From a virus (lineage: Duplodnaviria > Caudoviricetes): DNA of 64,000 nt. Positions within the stretch are counted from its first letter, which is position 1. The number at the start of each line of letters is the position of its first letter. The DNA lies in IMG/VR virus record IMGVR_UViG_3300030333_001364, positions 1 through 64,000 of that record; one strand, 5' to 3'. The notes beneath the pieces were generated by a model. The model had not been told where the DNA came from. It worked only from the letters and a program-made list of their open reading frames with translations, and did no database searches. Positions 1 through 64,000 of the stretch are shown piece after piece. The translations under genes and the position numbers were made by a program.

Positions 1-192
1 CATTACCCTGATGATGACCCATATCAGGAGAGCAATGAAATCTATTATAATATGGTAGATTTCTTAGATGACTCAGAAGTACATCAAATCTGGGAAATTG
101 TCGGCAAGGCAATGGACAGAAATAATATTGTCACAACAGACAATGAAAGTCTATCAGTCAGGGTGTATGATGAAATCAATGACGAGGACTAA
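1..192 (+). CDS. Partial (5'-truncated) acidic early hypothetical protein
   Basis: Frame 1 is open from base 1 to TAA at 190-192 (HYPDDDPY...VRVYDEINDED). Acidic composition matches neighbouring early ORFs. Preferred over track ORF 68..256. Confidence 0.6.
   Translation, partial: HYPDDDPYQESNEIYYNMVDFLDDSEVHQIWEIVGKAMDRNNIVTTDNESLSVRVYDEINDED
113..171 (+). promoter_or_regulatory. Early promoter cassette (palindrome + -10), embedded in CDS
   Basis: TGGACAGAAATAATATTGTCACA 113-135. TATGAT at 166-171, the same spacing as the other copies. Confidence 0.55.
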
Positions 193-195
193 CTC

Positions 196-348
196 ATGGA
201 CATTCAAGACTTTGACATTTACCCACTACTGTCATTCAGACAGCGTGAACAACTAACAGACTTATTTTGTGAGGTTGTTGCTGAACATGGGTATGACCTT
301 GATACCTTTGACTGGAATATCATAGGCACAGGAGCAAAGAAGCAATGA
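196..348 (+). CDS. Small early hypothetical protein (50 aa)
   Basis: MDIQDFDIYPLL...GAKKQ, translated by hand. ATGA overlap with the next ORF. Confidence 0.65.
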   Translation: MDIQDFDIYPLLSFRQREQLTDLFCEVVAEHGYDLDTFDWNIIGTGAKKQ

Positions 349-533
349 GTACTCAAAGAACTATCACACTCTTAGATGAGTGTCATGGTATCATTGACGA
401 GCGTGATACTGCTATGTCACATGACTTAGTTGAGTGTATGTTTCATTTGTTAGACATACATCAATTAGAACAATTACAAGACATCATTACAAATCAATTT
501 GCTAATGAATATTATGACTCTATAATCAAATGA
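345..533 (+). CDS. Early hypothetical protein
   Basis: Track ORF, ATGA-coupled on both sides. Confidence 0.7.
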   Translation: MSTQRTITLLDECHGIIDERDTAMSHDLVECMFHLLDIHQLEQLQDIITNQFANEYYDSIIK

Positions 534-895
534 CTATCTCAAAAACACAACTTGAATATCTTACTCGACCACTAACTGAGGATACTGAATTTTTTATTCA
601 TAAATCAGATTTAGAACTCATACTCAGGACATTCAACTATCTCTTACAAAAACCTGTCACAAATGTGTTTACAGATTCCCCACTATGGGGTTGTCAATGT
701 AAAGAGTTAGCAGAACATTTGACAATTCAAATCAGTTCAACTCTAAACAGAAGTACTCGTAAGAACTGGCAACTCGTCAAGTACAATAACCCTAGTAGTG
801 GTAGGTATGGGAGACACCCTTACTCACATTATGGAACATACCCTGCTATTAGAGAAGAGAAGTACCCTTTCAATCATACAGTAGGTAAGTACTAA
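530..895 (+). CDS. Early hypothetical protein
   Basis: 121-aa ORF, translationally coupled to its neighbours. Confidence 0.7.
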   Translation: MTISKTQLEYLTRPLTEDTEFFIHKSDLELILRTFNYLLQKPVTNVFTDSPLWGCQCKELAEHLTIQISSTLNRSTRKNWQLVKYNNPSSGRYGRHPYSHYGTYPAIREEKYPFNHTVGKY

Positions 896-1098
896 TGAAA
901 ACTATTACTTACACTAATGATGAACTACACGCTTTTAGTGAGCATGTAACATGGTGCATCTATGAACAAGATCAACCAGTAGATGATAACTTAGAAAGTT
1001 TCATTCACAAAACATTATATGATAATCAAGCAAAAACTGTTGCTAACGATTATAATGAATGTGTTGACACATTATTGGACAGTATGAACAATGCCTGA
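895..1098 (+). CDS. Early hypothetical protein
   Basis: TAATG coupling; acidic 67 aa. Confidence 0.7.
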   Translation: MKTITYTNDELHAFSEHVTWCIYEQDQPVDDNLESFIHKTLYDNQAKTVANDYNECVDTLLDSMNNA

Positions 1099-1264
1099 TA
1101 TTTCACATTTCACAAGAGATCAATTACTTGCTTTGATGAATACCGTAGATTTTGCTATGGATAATGATGCAAGTTATGAGGAATATACCATTATAAAAAG
1201 TGGCACAACTGATCTACAAAGTATAAGAGATATACTGTACAATAAGATCATAGAACAGGGGTAA
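1091..1264 (+). CDS. Small early hypothetical protein (57 aa)
   Basis: MPDISHFTRDQLLALMN...KIIEQG, translated by hand; fills the gap between ORFs. Confidence 0.6.
   Translation: MPDISHFTRDQLLALMNTVDFAMDNDASYEEYTIIKSGTTDLQSIRDILYNKIIEQG
1184..1243 (+). promoter_or_regulatory. Early promoter cassette, embedded in CDS
   Basis: TATACCATTATAAAAAGTGGCACA 1184-1207; TACAAT 1238-1243. Confidence 0.5.
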
Positions 1265-1268
1265 ACCT

Positions 1269-1472
1269 ATGACACATTTCAACTCATCATTTCCTAACTC
1301 ATCAAAACAAGTTGGTTCGTTTACTGACATTATAGGTAGAGAATATACCATACTTCGTGAGCGTGTAAATGGTTACGTCCAATTCAACGTCAATGGTATG
1401 ATCTTTGACAATTTCCAAGAGGTTCGTGAATACAGAGAAGAACTACAGTCTCATGGAGTTCGTGTATCGTGA
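1269..1472 (+). CDS. Early hypothetical protein
   Basis: 67-aa ORF downstream of a promoter cassette. Confidence 0.7.
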   Translation: MTHFNSSFPNSSKQVGSFTDIIGREYTILRERVNGYVQFNVNGMIFDNFQEVREYREELQSHGVRVS

Positions 1473-1611
1473 AACAGAACTTATACTTGAAACTATTACG
1501 CAGACCGCCATTTTTCAAGATAGTGACTATTAGAGAAGAATTATCTAAGGTCACTCAAGAGAACTGGCGAGACATCAAATTAGACATTGACAACTATTTC
1601 AGAACATCATC

Positions 1612-1878
1612 ATGACTTGCAATTTACCCCCTAACGCTTCTAAAGAAGAGATCACAACTGACATGGTCGAACAGTTTGTAGAGATACAACTGGACAACGC
1701 AGACACTCAATTCTTATATGAACTTGCTAAAGATCATTTACTGCAAGCATATGAGACGCTAACGTATGAAGAGGTAAAAGAAAGGATAATCTCATTATAC
1801 GATAAGGAACTATGGTTAGAGTTGTTAGATAATGCAACTTTTACCTACAATAGCAAGAATATACCAGAAAGATATTGA
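1612..1878 (+). CDS. Early hypothetical protein
   Basis: 88-aa acidic, helical-looking ORF. Confidence 0.7.
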   Translation: MTCNLPPNASKEEITTDMVEQFVEIQLDNADTQFLYELAKDHLLQAYETLTYEEVKERIISLYDKELWLELLDNATFTYNSKNIPERY

Positions 1879-1939
1879 GTGTACCAGTAATAATATTGTC
1901 ACATTATCCATTGCAAGTGTTGATAGTGCTGATTATCAT
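1879..1939 (+). promoter_or_regulatory. Early promoter cassette
   Basis: GTGTACCAGTAATAATATTGTCACA, then TTGCAA (1911)-17 nt-TATCAT (1934). Confidence 0.75.
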
Positions 1940-1965
1940 GTGTTTATACACATCAATTTATTATT

Positions 1966-2145
1966 ATGCAAATCAGACTAGATGAGCGTTATTCACAATA
2001 CTTAGAGTGGTGCGGTTGCCCTCGTCCTAAGTATACTGCAAGATTTTGTGATGACCTATTAGGTTATTTCGATACTCAAGAGGAAGCAATTACAATGTGT
2101 TTAGAACACCGCAGAGATTCACTTATTGACATGGGGTTATTATGA
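1966..2145 (+). CDS. Small early hypothetical protein (59 aa)
   Basis: MQIRLDERYSQYLEWCGCPRPKY..., translated by hand. TTATTATG start context; ATGA overlap downstream. Confidence 0.7.
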   Translation: MQIRLDERYSQYLEWCGCPRPKYTARFCDDLLGYFDTQEEAITMCLEHRRDSLIDMGLL

Positions 2146-2360
2146 ATTTCATAGTAACTGATGTTGAATATGATTTCAATGACTCACTAAGTGAGATATA
2201 TTCTATCTCAAAAGATGAGCAAGATCAAATAGTTGCTGACACGTTAGGATTATGGTCAGCAACTGATGAGGACGATTTGATAGAGGAAATCACTTGTGCT
2301 AGTGGGTGGTGCATCAAATCTATTGACTATGATATACAACTCAAGGGTGTGCCAGTATGA
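2142..2360 (+). CDS. Acidic cyanophage early hypothetical protein
   Basis: DEDDLIEEIT..GWCIKSIDY motif, recalled from cyanomyovirus early genes. Confidence 0.75.
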   Translation: MNFIVTDVEYDFNDSLSEIYSISKDEQDQIVADTLGLWSATDEDDLIEEITCASGWCIKSIDYDIQLKGVPV

Positions 2361-2408
2361 ATACTGTCTACTTTGACTTGTATTTCAAATCAGATCAATT
2401 ATTATACT
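2347..2408 (+). promoter_or_regulatory. Early promoter cassette
   Basis: GTGTGCCAGTATGAATACTGTCTAC; TTGTAT at 2378; TATTAT/TATACT at 2400-2408. Confidence 0.7.
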
Positions 2409-2430
2409 AAAAGATCAAACAATTATTCTT

Positions 2431-2739
2431 ATGAACTCAGGGTATCACACCACATCTAACACCGATCTAAACAATGAGTTATCAAACTTTATTGATTATG
2501 TCGATTCATTCTATGGTCAGAATGACCCTGTTTATCCTATGAAATCTATTGTAGGCGATCTACCACTTGATAAGAGTGCTATTCTTGATGCCACTTATGA
2601 ATACCTCTCAACTATCTCTAAGAGAAATTCTGACACCTATACATGGGGTGGTGGGGATTCACTTGATAGAGAAAGGGTTAGAGATATTCTATTGAATAGT
2701 GGATACTTTCTTACACACTTACAACATAAGGAGTTTTAG
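2431..2739 (+). CDS. Conserved cyanophage early hypothetical protein
   Basis: FIDYVDSFYG...WGGGDSLDRERVRDIL motif. Confidence 0.75.
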   Translation: MNSGYHTTSNTDLNNELSNFIDYVDSFYGQNDPVYPMKSIVGDLPLDKSAILDATYEYLSTISKRNSDTYTWGGGDSLDRERVRDILLNSGYFLTHLQHKEF

Positions 2740-2950
2740 AGTGAACATTTCAGAAATTCAAAAAATCAACATGTTCGATAGGTATGTTATGCGAGGTGGT
2801 TTAGATACACTAGACAGCATACAAGAATTATGTCAAGAAGTTATGACTATGTGTGGTATGGACATACCAACGGATAGTGATATGTTCAATGATATAGTAA
2901 CTGACGTGATAAAGAAATCAATCCCTAACACTCATAGGAGACTCAAATGA
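2699..2950 (+). CDS. Early hypothetical protein (true start probably GTG 2741 or ATG 2771)
   Basis: Track ORF, ATGA-coupled to the next gene. Confidence 0.6.
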   Translation: MDTFLHTYNIRSFRVNISEIQKINMFDRYVMRGGLDTLDSIQELCQEVMTMCGMDIPTDSDMFNDIVTDVIKKSIPNTHRRLK

Positions 2951-3291
2951 GAACATTTTTATATAAAGACTATCTCAATGACAATTATGGTAAGTTTTTA
3001 CCTATTCAGACTATTGAGAGTGAGTATTTTGGACGTCACTTCTTTATTGACATTGCCTTTGAGTTCATTACAGCACCCTCTTATAAGGACGGTGGGTATG
3101 ATGAGCAAGGATTTCAGTATGTAAGTGAAATGGTACAAGAGAATGGACTAGACGGTATTGACCTATCAAAACTATTTGACATCTATCGTGACCTTACATG
3201 GCAAGAAAATCATGATAGCAATGAAAAACATAGTAGTGAGTTCGCTTCATATATTGATGACGTTGAAAAGGGAAATATAGAATACTTATGA
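2947..3291 (+). CDS. Early hypothetical protein
   Basis: 114-aa ORF preceded by AGGAG. Confidence 0.75.
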   Translation: MRTFLYKDYLNDNYGKFLPIQTIESEYFGRHFFIDIAFEFITAPSYKDGGYDEQGFQYVSEMVQENGLDGIDLSKLFDIYRDLTWQENHDSNEKHSSEFASYIDDVEKGNIEYL

Positions 3292-3345
3292 CAGTTATAT
3301 TACTGTCACATGAGTATTCTATTCTCATTCAATAAGGATTATACT
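3288..3345 (+). promoter_or_regulatory. Early promoter cassette
   Basis: Perfect inverted repeat TGACAGT-TATATT-ACTGTCA; TATACT at 3340. Confidence 0.75.
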
Positions 3346-3367
3346 ACTATCAGATACAACAATTATT

Positions 3368-3586
3368 ATGAACCCAAATCAACCAACATTCTTATTCACA
3401 TGTGAGACACCTAACAAATTTGTAGGTGGAGACGTGTATTCTAATGATCTCAATAGTATAGAGGACTATTGCATAGAAATGGGTATAGATCATGGTTACA
3501 GTATTGTTAGAAACAATGTAACTGGGGAAATCGTATTTGAGCATGGCGATCAAATGATGCAACAAATAGAGGACGGTATCATATAA
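3368..3586 (+). CDS. Early hypothetical protein
   Basis: TTATTATG start directly after a promoter cassette. Confidence 0.7.
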   Translation: MNPNQPTFLFTCETPNKFVGGDVYSNDLNSIEDYCIEMGIDHGYSIVRNNVTGEIVFEHGDQMMQQIEDGII

Positions 3587-3792
3587 TGGCATATTGTGAT
3601 TCATGTGGTAACTATGATGACTCTCATGAGTCATCTAAGGACACTCAAGACTATCAACCTGACTTATATTACTATTGGCAATATCCCTTAGAAGAGGACT
3701 ATCTAATGCCCAATGGATATGAGTGCATGTGTGAAATATGTTTTGATATTGCTAATGAAGAGGGCAAAATTCAATGGAAGTGTGCCAGTTGA
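3586..3792 (+). CDS. Small Cys-rich putative Zn-binding protein
   Basis: CDSC near the N-terminus and CMCEIC near the C-terminus. Confidence 0.65.
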   Translation: MAYCDSCGNYDDSHESSKDTQDYQPDLYYYWQYPLEEDYLMPNGYECMCEICFDIANEEGKIQWKCAS

Positions 3793-3842
3793 GATAGTGT
3801 CACATTCGTTATTGATTTCTTCGTTCATTCGTTTATTATATT
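3781..3842 (+). promoter_or_regulatory. Early promoter cassette
   Basis: TGTGCCAGTTGAGATAGTGTCACA; TTGATT at 3812; TATTAT at 3834. Confidence 0.75.
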
Positions 3843-3864
3843 ACTATAACAAACATTATTTCAA

Positions 3865-3993
3865 ATGAGTAATCTAAACAATGATCTCTTACTTGAATCA
3901 CTCTATGAGCAAGTAATCGAAGAGAATCCAAATTTATCTGAATCAGAACAGATAGAACTTACAAAACAGTTATTCGAGGACATGATACAATGA
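3865..3993 (+). CDS. Small early protein (42 aa)
   Basis: MSNLNNDLLLESLYEQVIEENP...LFEDMIQ, translated by hand. Confidence 0.65.
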   Translation: MSNLNNDLLLESLYEQVIEENPNLSESEQIELTKQLFEDMIQ

Positions 3994-4115
3994 TCTATGA
4001 ACCAAAAACTGAGACTGTCAAGTTTTATAATGCAATGGCACTATATTTTGATGACAGCATCACATTTGAAGAATTTACAACTATCGTGGAGGATTTGAGA
4101 AATGAGGACATGTAA
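3990..4115 (+). CDS. Small early protein (41 aa)
   Basis: MIYEPKTETVKFYNAM..., ATGA-coupled. Confidence 0.55.
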   Translation: MIYEPKTETVKFYNAMALYFDDSITFEEFTTIVEDLRNEDM

Positions 4116-4245
4116 GGAAACAAGAGTGATTCTATCCCCTAAGGATAGAGCATATCTCAGAATAGAAACAAGTTATCGTGATCTCGCATATATCTACTTC
4201 ACTATGATAGAGCAAGATTTTCGTGTATTGAACAAACCAATGTGA
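4102..4245 (+). CDS. Small early protein (47 aa)
   Basis: MRTCKETRVILSPKDR..., with GGAGG upstream; stop codon lies inside the next cassette. Confidence 0.5.
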   Translation: MRTCKETRVILSPKDRAYLRIETSYRDLAYIYFTMIEQDFRVLNKPM

Positions 4246-4301
4246 CAGTTATCAAACTGTCTACAAATCGTCCAATAGTCTCACTATTCGATTATTATGA
4301 T
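4241..4301 (+). promoter_or_regulatory. Early promoter cassette
   Basis: TGTGACAGTT-ATCA-AACTGTCTAC; TATTAT/TATGAT at 4293-4301. Confidence 0.75.
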
Positions 4302-4326
4302 ACCATAAGCAATTCATTTTATTATT

Positions 4327-4521
4327 ATGCAATTTCAAATCGGAGACTACGTCAAGACTACTGAAGAGTTCAATAACTCTCAATGTGTCACATGTGTAGG
4401 TAAGGTTATTGGTCTAGGGGATAACTATGCTATCGTAAGAAATTATGATAGTACTTGTGAAGAATTAGACTTTATGAGTTTATTTCAATCTGACTTGCAA
4501 TTAGTGAGAGATCTAATCTGA
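4327..4521 (+). CDS. Early hypothetical protein, possible SH3-like/KOW beta-barrel
   Basis: FQIGDYVK...GKVIG...AIVR...DLQLV pattern. Confidence 0.65.
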   Translation: MQFQIGDYVKTTEEFNNSQCVTCVGKVIGLGDNYAIVRNYDSTCEELDFMSLFQSDLQLVRDLI

Positions 4522-4603
4522 TCTCTCATTTATCCTAATTAGAGAGGCGAAAGCGTGTATCAAATTATACATTACTTCGTCTATGCGTGTATGTGTGTAC
4601 GCA

Positions 4604-4664
4604 TGTGACACTTTTATTACTGTCTACTACTGTCACTATTACTCACAATACCGACTAATATAGT
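4604..4664 (+). promoter_or_regulatory. Early promoter cassette
   Basis: TGTGACACTTTTATTACTGTCTAC; TAATAT/TATAGT at 4656-4664. Confidence 0.7.
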
Positions 4665-4686
4665 ATCAAGTAAATCTTTTATTATT

Positions 4687-4905
4687 ATGACTCTTTCAAT
4701 TACAAAACGTGAGGTATTATCTCAAGTCAGATATAATCTCAAAGTTGAATCTATGAGACGTAAAAACATAGGTATCAAACAAATGAGTAAATTAGATAAA
4801 GTCTTTTATTGGTCAGATTTTACTGAAGCATTGTATAGAGATCAAATTATAACTGAATCTCAAATCCGTAGGTGGTCTAATCCTTATGAATTTCGTAACT
4901 ATTAG
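4687..4905 (+). CDS. Early hypothetical protein
   Basis: WSDFTEALYRDQIITESQ..RWSNPY motif; TTATTATG start. Confidence 0.75.
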   Translation: MTLSITKREVLSQVRYNLKVESMRRKNIGIKQMSKLDKVFYWSDFTEALYRDQIITESQIRRWSNPYEFRNY

Positions 4906-4920
4906 AGATAAAATCAAAGA

Positions 4921-4981
4921 GTGTGACAGTTATATTAGTGTCACATTCTTTGTACAATTCTCATGAACTTACGTTTATCAT
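4921..4981 (+). promoter_or_regulatory. Early promoter cassette
   Basis: GTGTGACAGTTATATTAGTGTCACA; TATCAT at 4976. Confidence 0.75.
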
Positions 4982-5009
4982 AGGGTTATACAACATTTAT
5001 TCAATCGTT

Positions 5010-5501
5010 ATGGAATTTGATCTCAACCAACTAACCAACAAATATCTTTGGTCTACATTCTCAAAACCGTCTCAAGATACGTCTTTGTTTATGAGAATGT
5101 ATTGTAACCAAAAAACTGTCAATACTGATGACCATAAAATTGGTAATACTGAGACTAAGGTACGTCAAGACGGTTCTAAAATTGTAGATGTATTTCTACA
5201 TGGTAACCTTATATGCTCATATGACCCTACCAACTATGAGAATGAAAAGGTAAAATTGTATAGTGCTAATCACTTCACAAAAACAACTAAGGATAGACTC
5301 AACGCTATTCTATACTTGCATACTAATAATACTGTTAGAATCAAGCAAGTTAGAGGTAAGTGGATAGTATCAGATACAAAAACAGATACGGAAATAAATT
5401 TCTATGAGGGCATGGTAATTTTTCAAAAACCACTCACTCTTGCTGATGTATCAAATGATACAAAGATAGAAACTCAAATGGTTGTGGAGTGGACGGTATA
5501 A
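5010..5501 (+). CDS. Conserved cyanophage early hypothetical protein (start moved to ATG 5010)
   Basis: VFLHGNLI...TKTTKDRLNAIL motif. The upstream part of the track ORF is the promoter cassette. Confidence 0.75.
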   Translation: MEFDLNQLTNKYLWSTFSKPSQDTSLFMRMYCNQKTVNTDDHKIGNTETKVRQDGSKIVDVFLHGNLICSYDPTNYENEKVKLYSANHFTKTTKDRLNAILYLHTNNTVRIKQVRGKWIVSDTKTDTEINFYEGMVIFQKPLTLADVSNDTKIETQMVVEWTV

Positions 5502-5547
5502 AAACCGTCCATTTTTACTTCCATTATTCAGATTATGCTTTTATAAT
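5489..5547 (+). promoter_or_regulatory. Early promoter cassette, compensatory variant
   Basis: Perfect inverted repeat TGGACGGT-ATAAAA-ACCGTCCA; TATAAT at 5542. Confidence 0.7.
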
Positions 5548-5574
5548 GGATACATAAGCAATTTTATTTCAATC

Positions 5575-5916
5575 ATGACTACTCTAAAAACAATTCTACT
5601 AGATGCAATAAACAATGATCTAGCATCTAGCACTTATGATAATCCTATTCTAAACAATAAGGATTATAAAAACTGGTCAGATAGTGACAAATTTGAATGG
5701 TGCTTTGATAGGTACATGGTAGAGGTAGGTGGTTATGAATCCCTAGAATATTGGTTCTCAGGGTTAGCACTTAGTTCAATTCCATTTACTTATTATGAAA
5801 TTGAAAAGTTAGGATACAATGCTGAGACATTCTTTCAAGACTTATCTGACGAATTACAACTAATTACAGGTTATTCAGACAGAAAAGCATTTTATAACAG
5901 AAAGATACGCTCATAG
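5575..5916 (+). CDS. Early hypothetical protein (start moved to ATG 5575)
   Basis: LEYWFSGLA..IPFTYYEI motif; follows a promoter cassette. Confidence 0.7.
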   Translation: MTTLKTILLDAINNDLASSTYDNPILNNKDYKNWSDSDKFEWCFDRYMVEVGGYESLEYWFSGLALSSIPFTYYEIEKLGYNAETFFQDLSDELQLITGYSDRKAFYNRKIRS

Positions 5917-5951
5917 GTATCATTTTATACCAGGCGCATAGGTTAGACTTC

Positions 5952-6061
5952 TTCGTCTAATCTATTCGTCTATTATACTAATTACTTCGTCCATTCGTCT
6001 ATTTTTCTTATTATGTTCGTCTATTCGTCTAAATTACTGCAATTACTAGGTATTTCGTCTA
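5952..6061 (+). repeat. Cluster of seven TTCGTC(T/C)A direct repeats
   Basis: TTCGTC at 5952, 5965, 5986, 5994, 6016, 6024 and 6054, all on the + strand. Confidence 0.85.
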
Positions 6062-6262
6062 TTCTCCTAGTATGCTTATATGCTCATATTGTTTATAATA
6101 TAACCCTATTATCTACATTATGAACTATAATAAAAAGGTATAAATAAATGTTTTTTATTTCTTTATACATTATTATAAATGTGCTATGTAATTGTACTCT
6201 TAGCGAGCATGCTATAAAAAGTCAAGTACATTTGATACAATGCTCACAAATCCACACATGAG

Positions 6263-6295
6263 TTTTCCACAGGTTTTTCCACAGAGTTTTCCACA
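6263..6295 (+). promoter_or_regulatory. Three tandem cyanobacterial-type DnaA boxes
   Basis: TTTTCCACA at 6263, 6275 and 6287 (12-bp period); degenerate AAATCCACA at 6248. Confidence 0.7.
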
Positions 6296-6316
6296 GGCAC
6301 TATGATACACTCACAG

Positions 6317-6480
6317 GTAACAAATGTTACACAGCACAATGATACAGCAGCATGTATCAAATGTTACATGCACACTATGAGGTATAATATGATACAATAA
6401 AAATAACAGTACATTTGATATTCTGTCAAGTACATATGATACAATCTCATGTATCAAATGTTACATGTATCAAAATATAC
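6317..6480. promoter_or_regulatory. Array of NtcA-type GTA-N8-TAC palindromes
   Basis: Perfect sites at 6317, 6354, 6382, 6451 and 6467. TGTATCAAATGTTACATG occurs twice. Confidence 0.6.
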
Positions 6481-6689
6481 AATGTATAAAATGTACATAT
6501 CTTTTTTCCAGGAATTATGCTAGACTTAGGAGGGTGACTTTTGTAGAGATTATTTCATGGCAGGGGGAGTGTCGAACATTTTCTAAAGTCCTACCCCAGA
6601 CTTGCTATAACCAGTATAGCAAAATCAGAAAAAGACTGCTGTACATATGATACAATTTGATGTGACATATGATACAAACTCATGTAACA

Positions 6690-6748
6690 GAAACAGTTGA
6701 GAAATTGGCACATTGCCTATTGTGTAGATTTGAAATCCAGACTAATAT
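6690..6748 (+). promoter_or_regulatory. Early promoter cassette
   Basis: GAAACAGTTGAGAAATTGGCACA, then TTGTGT (6720)-17 nt-TAATAT (6743). Confidence 0.7.
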
Positions 6749-6781
6749 AGGTACATACAAAACATTATTTCATTCTTTATC

Positions 6782-7108
6782 ATGTTCGGAACTGCACCTA
6801 ACACTTACAAAATCAACACTAACTTCAATAATGTTGAGTTCAATGTAAGTACTAAGGCATGTCTCAAAGTTATTAGAAACAATCCTAAGGGAATCAACCT
6901 AACTGACATAGTTAGAACTTTACACCCTGATTTTGATTTCAATCTTCTAACTAAGCATAACTTCGCTAAAGCAATTCAACCCTTAGTCGTGAATCGTCAA
7001 GTGAAAGCGATTATGTCAGCATCTGGAAAGCGTGTTCAGATGTACAAACCAGTGAAACCTTCAAAGCGTGTTATCTTTGCTCAGTTCATAAAAGATATTA
7101 CTGCTTAG
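6782..7108 (+). CDS. Basic putative winged-helix DNA-binding protein
   Basis: Helix-GINLTDIVRTL-helix (FAKAIQPLV..RQV), then a beta-hairpin wing (KAIMS..GKRVQMYKP). K/R rich. Confidence 0.55.
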   Translation: MFGTAPNTYKINTNFNNVEFNVSTKACLKVIRNNPKGINLTDIVRTLHPDFDFNLLTKHNFAKAIQPLVVNRQVKAIMSASGKRVQMYKPVKPSKRVIFAQFIKDITA

Positions 7109-7122
7109 TTTCCAGGATTTGA

Positions 7123-7157
7123 CAGGTGGGTTCGTTCCGTTTACCCACCTCTGTTTT
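7123..7157 (+). terminator. Putative intrinsic terminator
   Basis: AGGTGGGT/ACCCACCT stem followed by CTGTTTT, right after the 6782 gene. Confidence 0.55.
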
Positions 7158-7231
7158 ATAAATCATGTAACACAGTTCGTCCCATCTGTCAACCACATAA
7201 CAAGCGTAATGTTCGCACCTCACACTCTCAG

Positions 7232-7262
7232 GTATCAGATTATACAGTGTATAATTTGTTAC
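7232..7262. promoter_or_regulatory. Two further tandem GTA-N8-TAC palindromes
   Basis: GTATCAGATTATAC 7232-7245 and GTATAATTTGTTAC 7249-7262. Confidence 0.55.
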
Positions 7263-7430
7263 CTTTTTTATTTAATGTTAGCGTTGCCGATATTAATAAG
7301 TACCGTCTTTCTAACCTACAAACGTTTACCAACGAGCGAGGTACCGAGAAATCAAAATTTTTTTCCCGTACCAAAAACCCCCTATAGGTTTTAAAAAGCC
7401 TAGATACTCTGTATCGTTGCTCGGTATATT

Positions 7431-7937
7431 ATGATAACTTTTGATACAAGTCCCTTAGAGTACTATAGGGGAAAAGGCAAAGATCCCATACGTGGCAGTA
7501 CTAACAATGACACCTCTACATGGTCATTCATGTTAGTCAAGACAATTACATATGAAAGAGAAGAGCAATACCAGAGAGTAATCGACGCTTTAGATAATTT
7601 GACCAGAGAAAATTTTTCGAGTATAAAAGTGCCCTCCTTTGCTTTTTGTGCCGAGGGTATGAGTATTCAGTATCAGGTTCAGTATATCAAAGGAGGAAGT
7701 ATTATATCCAGAGAGGAATGGTATACTCTATATGATGAACTGGTTGAAAGAGATAGTGAATACAGTTTTACAGATTATAAAAGAAAGAACTTCATCAAGT
7801 ATCATGGTAACATCTATCCAGTAGATCTGAACAGTTATAGCAAGACACCGATTGAAGTCAGACGTACCCTGTGGAAAAGAGAAGAAAAGATGCCAAAGAC
7901 ATTATTCAATCAACAGGGAGAGAAGATATTCTACTAA
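7431..7937 (+). CDS. Protein-kinase-like (PKL) fold protein
   Basis: Ordered motifs VKT, KVP, YIKG, DYKRKN (DxxxxN catalytic loop) and PVDLN (DFG-equivalent). Confidence 0.55.
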   Translation: MITFDTSPLEYYRGKGKDPIRGSTNNDTSTWSFMLVKTITYEREEQYQRVIDALDNLTRENFSSIKVPSFAFCAEGMSIQYQVQYIKGGSIISREEWYTLYDELVERDSEYSFTDYKRKNFIKYHGNIYPVDLNSYSKTPIEVRRTLWKREEKMPKTLFNQQGEKIFY

Positions 7938-8143
7938 GGTTTGACAACAAAGTACTTGTGTAGTACTGCAACCTGTTCGTCGTACTTAGCAATGGTATTG
8001 AGTTCTTTCTCGATTGCATCTGTGATATCTGAATGTTCACCGATACCAGCAGGGTTGGATAGGTAGACTTCTACATTTGCTACATGCTTGGCAATGTCTC
8101 CTTTTGCATGATCGAGTAATGCGTTGACTAATTGATCTCTCAT
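7934..8143 (-). CDS. Conserved marine-phage hypothetical protein
   Basis: NVEVYLSNPAGIGEHSDI..AIEKEL motif. Confidence 0.8.
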   Translation of the reverse strand: MRDQLVNALLDHAKGDIAKHVANVEVYLSNPAGIGEHSDITDAIEKELNTIAKYDEQVAVLHKYFVVKP

Positions 8144-8235
8144 TGTGAATTACGTGCATCAAAGTACTTTTGCATTGTAGCACCATACCATATCAGTACG
8201 GATACTTCTGCGAGAATAATGAAAGGAATAATCAT
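8140..8235 (-). CDS. Small membrane peptide (31 aa)
   Basis: MIIPFIILAEVSVLIWYG..., ATGA-coupled on both sides. Confidence 0.5.
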   Translation of the reverse strand: MIIPFIILAEVSVLIWYGATMQKYFDARNSQ

Positions 8236-8642
8236 TTTGTATAAGCGTTGATAAGTGGGTTGTTTAGGATTGCAGGATCTGCAAGAGATGGTTCATAGTC
8301 TTCTGGTATATCGAAGTCGATGTAATTGAAGTCTCCTCTTCTCTTTAGGTCTTCCATTTCGATGAGAATGGTAGCAGTTGCACCAAGATCATCTACCGCT
8401 TGTGCCATACGTCTGAATCCTGTGCCCACGATGAATTGTCCCACGACAACTGCAAGTGTCGCAGTTCCCCAGAAATAATAGTAGAAGGAAGACTTGACTT
8501 GTGCCTTTGCTTTTGTATAAGCATTCGGTTTCAGATGAGCAGTACTCATCAATGGTTCTCCTGCTGCTTTTGCAGCATCACTTGCTGCTTTAAGATTCGC
8601 CAGAGATTGTATGTCAGATTGGAATCCTTTTTTGGACTTCAT
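8232..8642 (-). CDS. Single-pass membrane hypothetical protein
   Basis: Hydrophobic segment FYYYFWGTATLAVVVGQFIVG. Confidence 0.7.
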   Translation of the reverse strand: MKSKKGFQSDIQSLANLKAASDAAKAAGEPLMSTAHLKPNAYTKAKAQVKSSFYYYFWGTATLAVVVGQFIVGTGFRRMAQAVDDLGATATILIEMEDLKRRGDFNYIDFDIPEDYEPSLADPAILNNPLINAYTK

Positions 8643-8673
8643 TATAAAACTTGTGTCTCTCTATATTATAACA

Positions 8674-8835
8674 CTAATAGGAATGTTCTTCAACCCCTTC
8701 TTCGACTTCAAATGCTGAATAAGATATATCTTCTTTAAAATAAGATCTGTATATTCTTCCCCATATGATCTTAAACTCCCCTTCTGATAGATCTTTGAAG
8801 AGACATTCTCCTCGAAAGTAAATGTGGTAAATCAT
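8674..8835 (-). CDS. Small cyanophage protein (53 aa)
   Basis: MIYHIYFRGECLFKDLSEGEF..., translated by hand; ATGA-coupled. Confidence 0.7.
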   Translation of the reverse strand: MIYHIYFRGECLFKDLSEGEFKIIWGRIYRSYFKEDISYSAFEVEEGVEEHSY

Positions 8836-9044
8836 TCTTCTGGCGTTTCTGTAGGGTGTTTGAATACTAACAATTCCTCTCCGTACTTCACTCCCTCCAT
8901 TTCGGGATGTGGTGCCGGAAGTTTTGTCTTAGGTTTATTTACTTCTTTGAATACTTCTCCCATGCTCCGGAAAAAGAATGCAAACGTCATTCCTGCAAGT
9001 GCAAAGAATCCGAGTAGATATACTGTAATGAAAATGGTGTTCAT
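8832..9044 (-). CDS. Small membrane protein, DUF2973-like
   Basis: N-terminal TM helix plus a PHPEM...EELLVF motif. Confidence 0.65.
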   Translation of the reverse strand: MNTIFITVYLLGFFALAGMTFAFFFRSMGEVFKEVNKPKTKLPAPHPEMEGVKYGEELLVFKHPTETPEE

Positions 9045-9151
9045 TTCTTTTTGGTTCTATTTTCCCATGCTATGAATGCTTTATAACCTAAGTAACCTCG
9101 TGCCAAGTCCACTGCTACGAACGTTATACATCCGATCAGTATGACTTCCAT
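9041..9151 (-). CDS. Small membrane peptide (36 aa)
   Basis: MEVILIGCITFVAVDL..., coupled to both neighbours. Confidence 0.5.
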   Translation of the reverse strand: MEVILIGCITFVAVDLARGYLGYKAFIAWENRTKKK

Positions 9152-9648
9152 TACTGTATCAACTCTGGTAATGGATCTCCCTCGTCAGGCGGGAGCGTAC
9201 CTCTTCTCATCCGTAAGTCTCTCAACTCATCGAAGTCTTTCTTCTTTGTTCCACCATCATACGGCCATGCATAACCTTCACCGATCATTTCCTCATTGAG
9301 TGATACAGTAGCATCCCCAACATATAACCAACCAAGAAGCCGACCATACTTACCCACGCCACCTTTGAGTTCGGTTCTGATAATAAGTTCATCTTCTCCT
9401 TTTATAGTATCGTCAAGTTTCTTCTTCAACCAGTTAGTCGCATCTATACCCAGTGCCTTCTCTTCTAGATCTCTTGTCCTCTTCTCAGGAGTATCGACTC
9501 CGGCAACCCTCACTCTCTCCTTCTTCATCAAATCAAATCCCAAATCAATCGTCACATCTATAGTGTCGCCATCGACAACTCTGTTGACTTTGACTACACG
9601 AAAGTTATAACAACTCTTACGACTTGGTGGAACCATCACTCCCATCAT
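9151..9648 (-). CDS. Staphylococcal-nuclease (SNase/thermonuclease) family endonuclease
   Basis: VVDGDT, RVAGVDTPE and KYGRLLG motifs. Confidence 0.9.
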   Translation of the reverse strand: MMGVMVPPSRKSCYNFRVVKVNRVVDGDTIDVTIDLGFDLMKKERVRVAGVDTPEKRTRDLEEKALGIDATNWLKKKLDDTIKGEDELIIRTELKGGVGKYGRLLGWLYVGDATVSLNEEMIGEGYAWPYDGGTKKKDFDELRDLRMRRGTLPPDEGDPLPELIQ

Positions 9649-9745
9649 TCATCTCCTTATAAGCCATACTCAGTATATAGTAGATATACCAAGACACGAT
9701 TACGAGCAGAATTGCTATCATCCAGACGACTCCCCAGACTATCAC
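9617..9745 (-). CDS. Small membrane protein (42 aa)
   Basis: MIVWGVVWMIAILLVIVSWYIYYIL..., translated by hand; GTGA overlap. Confidence 0.55.
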   Translation of the reverse strand: MIVWGVVWMIAILLVIVSWYIYYILSMAYKEMNDGSDGSTKS

Positions 9746-10524
9746 AGCATCTTCTCCACAATCGGTTTCATGAATTTTACGATATCAATATTTCCCTGCT
9801 TTGTCGGATGGAATGAATGGGGGTTTACCATACCTTTTCTCTGTAGTAAATCAATCCGATGGCAGTCATCAAACCAATCTGAGAAATGGAACTTGTCTTT
9901 ATTACCTCTCCAACCATTTCTTCTTGCCAGAGTCGTACACATATCTTCTTCTAATGCAGGATTTGGTATGACACCAGTAGTATTCAGTGTCTCAAAGAAT
10001 GCATAGGGCACTCCGAGTGCATCAAAATAGTGCTGCCAATGAAGTATATTGTTTGTCAAGTCTCTCAGAAATACTTTTTCGTCAAAATGTTCCTTGAAAT
10101 AGGCAAAAGTATCGAATCCAGTCTTCTCCCTTTCTCTCAATCGGTTAGTAGGATCGTTTTTTGCTTGATTGAATGACACAGATGAGTAACTTTTGAGTCT
10201 ATTGAACCATAATTCATCACGATAGATGGATGTAATACCCCATAAGACAGCAGTATTTTCCCAATCTACCTCATTTTCTGCAAAATATTTGGTTGCACGA
10301 CGGAATTGTGACTGATTTGATGACCCACCCTTCGATATATTGATGTTTGTAAGGTTCAATTCATCACAAAGTTTGAGTCTCCAGCATGTATCGTCTACAA
10401 AATCTCCTTTTCCACCTTCTTTTTTGAATCTTGCCTTGTAAGTTGCCTTGTCGACAGGGTTTTCTGCATCATAATATGACCCAATACCAAAAACCCAACT
10501 GCATCCGAGTGTTATAAGGTTCAT
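9742..10524 (-). CDS. SGNH/GDSL-hydrolase-like protein
   Basis: GCSW (block I), NISKGGSSN (block II) and C-terminal HP. Confidence 0.7.
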   Translation of the reverse strand: MNLITLGCSWVFGIGSYYDAENPVDKATYKARFKKEGGKGDFVDDTCWRLKLCDELNLTNINISKGGSSNQSQFRRATKYFAENEVDWENTAVLWGITSIYRDELWFNRLKSYSSVSFNQAKNDPTNRLREREKTGFDTFAYFKEHFDEKVFLRDLTNNILHWQHYFDALGVPYAFFETLNTTGVIPNPALEEDMCTTLARRNGWRGNKDKFHFSDWFDDCHRIDLLQRKGMVNPHSFHPTKQGNIDIVKFMKPIVEKML

Positions 10525-11300
10525 ATTTTGATTACTTCGTCGAATAACTTTGCTATTCTAGCATGTGCTTCACGAGTTGGGTGGTATGAGTAAGGATTTA
10601 CTAATTCTTTCTTCTCTAAAAACTTCATTCTCCTACTATCATCGTTGTTGAACTGCGAAACATGGTACTCATCAGGGTCATAATTATCAAATTCAAGGTC
10701 TTCACATAGTATAGACATCAAATCTCTGTATTTTCTATCATTGAAGAGCATCCTATCTATAGGAATAGGGTAGTCATGATGGTTGAATGTGTCAAACCAG
10801 TAGTTTTCAATACCCATTCCTTCAAAAAAGAGGTTCCAATGCCTCATCTTATGTGAAAGTTCTTTGATTTTTTGCTTTTTATCGAAGTGCCACTCCAAAT
10901 GATGGTTGACATCAAACCTTTTATGCTTCATATTGACATCTCGATTCATTCCATGACCATATAATACGTTCTGATACCCCGATTTACCTTGATGGTTCTT
11001 TGTCAACCATATCTCATGCCTGAAAACTGAGGTGATACCCCATAATACTACGACTCTTTCTCTAGGTTTCTTCTTGAAGTAGGTGGTTGCTCTACGAAAC
11101 TGTCTATCATTACTACTACCCATCTGTGAAAAGTTGAGATTAGTACACTTCCACTTCTTTGTAAGCAATCCTCGGAAGGATAATTCATCACAGAGGATGT
11201 CATCATCATTTTTGTCCTTATATTCTTCTTCCTTCATGCCCTTCTTGTATGCCACACCGACACCACGAGTCCATGAACAACCTAATGTGACTAATAACAT
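10521..11300 (-). CDS. SGNH/GDSL-hydrolase-like protein (paralog)
   Basis: GCSW, NFSQMGSSN, LWGITS and YHPT motifs; clearly paralogous to the adjacent gene. Confidence 0.7.
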   Translation of the reverse strand: MLLVTLGCSWTRGVGVAYKKGMKEEEYKDKNDDDILCDELSFRGLLTKKWKCTNLNFSQMGSSNDRQFRRATTYFKKKPRERVVVLWGITSVFRHEIWLTKNHQGKSGYQNVLYGHGMNRDVNMKHKRFDVNHHLEWHFDKKQKIKELSHKMRHWNLFFEGMGIENYWFDTFNHHDYPIPIDRMLFNDRKYRDLMSILCEDLEFDNYDPDEYHVSQFNNDDSRRMKFLEKKELVNPYSYHPTREAHARIAKLFDEVIKI

Positions 11301-11394
11301 GGACAACTCATCATTATTTTGAAGGATCTCTGATATTTGTCCTTGAACAACTTACGAAACATGATCATTGTCATGATATGTGTCTGTTGGAATG

Positions 11395-12372
11395 CTATTT
11401 TTTCCATGATGAAGGTAGATACCCAAAGGTATTTTTGAAATCTGTGTAATATCTAGACATGTAGAGGTGAGCACTATGCAAATCCTGCTCTTCTAGGTCA
11501 TCTATATCACTTTCCCACTGATCTTGTAGGAATGGGAGGTGAGGAGCACGACTTCCCATGTTGGGAACGTAACAATTGTCATGAAGTTTTGTAATTTTAT
11601 ACGACAAAAAGTTACTTAGTGCTTCGAGTTGCTCTTTTTCTTGATTTTTATCCCACAAATCTTCCATTATGGTAACATAAGTATTATCTACACCGAATAC
11701 AGAGGCAAATTTACTGTATGCTCCGGAGAAATCACATAAAGAACTACAACAATCCTGTTTTAGAAGGTGAAAGAACAGTTGTTTGTGTTTTTTCTTGCGA
11801 ATTAGGAATCTAGTCTTCATATCTTCCTTATGTTCGACGGAATATTCAAATTTTTTGTTCAATAAACTACCAACTTCCGAAAAATAGCGTCTTACTGGGT
11901 CACGAAACTGAAAAGTGACCTTTACATTGAAGTGTTCTCGCAATTTAGGAGCAACTTCCGCCCAAAATTCGTATGGAAGTGCGTAATTTCCGTTTGTGAA
12001 GTCGCAAACTGCTGCATAAGTGTCTTTTACGGTCTCCCAATGACTCTTCCAGTAAGAAATGTAGTTTTCTATTGACGGAGGACTTGCCAAATACGGGTCT
12101 AGCGGAGTTTTAACCGCAAATTTGTTTTTTTGCGACAAGTATTGACCCCAAGGATGATTAGAAGGACGCTTATTGTATAAATTTTGACCAGAACAGTATA
12201 TTTCTTTGAAATGATCTTCGTATTTTGGATATTCGCATAATCTTTTGAGATACCAGTTCTCTTTCAGGTGTCCCATGTGTGCATATTTGTTATCAAGCGT
12301 CAAAGTATAGTGGAAGGGAGTGGTCGCTGCCCATCCGACGCCAGGATTCAATAATAATGTTGGTTTAGACAT
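11395..12372 (-). CDS. Sulfotransferase-fold protein
   Basis: N-terminal GVGWAATT loop, KE motif, FRDPVRR (3'-phosphate-binding-like). Confidence 0.7.
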   Translation of the reverse strand: MSKPTLLLNPGVGWAATTPFHYTLTLDNKYAHMGHLKENWYLKRLCEYPKYEDHFKEIYCSGQNLYNKRPSNHPWGQYLSQKNKFAVKTPLDPYLASPPSIENYISYWKSHWETVKDTYAAVCDFTNGNYALPYEFWAEVAPKLREHFNVKVTFQFRDPVRRYFSEVGSLLNKKFEYSVEHKEDMKTRFLIRKKKHKQLFFHLLKQDCCSSLCDFSGAYSKFASVFGVDNTYVTIMEDLWDKNQEKEQLEALSNFLSYKITKLHDNCYVPNMGSRAPHLPFLQDQWESDIDDLEEQDLHSAHLYMSRYYTDFKNTFGYLPSSWKK

Positions 12373-12397
12373 ATATACAGTAGTTATGGTGGAACAA

Positions 12398-12553
12398 ATG
12401 TCCTATGACGTCTACCTAGATAATGAGATTGTTTTTTCTGTACTTACTAGACAGCAAGCAGAAGAAAAACGTGACCAAATGCAGAAAATGATTATGGCAG
12501 GACTAAAAACTGATTATACTGCCGAGCAAATCTCGATAAAGTATCACTCGTAA
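12398..12553 (+). CDS. Small cyanophage protein (51 aa)
   Basis: MSYDVYLDNEIVF...; TAATG-coupled to the next gene. Confidence 0.6.
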   Translation: MSYDVYLDNEIVFSVLTRQQAEEKRDQMQKMIMAGLKTDYTAEQISIKYHS

Positions 12554-13446
12554 TGAAACCCACCCTATTTCTGAATGTTGGGACCGGATGGTCTGGTACA
12601 ACTCCATTATATTATACATTAGGGTGGTACAATAAGTATTGCCACAGTGGGCATCGTAAAGAGAAGGGATATTTGTGGTTGATGGACTTATCCGAGACCA
12701 GAAACACATTTGAGAGGGTCAAATTCTACAAACAGTTCTTCGGACCTTCAAAACAATCAACTACAAACCGAAAACCCAAGATATTCACACATGAGTCGAA
12801 ATATATTGGTGGAAACTGGACACCAGAGGAAATAAACTATTTTTGGAGTCCTCCATTTACGATAGAGAAGTATATTGAGTATTATATCAAGCATTGGGAC
12901 TTTATAAAACACGATTACAAGGCAGTGAGCGATTTTTCCAATCCTAACGGACAATGCTCTCCAGAATTCCTAAGAAAATATGCTCCTGCACTCAAATCCG
13001 TGTTTGACGTAAAAATTCACGTTGTCTTCCGTGATCCATTACGCAGATTGTGGAGTTTGCGTCAAAAACAAAATCCTAAAGACCCAGTTAGGCAATTTAT
13101 GAAGATGGGAGTCGATTTTGGGTATGTACAGTTCTTTCTAAAGTTTGTAGAAGCGTTTGGACTCGAAAATTGCCATATGACGATTATGGAGGAATTTTGG
13201 AATGGGGAAACGAAGGAATTATCGGATTTTATCGATTATGAGATAAAGGAAGTGCACCCAAACGCATATGTGCCCGATTTAGGTCCTAATGCTCCTAGAA
13301 TCCAATATTTGGACGATCAGTGGGAGTCTGATATCATGCATATGCCAAAAGAGGTAAAAGAGTACGGATTGAACATGTTGAAACCCGTCTATATACATTT
13401 CAAGGATTACTTCGGTGATCTTCCCGAACAGTGGAGTAAATTATGA
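12553..13446 (+). CDS. Sulfotransferase-fold protein
   Basis: GTGWSGTT, HSGHRKE, FRDPLRR and DQWESD motifs. Confidence 0.7.
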   Translation: MKPTLFLNVGTGWSGTTPLYYTLGWYNKYCHSGHRKEKGYLWLMDLSETRNTFERVKFYKQFFGPSKQSTTNRKPKIFTHESKYIGGNWTPEEINYFWSPPFTIEKYIEYYIKHWDFIKHDYKAVSDFSNPNGQCSPEFLRKYAPALKSVFDVKIHVVFRDPLRRLWSLRQKQNPKDPVRQFMKMGVDFGYVQFFLKFVEAFGLENCHMTIMEEFWNGETKELSDFIDYEIKEVHPNAYVPDLGPNAPRIQYLDDQWESDIMHMPKEVKEYGLNMLKPVYIHFKDYFGDLPEQWSKL

Positions 13447-13586
13447 TCTGGCCATTGAATAAAATCGCTACATGGTGGAAACTGAAGAAAATTAGAGAAG
13501 AAGACCCGTATATTTACGAAGATGACGAATATGACGCAATGTTGGACGAAGATAACGACTATGAGGATTTGAGTGAAGGAAGATGA
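13443..13586 (+). CDS. Small acidic protein preceding the carbamoyltransferase (47 aa)
   Basis: MIWPLNKIATWWKLKKIREEDPYIYE..., ATGA-coupled on both sides. Confidence 0.6.
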   Translation: MIWPLNKIATWWKLKKIREEDPYIYEDDEYDAMLDEDNDYEDLSEGR

Positions 13587-14962
13587 TTGGTTTCTCCGAA
13601 GGATTCCATGATAGTGCTGTTGCGTGTGTCAATGGCGGTGTAATTACCTATGCCACGCATGGAGAACGCTTTTCGAGAAAAAAGCACGACAAAAAGTTGT
13701 GTATAGAAGCTGCTGCGACTGCTCAAGCATTAAATATCTTTGATGACGTAATATCCTTCTATGAACGACCTCTACCCAAGAGAATCCGGCAATTTACCGC
13801 AGGACAGAAGGCATGGAGGCGAAATAGAGAATTATGCATGCAACCAACGTATTATTGCGAACATCACATGTCTCATGCTGCTGCTGCGTTTCAAACCAGC
13901 GTTTTTGAGGAAGCAGCATGTGTGGTGGTCGATAGTATCGGAGAATGGGACTGTAGTTCGATCTGGACTGCAAAAATGGTTGATGGTAAGGCAAAATACA
14001 AAAAAGTATGGAATATGCGATATCCCAAGTCAATTGGACTGTGGTATTCCGCATTGACGAAATGGGCGGGTCTGAGACCGTTAGATGAGGAATATATCTT
14101 CATGGGCATGGCAGCGTACGGAGAAGCGAAGTATATTGACGAAGTTTCCGCATTATTGCACCAAAACAACCATAAGGGCATAAAAGGGTTACATGGTGCT
14201 CCGCACGACATTGCAAAGAGTGCAGAAGTGGTTTTAGAGTATGAATTGAAGAAAATCTTTGAAATAGCACTAACTTACTCAAAAAACATCTGCTATGGCG
14301 GTGGAGTCGCTCTCAACTGCGTTGTAAACACCAAACTAAGGGAAATGTGCAATTTATGGATTATGCCGAATCCAGGCGATGCTGGAGGTGCCTTAGGAGC
14401 AGCATTGATCCCATATGGCGAAAAAGTGCAATTCTCGCCATTCTTAGGTTATAATATTCTTAGAAAACCAGATCCTAATGAAATCGTCGCAAAACTCCTC
14501 TCAGAAGGAATCGTGGGGGTTGCAAATGGCCGTAGTGAGTTTGGTCCTCGTGCTCTCGGTAATCGAAGTCTATTGGCGGATCCACGCAAAATTTCAACAA
14601 AACACCAAGTAAATGCGATAAAAAGGCGTCAGAAGTTCAGACCTTTCGCTCCTGCGATATTAGAAGAGTATTGTACGGATTATTTTGAAATGCCAGGACA
14701 TTCGAGATATATGTCGTATGTTTATCAATGTAAGCGTCCACACGACATTCCTGCGGTTCTACACGTCGATAATAGTGCTAGAGTACAAACTGTACCAGAA
14801 TCATCAGAATCCATCCTCAGGGAGATCCTAGAGGTGTGGTATGAGCATACAGGTTGTCCTGTGCTTTTGAATACGTCATTGAATATAAGAGGTATGCCTA
14901 TGGTAAATGACTTTTGTGACGCACTCAACTTCTCCGCAAAGTACCGCGTTGACGTATACTAA
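13583..14962 (+). CDS. CmcH/NodU/TobZ-family carbamoyltransferase
   Basis: HDSA, EHHMSHAA, GGVALN, GDAG, EFGPRALGNRS, FRPFAP and LNTSLN motifs. Confidence 0.92.
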   Translation: MIGFSEGFHDSAVACVNGGVITYATHGERFSRKKHDKKLCIEAAATAQALNIFDDVISFYERPLPKRIRQFTAGQKAWRRNRELCMQPTYYCEHHMSHAAAAFQTSVFEEAACVVVDSIGEWDCSSIWTAKMVDGKAKYKKVWNMRYPKSIGLWYSALTKWAGLRPLDEEYIFMGMAAYGEAKYIDEVSALLHQNNHKGIKGLHGAPHDIAKSAEVVLEYELKKIFEIALTYSKNICYGGGVALNCVVNTKLREMCNLWIMPNPGDAGGALGAALIPYGEKVQFSPFLGYNILRKPDPNEIVAKLLSEGIVGVANGRSEFGPRALGNRSLLADPRKISTKHQVNAIKRRQKFRPFAPAILEEYCTDYFEMPGHSRYMSYVYQCKRPHDIPAVLHVDNSARVQTVPESSESILREILEVWYEHTGCPVLLNTSLNIRGMPMVNDFCDALNFSAKYRVDVY

Positions 14963-14977
14963 ATAACGCAGTATAAT
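14949..14977 (+). promoter_or_regulatory. sigma70 promoter with a nested late promoter
   Basis: TTGACG-17 nt-TATAAT; CTAAATA at 14959-14965. Confidence 0.7.
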
Positions 14978-14997
14978 GAATTGAAAGATCTTTCGGA

Positions 14998-15765
14998 ATG
15001 GCAAAAGGATTCAAAGTGGTCACCACACCACCAGCAAAAAGTGGTAAAGCGGAAAAGTCTAATGAGTTTTCCATAGAAGCAGCAAGAGAGTTAGTCAAGG
15101 GCAAAACTTTCATATTCTGTTTACCTGGTAGAACTGTTTCATACGTCTATCTAAAAAACTTTGTACAGTTAGCATTTGAGATTGTACAGAAGGGCGGTAC
15201 TCTACAAATATCACAAGACTACTCATCTATGGTAAACTTTGCCAGATGTAAGTGTCTAGGAGCAAATGTTCTCAGAGGTCCTGATCAGTTACCATGGGAT
15301 GGTAAGTTGAAGTATGACTATCAGTTATGGATCGACAGTGACATCGTATTCGGTCTAGAACAGTTCTATAGACTTCTTTGGATGGATAAGGACATAGCGG
15401 GTGGTTGGTACGTCACAGAGGACGGAAACACCACATCCTGTGCACATTGGATGGAAGAAGAAGATTTCAAAGCAAATGGTGGTGTAATGAACCACGAGAT
15501 GTTAGATGGTATACAAAAGAGAAGAAAACCATTTACAGTTGACTATTCTGGATTTGGTTGGTTGCTAATCAAGCATGGTGTGTTTGAGAATGAAAAAATG
15601 AAGTATCCATGGTTTGCACCACAGATGCAAGTATTTGAATCTGGTGAAGTACAAGACATGTGTGGAGAAGATGTATCATTCTGTTTAGATGCACAGAAGG
15701 CAGGATACGAAATATGGGTAGATCCTAAATGTAGAGTCGGTCACGAGAAGAATAGAATAATCTAA
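14998..15765 (+). CDS. GT-A fold glycosyltransferase-like protein
   Basis: WIDSDIVF (DxD), GFGWLLI, GEDVSFC and VGHEK motifs. Confidence 0.75.
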   Translation: MAKGFKVVTTPPAKSGKAEKSNEFSIEAARELVKGKTFIFCLPGRTVSYVYLKNFVQLAFEIVQKGGTLQISQDYSSMVNFARCKCLGANVLRGPDQLPWDGKLKYDYQLWIDSDIVFGLEQFYRLLWMDKDIAGGWYVTEDGNTTSCAHWMEEEDFKANGGVMNHEMLDGIQKRRKPFTVDYSGFGWLLIKHGVFENEKMKYPWFAPQMQVFESGEVQDMCGEDVSFCLDAQKAGYEIWVDPKCRVGHEKNRII

Positions 15766-15798
15766 TTTTCTATATACGATTGAGTATGCAATATAGGA

Positions 15799-15960
15799 AT
15801 GGACGACAGATACGATATCTACGTCGACGGGGTCAAGACACATGAGAGCATATCCGAAGAAGAAATGGAAGAAGTCACTCAAGATTTGGCGGACGAATTC
15901 TACGAAAACGGTTGGCCACACCCCAAAGATGTAGAAGTAAGATACCTAGGACATGAATAG
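15799..15960 (+). CDS. Small acidic cyanophage protein (53 aa)
   Basis: MDDRYDIYVDGVKTHESISEEEM...DLADEFYENGWP, translated by hand. Confidence 0.7.
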   Translation: MDDRYDIYVDGVKTHESISEEEMEEVTQDLADEFYENGWPHPKDVEVRYLGHE

Positions 15961-15983
15961 GGTTCCATGCGAACCCTTTTTTT
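15959..15983 (+). terminator. Intrinsic terminator
   Basis: AGGGTTC-CATGC-GAACCCT stem-loop followed by a T-run. Confidence 0.8.
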
Positions 15984-15989
15984 GTGACA

Positions 15990-16004
15990 CTAAATAGATA
16001 AATA
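15990..16004 (+). promoter_or_regulatory. T4-type late promoter(s)
   Basis: CTAAATA and GATAAATA upstream of gp25. Confidence 0.7.
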
Positions 16005-16032
16005 TACCGAGAACTCCTTCCACGACGGAATA

Positions 16033-16437
16033 GTGCCACTACAGAGAACATCAGAACCGTTCAGAGATATATCTTTGACCTTCAAACGTCATCCTGTGAC
16101 GAATGATATTATAATGCTAAAAAATGAAGATGCAATCAAACGTGCAGTGCAGAACCTTGTACGCACCCAGATTGGTGAGAGATTTTTCAATACAAATCTA
16201 GGCACTAGAATTACTTCTTCTCTGTTTGAATTAGCAAATGATGATTATATTGAACCAATTCAAACTGAAATAGAAATGGTCATAACACAGTATGAACCAA
16301 GAGTAATTTTACAACAAGTCGTAGTAGAAAGCAGACCAGAACAAAATGCTTTGGATGTTTCTATACAATACAAGATTGTGGGACTCAATGCACCCTCACA
16401 GAATGTCCAATTTATTTTAGAACCAACTAGGTTATAA
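16033..16437 (+). CDS. gp25: Baseplate wedge subunit gp25
   Basis: FRDISLTF..HPVT, GERFF and YEPRV motifs; synteny with gp6. Confidence 0.9.
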   Translation: MPLQRTSEPFRDISLTFKRHPVTNDIIMLKNEDAIKRAVQNLVRTQIGERFFNTNLGTRITSSLFELANDDYIEPIQTEIEMVITQYEPRVILQQVVVESRPEQNALDVSIQYKIVGLNAPSQNVQFILEPTRL

Positions 16438-18491
16438 TGGCACTACAGCAATTTACAAACTTAAACTTTGAGGATATAAAGTCATCCATAAAGGATTACC
16501 TTAGAGCAAATACTCAATTCAAAGATATGGATTTTGAAGGGTCTAACCTTTCTATCCTAATTGACATACTAGCGTATAACTCATATACCACAGCATACAA
16601 TACAAATATGGCGATCAATGAGACATTCATTGATAGTGCCACTCTGAGAGAGAATGTAGTATCATTAGCAAGAAATATAGGTTATGTTCCAAGATCCAGA
16701 AGAGCAGCGAGAGCAACTGTCAATTTCAGTGCATCGGGTATAACATCTACAACAAAACAGATAACATTTCAACCAGGTGTAATTGCAAACGGTTCAGTAT
16801 CAAATATAAACTATGTCTTCTCTCTACCTGAGGCTGTGTCATTCAATGCCTTCAATGGATCATCTAGAGGTGTGTTGGTAATATATCAAGGTCAATATGT
16901 CACTAACTCATATGTCGTAGACAATAACAATCCTAGTGAGAGATATGTTTTACCTAATGATGGTATAGACACTTCTACAATTAGTGTAAAGATAAGGAAT
17001 AGTTCTACTGATAACACAACAACAAGTTATGAGTTAGCAGATAACATTATAGGAATTACATCAACATCTAATATCTACTTGTTACAAGAGACAACAGATG
17101 AGAAATACGAACTCTTATTTGGTGATGATGTATTCGGTAAAAAGTTAGAGTCAGGAAATATAATTGATATTAGTTACATAAAGACTAATGGTAAAGCAGG
17201 AAATGGTATAGAAAACTTCAATTTTGCTGGTCTTATAAAGGATGAAGATGGTGCTGATGAAACAGACTTTAGAATGTTCCTTTCTGCTAATGAAAAATCC
17301 GCTAATGGTGATGAGATAGAACCAGTAGAGTCTGTCAAATACTATGCTCCACGTTTATATGCAGCACAGCATAGAGCAGTGACTGCTAATGACTATGAAG
17401 CAATAATCCCATCAATATATCCAAATATAGAATCTGTGAGTGCCTATGGTGGAGAGGATCTCAATCCACCACAATTTGGTAGGGTATTCATAGCAGCAAA
17501 ACCAAAGAATGGTTCGTTCTTGTCAGAACTAACAAAGAAGCAATTACTCAATTCACTGAAGAATTATTCCATAGCAGGAATAGTTCCATCATTTGTGGAT
17601 CTAAAATTCTTGTATGTGGAGATTGATTCGTATATTTACTACAACTCAAACTTTGTAGGTGATCCTGACAATCTAAAGACAGATGTAATAACTTCACTAT
17701 CACAGTATGCATCAGGCACTGAACTCAATAAGTTTGGTGGTAGATTTGCTTATAGTAAAGTATTGTCAGTTATAGACAATGTAGATACTTCTATTACGTC
17801 TAACATAACTTTAGTAAAAATGCGAAGGAATATCAATACTAAGATAAACCAATTCGCACAATATGAATTATGTTTCTTGAATCAGATATATGCACCAAAT
17901 GAGAAATACAATATTCACTCAACTGGATTCAATGTATCTGATGTGGTGGGTACTTGTTACTTTAGTGATATAAAGGTCAATGAGGACTCAGGAACACTAT
18001 TCATGTTCCAGATTCTAAATGATGAGAGTATCAAAGTTATATCAAATAACTTTGGACGTATTGATTACAAGGAGGGTGAGATAGTATTAGACACAGTAAA
18101 CATCACATCAACAATAGAGAATGATGATGTAATTGAGGTAGAAGCAGTACCTCAGTCTAACGATGTTCTTGCCAAAAACGAATTGTACTTGCAGTTTGAC
18201 ATATCAAAGAGTGATTTCTACACAAGAATAGATAGCATCTCTACTGGTGCTAATACATCAGGTTCTAGATATCTTCCAGAGTCAAGTTACTTTGCAGATA
18301 AGAAGGTTAGAGGAGCAATTATCACAAGCACCACTACAGAAACAACTTTAGTGGGATATGTGAATGGTCAACCATATTATGGAGAATTCCATGTTATGGC
18401 AGGAGGAAACAAGATGACAGGTGCAACACATACAGTTGCAAGTCAGCAGATTACAGATACACCACAGACAATTAGCAATAGCGGATACTAA
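16437..18491 (+). CDS. gp6: Baseplate wedge subunit gp6
   Basis: DFEGSNLSILIDILAYN, LARNIGY and RAVTANDY motifs. Confidence 0.92.
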   Translation: MALQQFTNLNFEDIKSSIKDYLRANTQFKDMDFEGSNLSILIDILAYNSYTTAYNTNMAINETFIDSATLRENVVSLARNIGYVPRSRRAARATVNFSASGITSTTKQITFQPGVIANGSVSNINYVFSLPEAVSFNAFNGSSRGVLVIYQGQYVTNSYVVDNNNPSERYVLPNDGIDTSTISVKIRNSSTDNTTTSYELADNIIGITSTSNIYLLQETTDEKYELLFGDDVFGKKLESGNIIDISYIKTNGKAGNGIENFNFAGLIKDEDGADETDFRMFLSANEKSANGDEIEPVESVKYYAPRLYAAQHRAVTANDYEAIIPSIYPNIESVSAYGGEDLNPPQFGRVFIAAKPKNGSFLSELTKKQLLNSLKNYSIAGIVPSFVDLKFLYVEIDSYIYYNSNFVGDPDNLKTDVITSLSQYASGTELNKFGGRFAYSKVLSVIDNVDTSITSNITLVKMRRNINTKINQFAQYELCFLNQIYAPNEKYNIHSTGFNVSDVVGTCYFSDIKVNEDSGTLFMFQILNDESIKVISNNFGRIDYKEGEIVLDTVNITSTIENDDVIEVEAVPQSNDVLAKNELYLQFDISKSDFYTRIDSISTGANTSGSRYLPESSYFADKKVRGAIITSTTTETTLVGYVNGQPYYGEFHVMAGGNKMTGATHTVASQQITDTPQTISNSGY

Positions 18492-21400
18492 TGATAGAAA
18501 CCTCGTTATCTAGAGTCAAAATCAATGAAGTAGTTCAGAGTCAAATACCTGAATTCATTGATGCCGATAATCCTAACTTCGGTGATTTCTTAAAACAATA
18601 TTATCTCTCTCAGGAATTCCAAGGGGGACCTGTTGATATTGCTGAGAACCTTGTTGACTACAAGGGTTTAGACTTTCTAAACAATAGGAACCTAATCGGA
18701 TTCACTTCACTATCTCAATACCTCAAGGGTAGAGAAGATACGATATATGTTGACTCTACAAACGGGTGGCCAACCTCTTACGGTTTGTTGAAAATTGATA
18801 ATGAGATCATTACTTACACAGGTATAGGAAAGACAACATTTACAGGTTGTATAAGAGGTTTCAGTGGTATAGAGAATAATAAAAAAACGAATCAACCAGA
18901 ATATCTAACATTTACAAAGACAGGTATAGGAACACATGCTAATAATTCACGTGTAGAGAATCTTAGTAATGTATTTCTACAAAATTTCTATAAGAAACTA
19001 AAAACACAGGTGCTACCTGGTTTTACTGAGAGAAGTTTACATGGAAAGGTTTCTAAGGGTAATTTTATAAGACAAGCGATAGACTTCTATCGTTCAAAGG
19101 GAACAGAAGAAGCATATCAGATATTATTTGGTGCACTGTATGGTGAAAAGGTTGAGATGATTCAACCAGCAAAGTTTTTGATCAAACCATCAGATGCAGA
19201 TTATATTAGGACAGAAACTATAATTGCAAAACAGGTTCAGGGTGATGCTCAAAAGTTATCTGGACAAACATTGTTTCAGAACACTAACCCACAGACCAGT
19301 GGGTCGATATACAACGTAGGTAGTAGTATAATTAATGGTGAAACATATTACAGTTTCGCTATTTCTGAAGGAACAACCTTTGGAAAATTTGTTCAAAAGA
19401 ATAAAACCTATGTTACATCAAGTACTCCAGTTGGATCTACTGTTATTAATGTTGATAGCACTGTGGGCTTCGACACCTCAGGTAAATTCAATATTGGGAA
19501 CGTTTCTTACTCGTATACAGGAAAGAACTACACGCAGTTCACGGGCATAACAAGCACAACAACTCTTATAGGGTTAGGTACTACAATCACACAAGGACCT
19601 GACGCTTATGTGTATGATGATAATACTTTAGTCACAGTTGAGATAGTAGGATCTCTTACTAAATTCAACGGTTCTGCTCTAAACCAAGTAGAAGATAGTT
19701 CTATAAATGTAAAGACTGTTGGAAAGGAACAGGATAGTCTAAGATGGTCTAGTTGGATTCATAATGTATCTCCCAAATATAATGTTGTAACCTTTAGAAC
19801 TCTGTCATCATCAAGTTATGAGTTGACTCTGAATGCAGAGCACTCATTGTACTTTGGTGACGAGATAGAAATAGTAGATGCAGATGGTGTAATACTGAAT
19901 GGATCAGTTGTAGCACTACTATCTGACACAAGAGTATCTGTAACATGTGGAACACTATCAGAACTGAAAGAATATTATGTACGACGAAAAATCAAGACTA
20001 ATCTCGGTGCCTCTGCTGACATACAGAACAGTTACTCTGATTCTTCAGAGAATGTGTTTGTTGCGTCCAACTCCATCCCTCACTGGACAATCAATCCACA
20101 GAAAAGAATAAGATTATTTGATACTGTCAATGAGTCATTAGGTACAACAATCAATATTGCAGATCACAATTACTATGATGGTGATCTTGTTACTTACACA
20201 GTAGCGGTAGGAAATAAACTTACTAACTTCAATGTGGGTGAGTCATATTATGTAAAGAGACTTACTCCAAATAGCATTGCTCTTGCATATACTGCTGAGA
20301 ACATTAGAAGTGGAAAATATATAACTGCGTTTACATCTACAGACTTAGCATCTCTTTCAGTTCATAATCTTACACCAAGTCTCTTTTATGGTACTGAGAT
20401 AGGACCTCAAAAACTATTACGTAAATTCCCTAAACCAGTATATGCTGACGACCATGAGAAGACTAAACAGGGTGGAGTAGGTTTATTTGCTAATGGTGTT
20501 GAGATATATTCATACAAAGCAACAGACACTGTAAACTTTGGAACATTAGAAAGTGTTGATGTTCTTAACACTGGTGATGATTATGATGTTATAAACCCTC
20601 CTAGTCTATCTGTGACACAGGTAGGACATTCTGGGGTCGGAGCATCTGTTATAGCACAGATGAAAGGAGAACTTACCGATGTTCTTGTAGAAACACCAGG
20701 TTTAGATTACTTGGAGACACCAACAGTATCAATCGTAGGTGGAAACAATAAAGATGCAGTTGTAAAAGCAGTTATGAAGATTGCTCCAATCACATTGGAG
20801 TTTGACAGCACCTCACAAGGAGGTATCGTAAATACTGCGACTGATAGATTTGTATTCTCAGACCCTCATGGATTAGTAGATGCAGAAGAGATTATATACA
20901 CCACCAATAGTAGTACACCCATAGGGATAGGCACTACACCTGGCACATTAGTTGATACATCTCCATACTTTGTAGTAAAAATCAACGACCATGAGTTCTT
21001 CCTATCAGAGTCTAAGAATGAAGCATTGTTAGGTATAGGAACTATTCCTATATCACAGAATGGTGGTGGATTACATCAGTTCAAAACAACTCGTAGAAGA
21101 CTTACTGTAGATAAGATTGGTATAGAAAATTCTGGATTATTCTACAATAGAAGACTAGAGACTGTATCTGGTATAAACACTTATATTGATCATATCAATA
21201 TTGATAGACATGGTTTTGAGTCAGGAGAGAAGATAAAGTACTCTTCATCTATAGGAGCTGCTGCTGGTCTAACAAATAACTCAGAATATTATGTTATAAA
21301 GATTGATGCAAACTCCTTTAGATTATCATCATCAGAAGATCTTTCAGACCATGTTGATATAACATCTACAGGTAGTGGTGTACATACATTCCAAGATCCT

Positions 21401-24400
21401 CCCATCAACATTGTTATCAATGGTAGACAGGGAATCAGTACATTCAATGCTACAGCACAACCATTGATACGTGGTAAGATTATAGGAGCACATGTCAATA
21501 ATAAAGGAACTGACTTTGGATCTAAGGTTATAAACGATGACTTCAAACCAGATGTTACAGCAGTCATAGGTGACAAAGCATTCTTACAACCATTCATTAT
21601 CAATGGTAGAGTAGATCAAATAATAATCAAATCAGGTGGTGAGAACTTTGTCAGTATCCCTGATATAGTGATCACTGGTGATGGTGTAGGTGCAAAGGCA
21701 AAGGCAGTTGTATCTGGTGGTAAGATAGTTGCAATCAATATGATTGAGAAGGGTGCAAACTATACACAGTCAGCAACAACTGTAAAAGCAGAAACACCTG
21801 GTGATGGTGCTATATTCTCATCTAATGTAAAAGAGTGGACAGTCAATCAGGTAGAGAGATATGCAAAGATAAATGACGTCATGCCTGATGATGGATTCTA
21901 TGAGGTTCAACGTGATTCTGAATTAGGTAACCCATATGTAAACTATTATGTTCCTCGTAATCTAAGAACATACCTAGGTGACAATGGAAGTGAACACTCT
22001 CCTATCTTGGGTTGGGCATATGACGGTAATCCAATCTACGGTCCTTACGTTTACAAGGAAGCAGATGGTGGTGGTGGATTAGATTATATCAAGTCATCTT
22101 ACGATAAGTTGACTGGTGAAAGAACTAACGGACCTTCTATCACAGAATATCCTTCTGGATTCTTTGTAGAAGATTTCACATACACACCTGGTAAAGGTGA
22201 TCTAGATGAGCACAATGGTAGATTTGGTGTAACACCAGACTATCCAAATGGAGTATATGCATACTACACAACTGTACAACCATCTCAAGTTGCTAATGCT
22301 GGTAACCCATTCAACCGTGCTAGAGTTCCAGTATTCCCATATGTAGTGGGTGACTCATACAAATCTAAAGTAGAACCACTAAATCTAGGGTATAACTTTG
22401 ATCAAGATGTGGATCCTGTATCATACGGTTTAATTAGAAACGTCAAACCTTATAATATCAATGATTATGAATTTATCTCGAATTCTCAGAAGAACACAAA
22501 ACTCGCTTCCAAAATCATACGTGCAAGCAGTGGTAGTGTTAGTGGAATTGACCTTATCGATGGCGGTAGCGAGTATCGTGTTGGTGACGCTCTACTATTT
22601 GATAATGAAAGAACCGATGGATTTGGTGCAATTGGATCTGTTCGCAAGATTTACGGACCACAACTCAATAACATCACGACAACAGTACAACGGTTACCAG
22701 ACACAACTTTTATATACTCTCCTGGACAGATTACAGGTATAACAACTGTACCTCATGGATTCCTAACTGGAACAGATGTAAACATAAGAAATGTATCTGG
22801 AACAGAGCATGATGTAATACAGGGTATGCATAGAATTACAGTTCCTAGAGTAATCTCAGGAATTGCAAGTGCTATAGAAGACTTAGGTGGTGGTGGCAAC
22901 TCAGGTCTTACCACCAGCATCAGACTTGTTGATGATGTAAACAAATTCAAAGTAAATGACATCATCAGAATTGATCATGAAGAGTTGAAGATATTTGGTA
23001 TTGATACATTACAGAATGAGATAGATTGTCTAAGAATACAAAATGGAACTCCTGGCACAGGACACACTGTATTCAGTAAAGTTGAAAAATTAGTAAATGA
23101 ATTTACATTCCCACTATCAGGTTGCCCAGAAACACCTGTAGATTACACAGTTTACTTTGATGCTGCAAATGTAGTTGGTGCTGGTTTGTCAGCAGGAACT
23201 GGTATAGGTCATACTATCAATTCAAAAGACTTTGGTACACGTAAGATACCAACACAGACAATCTTCTTACCAAGACATAGTATTCAGCATGGTGAGAAAC
23301 TTTCATATTCACCTGGTGCTGGTACAACTCTTTCATATCAGGCACCTGGCGTTGGTACTGCATCTGGTTGGTCTGCACCTTTACCATCAGAAGTATATGG
23401 TTATGTTATAGATCAGAATCTAGTAGGTATCGTAACAACTGTTGCTGGAATTAGATCTTCCTCAGAAAGAGTCTTCTTCTACCCAGACCAGACTGGTATT
23501 GGTAACACACACTTCTTCCAGACTGTCAGAGGACAAATCACAGGTGACATAGACATTGTCAAGGTTACTGCTACAACTAATGAAGAACATACCCTGAGAC
23601 CCCTTGATATCATTGACTTGTCAGTGGTCTCTACTGGTACAAGTTCTCTTACTATGTCTTATGATTCTGCTACTAGATTTGTAAGTATAGGTTCATCTGT
23701 CAACCCACTCATAAAGGTTAGAGAAGGTGACTTGTTAGAATTTGATGTTTCTAATGGTTCATTACAGAATACTAAATTAGAGTTTTACGAAGACCCAGAG
23801 TTCAAGAAGCAATTTGTAGGATCTGGTGTCTCTGCTATGGAGATCACATATACAGCAGCACATGGTGAAGCTGGTGGTAAAGCATCTATAAGATTCACAC
23901 CACAAGCACCTAAGGTTGTATATTACAAACTGGCATCTCAGGATATATCAAAAGTTATTGAGACTAATAAAGATATTGATGATTATACTAAGATAATTGT
24001 TATACCAAGTGAGTTCACTGGTAAGGGTACAATCACTTCAGTAACCAGCACCTCCTTTGACTACTTTATAGATCAAGAGGCAGAAAGAGTAGGTTATACT
24101 ACCAACACTGCTGTGATGTCATATACAACTGAATCACAGAACGATCACGGTCCTATAGCACAGGTTCAACTTGTGTCTGGTGGTGTAGGGTTCAAAGATA
24201 TACCTCAAGTCTCAGTGGCGAGTACAACTGGTAGGTCAGCACTCATAGAAGCAAGAGGAGATGATATTGGTAGACTTGATGAAGTTCAACTTATAGACAT
24301 TGGTTTTGATTATCCTTCTGATAAGACACTAAAACCACAGGCAGCGATGCCACAGGTTGTATTCCTAAAAGATAACTTCTCAGTTGACACTGTAGCAATT

Positions 24401-26695
24401 ACATCTACAGGTGGTAAGTATCTGACTGCACCTGACCTTGTTTTATTCAATACTAAGACAAAACAAGAAAATAGTCTTACTCAATTCAGAGCAGAGTTGA
24501 GTGGATCATCAGTATCTGATGTACAGGTAATCAGTGGTGGTGGTAACTTGAGAAGTGGTGATAACAGTCTATTCTCTGTCAATAATACTAACGGTGTTGG
24601 TATTGTTACCGTCACATATAGTGCTCCTACAGTCACTGTGACACTACAGACACCTACCACTGGATACGATGCAAGTAATCCTATACCATTTGCAGTTGGT
24701 GATAGAGTTTTTGTTGAGAACGTAGGTGTGACAACAGGTCATGGATATAATTCATCAACTTATGGATATGAGTTCTTTACATTGAAGTCAGTCAATCAAG
24801 CGACTGGATTAGTCAACCAAGCAACTATACAATATGATGTAGATGTAGATCCTGGTAATTATGATCTTGGTACATATGGTTCAGTATCTAATGAGAAGGA
24901 TGTTGCTAAGTTTGATGTTGGTCTAAAAGAAGGTGAGTTCTTCAAAGGTGAAACTGTTACTACATCTAGAGGAAAGGTAGCAAAGGTTATTACTGGAGAA
25001 GGTAAATCAAGAAACGTTCTACGTGTTGACAATATAGTTGGATTCAGCACAGGTGACAGTCTAATAGGTCAGTTATCAAATGCTGGTGGTACTATAGACA
25101 AACTAGCAGATTATGAAGGATCATTCGATGTAGGTGTATTCCACAGTAAACCATTTGGATGGGAGAAAGATACTGGTAAATTATCTAACAGAGATCAAAG
25201 AATACAAGACAATGATTATTATCAGCAGTTTGCATATTCACTAAGATCACAAGTTGGTATCTCATCATGGGGTGAACCAGTTGATTCACTTGCACACCCT
25301 GCTGGATTCAAGAAACACTCTGATCTTCTTATATCATCTGTACCTGTAGGTCTTGGTAGCACTGCTAATGGTATCGTTGCTATAGGAACTGCTTCTGCAT
25401 CTGTTGTCCTTATAGACGGTGAGGGTGCACTCAAGAATTATCATGATTACGATCTTGTATATGAGAACCCTGCTCCTGACTTATCTGTAAGTAATGAGGT
25501 GGTGTTCAAGTCTACTAGATTTGACCAATCACTTGTATGTCTGACTAACCGTGTACTAGAGATAGATGATATTTCACCACAGTTCTACTCAGATCCTAAC
25601 CTATTGAGGGTTGTTGAAATTGATGCTTTTGATATTGCTAATCCCTCAGGTCCTCAGGCAATCAAATATCATGCACAAGTTGTTCTTGATGCTGCATTAC
25701 AGTTAGCATACAACACAACACAGTATTGTGAATTTACTGTATTCCATAATGGATCTGATGCTTATCTAAACCAATACTCAGACTTGTCTGACTCGTTTGA
25801 TCTTGGTGAGTTCATACTCCAGCAGAATGGTAATATCATATCTGTATCATTCAGTCCTTATAATACCACCTTGACTTATGATGTTACTTTCTATAAGGAG
25901 ATCATAGGTAAGCAGGTAAGTACAGGTACTACCTCATACTCTAACATTGTCAAGTCTGGTGTAAGTTCTGTATTTGCAGCAAGTGGAAGTCCATCAACTG
26001 TGACATTACAGGACATTGATGGATCAGAATTCAAATCTGGTAATATTATAGTTGTTCACACTGGTGCTGATGATAAGGAGATTGAAGAATACAACTTCTT
26101 AGCAAATGGTGCTGGTATGATATACACTGACTTTGGTAACATGGACAGTGGTGACAAGATAGGTAATTTTGATATTATACAGAATGCTGGTGTAATCAAA
26201 CTTAGATATACACCTAACGCTAACACAGCAGTCACAGTGCAGACATTGACCACTATGGTTGGTGTAGCAACAACTGCTACAGGTGCTAGTGTTGACAATA
26301 TTGATATTGGAGATGCTCAGTTACATGCAACTAGAACAGAGATATCTGCTTCTGGTTCTCCTACAGAGACAACTCTATCAACAAAATCATTCAGTAACTT
26401 TACATCATTCAAGTATTTTGTAGAAATACATAATACTACTGACAATAAGTATTCTTGCTTCAACGTGGCAGCGAATGCTTTCGATAGTCGTATCAACTTC
26501 AACGTTTACAATAATCTGTCTACAGCAGATAATCCTAAACGTGATATACGTGCTATGAACATGGTTGCTAGTGGCACCAACGCACTCTTACGATTTACTC
26601 CAGCAGCAAGCAAAGCATATGTTGTACGAGTTTCTGAAATAAGAATAGACAAACCAGATAACGTCGCAGACGATAACACGATAACACTCAGCTAA
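18491..26695 (+). CDS. gp7: Baseplate wedge initiator gp7-like giant protein with a YHYH-like domain
   Basis: FYRSKGT, QDNDYYQQFAY, HPAGFK; HSPILGWAYDGNPIYGP and DLDEHNGRF; position after gp6. Confidence 0.8.
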   Translation: MIETSLSRVKINEVVQSQIPEFIDADNPNFGDFLKQYYLSQEFQGGPVDIAENLVDYKGLDFLNNRNLIGFTSLSQYLKGREDTIYVDSTNGWPTSYGLLKIDNEIITYTGIGKTTFTGCIRGFSGIENNKKTNQPEYLTFTKTGIGTHANNSRVENLSNVFLQNFYKKLKTQVLPGFTERSLHGKVSKGNFIRQAIDFYRSKGTEEAYQILFGALYGEKVEMIQPAKFLIKPSDADYIRTETIIAKQVQGDAQKLSGQTLFQNTNPQTSGSIYNVGSSIINGETYYSFAISEGTTFGKFVQKNKTYVTSSTPVGSTVINVDSTVGFDTSGKFNIGNVSYSYTGKNYTQFTGITSTTTLIGLGTTITQGPDAYVYDDNTLVTVEIVGSLTKFNGSALNQVEDSSINVKTVGKEQDSLRWSSWIHNVSPKYNVVTFRTLSSSSYELTLNAEHSLYFGDEIEIVDADGVILNGSVVALLSDTRVSVTCGTLSELKEYYVRRKIKTNLGASADIQNSYSDSSENVFVASNSIPHWTINPQKRIRLFDTVNESLGTTINIADHNYYDGDLVTYTVAVGNKLTNFNVGESYYVKRLTPNSIALAYTAENIRSGKYITAFTSTDLASLSVHNLTPSLFYGTEIGPQKLLRKFPKPVYADDHEKTKQGGVGLFANGVEIYSYKATDTVNFGTLESVDVLNTGDDYDVINPPSLSVTQVGHSGVGASVIAQMKGELTDVLVETPGLDYLETPTVSIVGGNNKDAVVKAVMKIAPITLEFDSTSQGGIVNTATDRFVFSDPHGLVDAEEIIYTTNSSTPIGIGTTPGTLVDTSPYFVVKINDHEFFLSESKNEALLGIGTIPISQNGGGLHQFKTTRRRLTVDKIGIENSGLFYNRRLETVSGINTYIDHINIDRHGFESGEKIKYSSSIGAAAGLTNNSEYYVIKIDANSFRLSSSEDLSDHVDITSTGSGVHTFQDPPINIVINGRQGISTFNATAQPLIRGKIIGAHVNNKGTDFGSKVINDDFKPDVTAVIGDKAFLQPFIINGRVDQIIIKSGGENFVSIPDIVITGDGVGAKAKAVVSGGKIVAINMIEKGANYTQSATTVKAETPGDGAIFSSNVKEWTVNQVERYAKINDVMPDDGFYEVQRDSELGNPYVNYYVPRNLRTYLGDNGSEHSPILGWAYDGNPIYGPYVYKEADGGGGLDYIKSSYDKLTGERTNGPSITEYPSGFFVEDFTYTPGKGDLDEHNGRFGVTPDYPNGVYAYYTTVQPSQVANAGNPFNRARVPVFPYVVGDSYKSKVEPLNLGYNFDQDVDPVSYGLIRNVKPYNINDYEFISNSQKNTKLASKIIRASSGSVSGIDLIDGGSEYRVGDALLFDNERTDGFGAIGSVRKIYGPQLNNITTTVQRLPDTTFIYSPGQITGITTVPHGFLTGTDVNIRNVSGTEHDVIQGMHRITVPRVISGIASAIEDLGGGGNSGLTTSIRLVDDVNKFKVNDIIRIDHEELKIFGIDTLQNEIDCLRIQNGTPGTGHTVFSKVEKLVNEFTFPLSGCPETPVDYTVYFDAANVVGAGLSAGTGIGHTINSKDFGTRKIPTQTIFLPRHSIQHGEKLSYSPGAGTTLSYQAPGVGTASGWSAPLPSEVYGYVIDQNLVGIVTTVAGIRSSSERVFFYPDQTGIGNTHFFQTVRGQITGDIDIVKVTATTNEEHTLRPLDIIDLSVVSTGTSSLTMSYDSATRFVSIGSSVNPLIKVREGDLLEFDVSNGSLQNTKLEFYEDPEFKKQFVGSGVSAMEITYTAAHGEAGGKASIRFTPQAPKVVYYKLASQDISKVIETNKDIDDYTKIIVIPSEFTGKGTITSVTSTSFDYFIDQEAERVGYTTNTAVMSYTTESQNDHGPIAQVQLVSGGVGFKDIPQVSVASTTGRSALIEARGDDIGRLDEVQLIDIGFDYPSDKTLKPQAAMPQVVFLKDNFSVDTVAITSTGGKYLTAPDLVLFNTKTKQENSLTQFRAELSGSSVSDVQVISGGGNLRSGDNSLFSVNNTNGVGIVTVTYSAPTVTVTLQTPTTGYDASNPIPFAVGDRVFVENVGVTTGHGYNSSTYGYEFFTLKSVNQATGLVNQATIQYDVDVDPGNYDLGTYGSVSNEKDVAKFDVGLKEGEFFKGETVTTSRGKVAKVITGEGKSRNVLRVDNIVGFSTGDSLIGQLSNAGGTIDKLADYEGSFDVGVFHSKPFGWEKDTGKLSNRDQRIQDNDYYQQFAYSLRSQVGISSWGEPVDSLAHPAGFKKHSDLLISSVPVGLGSTANGIVAIGTASASVVLIDGEGALKNYHDYDLVYENPAPDLSVSNEVVFKSTRFDQSLVCLTNRVLEIDDISPQFYSDPNLLRVVEIDAFDIANPSGPQAIKYHAQVVLDAALQLAYNTTQYCEFTVFHNGSDAYLNQYSDLSDSFDLGEFILQQNGNIISVSFSPYNTTLTYDVTFYKEIIGKQVSTGTTSYSNIVKSGVSSVFAASGSPSTVTLQDIDGSEFKSGNIIVVHTGADDKEIEEYNFLANGAGMIYTDFGNMDSGDKIGNFDIIQNAGVIKLRYTPNANTAVTVQTLTTMVGVATTATGASVDNIDIGDAQLHATRTEISASGSPTETTLSTKSFSNFTSFKYFVEIHNTTDNKYSCFNVAANAFDSRINFNVYNNLSTADNPKRDIRAMNMVASGTNALLRFTPAASKAYVVRVSEIRIDKPDNVADDNTITLS

Positions 26696-29562
26696 TGTCA
26701 TTCCAATTAGGTTCCGTAAATAGACAGTTCAACACAGAGTCAGAGACTTTTGTACAGTCTTTCAATCTGACTCATGATGGTGATCCATTGTTTCATAAGA
26801 AATTTGATGGGTCTGATAACGCACAGGTATTGTTAGGTGATGATTCTTTTGTTATCAAAAATCATTTCTTTGTAACTGGAGAGCAAGTAAAATATCAGGC
26901 AGACACAGACTTATCTGGTAGACCAGTAGGTATACAACATGGACTGAATGGAGTTGGTGCTGCAACCACATTGCCACAAGATGTATTTGTTATCAAAGTA
27001 AGTGAAAATAATTTCAAGGTTGCTGCAACTAAAGCATTAGCAAAAGCAGGAAGTCCTATTGGTCTGACAACTGTTGGTGCTGGTGTAACACATACCTTTA
27101 CATCAATAGACAAGAATTCAAAGTGTGTAATAGCGATTGACGATATCATACAGTCACCTGTATATAAGAGAAATGGTGCAACAACAACATTAGTCAATAT
27201 CGCTAATAGAGAAGCGAATGTCACAGATGCTTCATTCATGAAACAGTATGATCTTCTACAGATCAACGATGAAATAGTTCGTATTGCTGCTCTTCATTTC
27301 AATGGTGTACAGAATAAATTATTGCTAGACAGAAACTGGATGGGCACTACAAAGCAGGGACACTCTGCTGGTGATACTGTGCAGTTAGTTTTTGGTGATT
27401 ATAATATTGTAAATGATAAGATAACATTTGCTGATGTACCATTTGGTGGTACAAGACAAACTGTAGGTATTGACTCCAGTGATTTTGTTGGTAATACGTT
27501 TGGTGCTTTGACTGAAGTATTCCAGACTGGTACTAAGGTAAAAATTAGAAGTTTGAACCCACCATCACCGTTAGTTGCAAACGATGATTACTTCATCATC
27601 ACAAACGCTGCAAATAACTTTTCTTTTGCTGCTACAAAGGGTGAAGCATTGGTTGGTATTGCTATTACTTTGACAAATGCTGGTATAGGAACTCATAAAC
27701 TAATCGTTGCTGACATAGTAGAGGGTTCTTCTTTCCATGGTAGACAATTTATCAGATCTGACTATGCTGGTAATGTTATATTAGATGATATATCACAGAA
27801 TTTTACAGGTATAGGAAAGACATTTACACTTACAGAAGATGGTAATAACACTACTGGTATCACTAGCGACTTTGGTGCTATATTGATAAACAATATCTTC
27901 CAAAAACCAGAGGTAGACTACAACTTCTTGAGTTCTCCGTCACCAGGTATTACGTCTGTGAGATTTACTGGTAATGAAGCACCTGGCGTTACAGAGATAT
28001 TGTCAGATGATGATGTAAATGCTAACAGACTTCCAAGAAAAGGTATATTAGTATCTGTTTCTAACTCAGAAGGACTAGGATATCTGCCAGGTCAGTATGA
28101 TGACATAAGATTAGAGAGTGCAAGTACTGGTATAGGTGCATCTATTGCAGTAGAAATAGGTGTTGGTAATAGTATTTCAAGATTTAGACTACAAAATCCT
28201 GGTTTTGGATACACAACTGGTGAGAATTTGAATGTTGTAGGTATACCAACCATATCATCTTATGGTTCAGACTTCTCAGCAGCACAATTTACTGTCGTAG
28301 ATACAGCAGATGATGAGTTTACTGGGTTTGTATTTGGTAAATTACAAGTTCTTGATGATATATCTGATCAATTTGATGGTAGGAAGAAGATATTTACTCT
28401 CAAAGAGAACAACATAACGATTAGTATCGAAAAAGTTGAAGGATCAATATTAAGTTTACAAGATGTACTGATGATATTTGTGAATGACACCCTACAAAAA
28501 CCAGGTGTAGCGTACAAATTTGAAGGTGGTACACAAATAGAGTTTTTAGAACCACCAGTTGAGGGTTCTGTCTGTCAAATACTATTCTACAGAGGTACTG
28601 ATAAAGATATTTCTACAACAACATCTCTACAGACAATCAAAACTGGTGATGGTCTGTCAATCAAGAGACAAGATGAGAGAATAGTCAGAGGTATTTTAGC
28701 AAGAGACTCCTTACAGACTACAAACTATAAAGGTGTCAACATATCTGCTACAAAAATACCAAGAAGACCAGTTATGTGGTCTAAACAACAAGATGATTTG
28801 TTTATTGAAGGTGTAAAGGTAAGTAAATCAAGAGATATGTACGAACCAAGAATATTCCCTGCTACAAGATTGATAAAATCAGTGGATGCTGGTGACTCAA
28901 CAGCGTATGTAATAGGTGGTACATTAGGGTTCAAGAAAACTGAGACGAATACTGGTTATTCTCCTACTACAGACTTCCCTATCAAAATTGTAGATGATAA
29001 TTTTGAAACAGGATTTGGTTCTACTACATTTGAGATGAAACTTGATAAACAAACATCTGCAAATATCTTTGGAGATGAGGGTAATATCATAGGTGTTGGT
29101 GTAGCAGCATCAAGACTATCAATGCACCTACATCTACCAGCAGATAACTCATTGAGAAGTACTCGTTTTGGTGGTTTGACAAAAACTGGTATCAGCACAG
29201 GTGATTATATGGTGGTGAGTAGATCAAACGTTGGTACTGGATTGACATCTAAAAATACTGCTGATAATGCTATTGTTGGCATTGCAACAGAATTTATTGA
29301 TGGAGTTTATCAGATTGCTGATATAGAAGATGTTACCGCACAGATAGTCAGAGTTCACGTCAATATTGAGACAGGTCATGGACTCAACTTCACAGGTCTC
29401 AGTAGTGCTATAGGTAATTACTACGGGTCATATTCTTGGGGTAAAGTGGTCACAGGATCCATTGGAACCTCCTTCGCAGTCAACACTTTGGACGGTGTTA
29501 CTGGACTATCCACTGCACCACAAGTCATCAGAGATGAAAAATTACTTGTGGACTACCCATAA
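26695..29562 (+). CDS. Virion structural protein (baseplate/fibre associated)
   Basis: Beta-rich with LDDIS..FDG repeats; lies between gp7 and gp8. Confidence 0.7.
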   Translation: MSFQLGSVNRQFNTESETFVQSFNLTHDGDPLFHKKFDGSDNAQVLLGDDSFVIKNHFFVTGEQVKYQADTDLSGRPVGIQHGLNGVGAATTLPQDVFVIKVSENNFKVAATKALAKAGSPIGLTTVGAGVTHTFTSIDKNSKCVIAIDDIIQSPVYKRNGATTTLVNIANREANVTDASFMKQYDLLQINDEIVRIAALHFNGVQNKLLLDRNWMGTTKQGHSAGDTVQLVFGDYNIVNDKITFADVPFGGTRQTVGIDSSDFVGNTFGALTEVFQTGTKVKIRSLNPPSPLVANDDYFIITNAANNFSFAATKGEALVGIAITLTNAGIGTHKLIVADIVEGSSFHGRQFIRSDYAGNVILDDISQNFTGIGKTFTLTEDGNNTTGITSDFGAILINNIFQKPEVDYNFLSSPSPGITSVRFTGNEAPGVTEILSDDDVNANRLPRKGILVSVSNSEGLGYLPGQYDDIRLESASTGIGASIAVEIGVGNSISRFRLQNPGFGYTTGENLNVVGIPTISSYGSDFSAAQFTVVDTADDEFTGFVFGKLQVLDDISDQFDGRKKIFTLKENNITISIEKVEGSILSLQDVLMIFVNDTLQKPGVAYKFEGGTQIEFLEPPVEGSVCQILFYRGTDKDISTTTSLQTIKTGDGLSIKRQDERIVRGILARDSLQTTNYKGVNISATKIPRRPVMWSKQQDDLFIEGVKVSKSRDMYEPRIFPATRLIKSVDAGDSTAYVIGGTLGFKKTETNTGYSPTTDFPIKIVDDNFETGFGSTTFEMKLDKQTSANIFGDEGNIIGVGVAASRLSMHLHLPADNSLRSTRFGGLTKTGISTGDYMVVSRSNVGTGLTSKNTADNAIVGIATEFIDGVYQIADIEDVTAQIVRVHVNIETGHGLNFTGLSSAIGNYYGSYSWGKVVTGSIGTSFAVNTLDGVTGLSTAPQVIRDEKLLVDYP

Positions 29563-29565
29563 ATA
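29558..29565 (+). promoter_or_regulatory. Late promoter
   Basis: CATAAATA upstream of gp8. Confidence 0.65.
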
Positions 29566-29589
29566 GATTGATAGAAATTAATTAGGTAA

Positions 29590-31119
29590 ATGCCAGCGAT
29601 TATAACTGATCAGATTAGAGTGTTGAATGCTGAAAACTTTGTCAGTGGGATATCAACCACGGACAATTCTTATTATGTCTTCATAGGATTGCCTAATGCA
29701 ACCTCTGTAGCATCTGACTGGAACACCAATACTCCTTCCCCCATTGACAATTTTGATGAACATGACAATGTTTATGATACTTTGATTAGTGCCAAGAAGA
29801 TAAATTCAGCAGACGTGTTGAGAGTTATAAGAAAAAGAGAATGGACAACTGGTTCAATTTACGAGATGTATCGCCATGATTATAGTATCAATAATACAAC
29901 ACCTCAAACGAGTTCCACAAGTTTATATAATAGTAATTACTACGTTATCAACTCTGATTTCAGAATCTATGAGTGCATCTATAATGGTGCTGCACCTTCC
30001 AACTCTGGAAAAGGTATTATCTCATTACAAGAACCTCTTCATACAGATTTGCAACCTAGACTTGAGAGTGATGGATATATTTGGAAGTATCTTTTCACAA
30101 TCAAACCTAGTGATATCATAAAGTTTGATAGTGCAGACTTCATACCAGTTCCAGCAAACTGGAAAACTTCTACTGACACAGCAGATGTAAAGAATGCTGC
30201 TGTAGATGGAAAGATTGAAGTTATTACAATAGATGATATAGCAAGTGCTTCATATCAGTTCACTGGTACTAAAAATAATGTACCTATCAGAGGTGATGGT
30301 TCTGGTGGTTTAGCATCAGTGACATTTACCAATGGTAAACCAACTGCTGTTCAGGTAACAAACGGAGGTTCAGGATACACATTTGCTACTCTGGATTTAG
30401 ATGCTGTTGTTACAGGATCAGGAGCATCTTTCTCAGTTATCATACCACCACCTGGCGGACATGGTGCTGATGTATACCGTGAACTAGGATCTAACAAGGT
30501 TCTTGTTTACAGTAGGATTGAAAATGCTGATGTAACTAACCCTGACTTCCCAACTGGTAACCAGTTTGCAAGAATTGGTATTATCAAGAATCCTGAAGTC
30601 AATGGCAGTACAAACATACTGACAGATCCTAGTGCTACTGGGGTTTATGGATTACGACTTGCTGGTGCAGCGTCAACAACAATGACCGTTGAAGTTGATG
30701 GTATTGTAAGTCAAACTGTAGGAACAGGTGCTACTGCTTTAGGTAGAATCGTCAACTACGATCCAGCAACTCAAGTATTGCAGTATTGGCAGGATAGATC
30801 AGTTGCTTCTGGAGACGCAACTTCCCTTTCCCAATTCGCACTAAATAGATTCACGGCTTCCCCTGCTACAGGCGGGAGTTTGAACGTTGTTGTAAAAACA
30901 ACAGGGGGTACAGAAACCCTTGCAATTGATAATACGTTTACAGGAGTTTCTACTACAGTAAACAATAGAGCATATTATTTCGGTCAAACATTTACCTCTG
31001 GTATTGCTTCCCCAGAGATTAAGAAGTACTCAGGAGATATTATCTACCTTGATAATAGACCTGAAGTCACAAGAGCAACTAACCAACGTGAAGATATAAA
31101 AATTATCTTAGAATTCTGA
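29590..31119 (+). CDS. gp8: Baseplate wedge subunit gp8
   Basis: MPAIITDQIR, DGYIWKYLF and YSGDIIYLDNR...EDIKIILEF motifs. Confidence 0.9.
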   Translation: MPAIITDQIRVLNAENFVSGISTTDNSYYVFIGLPNATSVASDWNTNTPSPIDNFDEHDNVYDTLISAKKINSADVLRVIRKREWTTGSIYEMYRHDYSINNTTPQTSSTSLYNSNYYVINSDFRIYECIYNGAAPSNSGKGIISLQEPLHTDLQPRLESDGYIWKYLFTIKPSDIIKFDSADFIPVPANWKTSTDTADVKNAAVDGKIEVITIDDIASASYQFTGTKNNVPIRGDGSGGLASVTFTNGKPTAVQVTNGGSGYTFATLDLDAVVTGSGASFSVIIPPPGGHGADVYRELGSNKVLVYSRIENADVTNPDFPTGNQFARIGIIKNPEVNGSTNILTDPSATGVYGLRLAGAASTTMTVEVDGIVSQTVGTGATALGRIVNYDPATQVLQYWQDRSVASGDATSLSQFALNRFTASPATGGSLNVVVKTTGGTETLAIDNTFTGVSTTVNNRAYYFGQTFTSGIASPEIKKYSGDIIYLDNRPEVTRATNQREDIKIILEF

Positions 31120-31123
31120 TACG

Positions 31124-34100
31124 ATGCCACAGAACACCAACCTAAACGTCAGTCCATATTTCGACGATTTTGATTCTGAAAAGAATTATAACAAAGTCCT
31201 ATTCAAACCCGGAACTCCCGTTCAGGCAAGAGAACTAACGACTTTGCAATCTATTTTGCAAGGGCAAATAGAGAAGTTTGGAAAACATATATTCAAAGAA
31301 GGGTCAATAGTTATACCTGGTAAGTTTAACTATGACTTTGACTACACATATGTCAAAATAGAATCTACATTTTTTGGTGTTCCTGTAGAAGGCTATTACT
31401 CACATCTTGTTGGACTACGTATCAAAGGTAAGGACTCTGGTGTTACAGCGAAGGTTATAAAAGTATTATCACAGACAGAGTCTGTGGATCAAGCAACAAC
31501 TCTTTATATCAAGTATGAGGGTAGTTCTGATGATTTGACTCGTGATACATTCCTTGATGGTGAAAATCTGATTACATTATCTACGTTCACCTATGGAGTA
31601 ACAACAATTGAAGAAGGATCTGACTTTGCTACTGCGACTACTTCAAATGCTACTGGTACTGGTAGTGCTTTTACAATTGTCAGAGGTGTATTCTTCGCTA
31701 GGGGTGCTTTCGTAGAAGTAAAAACTCAATCTATGATACTAGATCAGTATTCTAATACTCCTAGTTATAGAGTTGGTTTCAATGTTGTAGAGAGTATTAT
31801 AACTGCTGTAGATGATGATACTTTATATGATAACGCTGCTGGATTCAGTAACTTTACTGCACCTGGCTCTGATCGTCTGAAGATTGAACTAAAACTTACT
31901 AAGAAACTTACAACAGATTTCAATGATGAAAACTTCATTGAATTGATGAGAGCACATGAAGGTGAAGTAAGAAATATTGTTGATAGAACTGTATATTCTG
32001 AGTTGGCAAAGGAGTTTGCACGTCGTACATACGATGAAAGTGGAAACTATTATGTCACTAAGTTTGATATAGAAGCAAAAGAATGTCTGAATGATAGGTA
32101 CTCTACTTTCGGTCAGTTTACTTCAAATCAAATTACAGAAGATGGAAACAAACCATCAAAAGATTTACTATGTCTCCGCATAGGTCCTGGTAAAGCATTT
32201 GTGAAGGGATATGAGACACAAGTGATGGGTAACGCATTTGTTGATGTTGTAAAACCCAGAACTACCAAGACTATTGAGACAAGAGCAATACCATTCGTAG
32301 CAGGAAATAGACTTAGACTAAACAACGTATTATCTGGTGCTCAAATCAAAATGGACACCACAGATACTATAGAACTTAGAGATGCAAGACTAGAATCTAC
32401 TAAATCCAACTCTGTTGGTAATGTAATTGGTCGAGCAAGAGTGTATGATTATAAACTTCAGAACTCCGGCTATACCAATAATTCATCAGTGTATGAGTTA
32501 TTTTTATACGATATCGTAACTGATACATCAATTACAATCAACAACGCAATATCTCTAAATGCTCCTGCACTTATAGAGGGTTCTAGATCTGGTGCTAGAG
32601 GTATGCTGAAGACTGACGTTTCTAACTCAGCATCACTGACCTTATCTGAAACTTCTGGTAAATTTGTAAATGGTGAACAGATTATAATAAATGGTGTATC
32701 ACAAGGTTTCATCATAACTGCTACTACAGAGTATGATATATCTGATGTAAAATCAGTCAGAGGAACTGGTGGTGGTAGAACATTTACTGCTGATGTTTTA
32801 CTAGAAACAAAAACAGATTTTGGAGCAAGAGGATTTTCAATCAGTGCTCCATCTGGTGGTGTAAGCACACTATCATCTAGTGGTACAGGTTGGGCAAAAT
32901 TCCTGAAGGTTGGTGATATCATAGAATACACTCAGAGTGGTGTAAACCTTCCTTGTTACCATAAAGTTACTGCTATCGCTGCTACTGGTCTAACTGCAAC
33001 TGTAGATGATGTTGCTGATGTATCAAATGTATGTGATGGTACACTACCAACAGGTGCTATTCAAGTCAGTGGATTGAAAGTTGTTTCTGGTCTACTAAGA
33101 GAATCAAAAGATGCTTTCTTATCAGCAGATATGCCACACAATTATGTTGCATCTGTTGACCTCACTGATTCTACTCTCTTTGTTCGTGAAGAGGTGGTAA
33201 ATCTAACCTCTAATAGTGGAGGTCAGATGGATCTACCTTCATTGATAGGTACAGAATTTGTGTATGCAGGATTTGATGAGGAAAGATATAACATCATGTA
33301 CAATGATGGTAGTGTAGAGGATCTAAAATCTGACCAATTTGTATTGACTAATGGTGGTAAGGGTGCAACTATATCTGGTTTGACTGCTAACCAATCATCT
33401 AATGTTGATGTACATGTAACTAAACAGAAGTCTAAAGTTACATCTAAATCAAAGACACTTGTAAAGTCAGGTGAATTGGTGGTTACTGGTTCTAAGAATG
33501 CTGGTGCATCTGGAGATGGTTCTGGTCTTACAACAAGTGCAATATATGGTAAGAGAGTACAAGATAGAGAGATATCATTAGACGTTCCTGATGTTGTTGA
33601 GGTTCATGCTGTATTTGAATCATCAAATGAAGGTGATCCAACAATACCAAAAATTACTATGGCATCTTTCACAGGTCCTAGTAGTAACAACTCAGATATT
33701 ATCGTTGGAGAGGTAGGTATAGGTAAGTCCTCAGGGTGTGCAGCGTACGTTCTAGCACGTTCTGGAGCAGATGGAGTAGAAATATGTGTCAAGAACTCTA
33801 AGACCTTTATAGAGACTGAGGAGATATCATTTGATACCTCTGGTGTAAAAGCAAATATCTCTGTTGTCTCACCTGGTGATCCTAATATTCGTTCAAACTT
33901 CTTATTAGATAATGGTCAGAGAGATGAGTATTATGATTTTGGACGTCTGGTAAGAAAAGGAACTGCTGCTGAACCAAATGGTAGATTGAAAATCTACATG
34001 GATCATTACACTATAAATTCTGAAGATTCTGGTGACCTAGTTACAGCATCATCTTATGAAAAGGCACAATATGATTCTGTTCCTACATTGAATGGTCAGA

Positions 34101-37100
34101 GAAATACTGATATCATAGATTTACGTCCACGTGTTGCTAATTACAGTGGTTCTAGATCTCCATTTGAGTTTGCTTCAAGAAACTTTAGTGCTACTGGTCA
34201 GTCATGTGCTGTTTTAGAGAGTAATGAGAATATAACATTTGATTATGACATCTATCTTGGTAGAAAAGATAGGTTATACATCAATCCTAATAGTAGTTTT
34301 ACTGTTGTAGAAGGTACACCAAGTGAAAACCCTGTGTTACCTGATGTTATCAACGGTAGTTTCTTACTAGCAGATATTGAGTATGCACCTTATGTGTATA
34401 ACGCTCGTGGTGAAGTCAAAATAGACTACAAAGCAAATAGACGTTATACCATGAAAGATATTGGTAAGTTAGAGACTAGAATTGAGACATTAGAAGAGGT
34501 TACATCTCTATCACTTCTTGAGACTAAGACATCTGCACTTACTATCAAAGATCCAACCACTGGTCTTGACAGATTCAAGAACGGTTTTGTTGTAGATCCA
34601 TTCAACAATTATGACATAGCAGATAAGACACAGACAGAGATAAAATTTGAAGTAGATGGTGGTAAACTTACTGCAAGAAAGCATCGTGATTCTATAGATC
34701 TTCTTATGGGGTCAAACACTGTAGTAGGTTTGACTGGTGCACCTGATCCTACAGTAGATCCTAGATTTGCTACTGATCTAAATTCACCTAATGTCAAGAA
34801 AACTGGTAATGTGGTTACTCTTGATTACACCGAGGTAGAAGATAGAAATCAACCATTCGCTACACGTCTTGAAAGTGTAAACCCATACATGTATAGAGAT
34901 TGGAATGGTAGGTTACATCTTGATCCAGATCAGGACGTTTACATTGATAGAAATCAAGTATCCATAGAACAAGGTGTTGGATTCTCTAATGACTTCTATT
35001 CACAGACTGAACCTCAACCATTCATGCGTGAGCAAAATATTGAGTTCAATGTAACTGTTCTAAAACCTGACACTAATCACTTCGCTTACTGGTCTGGTAC
35101 AGATATGATCGAAAACTCATATGTCGTACCAAAACTATTAGAAGTAACACCTATTAGTGGTTCATTTGAAGTAGGTGAGACTGTAAGAGGTCTTGCTGTA
35201 TCAACACAGAACGCAAGTCAGGGTGAGGATATAAGATTTAGACTTTGCACACCAAACCATAAAGCAGGTGCTTTCTCTAGTCCTAATCTTGTATACAATA
35301 TAAACCCATACAGTCCTACAGTTGGATTATCATCTTCTTATTCTGAGACATCTACAGTCTTGAACGTTGACTGTGCGTCATTGAATCAGAAATCAGATGG
35401 TAACTTCTTCGGATTCATCACCAATGGTATGCTTTTGATAGGTGAGAATAGCGGAGCACAAGCAACTGTATCTAATGTCAGATTGGTAAGTGATGACATT
35501 GGAACATTACAGGGTTGTTACTACATTCCACCAAATACATTCCAAGATGGTTCTAACGTTGCATTGATTACGCAAGTAAAACCTGAGAATAGAATACCTG
35601 GTAAAAACATATCGAATGCAGAGCAAGAGTTCTTCTCAGAAGGATTTGAAATTACAGAAACAACTGTAATAAGAACAGAACCAAACCTTCCTGTTCCTGT
35701 CATCAACAATATTACTAATGTTACCAATAATATAACCAATATACAAAATATAACAAACGTTACTCATGTAGAAGATGACCCACTATGCCAGAGTTTTGAA
35801 GTCGGTGAAGACAATGGTATATTCATGACTGGTGTGGACTTATTCTTCCAGAGTAAATCTGAAGTTATCCCAGTAAACGTCCATATTGTTACTCTTGAGA
35901 ATGGTTTCCCATCTCAAAAGATAATGAAGAATAGTCAAGTTGAACTACAACCATCTCAGGTCAATATATCTGATGACGGTACAGTTCCAACTAGATTCCA
36001 ATTCCCTGCACCTGTGTATCTACCACGAGGTGACTATGCAATCTATCTCGGATCTCCATCTGCTGATTACGATGCATGGATATCACAAGTTGGTGAGAAT
36101 GATATTACAACTGCTAATCTCAGTCAGTTCCAGCAAATTGTTGTATCTAAACAGCCCACACAAGGATCACTATTCAAAGCACAAAGTAACACCACATGGA
36201 CTGCTTCACAGTTAGAAGACTTAAAATACATAACACACAAAGCAAAATTTGTAGAGGGCGATGGTACAGTTAGACTCTACAATCCACAATTAGGCAAGTA
36301 CAATGAAAGAAACAAACTCGGAGAAAACCCAATCGAAACATTCTCTAAGCAAGTCTTTATCGGACTTGGATCGGGAACTGACACTCCGCACATCACAGAA
36401 GGAACTATTATATCGCAAAGCAATAACACGACTGCACGAGGAGTTGTTGGTGCAAAACTCTCTGCGATCTCACAAGCAGCGAACTCACTCTCAATCACCA
36501 ACGGGGGAGCAGGATACGAAGACAACAACTACGAAGTAACACTCTCTGCTATTACAGGTAAGGGAACTGGTGCTGTAGGTATTCTAACCGTATCATCTGG
36601 TGTAATTACACAAGCAACCATCAAGACTGATAACACAGGTAGTGGATATAACGTAGGTGATACCTTGACTGCAAACTTAGGTTCTAAGGGATTAGGTCAA
36701 GACTTGATACTTACTGTTGGTGTTACCACTGTAACTAATGCACTACAACTTACAAACTGTTCTGGTGCAGACTTCAATACTTCTGATACTATCACTATCA
36801 TACCTTCTGCTGGTGCAGGAGCTGGTATAGCATCAGCCCAGAATGCTATCATTCCTACAACAGTGACAGTGGATTCCAATCAGTATGATGGACAACACTT
36901 CAAGGTATATCATCCAAATCATGGTCATCATGATATTGGATCTGTAGTGACATTTGATAATATTACTGGTGATTCAGTACCAACAAAACTTACTGTTGGA
37001 TATGCTGCTAGTGTTACATCCAATGTATCCGTAGCAAGTTCTACTGGATTCAACTTCTTTGAAGGTGCTCAAGTCTCCGCAAGTAATCCTGGTTACGCAT

Positions 37101-38185
37101 TGATAGGGGATGAAATTATAGAGTATACCTCAGTTGGAACCAATGTTCTATCGGGAACAATAGTACGTGGTATCGATAGTAGTCTCGCTAGTGATCATGC
37201 GATCAATGATCCAGTGCAGAAATATGAGTTGTCTGGTATATCTCTTCGTAAGATAAACAAGACACATAATATAACAGATACCAATTCTATACCAGATCAG
37301 ATCTCACTTGATCATTACTATGTCAAGATAGGTGGAACTAAACTGTTCAACAAAGATAAAGTTGGTGGTGGAACTAGAGGACTAGCAACTTCCAATATCA
37401 TATTTGACACAGTCAATCCAAACATCAATCATAGTGTACCTGTTGGTACTAAGATTACTGGTAAAGTAAGAACCATCACAGGTAAGAGTGTTGGTGGTAC
37501 AGAGACACCTTACTTAGATAAGGGATTCCAAGATATCTCTCTATTCGGTAAAACTAATCTTGGATCAACAAGAATGATTGCTACTAGGGAAGTAGAAACA
37601 GCGAAGAGTACAATCCTTCCATTGCCTGGTGCTAAATCATTTACATTTGAAGCAACATTGTCATCTGAAGATACCAATGTTTCACCTTCAATCAACGTAT
37701 TTACAAGTTCTATTCTTACAGAATCAAATCGTATCAATAGACCTATCGTAAACTTCAAGATAGATAACAGATCAAATCTCTTAGAAGATCCACATGACTT
37801 TGTATATCAGACAAAAGAGATTGGATTAGAGAACCCATCATCTTCACTCAAAGTGTTATTTGCAGCAATGCGTCCACCTAGTGCTGACATGAGAGTTCTA
37901 TATCGCTTGAAGAGAGCAGACACATCAACGTTTGACAAAAAGTATGAACTATTCCCTGGCTTCAAGAATTTAGATTCTGCCGGAGATGTACTCAATCCAG
38001 ATAACAATGATGGACAGTCTGATAAGAAAATTCCAGCTAGTTTGAATAATCAGTTTGTAGAGTATGAGTACACAGTAGACAATCTACCACAGTTTACTGC
38101 CTTCCAAATCAAGGTTGTATTCAGCACAACGAATCAATCTGAGTCTCCCGAACTAATGGACTTCCGTACAATCGCAGTCGCATAA
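31124..38185 (+). CDS. Large virion protein, DUF4815/VrlC-like
   Basis: NLNVSPYFDDF, VQARELT, ARRTYDESG, RRYTMKDIG and DRFKNGFVVD motifs. Confidence 0.8.
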   Translation: MPQNTNLNVSPYFDDFDSEKNYNKVLFKPGTPVQARELTTLQSILQGQIEKFGKHIFKEGSIVIPGKFNYDFDYTYVKIESTFFGVPVEGYYSHLVGLRIKGKDSGVTAKVIKVLSQTESVDQATTLYIKYEGSSDDLTRDTFLDGENLITLSTFTYGVTTIEEGSDFATATTSNATGTGSAFTIVRGVFFARGAFVEVKTQSMILDQYSNTPSYRVGFNVVESIITAVDDDTLYDNAAGFSNFTAPGSDRLKIELKLTKKLTTDFNDENFIELMRAHEGEVRNIVDRTVYSELAKEFARRTYDESGNYYVTKFDIEAKECLNDRYSTFGQFTSNQITEDGNKPSKDLLCLRIGPGKAFVKGYETQVMGNAFVDVVKPRTTKTIETRAIPFVAGNRLRLNNVLSGAQIKMDTTDTIELRDARLESTKSNSVGNVIGRARVYDYKLQNSGYTNNSSVYELFLYDIVTDTSITINNAISLNAPALIEGSRSGARGMLKTDVSNSASLTLSETSGKFVNGEQIIINGVSQGFIITATTEYDISDVKSVRGTGGGRTFTADVLLETKTDFGARGFSISAPSGGVSTLSSSGTGWAKFLKVGDIIEYTQSGVNLPCYHKVTAIAATGLTATVDDVADVSNVCDGTLPTGAIQVSGLKVVSGLLRESKDAFLSADMPHNYVASVDLTDSTLFVREEVVNLTSNSGGQMDLPSLIGTEFVYAGFDEERYNIMYNDGSVEDLKSDQFVLTNGGKGATISGLTANQSSNVDVHVTKQKSKVTSKSKTLVKSGELVVTGSKNAGASGDGSGLTTSAIYGKRVQDREISLDVPDVVEVHAVFESSNEGDPTIPKITMASFTGPSSNNSDIIVGEVGIGKSSGCAAYVLARSGADGVEICVKNSKTFIETEEISFDTSGVKANISVVSPGDPNIRSNFLLDNGQRDEYYDFGRLVRKGTAAEPNGRLKIYMDHYTINSEDSGDLVTASSYEKAQYDSVPTLNGQRNTDIIDLRPRVANYSGSRSPFEFASRNFSATGQSCAVLESNENITFDYDIYLGRKDRLYINPNSSFTVVEGTPSENPVLPDVINGSFLLADIEYAPYVYNARGEVKIDYKANRRYTMKDIGKLETRIETLEEVTSLSLLETKTSALTIKDPTTGLDRFKNGFVVDPFNNYDIADKTQTEIKFEVDGGKLTARKHRDSIDLLMGSNTVVGLTGAPDPTVDPRFATDLNSPNVKKTGNVVTLDYTEVEDRNQPFATRLESVNPYMYRDWNGRLHLDPDQDVYIDRNQVSIEQGVGFSNDFYSQTEPQPFMREQNIEFNVTVLKPDTNHFAYWSGTDMIENSYVVPKLLEVTPISGSFEVGETVRGLAVSTQNASQGEDIRFRLCTPNHKAGAFSSPNLVYNINPYSPTVGLSSSYSETSTVLNVDCASLNQKSDGNFFGFITNGMLLIGENSGAQATVSNVRLVSDDIGTLQGCYYIPPNTFQDGSNVALITQVKPENRIPGKNISNAEQEFFSEGFEITETTVIRTEPNLPVPVINNITNVTNNITNIQNITNVTHVEDDPLCQSFEVGEDNGIFMTGVDLFFQSKSEVIPVNVHIVTLENGFPSQKIMKNSQVELQPSQVNISDDGTVPTRFQFPAPVYLPRGDYAIYLGSPSADYDAWISQVGENDITTANLSQFQQIVVSKQPTQGSLFKAQSNTTWTASQLEDLKYITHKAKFVEGDGTVRLYNPQLGKYNERNKLGENPIETFSKQVFIGLGSGTDTPHITEGTIISQSNNTTARGVVGAKLSAISQAANSLSITNGGAGYEDNNYEVTLSAITGKGTGAVGILTVSSGVITQATIKTDNTGSGYNVGDTLTANLGSKGLGQDLILTVGVTTVTNALQLTNCSGADFNTSDTITIIPSAGAGAGIASAQNAIIPTTVTVDSNQYDGQHFKVYHPNHGHHDIGSVVTFDNITGDSVPTKLTVGYAASVTSNVSVASSTGFNFFEGAQVSASNPGYALIGDEIIEYTSVGTNVLSGTIVRGIDSSLASDHAINDPVQKYELSGISLRKINKTHNITDTNSIPDQISLDHYYVKIGGTKLFNKDKVGGGTRGLATSNIIFDTVNPNINHSVPVGTKITGKVRTITGKSVGGTETPYLDKGFQDISLFGKTNLGSTRMIATREVETAKSTILPLPGAKSFTFEATLSSEDTNVSPSINVFTSSILTESNRINRPIVNFKIDNRSNLLEDPHDFVYQTKEIGLENPSSSLKVLFAAMRPPSADMRVLYRLKRADTSTFDKKYELFPGFKNLDSAGDVLNPDNNDGQSDKKIPASLNNQFVEYEYTVDNLPQFTAFQIKVVFSTTNQSESPELMDFRTIAVA

Positions 38186-38319
38186 TGTGCACAGAAGCAC
38201 CCAGAAAAACAGCAAAGAGACTTATAAAAAAAGCAAAGAAACATCCAGAGCAGTATTCTGCATCTGAGGTTCTTTATGCTAAACTTATAAGAAAAGCAGA
38301 AAAGAAAAATGCCAATTAA
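38185..38319 (+). CDS. Small basic protein (44 aa)
   Basis: MCTEAPRKTAKRLIKKAKKHPEQY..., translated by hand; TAATG-coupled. Confidence 0.6.
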   Translation: MCTEAPRKTAKRLIKKAKKHPEQYSASEVLYAKLIRKAEKKNAN

Positions 38320-38443
38320 TGCATGGAGTTTAGCAGCAGAGGTTCTTGAGGGAACCCTAGATGAAACTTACCCCATTATCAAAAATGAAAAAAAGGATCA
38401 AAGTGAAGGATCATCCGAATCTGGAAAGAGATCCGAAGACTAA
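38309..38443 (+). CDS. Small hypothetical protein (44 aa)
   Basis: MPINAWSLAAEVLEGTLDETYPI..., translated by hand. Confidence 0.5.
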   Translation: MPINAWSLAAEVLEGTLDETYPIIKNEKKDQSEGSSESGKRSED

Positions 38444-38579
38444 TGCTATAGTCTCAACTGATAACTCTGGTTATCAGAAATATATGAATCAAAAAGAAAT
38501 TATTCAGAGACAGCAAGATAGGATAGAGTATCTAGAATCTGAAATCATTGTTATAAAACAGATGTTGATGAATAAATAG
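38385..38579 (+). CDS. Conserved small late protein
   Basis: KVKDHPNLERD..TNAIV followed by a coiled coil. Confidence 0.7.
   Translation: MKKRIKVKDHPNLERDPKTNAIVSTDNSGYQKYMNQKEIIQRQQDRIEYLESEIIVIKQMLMNK
38572..38578 (+). promoter_or_regulatory. Late promoter
   Basis: ATAAATA upstream of 38601. Confidence 0.55.
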
Positions 38580-38600
38580 ATCTGAATATACTATTTCCTA

Positions 38601-38939
38601 ATGGCAGTCCCAGTTGTAAATATACAAATTGAACAGGGGACTGATTTCTCTGCCACATTCTTTGTGACAGATGCAAACGGTTCCGACCTCAATCTAGTCA
38701 ATCATAGTATTGATGGTAAGATGAGAAAGCACCCAGAATCAGAAGGTTACATTGGTTTTGGTGTTACTTTTGGTTCCGAACCTCTTGATGGGAAAATAGT
38801 TTTATCATTGACTAATGCACAGACAGGTATCATTACTGCTGGCAGATATAATTATGATGTCATAGTAACCAATGACACTACCAGTAAGAAGACTAAGGTA
38901 ATTACTGGTCAAGCACAAGTAAACGGAACTGTGTCCTAA
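38601..38939 (+). CDS. Small virion structural protein
   Basis: NIQIEQGTDF..GRYNYDV beta-sandwich type, recalled from T4-like fibre clusters. Confidence 0.7.
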   Translation: MAVPVVNIQIEQGTDFSATFFVTDANGSDLNLVNHSIDGKMRKHPESEGYIGFGVTFGSEPLDGKIVLSLTNAQTGIITAGRYNYDVIVTNDTTSKKTKVITGQAQVNGTVS

Positions 38940-39331
38940 TGAGAGTTCGCCTTGCTAACAGTAGTTTTCATGTTCGCATAGGAAAGGGATCATCCTTCTC
39001 CAATGCTTCTGGACTCAAGGTAAAATTAGGAGGCGGTGGCGGTTCAGGCTCTGGAGGATCCGACGTGGAAAGACTATCAGAACTAACTGATGTTAATATA
39101 ACTAACCTAACTTCAAGTACTAATAGGTTTGTTTTAGTTTATGATGCACCTACATCATCATTCAAATTTGTAAATCCTGATGAGGTAATAGATGCAGCAG
39201 TTGGGTCTGGAACTGTGCCAGGTGGTGCTCCTGCTGCTGGAGGATTATCAGCAGATTCCTTAGGATATATTGAGAACGAGATGGACGATAGATTGGATAA
39301 TAAGATAGATTTAGACGCTGGAACTTTCTAA
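38939..39331 (+). CDS. Fibre-associated hypothetical protein
   Basis: Gly linker, LSELTDV motif and DAGTF C-terminus. Confidence 0.65.
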   Translation: MRVRLANSSFHVRIGKGSSFSNASGLKVKLGGGGGSGSGGSDVERLSELTDVNITNLTSSTNRFVLVYDAPTSSFKFVNPDEVIDAAVGSGTVPGGAPAAGGLSADSLGYIENEMDDRLDNKIDLDAGTF

Positions 39332-39334
39332 ATA
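39328..39334 (+). promoter_or_regulatory. Late promoter
   Basis: CTAAATA upstream of the tail-fibre gene. Confidence 0.5.
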
Positions 39335-39427
39335 GTAACATAGTGCTGTCCTTACAGCTTTTTTGAAAGGTACATACCAAATAGAGAATGTTATAAACAC
39401 AATACTCTAGGAGAGTAGTATAGAAAA

Positions 39428-42154
39428 ATGCCCGCACCTATTTTAAAGTTTAAAAGGGGTAATCTAGTTGATTTACCCGCCTTACAAGCTGGTGAACCGG
39501 GTTTTACAGTCGACAAGTATGACTTGTTTGTCGGTATAAACTCCACCAGTAACGGTAACAAAATAGTTGGTTCTGCAAGGTATTGGACAAGAGAAACCAC
39601 AACAGCTGGTTCAGGTGTCAACCTAGTAGAAGGAACAGATAATGGCACAAGTGCCATAACAATCAAAGCACCAGCAAGTTTGGCTGGTGATCAAACATAT
39701 ATTTTTCCAGGTTCACCTACATCAGGTGGTTTCCTAAGAAGTGATGGAAGTGGAAACCTAACTTGGGATACAGGTTCAGGATTCAATGGAGGATCATTCC
39801 CTCTAAGTGCACTAGACATAGATGGTGGTACTGATATAGGTGCTGCTATAGTTGATGCTGACGAATTTATAGTAGATGATGGTGGTAGCGGTACAAATAG
39901 AAAGGTAGACGCTTCAAGAATAAAAGATTACGTCTTGGGTGGCGGTCAAGGTGCTAACTTTAGTGCTATAAACGTCAGTGGTATTACAACTGCCACATTC
40001 CTCAAGTCCACTACAGCAGTTATTGGTGCTGGTTTGACAGTTACAGGAGCATTGGATGTAGATTCCACCTCTAACTTCGCTAACACCGTTACAATTGCTT
40101 CTGGTGGTGCTAACGTAACAGGTACAGTTTCTGCAACACAGTTCACTGGATCTGGTGCAGGATTATCTGCTGGTACAACACCTATCTCAACACTAGACAT
40201 TGATGGTGCTACCGATATCGGTGCTGCAATAGTTGATGCTGACGAGTTCATCGTTGACGATGGTGGTAATGGTACTAATAGAAAGGTAGATGCTTCAAGA
40301 ATAAAGGACTACGTTCTTGGTGGTGGACAAGGTGCTAACTTTGCTGCTATAGCAGTATCTGGTATTACTACAGTTGCATACGTAGATGCTACACAACTAA
40401 AAGTATCTGGTATCTCAACATTTACTGGACAGACAAACCACTCAACAATCAATGCTTCAAGCACTATTACTGGTACTGCATTCCATACAGGTGCTGAAGG
40501 ATCTGCAATCAGAGTTACATCAAACACAATCTCAGGTCCTGCAACAATCACTCTTGACCCTGCGGGTGTAGGTGATAACTCAGGTAAGGTTGTAATCGCT
40601 GGTGACTTCCAAGTAGACGGTACAACAACTACAGTCAACTCAACCACTATGACAGTGGATGATAAGAACCTTGAGTTGGGTACAGGTGCTGCTAACGATG
40701 CTGCTGCTAATGGTGGTGGTATTACAATCGTATCTGGTGAAGGTAACAAGACATTCCAGTTTGAAGCAACAGGTGACAACCTAGGATCTTCTGAGAACCT
40801 AAACATTGCATCTGGTAAAGCATATAAGATCAATAACACATCAGTTCTAAATGCAACGACTCTTGGATCTGCTGTTGTAAACAGTTCTCTTACTAATGTT
40901 GGTACACTAACTGGTTTATCTGTAAATGGTACTGCATCTGTTACAGGTCAGATCACAGCAGGAGATCTAAGAAATTCTAGTGATGGTCTAATACCTTTAG
41001 TTGGTGTTCAAACTGCATCTGGTCACTCAGGTTTAGTTACAGCATTCAAGTTCAGAGGATCTGGTCTTGATAACTTCATCGTTTCAGATGGTGTTGCTGA
41101 CGTTATCCTAACTGGTGTTGCTGCAACAACATATACATCAAGACAGACACATACTGCTACACAAGGTCAAACTACTTTCACAGTATCTGCTGGATACTCA
41201 GAAGGATTCATTGATGTTTATCAGAACGGTGTTCGTCTTATAAACGGTACAGATTACTCTGCTGAAAACGGATCTACATTCGTTATGACAGAGGGTGCAA
41301 CTGTAGGAGATGAGTTTGAATCAGTAGCATGGAAGACATTAGGTAACGTAGCAACTCTACAAAACCTAAACGTTGTAGACAATCTAACGGTTACAGGAGT
41401 CACGACCTCAGGTACATTTGTCGGTGATATAACGGGAGACATAACGGGTTCTCTTGCCAATGCAACCGCAAATACTCTACCTCTTGCTGTAATAGACATT
41501 GACGGTGGTACTGATATAGGTGCTGCAATAACTGATGGTGATCTATTCATCGTTGATGACGGTGCTGGTGGTACAAACAGAAAGACTGCTGCTTCCAGAA
41601 TCAAGGACTATGTTCTTGGTGGTGGACAGGGTGCTAACTTCTCTGCTATCAATGTTTCTGGTATAACAACTGCAACATTCCTCAAGTCAACAACTGCAAC
41701 AGTTGGTGCTGGACTAACAGTCACAGGTGCATTAGATGTAGACGGTGTAGCAGACTTTGCTACGAACGTGACAATCGGTGGAAACCTAACAGTCAACGGT
41801 ACAACAACCCAGATCAATACCGTAAACACAACCATTGAAGATACATTACTTGAACTTCAAAAGGTTGATGGTGGTGCTCTAAGTTCAGACACCAACAAGG
41901 ACGTTGGTTTAGTCATGAACTACTACAGTGGATCTGCTAAGAAAGCAGCGTTCTACTGGGATGACAGTGCTGCAAGATTTGTTCTTGCTGGAGAAGCATC
42001 TGAGACATCTGGAGTCATGTCACCAAGTGCATACGGTGGACTAGAGGTGGGTTCCTTATACGTGAATGATTGTGCAGGACAATCACAAGTTATTTCATGT
42101 TCTGGAACAACAAGAAGTCTGGAGAATATAACAGTGGATGGTGGCTCGTTCTAA
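39428..42154 (+). CDS. Tail fibre protein with three internal repeats
   Basis: KFKRG..P.LQAGEP N-terminal anchor; G/T/A-rich; DIDGGTDIGAAI..RIKDYVLGGGQGANF three times. Confidence 0.8.
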   Translation: MPAPILKFKRGNLVDLPALQAGEPGFTVDKYDLFVGINSTSNGNKIVGSARYWTRETTTAGSGVNLVEGTDNGTSAITIKAPASLAGDQTYIFPGSPTSGGFLRSDGSGNLTWDTGSGFNGGSFPLSALDIDGGTDIGAAIVDADEFIVDDGGSGTNRKVDASRIKDYVLGGGQGANFSAINVSGITTATFLKSTTAVIGAGLTVTGALDVDSTSNFANTVTIASGGANVTGTVSATQFTGSGAGLSAGTTPISTLDIDGATDIGAAIVDADEFIVDDGGNGTNRKVDASRIKDYVLGGGQGANFAAIAVSGITTVAYVDATQLKVSGISTFTGQTNHSTINASSTITGTAFHTGAEGSAIRVTSNTISGPATITLDPAGVGDNSGKVVIAGDFQVDGTTTTVNSTTMTVDDKNLELGTGAANDAAANGGGITIVSGEGNKTFQFEATGDNLGSSENLNIASGKAYKINNTSVLNATTLGSAVVNSSLTNVGTLTGLSVNGTASVTGQITAGDLRNSSDGLIPLVGVQTASGHSGLVTAFKFRGSGLDNFIVSDGVADVILTGVAATTYTSRQTHTATQGQTTFTVSAGYSEGFIDVYQNGVRLINGTDYSAENGSTFVMTEGATVGDEFESVAWKTLGNVATLQNLNVVDNLTVTGVTTSGTFVGDITGDITGSLANATANTLPLAVIDIDGGTDIGAAITDGDLFIVDDGAGGTNRKTAASRIKDYVLGGGQGANFSAINVSGITTATFLKSTTATVGAGLTVTGALDVDGVADFATNVTIGGNLTVNGTTTQINTVNTTIEDTLLELQKVDGGALSSDTNKDVGLVMNYYSGSAKKAAFYWDDSAARFVLAGEASETSGVMSPSAYGGLEVGSLYVNDCAGQSQVISCSGTTRSLENITVDGGSF

Positions 42155-42177
42155 CACGAGTAAAAAGTGATATAATT

Positions 42178-42203
42178 AGGGGTGTATACACACCCCTTTT
42201 TTT
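42178..42203 (+). terminator. Intrinsic terminator
   Basis: AGGGGTGT/ACACCCCT stem followed by a T-run. Confidence 0.75.
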
Positions 42204-42404
42204 ATGGATCAAGTTCAAGAACTACAACAACTATTACAAATCTATATCAGACGTTTGAATGAAGAGACATCAAAGTCAATAGCATTTGAAGCAAGAATAG
42301 TGCAGTTGATAAATCAGATAAACTCTATGCAACCAGAAGGTAAGGATGCTGGTAATTTTACAGCACCTAAAAAGAATGTAGGGAGAGGTAAGACAGCGAA
42401 GTAA
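42204..42404 (+). CDS. Small coiled-coil protein, possible fibre chaperone
   Basis: Heptad pattern; follows the fibre gene. Confidence 0.6.
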   Translation: MDQVQELQQLLQIYIRRLNEETSKSIAFEARIVQLINQINSMQPEGKDAGNFTAPKKNVGRGKTAK

Positions 42405-42934
42405 TGGACTCGTATTTCAATGGAATCTGGAAAGACACGAATTATCAATTTCTTAAGTATAGCGGCTATAGTCTGGTCGATTACGTTAATAATCAGAGAC
42501 CTGATAGCGTCCTAGATGTAGGATGTGGTTACAATAGACTCAAGGGAAAGATACATCATCTTATAGGGATAGACCCCTATAATGATTGTGCTGACATGAA
42601 AATATCGTTGGAGGAATTGGTAACAAATCCTGATGATCCCATATATCAGAAGAGTGCATTTGATATAGTGTTGTGTCTAGGGTCTATAAACTTTGGTGAT
42701 GAGAAAAATATTGACAATCAACTAAGGTTATTGCATCCGTTGTTTAGAAAGGAGATGATATTCAGAGTAAATCCTGGCATACCACATAGAGGTGTAGAAG
42801 GTATTGAATGGTTTGGGTGGTCACAGAAAAAGATATACTCAGTTGCAAGAAAGTATAATTATTTTGTAAAAGATCTAAAAATGGAATACACAGAACAAAA
42901 CGATCTTAGATATTACTTCGTATATGCCAAATAA
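42404..42934 (+). CDS. Class I SAM-dependent methyltransferase
   Basis: VLDVGCG, GIDP and FDIVLCLGS motifs. Confidence 0.85.
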   Translation: MDSYFNGIWKDTNYQFLKYSGYSLVDYVNNQRPDSVLDVGCGYNRLKGKIHHLIGIDPYNDCADMKISLEELVTNPDDPIYQKSAFDIVLCLGSINFGDEKNIDNQLRLLHPLFRKEMIFRVNPGIPHRGVEGIEWFGWSQKKIYSVARKYNYFVKDLKMEYTEQNDLRYYFVYAK

Positions 42935-43832
42935 AGTACCACTTCTGATGAATGGAGGAGTATCCTTCGCTGCTACCACACCATTGTGGTACACATTGCA
43001 GTGGGATAATAAGATATGTCATACTGGGAATCGTAAGAAGACTCACTGGTTGACTATTCTACAGTTCATGGAAGCAGAGAAGTATGGTTATAAGCAATAC
43101 GTAGATCAGAATGGTAGAACATGGCACGATTGGGCAAGAAAACATCAACAGACACCTTTTGAACCACCATCTACATCAAAACCAGCATTTCTACAGAAGT
43201 CAACTTTTACACGAGAAGAGGAGATAGAGTTATACTCATTACCAACATCCCTTGAAAAGTATATTGAATATTTTACAAGACATTATCATAATTTGAATGG
43301 TGAGTACAAGTATGTTGCTGACTTCTCCAATAAGATTTGCTGTTTACATCCAGAGTTCTTGATGGATATACGTGACAGAATGCTAGAAGCATTTGACATA
43401 AAGGTAACTCTACTTTTTAGAGACCCAGTTCGTAGAATATGGTCTAACTGTAAATGCAATATGGATAAGGTGTTTCGTAAATCAGCAGATAAGAAACCAC
43501 AGTGGCACTATGATAGGATGTATCAATACCATGTAGATGCATGGGGTGAAGAGAATGTTTATCCAATTATAATGGAGGATGTGTGGCAAGATCCTAGTGG
43601 GTTAGCAGACTTCTTAGATGTGAAGATTGACAAGATGCATAGGAATTGCTACTGGCCAGAGAGAGGTATGGATATACCAAAGTATGAATGGTTGAGAGAT
43701 CAATGGCAATGGGAGGTACGACCTGTACCATATGATTACTTGAGGGAGAAGTTAGATTTTCTATATGTAAATTTTGAAAAGAAGTTTGGGTACATACCTA
43801 AGGAGTGGCGTAAAAGAGAATTTGATATATGA
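42924..43832 (+). CDS. Sulfotransferase-fold protein
   Basis: GVSFAATT, HTGNRKK, FRDPVRR and DQW motifs. Confidence 0.7.
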   Translation: MPNKVPLLMNGGVSFAATTPLWYTLQWDNKICHTGNRKKTHWLTILQFMEAEKYGYKQYVDQNGRTWHDWARKHQQTPFEPPSTSKPAFLQKSTFTREEEIELYSLPTSLEKYIEYFTRHYHNLNGEYKYVADFSNKICCLHPEFLMDIRDRMLEAFDIKVTLLFRDPVRRIWSNCKCNMDKVFRKSADKKPQWHYDRMYQYHVDAWGEENVYPIIMEDVWQDPSGLADFLDVKIDKMHRNCYWPERGMDIPKYEWLRDQWQWEVRPVPYDYLREKLDFLYVNFEKKFGYIPKEWRKREFDI

Positions 43833-44737
43833 AGATACCATTTCTCTTCAATGTTGGGTGTGCATATTGTGCTACCAGTCCTCTATGGCGTACTCTCCAG
43901 CACGATACAAAGTATCTGCATACAGGACATCGTAAGAAGACACACTGGTTATACGTCTTACAATACCAAGATCAATTTCAGTGGAATAGGGAGCAGCAAG
44001 ATAACAAAGGTGCTCTAGCAAGTTACAATAGATGGCAGGGTAGAGCATCTAAGTTTCTTGCAGTACCAAGAGGACATCTGATAAGTGATGACTCAAGAGA
44101 AGAGACAAAGTTTACTAGAGAAGAAGATAACTATTTCTTTTCTCTACCTACATCTATAGAAAAATACATTGAATATTACAAAAGACATTGGGACTACTTG
44201 GATGGAGAGTATAAGTCAGTAGGTGATTTTTCTAACAAACCAGCAATCATGGATGAGGATTACCTCTGCTATCTTCGTGATGCACTGTCTGATCACTTTG
44301 ATATCAAGGTCACTATGATCTTTAGAGACCCTGTTCGTAAGATATGGTCTAATGCATTTACTCAGTATGACAGGATATACACACCTAAAGGTAATGTGCA
44401 AAAGTCATCACTGTACCATGAGATATATGAAAAGCATGTCAGAGTATGGGGTAAGGACAAAGTATTCCCTATGGTGATGGAAAGAATATGGGAAGACCCT
44501 ACTGAATTATCTAATTTTTTGAATCATCCGATACCAAAAATGCACAGAAATGTATATTATCCTGAGAGAGGAACTAATAGAGATGAGTTTTCTGAGTTTC
44601 CTGATCAATGGGTAAATGAGAAAAATCCTATAGACTATGACAGGATGCGAGAAGAGTTTGATTGGTTATATAAAAGTTATGAAAAGACATTTGGAGAGAT
44701 ACCAAGTGAATGGTGTAAAAAAGATATAGATAAATAA
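43829..44737 (+). CDS. Sulfotransferase-fold protein (tandem paralog)
   Basis: GCAYCATS, HTGHRKK, FRDPVRK and DQW motifs. Confidence 0.7.
   Translation: MKIPFLFNVGCAYCATSPLWRTLQHDTKYLHTGHRKKTHWLYVLQYQDQFQWNREQQDNKGALASYNRWQGRASKFLAVPRGHLISDDSREETKFTREEDNYFFSLPTSIEKYIEYYKRHWDYLDGEYKSVGDFSNKPAIMDEDYLCYLRDALSDHFDIKVTMIFRDPVRKIWSNAFTQYDRIYTPKGNVQKSSLYHEIYEKHVRVWGKDKVFPMVMERIWEDPTELSNFLNHPIPKMHRNVYYPERGTNRDEFSEFPDQWVNEKNPIDYDRMREEFDWLYKSYEKTFGEIPSEWCKKDIDK
44729..44736 (+). promoter_or_regulatory. Late promoter
   Basis: GATAAATA upstream of the ferritin-like gene; a second TAAATA at 44752. Confidence 0.55.
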
Positions 44738-44759
44738 CAGTGTAGATAAGTTAAATACA

Positions 44760-45434
44760 ATGCTTTCTGGAACCGATTTCGTCAAGAAGATCAAAGAGGG
44801 AAACAAAGAACTATTTGAAGCATCACGCTCAAACGTTCGTCGTTTCTTCGCTTCCAACCCAAGTGATGAGTATCTAGTCGAGCATTTTCGTGGACGCATG
44901 GTCAACGAAGCTCAGAATATGTACGCTATCGCTGGTCAGGTTGCTACCGCAGATCCTTCTACAGACGTAAAAGACTTAGAACTTCTAAGCCGTCAAGCTA
45001 TGGACGAAGCAAAGCACTTCCGCATGGTAAAGGAAGTTATCGAGCACATCACAGGAGAAGAACTTGATGTTGCTGCTGCATTCAAGGCAGAAGCAGAAGC
45101 TCCACAGGCAAAAGGTGCATCACTTTTAGATAAGTACGAAGCATCTAATGATGAAGCTGCACTTGCTGCATACCAATTGGTAGCAGAAGGAAGAGCAGAA
45201 GCAGTATGGAATGAAATGGCAGAATGTGTAGAAGATAAGTTCATCTCTTCACGTTATGCAACTATCGCTAAAGACGAAGGATTCCACTCAAACCTAGGTG
45301 GAAGAGCACTTTCAAAATTAGTTGAAGGTAGCGAAGCACTTCAGTCTCACGTACTTGCTTTAGTAGAAAAAATGAGAGCAGACCTCTTAGAGATCAGCAA
45401 TCAGAACACTGCTACTCCTCTAGCCGTTGTCTAA
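44760..45434 (+). CDS. Ferritin-like diiron-carboxylate protein
   Basis: All-helical with an E...DEAKH...E...DEGFH ligand pattern (two ExxH). Confidence 0.75.
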   Translation: MLSGTDFVKKIKEGNKELFEASRSNVRRFFASNPSDEYLVEHFRGRMVNEAQNMYAIAGQVATADPSTDVKDLELLSRQAMDEAKHFRMVKEVIEHITGEELDVAAAFKAEAEAPQAKGASLLDKYEASNDEAALAAYQLVAEGRAEAVWNEMAECVEDKFISSRYATIAKDEGFHSNLGGRALSKLVEGSEALQSHVLALVEKMRADLLEISNQNTATPLAVV

Positions 45435-46032
45435 AGGGTCTACGTCCCTTACGGATCTCATTATCTAACCAATGTTCTTTGATGGGATAGACATACTTAT
45501 GATTGGCATCGACAGTTACAAAATTGTCGATGCCTTCTTTCGTTACAGGGAACTCTAATATTCTCCCTAGGTACTCCATGTACCTTTCTTTGTATAAGAA
45601 AAATGCCTCGTGGTCTATGAAATGGTGTCTAAGATCTGCATAGTAATCTAGTGCAATATCCATAGTCACTTCACCACCAACTCTTTTTTGCTGTAGTTCG
45701 TTTATATTTCTATCTCTACATACAACCGCAATGATCGGTTCTACTCCCATGGTGACTGCTCTATAAGCAACCTCCCTGATCTTTGGTGTGCGTCTGACAC
45801 CATCATAGAAGAATGGTACAGATACATTTACACAGAAGAAGTCTCCTTCTGGGAATTCTAATTCCTCTGGGTATACCCAGTATCTGGCAAATGGTTCCTC
45901 ATCACTTGGCACCCAATAATTATCTTTGAGTGCATCCCATCCTTTGACCATGGGGTGTGCTGAGAGAAGTCTTGCGAAGAGATGGTTACCAGAACCCTGT
46001 GGTCCTGTAACGATTAGTAATTTTTTACTCAT
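45412..46032 (-). CDS. P-loop/sulfotransferase-fold protein
   Basis: IVTGPQGSGNH loop and a strand ending in RD. Confidence 0.6.
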   Translation of the reverse strand: MSKKLLIVTGPQGSGNHLFARLLSAHPMVKGWDALKDNYWVPSDEEPFARYWVYPEELEFPEGDFFCVNVSVPFFYDGVRRTPKIREVAYRAVTMGVEPIIAVVCRDRNINELQQKRVGGEVTMDIALDYYADLRHHFIDHEAFFLYKERYMEYLGRILEFPVTKEGIDNFVTVDANHKYVYPIKEHWLDNEIRKGRRPFRQRLEE

Positions 46033-46819
46033 AGGTCACCCACTTTTGTTCTTCAGTAAGGTCGATGTTTGCAGTGTTTCCTGTTCCTACAGGATCAAAT
46101 GAATTTTCTGGTTGACAGCATATTGGTTCTGAACCCTCATCATACGCATGATCTGTTTGCTTATAGTGCGGTTTATCTGGTAAGTTTGGATTCCATGGAG
46201 ATGGACATGCTGTTCTATTGCAGTCGTCTAGAGGACTGTCTTGTATGTAAGAAATATATTTGTCATTAGCATCTAATTCTAATATCTCACTGATCTTATC
46301 TCTCTTGTACCATGCGATTGGCATGCCGATATCTAAAGATTTTAGGTACTCCTCTTTGTAAAGGTACAGAAGTTCGTAACTGAGGAAAACAGGTTTATAA
46401 AAACCAGACAACTGATCCAAGAAGTACCTAACCGTAGACTCTCCCCTAAGTCTCGTCTGCTGATGTCTAAGAATATTCTGGTCGCGTCCGACCACACAAA
46501 TTCTAACCTTTATCCCAAGTGACTCGACCTTATTTGCAAACTGCATGATGTTTGGACGTCTTATAGTCCCTAATTCCTTGATGCCGAGTGGGACACTAAT
46601 CGAGGTAAAATAATATTCGCTTTGTGACCAATCAAATTCGTCAAGTAACTCTGGATCTTTCCAGTACTTAGCGAAGGGTTCTGATATACGGTGTGCCTCC
46701 CAGTAATTATCCAGAAGACTTTTCCACCCAAAAACATCATCGTGTAGTGAGAAGATTTTTGACCACAGATGGTTGCCCGATCCTTGAGGTCCTGTGAGTA
46801 TCACGAGTGTCTTGTCCAT
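46025..46819 (-). CDS. P-loop/sulfotransferase-fold protein (paralog)
   Basis: ILTGPQGSGNH, EPFA.YW, GRDQN, LSYE and DAN.KY motifs, most shared with the neighbour. Confidence 0.6.
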   Translation of the reverse strand: MDKTLVILTGPQGSGNHLWSKIFSLHDDVFGWKSLLDNYWEAHRISEPFAKYWKDPELLDEFDWSQSEYYFTSISVPLGIKELGTIRRPNIMQFANKVESLGIKVRICVVGRDQNILRHQQTRLRGESTVRYFLDQLSGFYKPVFLSYELLYLYKEEYLKSLDIGMPIAWYKRDKISEILELDANDKYISYIQDSPLDDCNRTACPSPWNPNLPDKPHYKQTDHAYDEGSEPICCQPENSFDPVGTGNTANIDLTEEQKWVTYE

Positions 46820-46851
46820 ACCTAAAATTGAAACCCATACTAATTATAACA

Positions 46852-46859
46852 CATAAATA
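46852..46859 (+). promoter_or_regulatory. Late promoter
   Basis: CATAAATA upstream of the second fibre gene. Confidence 0.6.
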
Positions 46860-46909
46860 CTGCTGTGACAGTGTCTACTGTTTTTTGATAGGTATATACC
46901 ACATTAGGA

Positions 46910-48559
46910 ATGGCAAGTCCAACAATTAAGATTAAGCGATCTAGTGTCGCTGGAAAGGTACCGCATTACCCTACAACGCTTGATGTAGGTGAGTTTGCAA
47001 TCAACACTGCTGATGGAAAGGTATTCATAGCAGCAGGAGTTGGTGCGGGAGTAACTGTAAGGGAAGTAGGAATATCAACTGCTCAAGTACTCGCTTCAGG
47101 TATAGGTACATTTAGTTCATTAGTAATCACTGATGAAGGACATGCGATTGCTGGTATATCTACAGGTTCAGCAAGGGTAGAGACAGCAACAGATGCTGGT
47201 AATCAATGGCATCACGTAGGATTTTTCGATCATAGAACTGGATATCAAAAGGTAAAGACAAACGGATTGACATACAATCCAAACACTGGAAAGTTATATG
47301 CTGGTATAGGAAGTTTTGGTAGTGTAACTGCAAGTGGAACTCTTGATGTAGATGGTGCGACTACCTTAGATGGTCTTACTAATGATGGGGATGCAACATT
47401 CAATGGTGACGTGTATATCACCGATACTAGCGGTGATTCTAGTGCAGGACCTATACTTGACTTCTACAGAAATAGTGCTTCTGCTGCTGACGCTGACTAT
47501 CTTGGTCAGATAAAGTTCCAAGGTGAAAATGATGCTGGTCAGAAGATAGTTTATAGTAAGATAACAGGTAAGATATTAGATGCAAGTGATGGTACTGAAG
47601 ATGGTATCTTAGAATTTGCATTCAAGAAAGCAGGATCAAATAATATATCAGGTAGATTCAGAAGTGATAGTTTACAACTACTGAATGGTACAAACTTTAC
47701 TGTTGCAGGAGATTCTACATTCACTGGAGTAGTAAATGCCAACCATGGTGTTACTGGTAATATAAACTCAAGTGGTATAAGTACTATATCAGGGTTCACA
47801 TTCCCCTCAACCGACGGGAGTGAGGATCAGGCACTTGTTACGGATGGAAATGGTTCACTGTCCTTCAAGACCCTATCAGGTGGTGGAGGAGGTGCTGTAG
47901 GTGGTGCTACAACTATTAGTGCATCAAATACTATAGCAACAATGGGACAGACAGCATTTACTGCACCCAATGTATTTGATGATGGTGAGCAAGCAACTGC
48001 ATTCTCTGTCTTGGTAACTCTGAATGGTGTAAAGATGAGACAAGGTGCATCTGCTGACTATCAACTATCTGCACCACAAACTGTCAATTTTAACTCTGGG
48101 GTGAATGTAGGTGACAATGTACAAATTACTGTCTATTTTGGACACACGTTTGAAGAAGAGTTATTTACAGCAACGCAAAATCAAGCAACATTTACGCTTG
48201 CTGGATCTCTCGCTGCTGCTAAGAACTACAGAGTTTTTCTCAATGGGGTCAGACTCAGAAGAGATATTGACTATCAAGCGTCTGCTGCTGTTGTACTGGC
48301 TCAAGCTTGTGCAGCTGGAGATGAGGTGGATATATGCTCAGATCAAGCCGAAGACCAACTAACTGCTTCTGATGGACAGTCTGCATTTGCTCCATCAAAC
48401 TCTGATACATCTTCTGATAACATGGAAGTATATCTGAATGGTGTGTTACTACAAAAAACAGTTGACTGGACTATAGGTAGTCCTGCTGTAACAATAATCA
48501 ACCCTGCGACTGGTCTAGATGTAGGTGACGAGTTGGATGTAGTCGTAAGACGTTCATAA
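46910..48559 (+). CDS. Tail fibre protein
   Basis: KIKRSSVAGKVP..GEFAINTADGK anchor; C-terminal AT.GQT.F...V.LNGV repeats. Confidence 0.78.
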   Translation: MASPTIKIKRSSVAGKVPHYPTTLDVGEFAINTADGKVFIAAGVGAGVTVREVGISTAQVLASGIGTFSSLVITDEGHAIAGISTGSARVETATDAGNQWHHVGFFDHRTGYQKVKTNGLTYNPNTGKLYAGIGSFGSVTASGTLDVDGATTLDGLTNDGDATFNGDVYITDTSGDSSAGPILDFYRNSASAADADYLGQIKFQGENDAGQKIVYSKITGKILDASDGTEDGILEFAFKKAGSNNISGRFRSDSLQLLNGTNFTVAGDSTFTGVVNANHGVTGNINSSGISTISGFTFPSTDGSEDQALVTDGNGSLSFKTLSGGGGGAVGGATTISASNTIATMGQTAFTAPNVFDDGEQATAFSVLVTLNGVKMRQGASADYQLSAPQTVNFNSGVNVGDNVQITVYFGHTFEEELFTATQNQATFTLAGSLAAAKNYRVFLNGVRLRRDIDYQASAAVVLAQACAAGDEVDICSDQAEDQLTASDGQSAFAPSNSDTSSDNMEVYLNGVLLQKTVDWTIGSPAVTIINPATGLDVGDELDVVVRRS

Positions 48560-48562
48560 ATA
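48555..48562 (+). promoter_or_regulatory. Late promoter
   Basis: CATAAATA upstream of gp13. Confidence 0.65.
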
Positions 48563-48580
48563 CAGGAAAGTATATCATAA

Positions 48581-49435
48581 ATGGCTAACCCTGCAACGAG
48601 AGAAGAATTAGTAAAGTATGCGAAGAGGCAGTTAGGTGCACCCGTACTTGAAGTCAATGTTGCTGATGAGCAAGTCGAAGACTTGATGGATGATGCTATC
48701 CAGATATATCAGAACCGTCACATGGACGGTGTTGAATTGATGTATCTAAAACATAGGATCACACAAGATTTTTTAGATTCAATCAAAGCGTCAAATATTG
48801 CTGGCTCTTCTACATCTACTGGTATTACAACAACTACTGGTACTGCTAATATAACTGGAATAGGAACTACAACATTCAACTTTGTAGAGAATCAAAACTT
48901 TATACAGATACCTGATGCAGTCATAGGTATAGAAAGAGTATTCAAGTTAGATAACAGATTGATCAGTACAAACATGTTCAATATCAATTACCAGTTGATG
49001 TTGAATGATGTATACTTCTTTAGTTCTATGGAACTTATGGGATATACTTTGACGAAGAGATACTTAGAAGATCTAGACCATATACTACACCCAGAGAAAC
49101 AAATTAGATTCAACAGACGACAAAGTAGATTGTATCTGGATGTTGATTATTCCAGCATGCAACCCAATGACTGGTTGATCATCAGATGTTATCGTGTATT
49201 GAATCCAAACGATTATACTAAGGTATACAACGATCCATTCTTGAAGAAGTACTTCACTGCATTGATGAAGAAGCAATGGGGTCAGAATCTCATCAAGTTT
49301 GCGGGTGTAAAATTACCTGGCGGTGTAGAACTAAATGGTAGACAGATATACGAAGATGCTCTAGGAGAGATTGATCAACTAGAGAGTAAGATGGCAAATG
49401 AATATGAATTACCACCACTTGATCTAATTGGATAA
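48581..49435 (+). CDS. gp13: Neck protein gp13
   Basis: LGAPVLEVNV and QWGQNLIKF.GVKLPGG motifs. Confidence 0.92.
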   Translation: MANPATREELVKYAKRQLGAPVLEVNVADEQVEDLMDDAIQIYQNRHMDGVELMYLKHRITQDFLDSIKASNIAGSSTSTGITTTTGTANITGIGTTTFNFVENQNFIQIPDAVIGIERVFKLDNRLISTNMFNINYQLMLNDVYFFSSMELMGYTLTKRYLEDLDHILHPEKQIRFNRRQSRLYLDVDYSSMQPNDWLIIRCYRVLNPNDYTKVYNDPFLKKYFTALMKKQWGQNLIKFAGVKLPGGVELNGRQIYEDALGEIDQLESKMANEYELPPLDLIG

Positions 49436-50808
49436 TGGCACTAAACCCCTTCTTTCAGCAAGGTACTCCGTCTGAGCAAAATCTTGTTCAGGACTTGATA
49501 AACGAACAGATCCGAATGTATGGGGTCGAGTTTGTTTACATGCCAAGAAACTTTGTGAATGTAAAAACTATAATGAGAGAGGTCTCTAGTTCTACTTTTG
49601 ACCAATCAATTCCTATTGAGGGTTACATTGAGTCATATGAAGGATTCGATTCTGGATATAATTTACTAACAAAATTTGGTGTAAGATCTACTGCTGAGAT
49701 GAAGATTGTGATATCTCAGGAGAGATATAAGAATGTGGTGTTACCTCTGGTACAGACAGGTTTAGCAAATCCAACTGAACGTCCTAATGAAGGTGACTTA
49801 CTATACTTCCCATACAGAGACTTACTGCTAGAAATCAAATATGTAGATGATGTTAGTCAGTTCTATCAGTTACGTAAGAACTACACATACACACTTACCT
49901 GTGAACCATTCGAGTACGAAGACGAGGTTATCGACACTGGTATTGCTGCAATAGATGATGACATGGCAACTGTTGGATATGACGCAACATTGAAGTTAGT
50001 TGCTGTAGGTAGCACTGCGAGCATGATAACAACAATTGTGAATGGAGGTATTGGAAGGATCGATCTCCTAAACGGAGGTACAAACTATACTGCTGACCCA
50101 CGTGTCAAGATCAGTCCTCCTGTAGTATCTACTGGTATCACTGCAACTGCTGTTGCTATTACAACTAATATAGGATTCACTGACAGTAGAAGAGTACAAA
50201 GTGTATTCATAACGAATCCTGGTGCTGGATACACCACACCACCTACAGTTCAGTTCTTGCCTGATGATGGTAAAGGTAGTGGAGCAACAGGAGTAGTTGC
50301 AATATCTACCACTGGAGGTGTGGGTGTTGTTACTATAACCAATGTTGGTACTAAGTATACTGTTCCCCCAACTCTTACGTTTGACAGCCCACCTGGTGCA
50401 GGTACAACTGCAACTGCTGTTGCTGTACTGAATGATACTGGTGGAGTTGGTGCTGTACGTATTACAAACGCTGGTTCAGGTTATGCAACTGTTCCAAGTA
50501 TAACTGTCTCTGCTGCTGGAACCATAGGTGTTGGTACATTCTCCTTTGGTGAAATCATTACTGGTCAGTCCTCACTTAGCACTGCATTTGTTACATCATG
50601 GGATGCTCCCTCTCTCACTCTTACTGCAAGGAATCTTGCTGGTGACTTCAATGTTGGCGAACTTATCGTTGACAATGAGGGTTCTGCATACAGACTACAT
50701 AGTATTGATTACGATGACAATGATGCGTACAACAGTGGTGATGACATCCAAGTTGAAGCAGACGACATCCTAAACTTTACAGAGAAGAACCCATTTGGTG
50801 AAGTATAA
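49435..50808 (+). CDS. gp14: Neck protein gp14 with a repeat insertion
   Basis: EQNLVQDL.NEQI, RPNEGDL and NPFGEV; internal ITN.G.GYT..PTV repeats. Confidence 0.88.
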   Translation: MALNPFFQQGTPSEQNLVQDLINEQIRMYGVEFVYMPRNFVNVKTIMREVSSSTFDQSIPIEGYIESYEGFDSGYNLLTKFGVRSTAEMKIVISQERYKNVVLPLVQTGLANPTERPNEGDLLYFPYRDLLLEIKYVDDVSQFYQLRKNYTYTLTCEPFEYEDEVIDTGIAAIDDDMATVGYDATLKLVAVGSTASMITTIVNGGIGRIDLLNGGTNYTADPRVKISPPVVSTGITATAVAITTNIGFTDSRRVQSVFITNPGAGYTTPPTVQFLPDDGKGSGATGVVAISTTGGVGVVTITNVGTKYTVPPTLTFDSPPGAGTTATAVAVLNDTGGVGAVRITNAGSGYATVPSITVSAAGTIGVGTFSFGEIITGQSSLSTAFVTSWDAPSLTLTARNLAGDFNVGELIVDNEGSAYRLHSIDYDDNDAYNSGDDIQVEADDILNFTEKNPFGEV

Positions 50809-51854
50809 TGATAGGCAATTATTTTTACAACGAGACAGTTAGAAAGACCGTAATTGCTTTTGGAACTTTATTTAATAATATAAAGATCAAAAAGTTTGCG
50901 AGTGATGGTAAGTCTATAAGTCAGATCAAGGTACCCATAGCATATGGTCCTATACAAAGATTCTTAGCAAGAATAGAACAGCAATCAAATTTTGATGATA
51001 ACGTAGCAATCACACTGCCAAGACTATCATTTGAGTTGACTTCATACACATATGATCCTACAAGAAAGGCATCTCCTGTGCAGAAGTTTACCATGAAGTC
51101 TCCTAATGAGAAGGTAAAAATCAAGAAGATGTTCTTGCCAGTGCCATACGATATTGGATTTAGACTTAGTTTTGCTACCAAACAACAAGACGATGCTCTG
51201 CAAATCATAGAACAGATATTACCATTCTTCCAACCATCATATAATGTAACAATCAACATGTTGGAAGGTGTGGAAGAGAAAAGAGATATACCATTTACTC
51301 TGATGTCTACTACATTTACTGATGAGTATGAGGGTGACTACTCTACTCGTAGGTTTATACAGTATGATCTAGACTTTGTTGCTAAGACATACTTCTATCA
51401 AGAGGTTCCAACAGACGAGAACGGTATTATCAAGAAGGTTCAAATCGATTACTCTACTGCTATACGAGCACCAAGAGAACAAAGATACGTTGTCACACCT
51501 CAAGCAACTAAAGATTATAACCAAGATGAAACTGACAAACTTACAGAGTCTATCGATACGAAGAAGACTCTTATCAAAGTTACCTCTGGTGCATCATTCT
51601 CTACTGGTGGTTACATAGAGATTGGTAATGAAGTTATGCGTATCAAGGAGAAGGATTTGAACAACTTAGTGGTTGTTCGTGGACAGTATGGATCTAAGAT
51701 TGCAGAGCATAGCAAGGGTGATGTTATAAATCTTGTTAACGCAGTCGATTCTGACCTTATTGAGATGGGTGATACCTTCGGGTTCAGTGAGACTAGATCA
51801 TTCTTTGACGCTGATGGTCAAGAGTGGAGTCCCGCATTAGGTAATGACGTATGA
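50808..51854 (+). CDS. gp15: Tail terminator / sheath stabiliser gp15
   Basis: FGTLFNNI, LPRLSFE and EQILPFFQP motifs. Confidence 0.9.
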   Translation: MIGNYFYNETVRKTVIAFGTLFNNIKIKKFASDGKSISQIKVPIAYGPIQRFLARIEQQSNFDDNVAITLPRLSFELTSYTYDPTRKASPVQKFTMKSPNEKVKIKKMFLPVPYDIGFRLSFATKQQDDALQIIEQILPFFQPSYNVTINMLEGVEEKRDIPFTLMSTTFTDEYEGDYSTRRFIQYDLDFVAKTYFYQEVPTDENGIIKKVQIDYSTAIRAPREQRYVVTPQATKDYNQDETDKLTESIDTKKTLIKVTSGASFSTGGYIEIGNEVMRIKEKDLNNLVVVRGQYGSKIAEHSKGDVINLVNAVDSDLIEMGDTFGFSETRSFFDADGQEWSPALGNDV

Positions 51855-52339
51855 CAAAAGATTATGATCCTTTAGATAAACAATCAACCACATTTAGTCC
51901 TATAGATGAAGCATTAGAAGTCAAAGCAACTGATGTAGTCAAACAATCTAAGAAGGTAAAGAAGGTTGATACTACACCTAGAGATGACTTTGAATATTCT
52001 CGTGCACAGTTATACAATATTGTAGAGAAAGGACAAGAAGCAATGAATGGTATCCTTGATGTGTGTCAAGATACTCAACATCCACGTGCATATGAAGTTG
52101 CAGGACAACTTGTCAAAGCAGTAGGAGATGTAACTGATAAGATTATAGACTTACAAAGAAAGATGAAGGACTTGGAGAAGGAAGATAAACCTACACAAGT
52201 TACTAATAACTCTTTGTTTGTTGGTAGTACTGCTGACCTACAAAAAATGATCAAGAAAGGATTAGCTGGTGCACCTGTGCCACAACCTAAAACTCCTAGT
52301 GTAGATCTAAGTTCCTTAGATATAGACAGGTCTCCATAA
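51851..52339 (+). CDS. gp16: Terminase small subunit gp16
   Basis: DFEYSR, HPRAYEVAGQL and LFVGSTADLQK motifs. Confidence 0.92.
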   Translation: MTKDYDPLDKQSTTFSPIDEALEVKATDVVKQSKKVKKVDTTPRDDFEYSRAQLYNIVEKGQEAMNGILDVCQDTQHPRAYEVAGQLVKAVGDVTDKIIDLQRKMKDLEKEDKPTQVTNNSLFVGSTADLQKMIKKGLAGAPVPQPKTPSVDLSSLDIDRSP

Positions 52340-52342
52340 ATA
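52335..52342 (+). promoter_or_regulatory. Late promoter
   Basis: CATAAATA. Confidence 0.6.
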
Positions 52343-52363
52343 ACAAAGAAGATAGAGAGTGCC

Positions 52364-53068
52364 ATGGCTGACACATACGTAAAAAGTGATAGAAACAAAT
52401 GGGGTCTTCCAAAAGGATTGAAGTCTTCTGGTGGCGGGAAAAAGGATGGAGGAACAAGTCCTAGTGTTTTCAAGAAGGTGAGAGATACTCTGACTATGAG
52501 TTTTGATTATGAAAATCTTGATGAAGCGACTAGAAGAAATATAAAGAATCCTAAGTATAGAAATCCAGACGGGTCATTCAATAAAGAGAAGTATGATGCT
52601 GACAAGGGTAGTGTAGAAACAAAGAAGGGTGGTGGAAGACCACGTAAGAAGGGTGGTGCTATTGTAAAAACTCAAAGTTCATCTATAACACCAGCATCAA
52701 AAAGTGAAATAGTAAAGGCAGAACCTAAGGGTGAGATTACAAAATCTGAACCTAAGGGTGAGATAACAAAATCAGATAAGGGTGAGATAGTCAAGTCCAA
52801 AGGTGGAGCAATAGAGAAGAGCAATACTAACAAGGCAGAACCTGGCAAACCAAAAGATGATAAGATTAAACTTACCAAAACCAAACAAAGTTTAGGAGTA
52901 GGAAAAGCATTGAAGAAAGCAGGACCTTATGTCAAGGCAGCAGCAAAAGTAGCACAAGTTGCATACAAAGGTATAAGAGCTGTAGGTGGTGCGACTAAAG
53001 CATTTGATCCTAAGAACAAAGGATGGGAGTCATATATACAGAGAACTACTGACCATATAGTTGACTGA
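52364..53068 (+). CDS. Lysine-rich low-complexity late protein
   Basis: K/G-rich with KGEITKS-type repeats; lies between gp16 and gp17. Confidence 0.75.
   Translation: MADTYVKSDRNKWGLPKGLKSSGGGKKDGGTSPSVFKKVRDTLTMSFDYENLDEATRRNIKNPKYRNPDGSFNKEKYDADKGSVETKKGGGRPRKKGGAIVKTQSSSITPASKSEIVKAEPKGEITKSEPKGEITKSDKGEIVKSKGGAIEKSNTNKAEPGKPKDDKIKLTKTKQSLGVGKALKKAGPYVKAAAKVAQVAYKGIRAVGGATKAFDPKNKGWESYIQRTTDHIVD
52721..52798 (+). repeat. 27-nt tandem repeat in CDS
   Basis: GAACCTAAGGGTGAGAT(T/A)ACAAAATC twice, plus a degenerate third copy. Confidence 0.8.
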
Positions 53069-54726
53069 TGCCACAAGCAAGTGACATATATCTTGGTAAT
53101 CCCAATCTAAAAAAGGCGAATACCAAGCAACAATTTACTGAAGAACAAATTGTTGAATTTATTAGATGTAAGGATGATCCAATATATTTTACAGAGAAAT
53201 ACATTCAAATCGTCAACGTTGACGAGGGACTTGTACCATTTAAGATGTACAAGTTTCAAGAGAAATTACTAAGAAGATTCCATAAGAACCGTTTCAATAT
53301 ATGTAAGATGCCACGTCAGACTGGTAAGTCTACGACTGTGGTTTCATATCTACTACACTATGCGATCTTCAATGATCAGGTAAACATTGGTATCCTTGCT
53401 AACAAGGCAGCAACTGCAAGAGACTTGCTTGGTAGATTACAACTAGCATATGAGAACCTACCTAAGTGGATGCAACAGGGTATCATTGCTTGGAACAAAG
53501 GATCTATGGAACTAGAGAATGGTTCTAAGATCATTGCAGCATCTACATCTGCATCTGCTGTTCGAGGTATGTCATTCAACATTATATTCTTGGACGAATT
53601 TGCTTTCGTTCAAAACCATCTGGCAGATGACTTCTTTGCGTCTGTGTATCCTACTATATCTTCTGGTAAATCTACGAAGGTTATAATAGTATCCACTCCA
53701 CATGGTATGAATCACTTCTATCGAATGTGGCATGATGCAGAGCGTGGTCAGAACGAGTATATTGCAACAGAGGTGCACTGGTCTGAGGTGCCAGGTAGAG
53801 ATAAGAAATGGAAAGAACAAACTATAAAGAACACCAGTAAGCAACAGTTTGCTATTGAGTTTGAGTGTGAGTTCTTAGGATCTGTTGACACTCTTATCAA
53901 TGCAGCGAAACTCAAATCACTGGTATATGAACAACCAATAGAGCAGAATGGTAAACTACTTGTATATGAAAGACCATTCAAGAAAAGAGATTATATTGTA
54001 ACAGTTGACGTAGCAAGAGGAGTTGGTAAAGACTACAGTGCTTTCATAGTTGCTGATATTACAGAGTTCCCATACAAGGTTGTGGCAACATATAGAGACA
54101 ATGAAATCAAACCTATGCTCTTCCCTTCTGTAATTGCAGATGTGGCAAAGGGATATAACAATGCGTATGTCCTATGCGAAGTAAATGATATTGGTGATCA
54201 AGTAGCATCTATACTATTCTATGATCTTGAATATGAGAATTTACTCATGGTTGCTATGAGAGGACGTGCAGGACAGATAGTTGGATCAGGATTCTCTGGT
54301 GTGAAGACGCAGTTGGGTGTCAAGATGAGTCAGGTAACTAAGAAGTTAGGTTGTTCTAACCTGAAGACACTGATAGAAGAAGATAAACTTACATTCTGTG
54401 ATTATAATATCATAAGTGAGTTGACTACCTTCATACAAAAGAGACAGTCATTTGAGGCAGAAGAGGGTTGTAATGATGATCTAGCAATGTGTTTGGTTAT
54501 CTTTGCGTGGTTGGTTGCACAGGATTATTTCAAGGAGATGACTGACTCTGACGTAAGAAAACGAATATACGATGAGCAGAAGAATGCAATAGAACAAGAC
54601 ATGGCACCCTTTGGTTTTATATGTGACGGTTTTGAGGAAATGGGAGGCGAAACTGTAGAATCAGATGGGACAGTTTGGAAGACAGATGAGTACGGGGATC
54701 GTGCCTATATGTGGGAATATCGCTAG
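53068..54726 (+). CDS. gp17: Terminase large subunit gp17
   Basis: PRQTGKS (Walker A), IIFLDEFAF (Walker B), VDVARG and DDLAM nuclease motifs. Confidence 0.97.
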   Translation: MPQASDIYLGNPNLKKANTKQQFTEEQIVEFIRCKDDPIYFTEKYIQIVNVDEGLVPFKMYKFQEKLLRRFHKNRFNICKMPRQTGKSTTVVSYLLHYAIFNDQVNIGILANKAATARDLLGRLQLAYENLPKWMQQGIIAWNKGSMELENGSKIIAASTSASAVRGMSFNIIFLDEFAFVQNHLADDFFASVYPTISSGKSTKVIIVSTPHGMNHFYRMWHDAERGQNEYIATEVHWSEVPGRDKKWKEQTIKNTSKQQFAIEFECEFLGSVDTLINAAKLKSLVYEQPIEQNGKLLVYERPFKKRDYIVTVDVARGVGKDYSAFIVADITEFPYKVVATYRDNEIKPMLFPSVIADVAKGYNNAYVLCEVNDIGDQVASILFYDLEYENLLMVAMRGRAGQIVGSGFSGVKTQLGVKMSQVTKKLGCSNLKTLIEEDKLTFCDYNIISELTTFIQKRQSFEAEEGCNDDLAMCLVIFAWLVAQDYFKEMTDSDVRKRIYDEQKNAIEQDMAPFGFICDGFEEMGGETVESDGTVWKTDEYGDRAYMWEYR

Positions 54727-54740
54727 TAAGGACGCATTTT

Positions 54741-54748
54741 CATAAATA
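54741..54748 (+). promoter_or_regulatory. Late promoter
   Basis: CATAAATA upstream of gp18. Confidence 0.65.
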
Positions 54749-54782
54749 TCAGTAGTCATTGTATGTGGAGAAAGAAGTTAGA

Positions 54783-56972
54783 ATGGCACTTCGATTAGCA
54801 TCTCCGGGAATTTCGATAAGAGAAGTCGACCTAACTCGTGGTGGCGTAGATTTTAGTATCAACGTTGTCGGTGGTTTTGTTGGACCTTTTAGAAAAGGAC
54901 CGGTAAACGAAATTACTAGGATCAATAACGAGAAGGAGCTTGTAGATGTCTTCGGTTTACCAGGTGTTGGTACAACCGATTATCATTATGAGACTTTCAT
55001 GGCAGCATCCAATTACTTATCCTATGGTGGTAAGTTGGACGTTGTTCGTTGTAAAGGCGGTGACTTAAACAACGCTAACGCAGCAGTTGGATATGCATCT
55101 TCATCTATTTTATTGGTAGAAGGCAAAGAAGATTACTATAACAACAATGCGGACGATCTAAACTGGTATTGGTCATCCAAGAATCCCGGATCTTGGGCGA
55201 ACGAACTAAGAGTTGCAGTAATAGATAACGCTGTTGACCAAATACTTACCCCAACATTTACTGGTGGTAATATTGGTTCAGTTACAGTCGGTATGGGAGT
55301 TACACAACACCTCACTGGTCAAACAATCGGTGTTGGTACTGTAACAGCAGCAACTGGAATACTAAAAGGTATTGTTACTGGTAAGACAGCAACAACCGTA
55401 GACGTAAGAGTTGTAAGTACAGTCATAGACGGTACAGAAACATTACAGTCTTACACACAAAACTCACAGTTTGAGTTCAAGAACGGTACATCGCTTTACT
55501 TTGTAAACTCTAGTGGTAGTAACGTTGCATCAGCATCTGGTGGAACACCAACTATCGTAACTCAAGATTGGTACAGCACACAGAATATACTAACAAGTGT
55601 TGCTGACGGTGGAACTGATTTAGTTACACTGCCATGGAGAGCAGTACTAAACAAACCTAGAACAAACAATTACGTATCTACAAGAGACGGTGCCAACGAT
55701 GCATTGCACGTTGTCGTTGTTGACGCAAACGGTGCGGTAACTGGTGAGATAGGTTCTGTCATGGAGAAGCATGCAAACCTTTCTAAGGCAAAGGATTGCG
55801 AACAGTCTGGTGGTAGAGCGATATACTATAAAGACTACATTGCAGAAAACTCTGGATTATTATTTGCTGGTGTATCACTGGTAAATGGAACTGATGCGTT
55901 TAGAGGAACAGCACCTCTAGCATCTGGATTCAGTTCAGGAACTACAGCAGTCACAGCTGGTGCAGGAGCATGGGGTCAAAACGCTAAGAACATCAAGTTC
56001 AACTCTGTTGGTAATGTAAATTACGAACTAGGAGGAGGATTAGACTACACTGGTATTGGAGTATTCAATGCACCTCTAGGTGATCTACTCACAGCATACG
56101 ACAAGTTTGCAGATCCAGTAGATAGCGACATTAGATTCTTACTACAAGGTAGTGCATACAGAACAAAAGAAGAAGAGCAAGCAAAAGCAAATAAACTGAT
56201 ACAGATATGTGAAGGTAGAAAGGACTGCATCACATTCATATCACCAAACAGAGCATCACTTGTAAATGTAGCGAGTGCTGCGGATCAACTACAAAATGTA
56301 CTTGAGTTCTTCTCACCACTCACATCATCTTCTTATGCAATCTTCGATGCTGGTTACCAGTATGTTTACGATAGATTCAATAAGAAGTTTGTCTACATGC
56401 CTACATCAAACGATGTTGCAGGACTATGTGTAAGAACAGATAGGGACAACTTCCCTTGGTTCTCTCCTGCTGGTCAGGCAAGAGGTGGACTCAATTTTGC
56501 TATCAAACTAGCATTCAATCCTAGTTTGGACGCAAGGGATCAACTCTACTCAAATAGAGTCAACCCAATAACTAACAAACCAGGTGCAGGAATCATCCTA
56601 TTCGGAGACAAGACTGCATTATCTTACGAGAGTGCGTTTGACAGAATCAACGTTCGTAGATTGTTCATCACTATTGAGCAAGCAATCGAGAACGCTGCAC
56701 AAGCACAACTCTTTGAACTCAACGATGCAGGGACACGAAGCAACTTCGTAAATATCGTTGAACCATTCCTAAGGGATGTACAAGCTAAGAGAGGTATCAC
56801 AGACTTCTTACTTGTTTGTGATGAGACCAATAACACACCTGACGTTATTGACCGCAATGAATTCATTGCTGACATTTATGTCAAACCAGCAAGGTCAATT
56901 AACTTTATCGGTTTGACCTTTGTTGCTACACGTACTGGAGTTTCCTTCAGTGAAGTTGTAGGAACTGTATAA
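54783..56972 (+). CDS. gp18: Tail sheath protein gp18
   Basis: LASPGI..REVDLT, PWFSPAG, FDRINVRRLF and KPARSINFI motifs; start set at ATG 54783. Confidence 0.97.
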   Translation: MALRLASPGISIREVDLTRGGVDFSINVVGGFVGPFRKGPVNEITRINNEKELVDVFGLPGVGTTDYHYETFMAASNYLSYGGKLDVVRCKGGDLNNANAAVGYASSSILLVEGKEDYYNNNADDLNWYWSSKNPGSWANELRVAVIDNAVDQILTPTFTGGNIGSVTVGMGVTQHLTGQTIGVGTVTAATGILKGIVTGKTATTVDVRVVSTVIDGTETLQSYTQNSQFEFKNGTSLYFVNSSGSNVASASGGTPTIVTQDWYSTQNILTSVADGGTDLVTLPWRAVLNKPRTNNYVSTRDGANDALHVVVVDANGAVTGEIGSVMEKHANLSKAKDCEQSGGRAIYYKDYIAENSGLLFAGVSLVNGTDAFRGTAPLASGFSSGTTAVTAGAGAWGQNAKNIKFNSVGNVNYELGGGLDYTGIGVFNAPLGDLLTAYDKFADPVDSDIRFLLQGSAYRTKEEEQAKANKLIQICEGRKDCITFISPNRASLVNVASAADQLQNVLEFFSPLTSSSYAIFDAGYQYVYDRFNKKFVYMPTSNDVAGLCVRTDRDNFPWFSPAGQARGGLNFAIKLAFNPSLDARDQLYSNRVNPITNKPGAGIILFGDKTALSYESAFDRINVRRLFITIEQAIENAAQAQLFELNDAGTRSNFVNIVEPFLRDVQAKRGITDFLLVCDETNNTPDVIDRNEFIADIYVKPARSINFIGLTFVATRTGVSFSEVVGTV

Positions 56973-56987
56973 TAGAGGAACCAAACA

Positions 56988-57623
56988 ATGGCACTAGATA
57001 GAAACATTTTTTCTATACCTAACAACGAGAGATCAATCGACTCTTTCAAATCAAGACTCATTGGTGGTGGTGCTCGTCCTAATCTATTTGAGGTTGAGCT
57101 AAACTTCCCTTCAGGTGTAGGTATATTCGACGATGAGATAGAGAACACTACTCATCGTATGATGATCAAAGGAGCACAGTTACCAGCGTCTAACATCGCT
57201 GAAGTCATTGTTCCCTTCAGAGGTCGTCAACTCAAGGTTGCAGGAGATCGTAGATTCGATCCTTGGACAATCACAGTTATCAACGATAACGATTTCAAAC
57301 TAAGAACAGCATTCGAGAGATGGGCAAACTACATCGTCAAAGTATCTGACGGTTCAGGAACCCTAAACCCTGCTGACTACTACACTGATTGGGTAGTAAA
57401 CCAGTTGGGTCGTGCTAACACAGATCTAAATGTAAAAGGAAAGGACAACCCTGCTGCATTACCTGTACTAAGACGCTACCAAATGGTTGGTTGCTGGCCA
57501 AGTGCAGTAAGCACAGTTGAACTATCTTATGATCAGGTAGACGCTGTAGAAGAGTTCCAAGTAACACTTCAAGTTCAGTACTGGACTGCTTATGATGGCA
57601 ATAATGCCGATTCTGTAGTATAA
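56988..57623 (+). CDS. gp19: Tail tube protein gp19
   Basis: GGARPNLFEV and FRGRQLKVAGDRRF motifs. Confidence 0.95.
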   Translation: MALDRNIFSIPNNERSIDSFKSRLIGGGARPNLFEVELNFPSGVGIFDDEIENTTHRMMIKGAQLPASNIAEVIVPFRGRQLKVAGDRRFDPWTITVINDNDFKLRTAFERWANYIVKVSDGSGTLNPADYYTDWVVNQLGRANTDLNVKGKDNPAALPVLRRYQMVGCWPSAVSTVELSYDQVDAVEEFQVTLQVQYWTAYDGNNADSVV

Positions 57624-57648
57624 TAGATAGAATACAAGTAGGAATATT

Positions 57649-59319
57649 ATGGCCAAGCTTTTTGGTTTCTCAATTGAAGACGACAATAAGAAGAAGAAAG
57701 GTATAATCAGCCCTGTTGCTCCTAATAACGAGGACGGTGCTGATTATTTTCTATCTTCGGGATTTTATGGTCAGTATGTAGATATTGAGGGAGTATTCAA
57801 AACAGAATTCGATATCGTAAAAAGGTATCGTGATATGTCATTGCATCCAGAATGTGATACAGCGATTGAGCATGTCGTAAATGAGGCAATCGTTTCTGAT
57901 ATGAACGATAGTCCTGTAGAGATAGACCTTGATAACCTAAACATAGGTCAACCATTAAAGAAAGTAATAAGAACCGAGTTCAAGAAAGTAAAAGACTTAC
58001 TAGAGTTTGATAAGAAGTCACACGAAATTTTTAGAAACTGGTATGTAGATGGTAGAATATTCTATCATAAGGTAATTGACGTACAGAAACCAGACGAAGG
58101 AATACAAGAACTAAGATATATCGATGCTCTCAAGATCAAGTTGATGAGAGTCAAACCTACTGATAAGGAGAAGGGTGTAGTTGCTATCCCTACACAAGAT
58201 CAGGGTACAGAGACAGTCAATAAAGACACAAAGGTAACAGAGTTCTACACATACTATCCACAAGGTGTAGCACAAAAGTATGGATCAGTTGCTGGTAAGG
58301 GTATAAGAATAGCAAAGGATGCTATATGCCATGTCCACTCTGGATTAGTAGACAGAAATAAGAAGATCACACTATCATATCTACACAAAGCGATCAAAGG
58401 TCTAAACCAGTTACGTATGATCGAGGACTCTCTCGTCATCTACAGACTGTCTAGAGCACCTGAGAGACGTATATTCTACATTGATGTAGGTAACTTACCT
58501 AAGGTCAAGGCAGAGCAGTATCTACGTGACGTTATGAGTAGGTACAGAAACAAGTTAGTATATGATGCAAACACAGGAGAAATAAAAGATGACAAGAAAT
58601 TCATGTCAATGCTCGAAGACTTCTGGTTACCAAGAAGGGAAGGCGGAAGAGGCACTGAGATCTCTACGCTACCAGGTGGACAAAATCTTGGAGAACTTAC
58701 GGACATCGAGTACTTCCAAAAGAAATTATATCGCTCACTAAACGTACCTGAGTCAAGAATAGGTGCTGACAGTGGATTCAATCTAGGTAGATCATCAGAG
58801 ATTCTAAGAGACGAACTTATGTTCAGTAAGTTTGTAGGTAGATTGCGTAAGAGATTCAGTGCACTATTCTTAGATCTATTGAAGACACAACTTATCCTCA
58901 AGAACATAGTTACACCAGAGGATTGGGAGAAGATGGCAGAGCACATACAGTTTGATTACTTGTATGATAACCACTTTGCTGAACTCAAAGAGACTGAGTT
59001 GATGAACGAAAGACTCAATCTTATGGTTGCTATTGAACCTTACATCGGCACATACTATTCAAGAGACTATGTGAAGCGTAAGATACTGCGTCAGACAGAT
59101 GAAGAGATAGAAGAAATGGCAGAAGAAATGGAAGAGGAGAACGCAACTGGTGTAGGTGTACCGCTAGAAACGCAGAATGCTATCATGCAAGGACAGATAG
59201 AGAACGGACAGATTGGTACTAATCAGAAAACAAATATGGGTAAAAATGGTAAAGACCCTGAGGTCAACGGGAAATCTACAGAAGCACCCGAATTAAACAT
59301 CAAGAAAGCTAAGATATAA
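57649..59319 (+). CDS. gp20: Portal protein gp20
   Basis: RAPERRIFYIDVGNLPK and EDFWLPRREGGRGTEI motifs. Confidence 0.98.
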   Translation: MAKLFGFSIEDDNKKKKGIISPVAPNNEDGADYFLSSGFYGQYVDIEGVFKTEFDIVKRYRDMSLHPECDTAIEHVVNEAIVSDMNDSPVEIDLDNLNIGQPLKKVIRTEFKKVKDLLEFDKKSHEIFRNWYVDGRIFYHKVIDVQKPDEGIQELRYIDALKIKLMRVKPTDKEKGVVAIPTQDQGTETVNKDTKVTEFYTYYPQGVAQKYGSVAGKGIRIAKDAICHVHSGLVDRNKKITLSYLHKAIKGLNQLRMIEDSLVIYRLSRAPERRIFYIDVGNLPKVKAEQYLRDVMSRYRNKLVYDANTGEIKDDKKFMSMLEDFWLPRREGGRGTEISTLPGGQNLGELTDIEYFQKKLYRSLNVPESRIGADSGFNLGRSSEILRDELMFSKFVGRLRKRFSALFLDLLKTQLILKNIVTPEDWEKMAEHIQFDYLYDNHFAELKETELMNERLNLMVAIEPYIGTYYSRDYVKRKILRQTDEEIEEMAEEMEEENATGVGVPLETQNAIMQGQIENGQIGTNQKTNMGKNGKDPEVNGKSTEAPELNIKKAKI

Positions 59320-59322
59320 ATA
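59315..59322 (+). promoter_or_regulatory. Late promoter
   Basis: TATAAATA consensus. Confidence 0.75.
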
Positions 59323-59346
59323 GGGTTAGCGTTACTTTAAATTATA

Positions 59347-59547
59347 ATGGACACCAATGAATTGCTAGACATGATGTCTTCAGATGAGGCTTCTTCATCC
59401 GAAGTTCATGATGCAATAAAAACCTTACTCTATCAGAAGAGTGCAGAGAGGGTGGATCAAATAACACCTACAGTCGCTGCTGCTCAGTTTGGTAAAGAAG
59501 AGGAACCAGCTGACGCTGTTGAATCAGAACCGCAAGAAGAGGAGTAA
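59347..59547 (+). CDS. Small acidic prohead-core-region protein (gp67 position)
   Basis: IKTLLYQKSAER motif; synteny after gp20. Confidence 0.7.
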   Translation: MDTNELLDMMSSDEASSSEVHDAIKTLLYQKSAERVDQITPTVAAAQFGKEEEPADAVESEPQEEE

Positions 59548-59548
59548 A

Positions 59549-60109
59549 ATGCCACAGGTATTAAATTTAGTCTCTGATCATGGAGAACTGAGTAGTAACG
59601 ATGCTACTACAGTTGCTTCTGGTGCAAAGGCTGTGAAAAGCGGTATTTTATACATTGCTTGTAGTTCCGAGAAAAAGTCAGGACACATCTCTGTATGTAA
59701 TACCATCGCCCAAGCGGGTGTAGGATCTTTTCACGTAGAGAAAGGTGGAGACTTTTTATATCGTTACGGACACCCCGCACACGCAAAGGCAGTGTCTGTT
59801 TCAAAAGCAAATCCATGTGTAATTACACTGGATAGACAAGATACAAAGTTCAGAGTTGGTGATTATGTTACCATGACTGGATCTTCCGTAGGTGGTTACA
59901 ATACTACCATTGCTCATAAAGAGATAACTGCTATACAGATACCACAGAGATCTAACGAATACACATGTAAGATCACTGTTGATGCGAATACATCATCTCT
60001 CGCTGACTTCACAGGTGAAGCAGAGTTGACTAAGACAGTTATTTTTAGACTGGCACCTGAAACATCAGACGGAAGTACAATGCATTTACACGAGGTAAAT
60101 CTAGGATGA
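59549..60109 (+). CDS. Hypothetical virion protein
   Basis: ATG 59549 follows GGAG; beta-rich. Confidence 0.7.
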   Translation: MPQVLNLVSDHGELSSNDATTVASGAKAVKSGILYIACSSEKKSGHISVCNTIAQAGVGSFHVEKGGDFLYRYGHPAHAKAVSVSKANPCVITLDRQDTKFRVGDYVTMTGSSVGGYNTTIAHKEITAIQIPQRSNEYTCKITVDANTSSLADFTGEAELTKTVIFRLAPETSDGSTMHLHEVNLG

Positions 60110-60753
60110 AGCTAATCTCAGAAGAAATTGAATCAGTAGAAGTTATTACCGAAGAAAAAAACGGTAAGAAAACTCTCTATATTCAAGGACCTTTTTTACA
60201 AGCAGAAATAGTCAATCGTAATAAAAGATGCTACCCATTAGACACTATGGTCAATGAGGTGAAGCGTTATAACGAGGCACATGTAAATACAGGTCGTGCT
60301 CTAGGTGAATTAGGTCACCCAGACGGTCCTCAAATCAACCTTGATAGAGTATCACACAAAATAGTATCTTTACAACAAGAAGGAAATAACTTTGTAGGTA
60401 AGGCACAGATATTGTCAACACCTATGGGTAAGATCGCTTCTTCTCTCATCGGTGAGGGAGTGAAGTTAGGAGTTTCATCTAGAGGAATGGGATCTATAGT
60501 CTCAAGAGACGGTGTAAACTATGTTGGAGAAGATTTTATGCTCGCAACTGCTGCTGATATAGTGGCAGATCCCAGTGCACCAGACGCTTTTGTCGATGGT
60601 ATCATGGAAGGAAAGGAATGGGTTTGGGAAGGTGGCATGCTACGTGAAAAGGCATGCGAGGGCGCAAAGAGAGAAATCAATACTCTCGTAGATGACAAAA
60701 TGTTGGAGGCAAATAAGCTAAGATTATTCGCTAACTTCTTGTCAGAACTATAA
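60106..60753 (+). CDS. gp21: Prohead protease gp21
   Basis: ALGELGHP, GVSSRGMGS and ADPSAPDAFV motifs. Confidence 0.96.
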   Translation: MKLISEEIESVEVITEEKNGKKTLYIQGPFLQAEIVNRNKRCYPLDTMVNEVKRYNEAHVNTGRALGELGHPDGPQINLDRVSHKIVSLQQEGNNFVGKAQILSTPMGKIASSLIGEGVKLGVSSRGMGSIVSRDGVNYVGEDFMLATAADIVADPSAPDAFVDGIMEGKEWVWEGGMLREKACEGAKREINTLVDDKMLEANKLRLFANFLSEL

Positions 60754-60756
60754 TTC

Positions 60757-60764
60757 TATAAATA
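60757..60764 (+). promoter_or_regulatory. Late promoter
   Basis: TATAAATA consensus. Confidence 0.75.
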
Positions 60765-60802
60765 ATAACAGTATTCATACATACGAAACGGAAAGTTAAC
60801 CA

Positions 60803-61906
60803 ATGGCTGCGAAAAAACAACTACATGAAATGGAGAACCAGGTTACCAAGGGCGCAAAAAAAGCAGACCCTATGCCTAAAGCTCCAAACTATGTGCCTGA
60901 TAACAAGGCGATAGAAGATTTAGGAGGACCTACTCCTACAAACGGTAGACCAACTGATGATTCTCATAAGTTGAAGACTGCTACTGCTACTTTTGCTCAG
61001 AGTGGAGACCCTCATTTCAAGGGTAATCCTTCTAAGGTGCAATTACCCGGACCTGCTGCTATAAAGAGCACAGGATATGGTAAAGGTGCTAACGAAGAAG
61101 CTGAGAAAGAAGAAGAAACAGTTGTAGCGGAGCAACCAGTAGAGGAAACTCCCGTAGTAGAAAATGAAGAACAGGAAGAAGTAGCAAAAGAAATCGTAAT
61201 TGACGTTGCGGATGACGTTGCTGCACTCTTAGAAGGCGAAGAACTTTCTAAAGAGTTCCAAGAAAAAACTGCTACAATTTTTGAGGCTGCTGTAAAGAGC
61301 AAGGTTGAGCAAGTTGCTAACCAACTCGAAGAGCAGTTTACAAAAGCATTTGATGAGGAGATTGCTTCTCACAAAGCAGAACTTACAGAGCGTGTTGACT
61401 CTTACTTAGAGTACGTCGCTAATGAGTGGATCAATGAGAATGCACTCGCTGTAGAAACTGGAATCAGAGGGGAACTCTCTGAGTCCTTTATGAGTGGTCT
61501 TAAGACCCTCTTTGAAGAACATTATGTTGAAATCCCTGACGACAAATATGATGTCTTAGAAGCAATGACTTCTAAGTTAGATGAAATGGAAACAAAACTC
61601 AACGAGCAGATTGAGAGCAACGTCGAATTGACTAAGCGTCTCTCAGTATCTGTGTCAGACAACATCCTTGATGAAGTAAGTGAAGGTTTGGCGTTATCTC
61701 AAAAAGATAAACTCTCCGAACTATCTAAAGGTGTTGAGTTTGAAAGTGAAGAACAGTACAGAGAAAAACTATCTACACTCAAGGAGTCGTATTTCAATGC
61801 GAAACCAATTGTAGAAAACTCTGAGACCAACCCTGAGGATGCGATTCCTGAGGATCATGGATCAGCAATGAACGCATACTTATCAGCGTTGACAAAGTTC
61901 CAATAG
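60803..61906 (+). CDS. gp22: Prohead core scaffold gp22
   Basis: KTATIFEAAV, VDSYLEYV..EW and LKESYF motifs; acidic coiled coil. Confidence 0.93.
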   Translation: MAAKKQLHEMENQVTKGAKKADPMPKAPNYVPDNKAIEDLGGPTPTNGRPTDDSHKLKTATATFAQSGDPHFKGNPSKVQLPGPAAIKSTGYGKGANEEAEKEEETVVAEQPVEETPVVENEEQEEVAKEIVIDVADDVAALLEGEELSKEFQEKTATIFEAAVKSKVEQVANQLEEQFTKAFDEEIASHKAELTERVDSYLEYVANEWINENALAVETGIRGELSESFMSGLKTLFEEHYVEIPDDKYDVLEAMTSKLDEMETKLNEQIESNVELTKRLSVSVSDNILDEVSEGLALSQKDKLSELSKGVEFESEEQYREKLSTLKESYFNAKPIVENSETNPEDAIPEDHGSAMNAYLSALTKFQ

Positions 61907-61940
61907 TCAATTTTTAAATTACACCCAAAGGTAAAGCCAA

Positions 61941-63347
61941 ATGTTTAATTCTGGACAACTCCAGAAGAAGTGGCAACCACTCTTAGAGGCAGAAGGATTA
62001 GATAAAATCCAAGACAACCACAGAAGAGCAGTTACCGCACAACTTCTAGAAAACCAAGAAAGATTTTTAAGAGAGGAGAGAGCATTCTTATCAGAAGCAC
62101 CTCCTACAGTTAACACAGACCCATCAGGCACAGGAGCAGCTGGTTTCAGTGGCGGTGCTGCTGTTGGCGGTCCTGTTGCTGGTTTCGACCCAGTTCTAAT
62201 ATCTCTAATCAGGAGATCTATGCCTAACTTGGTGGCATATGACTTAGCTGGCGTCCAACCAATGAATGGTCCTACTGGACTTATCTTCGCGATGAGATCT
62301 AAGTACGACAACCAGAACGGTACAGAAGCATTCTTCAACGAACCAGATTCTGCATTCTCTGCTCAAGACTCCGATACATCATTCACACAGGGTGATTACA
62401 CAGGAGCAACTGACGGAGATTCAGACGTTGGTTTCGGTACAACTGCACAAGGTGGTGGCAACCCATCAATCTTGAACGGTGGTGCAGAGAACGCTTACTC
62501 AGTTGGACAAGGTTTCAAGACTCAACAGTCTGAAGCTTTAGGCGATGCTGCTAACAACGACTTCAGAGAGATGGCGTTCAGCATCGAGAAGGTATCTGTG
62601 ACTGCGAAGTCAAGAGCCCTCAAAGCTGAGTACAGTTTAGAACTAGCACAAGACCTCAAGGCGATCCATGGATTGGATGCAGAGGCTGAGTTAGCAAACA
62701 TCCTTTCTACTGAGATCCTTGCTGAGATCAATAGAGAGATCATCCGTACAATCTACAAGGCTGCAAGACCTGGTGCTCAAATCAATACAGCAACAACTGG
62801 TGTATTTGACTTAGACACAGACTCAAACGGAAGATGGATGGTTGAGAAGTTCAAAGGTATGATCTTCCAACTTGAAAGAGATGCTAACGCAATCGCACAG
62901 GAAACTCGTCGCGGGAAGGGTAACATCATCCTTTGCTCTGCTGATGTTGCTTCCTCTCTAACAGCTGCTGGTCAACTAGACTACACTCCTGCACTCAACA
63001 GCAACATGAATGTTGATGATACAGGTAACACATTCGCTGGTACACTCAACGGACGTTACAAGGTATACATCGATCCATTCGCTGCTAACCTAAGTGCTGA
63101 TCAGTACTACGTTATGGGATACAAGGGTTCTAACCCTTATGATGCTGGTCTATTCTATTGCCCTTACGTTCCACTACAGATGGTAAGAGCAGTTGGACAA
63201 GACACATTCCAACCAAAAATTGGTTTCAAAACCAGATACGGAATGGTTGCTAACCCATTTGCTGAAGGTACTACACAAGGTCTTGGTAGAATTACTGGTA
63301 ACAGTAACAGATACTACAGACGTGTTAAAGTTACAAACCTTATGTAA
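61941..63347 (+). CDS. gp23: Major capsid protein gp23
   Basis: GVQPMNGPTGLIFAMR, ELAQDLKAIHGLDAE and FQPKIGFKTRYG motifs. Confidence 0.98.
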   Translation: MFNSGQLQKKWQPLLEAEGLDKIQDNHRRAVTAQLLENQERFLREERAFLSEAPPTVNTDPSGTGAAGFSGGAAVGGPVAGFDPVLISLIRRSMPNLVAYDLAGVQPMNGPTGLIFAMRSKYDNQNGTEAFFNEPDSAFSAQDSDTSFTQGDYTGATDGDSDVGFGTTAQGGGNPSILNGGAENAYSVGQGFKTQQSEALGDAANNDFREMAFSIEKVSVTAKSRALKAEYSLELAQDLKAIHGLDAEAELANILSTEILAEINREIIRTIYKAARPGAQINTATTGVFDLDTDSNGRWMVEKFKGMIFQLERDANAIAQETRRGKGNIILCSADVASSLTAAGQLDYTPALNSNMNVDDTGNTFAGTLNGRYKVYIDPFAANLSADQYYVMGYKGSNPYDAGLFYCPYVPLQMVRAVGQDTFQPKIGFKTRYGMVANPFAEGTTQGLGRITGNSNRYYRRVKVTNLM

Positions 63348-63368
63348 GCGAGTTGCTTATATACTTAC

Positions 63369-63395
63369 AAGACCCCTTTACAGGGGTCTTTTTTT
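63369..63395 (+). terminator. Intrinsic terminator after gp23
   Basis: AAGACCCCT-TTAC-AGGGGTCTT followed by a T-run. Confidence 0.88.
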
Positions 63396-63399
63396 ATGC

Positions 63400-63407
63400 T
63401 ATAAATA
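63400..63407 (+). promoter_or_regulatory. Late promoter
   Basis: TATAAATA. Confidence 0.7.
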
Positions 63408-63425
63408 TGGTAGTCAAATAATACT

Positions 63426-63620
63426 ATGAAAGATCAAGGATCTATTGCTACTGGTGAAACACCAGAGACAAAATGGAATCGAGGACTTGACATTTTTATA
63501 GAGTCTGTTCATGCACCTGATCATAAACTCAGAGGTTGTGCACATAATCAGCATTGCTACACAGAGTTGATGGATATTAGAGAACATGTGCTAGAATATC
63601 TGCAAAGTTTACGAAAATAA
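63426..63620 (+). CDS. Conserved cyanophage hypothetical protein
   Basis: KWNRGLDIFIESV..PD..LRGCAHNQ motif. Confidence 0.75.
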   Translation: MKDQGSIATGETPETKWNRGLDIFIESVHAPDHKLRGCAHNQHCYTELMDIREHVLEYLQSLRK

Positions 63621-63785
63621 ATGAACGGTAGAATCAATAAAGTAATGATGGTTGCGAGAACCATGAGAATAAAACAAGGTATAATGGAAAAGAATTGGTA
63701 TCCTGAGTGGAGTGATAAAGAAAGATGGGCTGCTCAACAAGCCCTAAATAATGTTTTAGATGTTCTTGATGAATACTGGGAGTAA
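63621..63785 (+). CDS. Small hypothetical protein (54 aa)
   Basis: MNGRINKVMMVAR...WYPEWSDKERWAAQQALNNVLD, translated by hand; coupled to gp3. Confidence 0.7.
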   Translation: MNGRINKVMMVARTMRIKQGIMEKNWYPEWSDKERWAAQQALNNVLDVLDEYWE

Positions 63786-64000
63786 TGGCAGACACTAGGG
63801 TTAGAGGTGCTACACCTCCGTTCAAACTAAATGAACCTACTAATAGGAACTTCCTATCAATAGTTGGGTTCAAGTTCTTGCTGAACCGTTGCCCTAAAGT
63901 TAGTTTCTTTTGCAATCAAGCAAACATACCAACTGTAACTCTTGGTACTACAACGCAAGCATCTTACCTTCGTCAAATACCTATACCTGGCACAGAGTTA
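63785..64000 (+). CDS. gp3: Tail completion protein gp3 (3'-truncated)
   Basis: NRNFLSIVGFKF.LNRCPKV.FFCNQANIP.VTLG, translated by hand. Confidence 0.85.
   Translation, partial: MADTRVRGATPPFKLNEPTNRNFLSIVGFKFLLNRCPKVSFFCNQANIPTVTLGTTTQASYLRQIPIPGTEL

Follow-up and report, generated by a model that had tools for sequence, protein, structure and literature searches.

Introduction

Avoidance of restriction sites by phages is a textbook phenomenon, reportedly documented by Sharp in 1986, by Gelfand and Koonin in 1997 and by Rocha in 2001, and a depleted site is in itself nothing out of the ordinary. Chloroviruses, which infect algae, encode type II restriction-modification systems of their own, said to have been described by Agarkova et al. 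in 2006. Their nuclease is believed to break down the DNA of the host, that of the virus being methylated, and these viruses rely on methylation rather than on the purging of sites. MseI and M.MseI are examples of TTAA-type systems. As to the phages, in T5 and T7 a fixed end of the DNA is injected first, T4-like phages use headful packaging and have permuted ends, and cyanomyoviruses are without hydroxymethylcytosine.

Palindrome avoidance in virulent phages was surveyed by Rusinov et al. 2018 (PMC6286503), whose main text mentions neither TTAA nor cyanophages. Another report describes TTAA m6A motifs together with an M.Sth20745I-like methyltransferase in lake Chloroflexi (PMC6329791). A literature search on a purge of TTAA returned nothing. 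Here we show that about five in six TTAA words are gone from the genome of a marine T4-like cyanophage through synonymous codon swaps, and we weigh the possible sources of the pressure.

Results

The window (the whole stretch of DNA analysed here, 64,000 bases with a G+C content of 38.4%) contains 46 TTAA sites, the first of them at position 7272. Base composition predicts 570 sites, dinucleotides 404 and trinucleotides (Markov-2) 275, so that the observed-to-expected ratio (O/E) by the last model is 0.17 (z -17.9). An earlier sequence-only reading had estimated about forty sites where base composition predicts several hundred. It had also noted that AATT, a palindrome of the same composition, is common and that the AT-rich tract at 6085–6180 has no TTAA. 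Exact counting bears this out, with 335 copies of AATT in the window and zero TTAA in the tract, which is 85% A+T. On the whole contig (118,972 bp) we found 102 TTAA against 508 expected by Markov-2. A synonymous-codon shuffle of the contig, consisting of 200 within-gene permutations of 152 crude ORFs that cover 93% of its length, gave a mean of 580 sites (sd 16, minimum 526), that is, a ratio of 0.18 (z -29). Both the Markov and the codon-shuffle check that the earlier reading had proposed thus yield values far from 1. In 6-kb bins along the contig the ratios range from 0.06 to 0.37 (heterogeneity chi-square p 0.05), and the depletion is roughly uniform. When the 16 NTAN words were compared, TTAA alone was low, the remaining ones lying at 0.84–1.15.

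The loss of TTAA can be followed in the choice of codons. Phenylalanine is written as TTT in 8% of cases before AAx codons vs 59% elsewhere, and leucine as TTA in 3.7% before Axx codons vs 33.5% elsewhere. The dipeptides [FILV][KN] occur at unaltered frequencies (O/E 0.85–1.11). The codon chosen thus varies with the codon that follows, dipeptides keep their normal frequencies, and the proteins are unchanged by the loss. Stop codons behave in the same way: a T precedes 1/65 of the TAA stops vs 24/87 of TGA and TAG (p 5e-6). TTGA and TCAA, each a single substitution away from TTAA, are over-represented. Of the 102 sites that remain on the contig, 61 are in the frame xTT-AAx and 33 in TTA-A, with 7 that are intergenic and 1 at a stop. 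Between close relatives, TTAA was retained in 89/204 cases vs 11,711/19,536 for AT-rich control words, which indicates faster turnover of TTAA in a comparison that is pooled over non-independent pairs.

Among the relatives identified by DNA polymerase (77–99% amino-acid identity), 75 of 80 have a TTAA O/E of 0.00–0.57; the remaining five are normal for TTAA and all belong to one clade. In 64 other cyanomyovirus loci the pooled ratio is 0.96. The comparison with related cyanophages, also suggested by the earlier reading, therefore revealed a clade-specific depletion, with other cyanomyoviruses near 1. None of the cultured phages exceeds 69% DNA-polymerase identity. The purge of TTAA is thus synonymous, ongoing and restricted to one uncultured clade of T4-like cyanophages. 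In candidate hosts we saw no TTAA avoidance, either in 73 Prochlorococcus loci (pooled ratio 0.98, range 0.95–1.02, about 14 TTAA per kb) or in five of the genomes lowest in TTTAAA/AAATTT among 401 of one cyanobacterial family (O/E at least 1). The depletion is a long-lived trait of the phage clade, without a host-side signal.

TTAA is one of many avoided words. Ratios are 0.18 for AGCT, 0.19 for AGCC, 0.21 for GGCT and 0.28 for GGCC, which together make up RGCY, and further low values were obtained for GCGC (0.05), CGCG (0.12), CCGG (0.30) and TCGA (0.49). ACTAGT, CTGCAG, TTCGAA, CTCGAG and GAGCTC have zero copies. Eight of the 16 four-base palindromes have a ratio of 0.49 or less, and palindromes as a class rank below non-palindromes (p 3e-4). 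Avoidance of this many palindromes is classic restriction-site avoidance, and the symmetrical depletion of the complementary pair AGCC/GGCT points to selection at the DNA level. We also observed that the purged words differ in other cyanomyovirus lineages: P-RSM4 has no copy of CCGG over 100 kb, and the loci L362–L366 are low in AATT.

The sequence-only reading had stressed the complete absence of TTAA from the first ~7.27 kb, which it took as a hint of pressure exerted soon after the DNA has entered. Positions 1–7271 (no strand assigned) indeed contain 0 TTAA and 0 AGCT. They hold small genes, presumably early ones to judge by their size and position, in which Pfam recognizes only DUF7326 (1612–1875) and Kyano_Gp96 (4923–5498); a sigma-70 promoter scan was uninformative. 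The right boundary of the block (7272–7394, plus strand) is formed by TTAA at 7272, 7293 and 7391 within one 91-aa ORF, the third of them at its stop codon. On this contig alone such a gap is not beyond chance: the probability of a maximal gap of at least 7272 is 0.16, and that of zero sites at a local expectation of 4.9 is 0.007 before any correction for the 20 bins. At the level of the clade the empty region is real, as two relatives, G408 and G409, have longer TTAA-free blocks there. In G408 the block spans 20085–38508 (18,423 bp, P 2e-6), with 23 TTAA in the other 20 kb, and in G409 it spans 46314–60341 (14,027 bp, P 1e-7), with 175 elsewhere. The early block of G408 additionally has no AGCT, CCGG or GGCC. 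Window positions 4–7441 are colinear with G408 30788–38633 at 80–93% nucleotide identity, and the boundary is conserved, as the first TTAA after the G408 desert (38508) falls within the stretch that aligns to window 6665–7441. Judging from these alignments, window 1–7271 is the right-hand 7.3 kb of the relatives' 14–18 kb block, truncated by the end of the contig. At this 5′ end (1–42, plus strand), a 30-base word from 13–42 is present in 9 metagenome contigs.

The TTAA-free blocks of both G408 and G409 contain an ORF with a nuclease fold and the methyltransferase genes MT1 and MT2. In contigs nearly identical to the window's start this block holds the cassette, an operon in which a 183-aa gene with a PD-(D/E)XK restriction-endonuclease fold (family cl0) is directly followed by MT1, a beta-class N6-adenine methyltransferase gene. 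In the relatives MT1 starts at, or a few bases from, the stop of the nuclease ORF. Its match to N6_N4_Mtase has an E value of 5e-49, and the nearest enzymes are M.MboIIA, M.RsrI and CcrM. Two nuclease families, cl0 and cl1, were found upstream of MT1, each with an invariant D...ExK motif. The AlphaFold model of cl1 matches PvuII (E 1.8e-6, TM 0.57–0.60), and that of cl0 has weak matches (E at least 3e-3), nearly all of them to the restriction and homing endonucleases I-Ssp6803I, PvuII, EcoRV, Eco15I and NhoI. The catalytic residues of the nuclease genes adjoining MT1 are conserved across 30–89% identity, which argues that the nuclease is used by the phage.

In the closest overlapping contigs the cassette lies 1.6–3.9 kb upstream of the 5′ end of our contig (G000), and this placement puts it outside the window. 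Four of these contigs (L482, L483, L487 and L488) extend far enough to cover the positions of the nuclease and MT1, and all four carry cl0 and MT1; L481 and L484 extend only into MT2, and L480, L485 and L486 are too short. The cassette ORFs in the overlapping contigs are intact and keep the catalytic residues H76, D77, E86 and K88, and Pfam recognizes N6_N4_Mtase there twice. PF01555 is absent from the contig's 118,972 bp (CheckV completeness 55%). By synteny with contigs 92–96% identical over 1.4–4.9 kb (L483, 96.2% over 1.4 kb; L488, 92.3% over 4.9 kb), the genome sampled here may carry the cassette as well. The nuclease of phage origin that the earlier reading had offered as one possible source thereby acquires concrete candidate genes, located in close relatives only.

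The TTAA content of IMG/VR loci follows the state of the cassette. The 79 MT1-bearing loci have a median O/E of 0.66 vs 0.96 in 80 loci without MT1 (p 2e-23). Zero TTAA were found in 7/9 evaluable loci that carry the cl0 nuclease without MT1 vs 0/24 loci with both genes (p 8e-6), a Fisher test that overstates independence because the solitary-nuclease loci come from few lineages. In a comparison of 4-mers over 8/9 solitary and 23/24 paired loci, with L508 and the exceptional L515 set aside, TTAA was the sole word near-absent from the former (2 vs 468 expected) yet present in the latter (532 vs 1375 expected). L515, a solitary-nuclease locus, retains 29 TTAA vs 68 expected. Three loci with cl1 and MT1 are near normal (L426, 1.16; L430, 0.91; L442, 0.84), and loci with MT1 and no adjoining small nuclease gene are still depleted (eight cl2 loci, 0.08–0.52; 24 distant loci, pooled 0.76). 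This pattern suggests that MT1 has a 4-bp TTAA target and methylates N6 of adenine, and the target of the cassette as a whole would likewise be TTAA.

Discussion

Strong selection against a TTAA-recognising activity, as the sequence-only reading had proposed, is supported by codon context, stop codons, neighbouring words, clade-specificity and the behaviour of palindromes as a class. Selection at the DNA level therefore stands; for the source of the activity there are candidate phage nuclease genes, found in relatives only. We propose that the ongoing removal of TTAA reflects exposure of the phage DNA, in most if not all infections, to a type II restriction endonuclease specific for TTAA. This enzyme most likely comes from the phage lineage itself, and we give an even chance to a self-inflicted pressure, in which a phage-borne TTAA restriction-modification module drives the loss. 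MT1 would methylate TTAA and so protect the phage DNA, and the nuclease would cut unmethylated TTAA, probably in the DNA of the host or of rival phages. Sites that escape methylation during fast replication would be a liability, so phage TTAA would be lost singly, by synonymous changes. Sister lineages that keep the nuclease and have lost MT1 would be left with no TTAA whatsoever.

A broader version of this proposal is more tentative, and we place it somewhat below an even chance. It holds that the clade wields its own TTAA restriction enzyme against the TTAA-dense DNA of both its host and rival phages and protects itself by two routes, depending on the lineage. In the lineage studied here, methylation would be combined with codon-level thinning of TTAA, and the site-free early block would house the module. 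Where the methyltransferase has been lost, TTAA would have been totally removed from a genome of ~200 kb.

The main competitor, which we regard as rather unlikely though far from negligible, is an MseI-like TTAA restriction-modification system common among the clade's cyanobacterial hosts, escaped by site loss with or without MT1 as a counter-defence, the adjoining nuclease being a passenger or serving another role. A host cutter met by such a counter-defence predicts the difference between MT1-bearing and MT1-less loci equally well. The set of avoided palindromes goes beyond any single phage enzyme, and one phage nuclease cannot explain the other words; for RGCY, GCGC, CTGCAG and the other avoided palindromes, restriction of the ordinary kind by hosts is the best account. 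The purging of other words by other cyanomyovirus lineages, such as CCGG in P-RSM4 and AATT in L362–L366, speaks for the host too, as do the graded depletion within the clade (0.06–0.57), which fits variable host exposure, and the depleted MT1-only loci with no nuclease gene nearby. TTAA m6A methylation also exists in environmental bacteria, according to two reports (PMC6329791, PMC9516812). Against this, the 73 Prochlorococcus loci show no avoidance (0.95–1.02), the five cyanobacterial genomes have an O/E of at least 1, and the clade has no known host, cultured phages reaching at most 69% DNA-polymerase identity. Moreover, the depletion persists over a deep phage clade while host systems are usually patchy, and the nuclease genes adjoining MT1 keep their catalytic residues.

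Causes other than restriction (mutation bias, DNA bending or packaging, RNA-level cleavage of UUAA, or an insertion target), with a coincidental link to the cassette, seem very improbable to us. TTAA is palindromic, and a comparison of strands is therefore unable to tell selection on DNA from selection on RNA; AGCC/GGCT, however, are depleted symmetrically, as expected of the former. Such causes also fit poorly with an effect confined to TTAA among the NTAN words, with ratios near 1 in relatives that share its composition and gene order, and with a TTAA content that follows MT1 status. An artefact of assembly or base calling, such as a methylated motif that is consistently misread, could account for the enrichment of TTGA and TCAA, which lie one step from TTAA. 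Miscalls would nonetheless alter amino acids, whereas the avoidance is purely synonymous with normal dipeptide frequencies; the ORFs are intact and the same pattern recurs in dozens of independent contigs, which makes this explanation practically negligible.

The depletion of TTAA is an easily read mark, in sequence alone, of a cyanophage clade that is large, abundant and entirely uncultured, and of the interactions of this clade with its hosts. If the cutter is phage-borne, T4-like cyanophages carry offensive restriction-modification modules, which bears on the selective degradation of host DNA by cyanomyoviruses and on phage-phage competition in the ocean. If the two-route proposal is true, a solitary restriction enzyme has been made safe purely by rewording of the genome, and this would explain how cyanomyoviruses, which lack modified bases, distinguish the DNA of the host from that of the phage. 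To our knowledge there is no accepted explanation for an early-gene block wholly devoid of a site in a phage that packages by headful.

An early region without sites that are found elsewhere in the genome recalls T5, with its first-step transfer, and T7. A "first in" argument is not obviously applicable here, given the headful packaging and permuted ends of T4-like phages, and unlike in T5 and T7 the rest of this genome is depleted in TTAA as well. The resemblance to the palindrome avoidance surveyed in phages is close: short type II sites are under-represented after composition and codon controls, and the avoidance is synonymous and lineage-specific. The differences are that here the likeliest cutter belongs to the phage lineage itself and that a single clade spans depletions from about 2-fold up to complete loss, one block of 14–18 kb being site-free. 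With MseI-type systems MT1 would share a TTAA target and beta-class N6-adenine methylation, as comparative data suggest, whereas its nearest solved relatives (M.MboIIA, M.RsrI and CcrM) have other targets. Like the chloroviruses, this is a lytic virus lineage with a candidate restriction endonuclease and a putative cognate methyltransferase, known here from the genes of relatives. Unlike in the chloroviruses, TTAA has been purged here, and in some relatives the nuclease seems to be retained with no methyltransferase beside it.

TTAA depletion in the window and in the contig

TTAA had been described from the sequence as scarce where composition predicts several hundred copies, with its counterpart AATT common. 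The counts bear this out. The window contains 46 TTAA, the first at position 7272, and 335 AATT, whereas 570 TTAA are expected from composition, 404 from dinucleotides and 275 from trinucleotides (trinucleotide observed/expected ratio, O/E, 0.17; z -17.9). The whole contig carries 102 copies against 508 expected under the trinucleotide-based Markov-2 model. When synonymous codons were permuted 200 times within 152 crude ORFs of the contig, 580±16 TTAA were obtained and never fewer than 526, which corresponds to a ratio of 0.18 (z -29). Among the 16 NTAN words, TTAA is the sole depleted one. Thus the O/E stays far from 1 after both codon and trinucleotide correction, and these controls rule out composition, dinucleotides, trinucleotides and codon usage as causes of the loss.

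Every coding TTAA is synonymously avoidable, and the genome does avoid it. Ahead of AAx, Phe is encoded by TTT in 8% of cases, compared with 59% elsewhere, and the same is seen for Ile ATT (5 vs 33%), Val GTT (4 vs 37%) and Leu CTT (6 vs 35%). Leu TTA falls to 3.7% if the next codon starts with A, compared with 33.5% otherwise. A T directly precedes the stop codon in 1/65 TAA cases against 24/87 for TGA and TAG together. The one-step neighbour words TTGA (1.35) and TCAA (1.28) are enriched, and [FILV][KN] dipeptides occur at 0.85-1.11 times expectation. Because the proteins are untouched, a base-calling artefact is excluded.

In relatives 83-98% identical at the DNA level, TTAA was kept in 89/204 cases and AT-rich control words in 11,711/19,536, as pooled over comparisons that are not independent of each other. 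Private TTAA sites are present in each compared genome. The TTAA level points to a running mutation-selection balance and not to a relic.

Identity of the virus and distribution of the trait

The IMG/VR record whose initial 64 kb make up the window is 118,972 bp long, is classed as linear and is 55% complete according to CheckV. Its Pfam content shows a T4-like cyanomyovirus, with structural genes (baseplate gp25, gp6 and gp8, neck, gp15, terminase, sheath, tube, portal, prohead protease, scaffold, major capsid gp23), replication and repair genes (UvsW, gp46/47, gp45, gp44, gp43, UvsX, gp41, RegA, NrdAB) and cyanophage markers (transaldolase, PTOX, Hsp20, Kyano_Gp96 and the cyanophage outer-membrane-protein domain). 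No close cultured phage was found, the best identities being ~75% for the major capsid protein (MCP) and 69% for DNA polymerase.

Two very large structural ORFs occupy the baseplate region, at 18491-26695 (2,734 aa, YHYH domain) and 31124-38185 (2,353 aa, DUF4815 domain). Additionally, a 548-bp non-coding stretch at 5917-6464 is rich in direct repeats: about six TTCGTCTA-type units at 5957-6076, three copies of GAGTTTTCCACAGG at 6260-6297 and three 35-nt units with CAAATGTTACA at the end. This stretch may act as a replication origin or have a regulatory role. Outside the window, at contig positions 92028-92987 (L002:11028-11984), lies a gene for a DctP-family TRAP-transporter solute-binding protein, which is uncommon among the auxiliary genes of cyanophages.

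The comparison with related cyanophages revealed a trait confined to certain lineages. Of 80 IMG/VR relatives by DNA polymerase (76-99% identical), 75 have a TTAA O/E of 0.00-0.57, and the remaining five, which form one clade, are normal. In 64 other cyanomyovirus loci with MCP identity of at most 76%, the O/E is 0.74-1.18 (pooled 0.96); it is 1.1 in Marine virus AG-345-D19 and 0.90 in the first 100 kb of phage P-RSM4. Twelve loci without any TTAA form a supported clade of 40-47% G+C. Its 84,935-bp member G001 has 0 TTAA where 210 would be expected, and its genes psbA, psbD, petF, zwf, gnd and talC mark it as a true cyanophage. G001 also encodes a DctP-family protein. Another contig, G003 (L251 + L252), lacks TTAA in its first 25.2 kb and has 24 sites within its last 7 kb, and 10 consecutive N stand at 28422. 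The contig may have been joined in scaffolding, may be chimeric or may contain a recombinant segment. Literature searches, supplementary files excluded, turned up neither TTAA avoidance nor a phage-borne restriction enzyme described for cyanophages.

A TTAA-free early block

The sequence-only reading had also stressed the complete absence of TTAA from the early region. On this contig alone the empty stretch 1-7271 is not significant (maximum-gap P 0.16; local P 0.007, uncorrected). We accepted the empty region once it was replicated in relatives. Window positions 4-7441 are colinear with 30788-38633 of the related contig G408 (80-93% identity), in which 20085-38508 (18,423 bp) holds 0 TTAA against 23 in the other 20 kb (P 2e-6). 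AGCT, CCGG and GGCC are likewise absent from this desert. A second relative, G409, is 122.7 kb long with an overall O/E of 0.29 and lacks TTAA for 14,027 bp across homologous genes (P 1e-7), and in the homologous block of sixteen TTAA-normal relatives the largest gap is at most 1.45 kb. The complete purging of the early block is therefore genuine at the level of the clade, and window 1-7271 is the right-hand end of that block.

In the P-RSM4 block taken as homologous (40.4-54.4 kb), TTAA is normal (92 vs 103.5 expected), AGCT occurs 2 times against 19 expected, and CCGG is absent. A sigma-70 promoter scan was uninformative (75 sites vs 67±7).

A restriction-modification-like cassette in relatives

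Within the deserts of G408 and G409 three genes follow one another: a small ORF, of 183 aa in G408 and of 213 aa and unrelated sequence in G409, then a beta-class N6_N4 methyltransferase of 255-261 aa (MT1) and lastly a second methyltransferase of 319 aa (MT2). MT2 is common among cyanomyoviruses, and the P-RSM4 'dam' gene is 79% identical to it. In 80 IMG/VR loci with MT1, the gene just upstream belongs to family cl0 in 22 cases, cl1 in 11 and cl3 in 4; other loci have no small ORF at this position.

Both main families, cl0 and cl1, have an invariant D...ExK motif, and their AlphaFold models (pLDDT 90.5 and 81.8, respectively) match restriction endonucleases. The cl1 model matches PvuII with an E of 1.8e-6, and the weaker matches of cl0 are nearly all to I-Ssp6803I, PvuII, EcoRV, Eco15I or NhoI. 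Profile searches of the two families against PDB sequences returned nothing meaningful.

As PF01555 is not found on the contig, the cassette is not there; in relatives it sits about 1.6 kb upstream of the point that corresponds to the contig's start. The contig's first 30-mer is common to nine metagenome contigs, and all four of these that reach the upstream nuclease and MT1 positions have both genes. Among the four are L483 (96.2% identity in 1.4 kb of overlap; 0 TTAA in 6,992 bp) and L488 (92.3% identity in 4.9 kb; 1 TTAA in 10,587 bp). Their cassette ORFs are intact, with the catalytic residues kept.

Other candidates were rejected. At 7934-14962 a minus-strand cassette interrupts an otherwise plus-strand genome, and its 7934-12372 part was rejected as a hidden restriction system. 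Its minus-strand members are a staphylococcal-nuclease homologue of a kind common in phages (9151-9645), a DUF6071/GDSL-like ORF (9742-10521), a 260-aa ORF without family assignment (10521-11303) and a sulfotransferase-like ORF (11395-12369), the second and the last according to ESM Atlas. A carbamoyltransferase follows on the plus strand (13583-14959). The 7934-14962 cassette probably serves sugar or surface modification.

Many cyanomyovirus contigs have a conserved 172-aa ORF, orf172, directly upstream of a Dam-family methyltransferase (L244:6287-6802 in G001, of the TTAA-free sister clade). It has no family assignment and a D...ExK-like motif as judged by eye only. It shows no link to TTAA: of 80 homologue loci, 11 are TTAA-free and 63 have an O/E of at least 0.7. 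For PRSM4_061 and PRSM4_062 of P-RSM4, no homologue was found in any fetched locus.

MT1 and tolerance of TTAA

The median TTAA O/E is 0.66 in MT1-bearing loci (n=79) and 0.96 in 80 cyanomyovirus loci without MT1 (p 2e-23). When 4-mers are ranked by z, TTAA shows the most significant depletion in three of the five MT1 subgroups and comes second in a fourth, distant one of 32% G+C.

Among 37 cl0 loci, 24 have an adjacent MT1, and all 24 contain some TTAA (O/E 0.01-0.81). Nine were classed as solitary (no MT1 in at least 4 kb of downstream sequence) and four were not judged. Seven of the nine lack TTAA entirely (0 vs 414 expected in all), one of the nine has 2 copies, and the exception, L515, has 29 against 68 expected. 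One solitary locus sits on a 192,351-bp contig. A Fisher test of zero TTAA in solitary against paired loci gives p 8e-6, but the loci represent few lineages. With L515 and L508 left out, TTAA is the lone 4-mer nearly absent from solitary-nuclease loci yet present in paired ones. The data show that MT1 status governs a genome's tolerance of TTAA.

As for the early block, one idea is that this DNA may have to escape cutting during the opening minutes of infection, whatever the source of the cutter; another is that it may be exchanged between MT1-bearing and MT1-less lineages and would have to be safe in both.

Other avoided words

The depletion is not limited to TTAA. Under the codon-shuffle control the RGCY words are about five-fold depleted (AGCT 0.18, AGCC 0.19, GGCT 0.21, GGCC 0.28), and NGCN words outside RGCY are near 1. 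Further low ratios were found for GCGC (0.05), CGCG (0.12), CCGG (0.30) and TCGA (0.49), and ACTAGT, CTGCAG, TTCGAA, CTCGAG and GAGCTC have 0 copies each against 11-36 expected. As a class, palindromes rank below other words (p 3e-4).

The set of avoided words varies among related lineages. We also noted that AATT is low in loci L362-L366 (e.g., 9 vs 44 expected), that 100 kb of P-RSM4 contain no CCGG, and that CATG stands at 0.35 in a distant MT1-bearing virus group (L451-L474).

GATC, by contrast with these words, stands at a ratio of 1.00, in keeping with protection by the intact Dam-family (D12) DNA methyltransferase encoded outside the window (contig 77035-77847; L001:14035-14847). Such enzymes were found in TTAA-free, TTAA-poor and TTAA-normal relatives alike and are therefore unrelated to TTAA.

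Possible sources of a TTAA cutter

Genome and single-cell assemblies queried with DNA polymerase or MCP yielded no member of the clade. The PTOX is 67-69% identical to a high-light Prochlorococcus protein, which is not diagnostic of the host. In 73 high-light Prochlorococcus loci, TTAA avoidance was not seen (O/E 0.95-1.02, overall 0.98; about 14 TTAA per kb). We also used TTTAAA/AAATTT as a proxy over 401 genomes of the same cyanobacterial family and found no host avoidance; some high-G+C genomes were low, but since the five outliers sampled had a TTAA O/E of 1 or more, the low proxy values were due to composition.

The natural reading of the link between MT1 and TTAA is that MT1 would methylate this word. 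If so, the protein encoded beside MT1 in the operon, which has the fold of a restriction enzyme and keeps its catalytic residues, should cleave TTAA. We give roughly an even chance to a phage-borne restriction-modification-like module as the TTAA cutter; an enzyme made in every infection would explain both a deep, clade-wide trait and the lack of a host signal. A host MseI-like enzyme, with MT1 as counter-defence, is the less likely source of the pressure, but it would lead to the same contrast between loci with and without MT1. It also agrees with the depletion in MT1-only loci and with the absence of the cassette from this contig, and the many other avoided palindromes need host enzymes anyway. 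The remaining probability belongs to other causes.

The nearest solved relatives of MT1 are M.MboIIA, M.RsrI and CcrM. Taken as a whole, the avoided palindromes form the pattern that type II restriction classically leaves.

Follow-up and report, generated by a model that had tools for sequence, protein, structure and literature searches.

A dense, single-copy cluster of NtcA-type palindromes in the early region of a marine cyanomyovirus clade

At class II NtcA promoters, the operator is centred near -41.5 and a -10 element of the form TAN3T follows 20-24 nt downstream of its TAC. In gifA and gifB of Synechocystis, which carry one or two NtcA sites each, the sites overlap the -10 element or the start site and binding represses. 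Many high-affinity sites for one replication initiator are gathered at a single non-coding locus in E. coli datA, in plasmid iteron arrays and in lambda ori. The locus described here resembles gifA and gifB in that its sites overlap -10-like elements, but it holds an array where those genes have one or two sites; it resembles datA, the iteron arrays and lambda ori in placing many sites at one non-coding locus beside origin-like features, although its best candidate binder is a metabolic transcription factor.

The strain MED4 has very few regulators, NtcA among them, according to a preprint (bioRxiv 10.64898/2026.04.15.718746). Host genes have one imperfect NtcA site, usually GTA-N8-AAC, placed for activation (for the Prochlorococcus glnA site, see PMC5767323). 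In cyanophages, every one of the 16 cyanomyoviruses known at the time was reported to have predicted NtcA sites, and it was proposed that NtcA drives phage expression in step with 2-oxoglutarate; the sites number 1-16 per genome (average 8.9) and are dispersed before varied genes (Sullivan 2010, PMC3037559). Our locus shares with that work the idea of host NtcA boxes in cyanomyovirus DNA, and with the host operators the core, the spacing, the dyad symmetry and the TGTATCAA half-site. In contrast to both, it concentrates about 11 strong sites in one 3-kb cluster, with both halves perfect and some sites abutting, without the downstream -10 spacing and with no nitrogen genes adjoining. NtcA sites in cyanomyoviruses are thus already in print, and what is new is the dense single-copy cluster only.

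Two further systems invite comparison. In the PeSL cassettes of T4-type phages (PMC2839356, PMC4122927), as in the array, repeated regulatory units separate small early ORFs, a G-run/C-run stem-loop is present, and cassettes are gained or lost with break points in the repeats, whereas PeSLs carry plain sigma-70 consensus promoters and are scattered in hyperplastic regions and the repeat described here is a palindrome confined to one locus. The PadR-s2 repressors (PMC3506622) match the protein encoded beside the array (P0001) in size and predicted layout, and their operators share TGT-N10-ACA; P0001 differs from them in lacking sequence membership, in having a predicted dimer interface other than the C-terminal helix, and in that both ATGT and ACAT occur in only 2 of the 11 sites.

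The palindrome array and its conservation

The genome is represented by a contig of 118,972 nt (119 kb) from a T4-like cyanomyovirus of an uncultured marine clade, of which 64,000 nt form the window. The one indication of the host, PTOX identity of 67-69%, suggests that it is probably a high-light Prochlorococcus. About fifteen near-perfect copies of an NtcA-type site lie at one spot of this genome, laid out as follows.

4556-4571, unstranded: outlying palindrome TGTATCAAATTATACA, 21.5 bits; one TTCGTCTA iteron follows at 4576, and ORF 4687-4905 starts about 130 nt downstream
5447-5462, unstranded: best-scoring palindrome TGTATCAAATGATACA, 23.3 bits, within the 3' end of ORF 4923-5501 (Kyano_Gp96 family) and ahead of a hairpin at 5491-5517
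5916-5931, unstranded: palindrome GGTATCATTTTATACC, 19.8 bits, immediately past the stop codon of ORF 5575-5916
5952-6061, plus strand: seven direct TTCGTCTA repeats, six exact and one TTCGTCCA, conserved in relatives; the contig holds seven exact copies, every one within 4576-6061
6066-6225, unstranded: AT-rich stretch (0.77 A+T), almost invariant between relatives, with TATAAATA at 6138-6145
6226-6240, plus strand: type B composite GTACATTTGATACAA (an N7 site), its 3' part TGATACAAT resembling an extended -10
6263-6295, plus strand: three DnaA-box-like TTTTCCACA boxes at 12-nt spacing
6316-6396, unstranded: three palindromes (6316-6331, 6353-6368, 6381-6396); ATGATACA precedes each of the first two within a 36-nt repeat unit, and the third includes TATAAT and TACAAT
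6430-6496, unstranded: densest block, with a type B composite (6430-6444), abutting palindromes (6450-6465, 6466-6481) and an N7 site (6484-6496), at centre-to-centre distances of 21.5, 16 and 16.5 nt
6559-6600, plus strand: conserved GGGGG...CCCC stem-loop, comparable to PeSL stem-loops (PMC2839356); two copies in the relative L007, either side of an extra 550-nt gene cassette
6641-6676, unstranded: type B composite (6641-6655, extended -10 TGATACAAT) and GTG-variant palindrome (6661-6676), 105-140 nt upstream of the P0001 gene, a position kept in all relatives
6782-7108, plus strand: P0001 gene, 108 aa, predicted winged helix and C-terminal helix
7124-7157, plus strand: hairpin AGGTGGG...CCCACCT then CTGTTTT, after the P0001 gene and identical in L007; not called by a terminator scan
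7231-7263, unstranded: two palindromes one base apart (7231-7246, 7248-7263), the second including TATAAT, downstream of the P0001 gene, with ORF 7431-7937 about 170-200 nt further downstream

The seven GTA-N8-TAC palindromes of the original prediction are all present (starts 6317, 6354, 6382, 6451, 6467, 7232 and 7249), as is the GTG variant placed at 6662, which reads TGTGACATATGATACA (6661-6676). Four GTA-N7-TAC elements likewise start where they had been located (6226, 6430, 6484, 6641), but they do not stand as loose copies of the palindrome; they form a separate conserved composite, termed type B, (TTGTCAA)GTACATWTGATACAAT, which occurs in both orientations in relatives. A matrix derived from 53 unique sites gives T-GTA-T-C-A-W-W-T-G-A/T-TAC-A, a close match to the extended consensus that had been anticipated, and the phage site can be written TGTATCAAATG(T/A)TACA or TGTATCAAATGTTACA. 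The fixed letters are GTA and TAC, the outer T of TGT being missing on one or both sides in 5 of 11 sites.

A check set beforehand asked for a site density above that of shuffled sequence. Within 6226-7262 (1037 nt), 2000 dinucleotide shuffles gave means of 0.40 N8 and 0.40 N7 sites with maxima of 4 and 3, and none reached either the seven N8 or the four N7 sites observed, which bears out the view that the sites exceed what a single promoter or chance would explain. The assignment of the array region to non-coding phage DNA is also supported. The array extends further upstream than first described, with additional N8 sites at 4557, 5448 and 5917, bringing the exact sites within 4500-7500 to ten, plus the GTG variant. 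The whole window contains 38 GTA-N8-TAC matches against 19.58 +/- 4.93 in 100 shuffles (maximum 34, none reaching 38), and the contig contains 61, including these ten. Confinement is sharper for longer forms of the motif: 14 of the 47 TGATACA/TGTATCA half-sites in the contig lie within 4500-7500, where 1.2 are expected, and 11 of the 12 positions scoring at least 12 bits on the matrix fall there, the next best position reaching 10.5. On this phage-derived matrix the phage sites score 15-23 bits. The commonest spacing between sites is 21-22 nt, or two helical turns (25 cases), and 16-17 nt accounts for 15 cases, many of these counts coming from orthologous positions in related loci and hence not being independent.

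The array is kept in every related contig examined, and the motif is unchanged where the adjoining protein falls to 50% (L145, L146) and 36% (L268-L272) identity. Across six related records, 32 of 33 sites cluster beside the P0001-family gene, an adjacency that is partly built in because the relatives were found by way of that gene. Whole sites have been gained and lost by indels among related loci, and in a footprint of five loci the site columns were no better conserved (0.754 identity) than the rest of the intergenic DNA (0.742). The phage is common: near-identical DNA occurs in 15 marine runs at a share of at least 0.81, and the 20 runs with such DNA come from 12 studies. RNA contigs from metatranscriptome assemblies of three studies cover the 3' half of the P0001 gene, giving neither strand nor ends, and a metatranscriptome contig spans 6137-6326; stretches that no RNA contig covers are uninformative.

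The cluster is absent from all six cultured cyanomyoviruses scanned, the same six that are without a P0001-family gene. Their TGTA-N8-TACA sites are scattered and form no intergenic cluster, numbering 6-17 per genome where a reversed control gives 4-9. P-HM1 has 4 motif matches, and each of the 3 in P-HM2 lies within gp7-like or YapH-like coding sequence. Searches of 50,697 phage records returned nothing related to the array by BLAST and no match to P0001 by tblastn. A scan of IMG/VR for TGTATCAAATGWTACA yielded multi-match loci that were mostly coding repeats with 72-150-nt periods or giant ORFs (a 4663-aa ORF in G007); three unrelated marine phage contigs with 2-4 tandem copies (G004, G005, G006) have no bearing on NtcA.

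Likeness to host operators and a proposed role for NtcA

The palindromes fit the NtcA motif beyond the GTA/TAC core, as judged by alignment with host sequences. In three complete high-light Prochlorococcus genomes, the sites of the nitrogen regulon orient to TGTATCAA-NN-GTAAC(A/T) and lie at -62 (ntcA), -63 (glnA), -90 (urtA) and -336 (glnB), while the amt1 site at -97 reads GGTAWCAAC-N-ACTACT; these host sites are our assignments, based on where they lie and how well they are conserved and picked out with a relaxed version of the motif itself, and experimental support exists for MED4 glnA only. The half-site TGTATCAA is common to the phage array and the predicted ntcA, glnA, urtA and glnB sites. 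It also equals that of the MED4 glnA site bound by NtcA in vitro, the oligonucleotide used in calorimetry including TGTATCAAAGGTAACT (PMC5767323). Over the five genes the phage consensus agrees with the host at 13 of 14 host-specified positions, the exception being position 13, which is the canonical T in the phage. When the phage matrix was run on host loci of 3.3-4.4 kb, the host site ranked first in 3/3 ntcA and 3/3 glnB loci, second in 3/3 glnA loci, second to fourth in the three amt1 loci, and second, third and below third for urtA. The predicted host sites score 2-10 bits on this matrix against 15-23 for the phage sites. When one mismatch is permitted, 5.1 Mb of host DNA contains a single copy of the extended 16-mer and the phage contig contains six, so that the phage adheres to the motif much more strictly than the host does. 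We found no paper that tests NtcA on cyanophage DNA.

What the sequences show directly is that the sites exist, in excess and at a single locus, that the clade conserves them and that they resemble host operators. Our leading reading, put forward tentatively, is that the array represents optimised putative NtcA operators, which would gate an early region rich in promoters, next to the iterons, the AT-rich stretch and the three DnaA-like boxes. The array would lie at the heart of a control region that occurs once per genome, among the early genes of the clade, its 16-bp palindromes being optimised, fully symmetric versions of the host operator to which the 2-oxoglutarate-responsive NtcA dimer may bind. 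The palindromes overlap or abut -10-like elements (TGATACAAT, TATAAT) and, in the 36-nt promoter-plus-palindrome unit, cover positions from about +1 to +16. Because they lie on or beside such elements, NtcA occupancy would mostly block or gate the stacked early promoters rather than activate them in the classical way, the sign of regulation being a suggestion from this geometry. With promoters gated by NtcA occupancy, expression of the adjoining small early genes, the winged-helix gene included, would become dependent on host C/N status. Transcription into the iteron, AT-rich and DnaA-box-like segment could also be affected, which would provide a possible link to replication.

A host factor fits the observation that the motif stays constant while the adjoining protein diverges to 50% and 36%. 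Furthermore, no CRP-family protein is encoded across the 119 kb of the contig. A simple NtcA-activated promoter is disfavoured, because TAN3T 20-24 nt downstream occurs at background level (3 of 11 sites per strand against a background of 0.19) and no nitrogen-metabolism gene adjoins the array; the class II layout and a nitrogen-gene neighbour are thus both lacking, the neighbours being small ORFs without known function and the winged-helix protein. The 64-kb window contains no tRNA, and the only Rfam match at 4000-9000, to a miRNA (E 0.92), is a chance one. Several points stand against NtcA as the binder, among them the strictness of the phage motif relative to host usage and the site columns being no better conserved than their surroundings. 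Four array elements are N7, a spacing that to our knowledge NtcA does not accept; abutting sites 16-17 nt apart would crowd CRP-type dimers; and a winged-helix gene lies beside the array in every relative, the six cultured cyanomyoviruses having neither the cluster nor that gene.

The winged-helix protein beside the array

The last of these points gives real weight to an alternative already raised in the original prediction, that the binder may be encoded by the phage. The main rival to NtcA, less probable in our judgement and on balance unlikely, holds that P0001 (6782-7108), as a small regulator of the winged-helix type acting as a dimer, uses the palindromes as its operators and would autoregulate and shut off or time early transcription from sites flanking its own gene and the early cassettes. 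The NtcA likeness would then be a partial coincidence, because both kinds of protein read TGT-N10-ACA, or a deliberate mimicry letting P0001 compete at NtcA boxes.

The predicted fold of P0001 is a winged helix of three helices and a beta-hairpin wing. The AlphaFold2 model from 19 sequences (mean pLDDT 81.7) has the topology H-H-H, beta-hairpin wing, C-terminal helix; a model from 13 sequences was unusable (pLDDT 50.6). Among the best 50 Foldseek matches listed, all are winged-helix proteins except rank 50 (human LACTB2), nearly all being bacterial or archaeal transcription regulators that include PadR, MarR, YodB/QsrR, BlaI, Zur/Fur and TtgV (probabilities about 1.0, E 0.006-0.03), and VIA-align to winged-helix domains gives Z of 8-9.1. 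No match is listed at E of 0.001 or below, however, and Z of 8-9 is a range that the tool calls common. Sub-threshold Pfam matches within the family (MarR 5.7e-4, TBPIP 7.6e-4, HTH_24, HTH_IclR) point to winged-helix families, but P0001 belongs to no Pfam or PHROG family, its only Pfam match at E up to 0.01 being Maf1 (0.0014, below the cut-off), and no PadR is listed at E up to 0.1 among the 14 relatives scanned. Leads that proved weak were a MarR_2-bearing ESM Atlas cluster (0.93, 167 shared features) and PDB profile matches to the Vps25 winged helix (E 0.81) and AdcR/MarR (E about 1), the top match to a de novo protein being spurious.

Self-association of P0001 is predicted at 0.65 (median of three runs, best control 0.01), a mark reached by 20 of 30 proteins with structures solved as one-chain pairs but only 1 of 23 with single-chain structures; at least 4% of contacts agree between runs, with partner pLDDT of at least 77. 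One of the three runs scored 0.11, and the predicted interface, formed by residues 15-25 and one face of helix 59-70, involves what is normally the DNA-reading helix. Phage repressors usually have abutting operators spaced 16-22 nt apart, which counts in favour of P0001, as does the position of its gene, which adjoins the array and has sites on either side of it at all loci found, even though this adjacency is partly a product of the search. The inverted repeats bound by PadR-type small proteins (about 110 aa, a winged helix and a single C-terminal helix) are ATGT/ACAT with 8-10 nt between the halves (PMC3506622), and two window sites are full ATGT-N10-ACAT. Against this, the letters fixed in the array are GTA/TAC, both PadR halves being complete in those 2 of 11 sites only, and the motif is constant even where the P0001-family protein is down to 36% identity, with an altered third helix (KHNFAKAI versus KRMFKQAI). 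The match to the host NtcA half-site at A4, T5, C6, A7 and A8 would also have to be chance or mimicry.

A more ambitious extension of the NtcA reading, which we consider distinctly unlikely, makes the array both switch and sink. NtcA would read C/N at operators gating early transcription and an origin-like element, and as genomes multiply the 11-17 perfect sites per copy would out-compete the host's few dozen imperfect operators, draining NtcA and collapsing or reshaping the host nitrogen-stress response, while the winged-helix protein may compete for the same boxes.

Promoter cassettes, origin-like features and biological meaning

It is improbable that the repeats are phage early promoter/terminator cassettes of the PeSL kind, read by host RNA polymerase and serving as short homologies for cassette gain and loss with no dedicated palindrome-binding regulator. 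The array does contain a stem-loop (6559-6600), extended -10 elements and a cassette indel: type B carries a good extended -10 (TGATACAAT), TATAAT lies within sites 6382 and 7249, the minus strand of the 36-nt unit gives GTAACA-N17-TATCAT three times, and, as in PeSLs, the GGGGG...CCCC stem-loop comes before the promoter-like element that lies upstream of P0001. L007 and the window differ by 550 nt, an extra small-gene cassette with its ends in the repeated motif; whole sites come and go by indels, and every small ORF between 4.5 and 7.4 kb has sites on its flanks. However, 11 of 12 strong sites fall in 3 kb of a 119-kb contig and the motif is absent from other early-gene intergenic regions, so it is not the phage's general early promoter. 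Moreover, the repeat has genuine dyad symmetry and its GTA/TAC letters are fixed, most N8 sites are without T at position 6 of the -10 hexamer, and the elements occur in both orientations while the nearby genes are all on one strand. Promoter-like matches in 4400-8000 (26 against 19.2 +/- 4.1 in shuffles) show no clear excess, and a -35/-10 pairing within the palindromes was rejected on its plus-strand spacers of 11-15 nt.

Equally doubtful is the idea that the segment from 5.9 to 6.7 kb is a replication origin, its palindromes binding a phage or host initiator or an architectural protein. The layout resembles lambda ori, with its palindromic iterons, AT-rich stretch and winged-helix initiator: the segment is single-copy, and seven same-strand TTCGTCTA iterons, the 160-nt stretch of 0.77 A+T and three TTTTCCACA boxes, each agreeing with the E. 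coli DnaA box at 8 of 9 letters, are all conserved in relatives. The box triplet is further shared with distant cyanomyoviruses (42 nt at 93-95% identity in S-RIM44, Syn1 and Sf-FR1). On the other hand, we know of no T4-type phage that uses DnaA or iteron initiators, GC skew in the window tracks gene orientation with no switch at the array, and the prevalent 21-22 nt spacing, which would suit an origin, draws many of its counts from non-independent orthologous positions. Boxes and palindromes are also separable, because Syn1 has the boxes without palindromes nearby. A structured RNA at 6120-6340 found no support (fold z -0.34; covariation +0.95 in an 8-locus alignment, 1 of 35 pairs compensatory).

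In much of the ocean Prochlorococcus is nitrogen-limited, and a phage response to host nitrogen status has until now been a proposal only, drawn from predicted NtcA sites that are dispersed. In this clade the DNA element is compact and conserved, at 0.5-1.3 kb. If NtcA binds it, the array would clearly exemplify a virus gathering the sites of a host metabolic regulator at one locus; if P0001 binds instead, it would represent a new phage regulator family whose operator copies the box of a host regulator.

The palindrome cluster and its control region

The GTA-N8-TAC palindrome forms one cluster and is not a genome-wide motif: its matrix scores over the whole contig fall into two classes. With a matrix from 53 unique sites of the window and its relatives (T-GTA-T-C-A-W-W-T-G-A/T-TAC-A), 11 sites score 15.5–23.3 bits, every one within 4500–7500; off the cluster, one coding site reaches 14.9 bits and the remainder at most 10.5. 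The lone strong off-cluster match (33824) falls within one of two giant ORFs in the baseplate/tail-fibre region, of 2353 aa (31124–38185) and 2734 aa (18491–26695). By pattern, the window holds 38 GTA-N8-TAC occurrences versus 19.58 ± 4.93 in shuffles, none of 100 reaching 38. Each site listed in the original prediction, whether N8, GTG variant or N7, was found in its place, and the density that it emphasised exceeds that of shuffled DNA: 1037 nt hold seven N8 and four N7 sites where 0.40 of either kind would be expected, and none of 2000 dinucleotide shuffles matches either count. Three additional N8 sites (4557, 5448 and 5917) lie upstream of the span first described. The four elements taken for N7 variants are present, but belong to a separate composite, (TTGTCAA)GTACATWTGATACAAT, and are not variants of the palindrome.

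Features of the control region (window coordinates)
4556, 5447, 5916: lone palindromes at the boundaries of small plus-strand ORFs
5952–6061: seven direct TTCGTCTA repeats (iterons), on one strand
Between iterons and boxes: AT-rich stretch of 160 nt (0.77 A+T), almost invariant among relatives
3' of the AT-rich stretch: three TTTTCCACA boxes at 12-nt spacing
6316–6496: dense palindrome array
6559–6600: conserved GGGGG...CCCC stem-loop
6641–6676: two further elements
6782–7108, plus strand: gene of P0001, a predicted winged-helix protein (108 codons), then a hairpin
7231–7263: palindrome pair with one base between

The 3' part of the composite element resembles an extended -10, and in relatives the element occurs in both orientations, in some as inverted pairs. 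A 36-nt unit recurs, consisting of ATGATACA, six or seven letters and TGTATCAAATGTTACA, in which the palindrome would occupy about +1 to +16 if TGATACAAT is the -10 element; on the minus strand it appears three times as GTAACA-N17-TATCAT, and TATAAT lies within sites 6382 and 7249. Over ten loci, the distances between neighbouring sites peak at 21–22 nt (25 cases), 16–17 (15), 28 (9), 37 (6) and 46–48 (12), counts that are not independent because many positions are orthologous. Exact TTCGTCTA copies in the 119-kb contig are confined to 5952–6061 and 4576, and are conserved in relatives.

Several neighbouring features deserve mention in their own right. The non-coding stretch 6066–6330 is near-invariant among relatives whose DNA otherwise differs by about 20%; within it lies TATAAATA, a T4 late-promoter-like sequence, and covariation gave no support for a structured RNA there. 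The box triplet TTTTCCACAGG (12-nt spacing, 6261–6302) recurs as 42 nt of 93–95% identity, intergenic, in the distant cyanomyoviruses S-RIM44, Syn1 and Sf-FR1; in Syn1 it adjoins a 2OG-Fe(II) oxygenase gene, in the orientation opposite to the flanking genes and with no palindromes nearby. Just downstream of the control region, a minus-strand gene block (8000–12400), including a staphylococcal-nuclease homologue (9151–9648), breaks the otherwise plus-strand layout.

Source contig and conservation of the array

The window covers the opening 64 kb of an IMG/VR viral contig of 118,972 nt, whose completeness CheckV puts at an estimated 55%. Judged by its Pfam matches, the contig is a T4-like cyanomyovirus: the window encodes Kyano_Gp96, gp6, gp8, neck protein, gp15, terminase, sheath, tube, portal gp20, prohead protease, scaffold and gp23, and the rest of the contig UvsY, UvsW, a gp55-like protein, gp45, gp44/62, RegA, gp43, UvsX, gp41, primase and NrdB, together with transaldolase, two 2OG-Fe(II) oxygenases, PTOX, Hsp20, a DctP-type solute-binding protein and a Dam-class methylase. 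The DctP-type TRAP gene (contig 92,028–92,987; L149:8028-8987; Pfam E 1.2e-40) is an auxiliary gene unusual for a cyanomyovirus. Portal identity is at most 67% to named phages among the matches listed (top, Synechococcus phage DSL-LC02) and 80% to a single-cell marine virus record. The host is probably Prochlorococcus, on the sole basis that the phage PTOX is 67–69% identical to that of high-light Prochlorococcus, which makes up nearly all of the best 80 genome matches. Near-identical DNA occurs at a share of at least 0.81 in 15 marine runs, and 20 runs from 12 studies contain such DNA. RNA-library contigs, which carry no strand, starts or levels and may reflect DNA carry-over, span 6137–6326 (191 nt, 100% identical, run X18). 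Four runs, drawn from three studies, have such contigs over the 3' part of P0001, as far as about 7196–7235.

The feature is real, conserved and limited to one clade. Through the P0001 protein, 18 metagenome loci were recovered and 16 scored, L144 and L147 being left out as their gene is truncated at the locus end; L136 and L007 are a single contig, and L137 is almost identical to it. Where at least 600 nt of upstream sequence was available (14 loci), every locus has 8–17 upstream GTA-N7/8-TAC sites, usually 2–4 more just downstream, and in most cases the box triplet and iterons. The N8 count was unmatched by 500 shuffles in 11 of 12 loci tested (exception L134, 7/500). The array is kept in two loci whose P0001 homologue is only ~50% identical, and in five more viral contigs with a homologue from the diverged P0018 branch (~36% identical; alignment A3). 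When six related records were scanned whole, 32 of 33 sites lay in a single cluster beside the P0001-family gene, and 9 of 10 did so in the largest (122.7 kb). Such an intergenic cluster is absent from all six cultured cyanomyoviruses scanned (Syn1, P-SSM2, P-SSM4, P-HM2, P-HM1 and DSL-LC02), in which TGTA-N8-TACA is dispersed, at 6–17 per genome versus 4–9 in the reversed control; the three extended-consensus matches of P-HM2 fall in gp7-like and YapH-like coding sequence.

The array is maintained as a whole and its individual sites are not. When it was aligned over five loci, site columns were conserved no better than others (0.754 vs 0.742), and whole sites had been gained or lost through indels. 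Separately, the 16-mer TGTATCAWWTGATACA stands in 2–4 tandem copies in three unrelated marine phage contigs, G004 (L251:10553-10634), G005 (L252:8544-8596) and G006 (L253:5215-5253), the four copies of G004 following one another at intervals of exactly 22 nt at the end of the contig.

Candidate binders of the array

We tentatively regard host NtcA as the physiological binder, with a confidence somewhat short of even. Upstream DNA of ntcA, glnA, amt1, urtA and glnB was read in three complete high-light Prochlorococcus genomes, and one conserved site, picked with the same motif in relaxed form, was found upstream of each gene. Four of the five read TGTATCAA-NN-GTAAC(A/T) in the same orientation, and amt1 reads GGTAWCAAC-N-ACTACT. 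The phage consensus equals the host form at 13 of 14 host-specified positions, including T5, C6, A7 and A8, which lie outside the textbook motif; at position 13 it has the canonical T and differs from the host sites. According to excerpts of PMC5767323, TGTATCAAAGGTAACT lies within a MED4 glnA oligonucleotide bound by NtcA in calorimetry. Ranked by the phage matrix, the host site came first in ntcA and glnB (3/3 each), second in glnA (3/3), second to fourth in amt1, and second, third and below third in urtA, at scores of only 2–10 bits; in 5.1 Mb of host DNA the strict 16-mer was found a single time. Judged from these motifs, the best description of the phage sites is NtcA boxes in an idealised form with full symmetry. 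Activator geometry was not apparent: on each strand, 3 of 11 sites have a TAN3T box 20–24 nt downstream (background 0.19), and the neighbouring genes checked include no nitrogen genes. For a CRP-type dimer, N7 spacing and directly adjoining sites would be atypical.

The strongest competitor, which we consider less likely, is that P0001 itself binds the palindromes. It belongs to a small family (16 cluster representatives) for which no Pfam or PHROG family was found. Its AlphaFold2 model (19-sequence alignment, pLDDT 81.7) has winged-helix topology with an extra C-terminal helix, and the best Foldseek matches share the winged-helix fold and are almost all transcription regulators, but at E 0.006–0.03, with none at 0.001 or better; VIA-align gave Z 8–9.1 over many winged-helix families, none standing out. 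A two-copy model scored 0.65 (best control 0.01), above the tool's mark, which was reached by 20 of the 30 homo-pairs with solved structures and by 1 of the 23 single chains; across runs at least 4% of contacts agreed and pLDDT was at least 77. However, one run scored 0.11, and the predicted interface (residues 15–25 and one face of helix 59–70) involves the presumed DNA-reading helix. Excerpts of PMC3506622 describe small PadR-type repressors, similar in size to P0001, that recognise ATGT/ACAT repeats 8–10 nt apart. TGT-N10-ACA is common to NtcA boxes and small PadR-type operators, so a phage protein could plausibly read the sites. Against this, the fixed letters of the array are GTA/TAC, ATGT and ACAT are both present in only 2 of 11 sites, and the motif shows no drift although the protein falls to 36% identity.

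Cassette turnover and regulatory meaning

The array also resembles the promoter-plus-stem-loop (PeSL) cassettes of T4-type phages in its G/C-run stem-loop, promoter-like elements and cassette ends in the repeat. Relative to window position 6665, L007:3353-3884 holds ~550 nt of additional cassette (a small ORF, a second GGGGG...CCCC element and further palindromes), with break points that fall within the repeated motif, a pattern like that of PeSL-mediated shuffling. Such a structure probably accounts for the spread and turnover of sites; that promoter or recombination cassettes alone explain the repeats is improbable, as this leaves the confinement of the palindrome to one locus unexplained. 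An origin-assembly array is similarly hard to credit: iterons, AT-rich stretch and box triplet lend the region an origin-like look, but GC skew tracks gene orientation and Syn1 keeps the boxes without palindromes.

The excerpted text of Sullivan et al. (2010, PMC3037559) gives 1–16 predicted NtcA sites per genome in 16 cyanomyoviruses and proposes NtcA-driven phage expression, and that of Gazitua et al. (2021, PMC8115048) places two predicted sites ahead of viral focA-nirA. Our literature search on NtcA and cyanophages found no clustered array, NtcA test on phage DNA or NtcA decoy. Several of the NtcA, winged-helix, cassette and origin readings could be true at once. As the palindromes lie across -10-like elements or immediately after them, their occupancy would gate or repress transcription rather than activate it.
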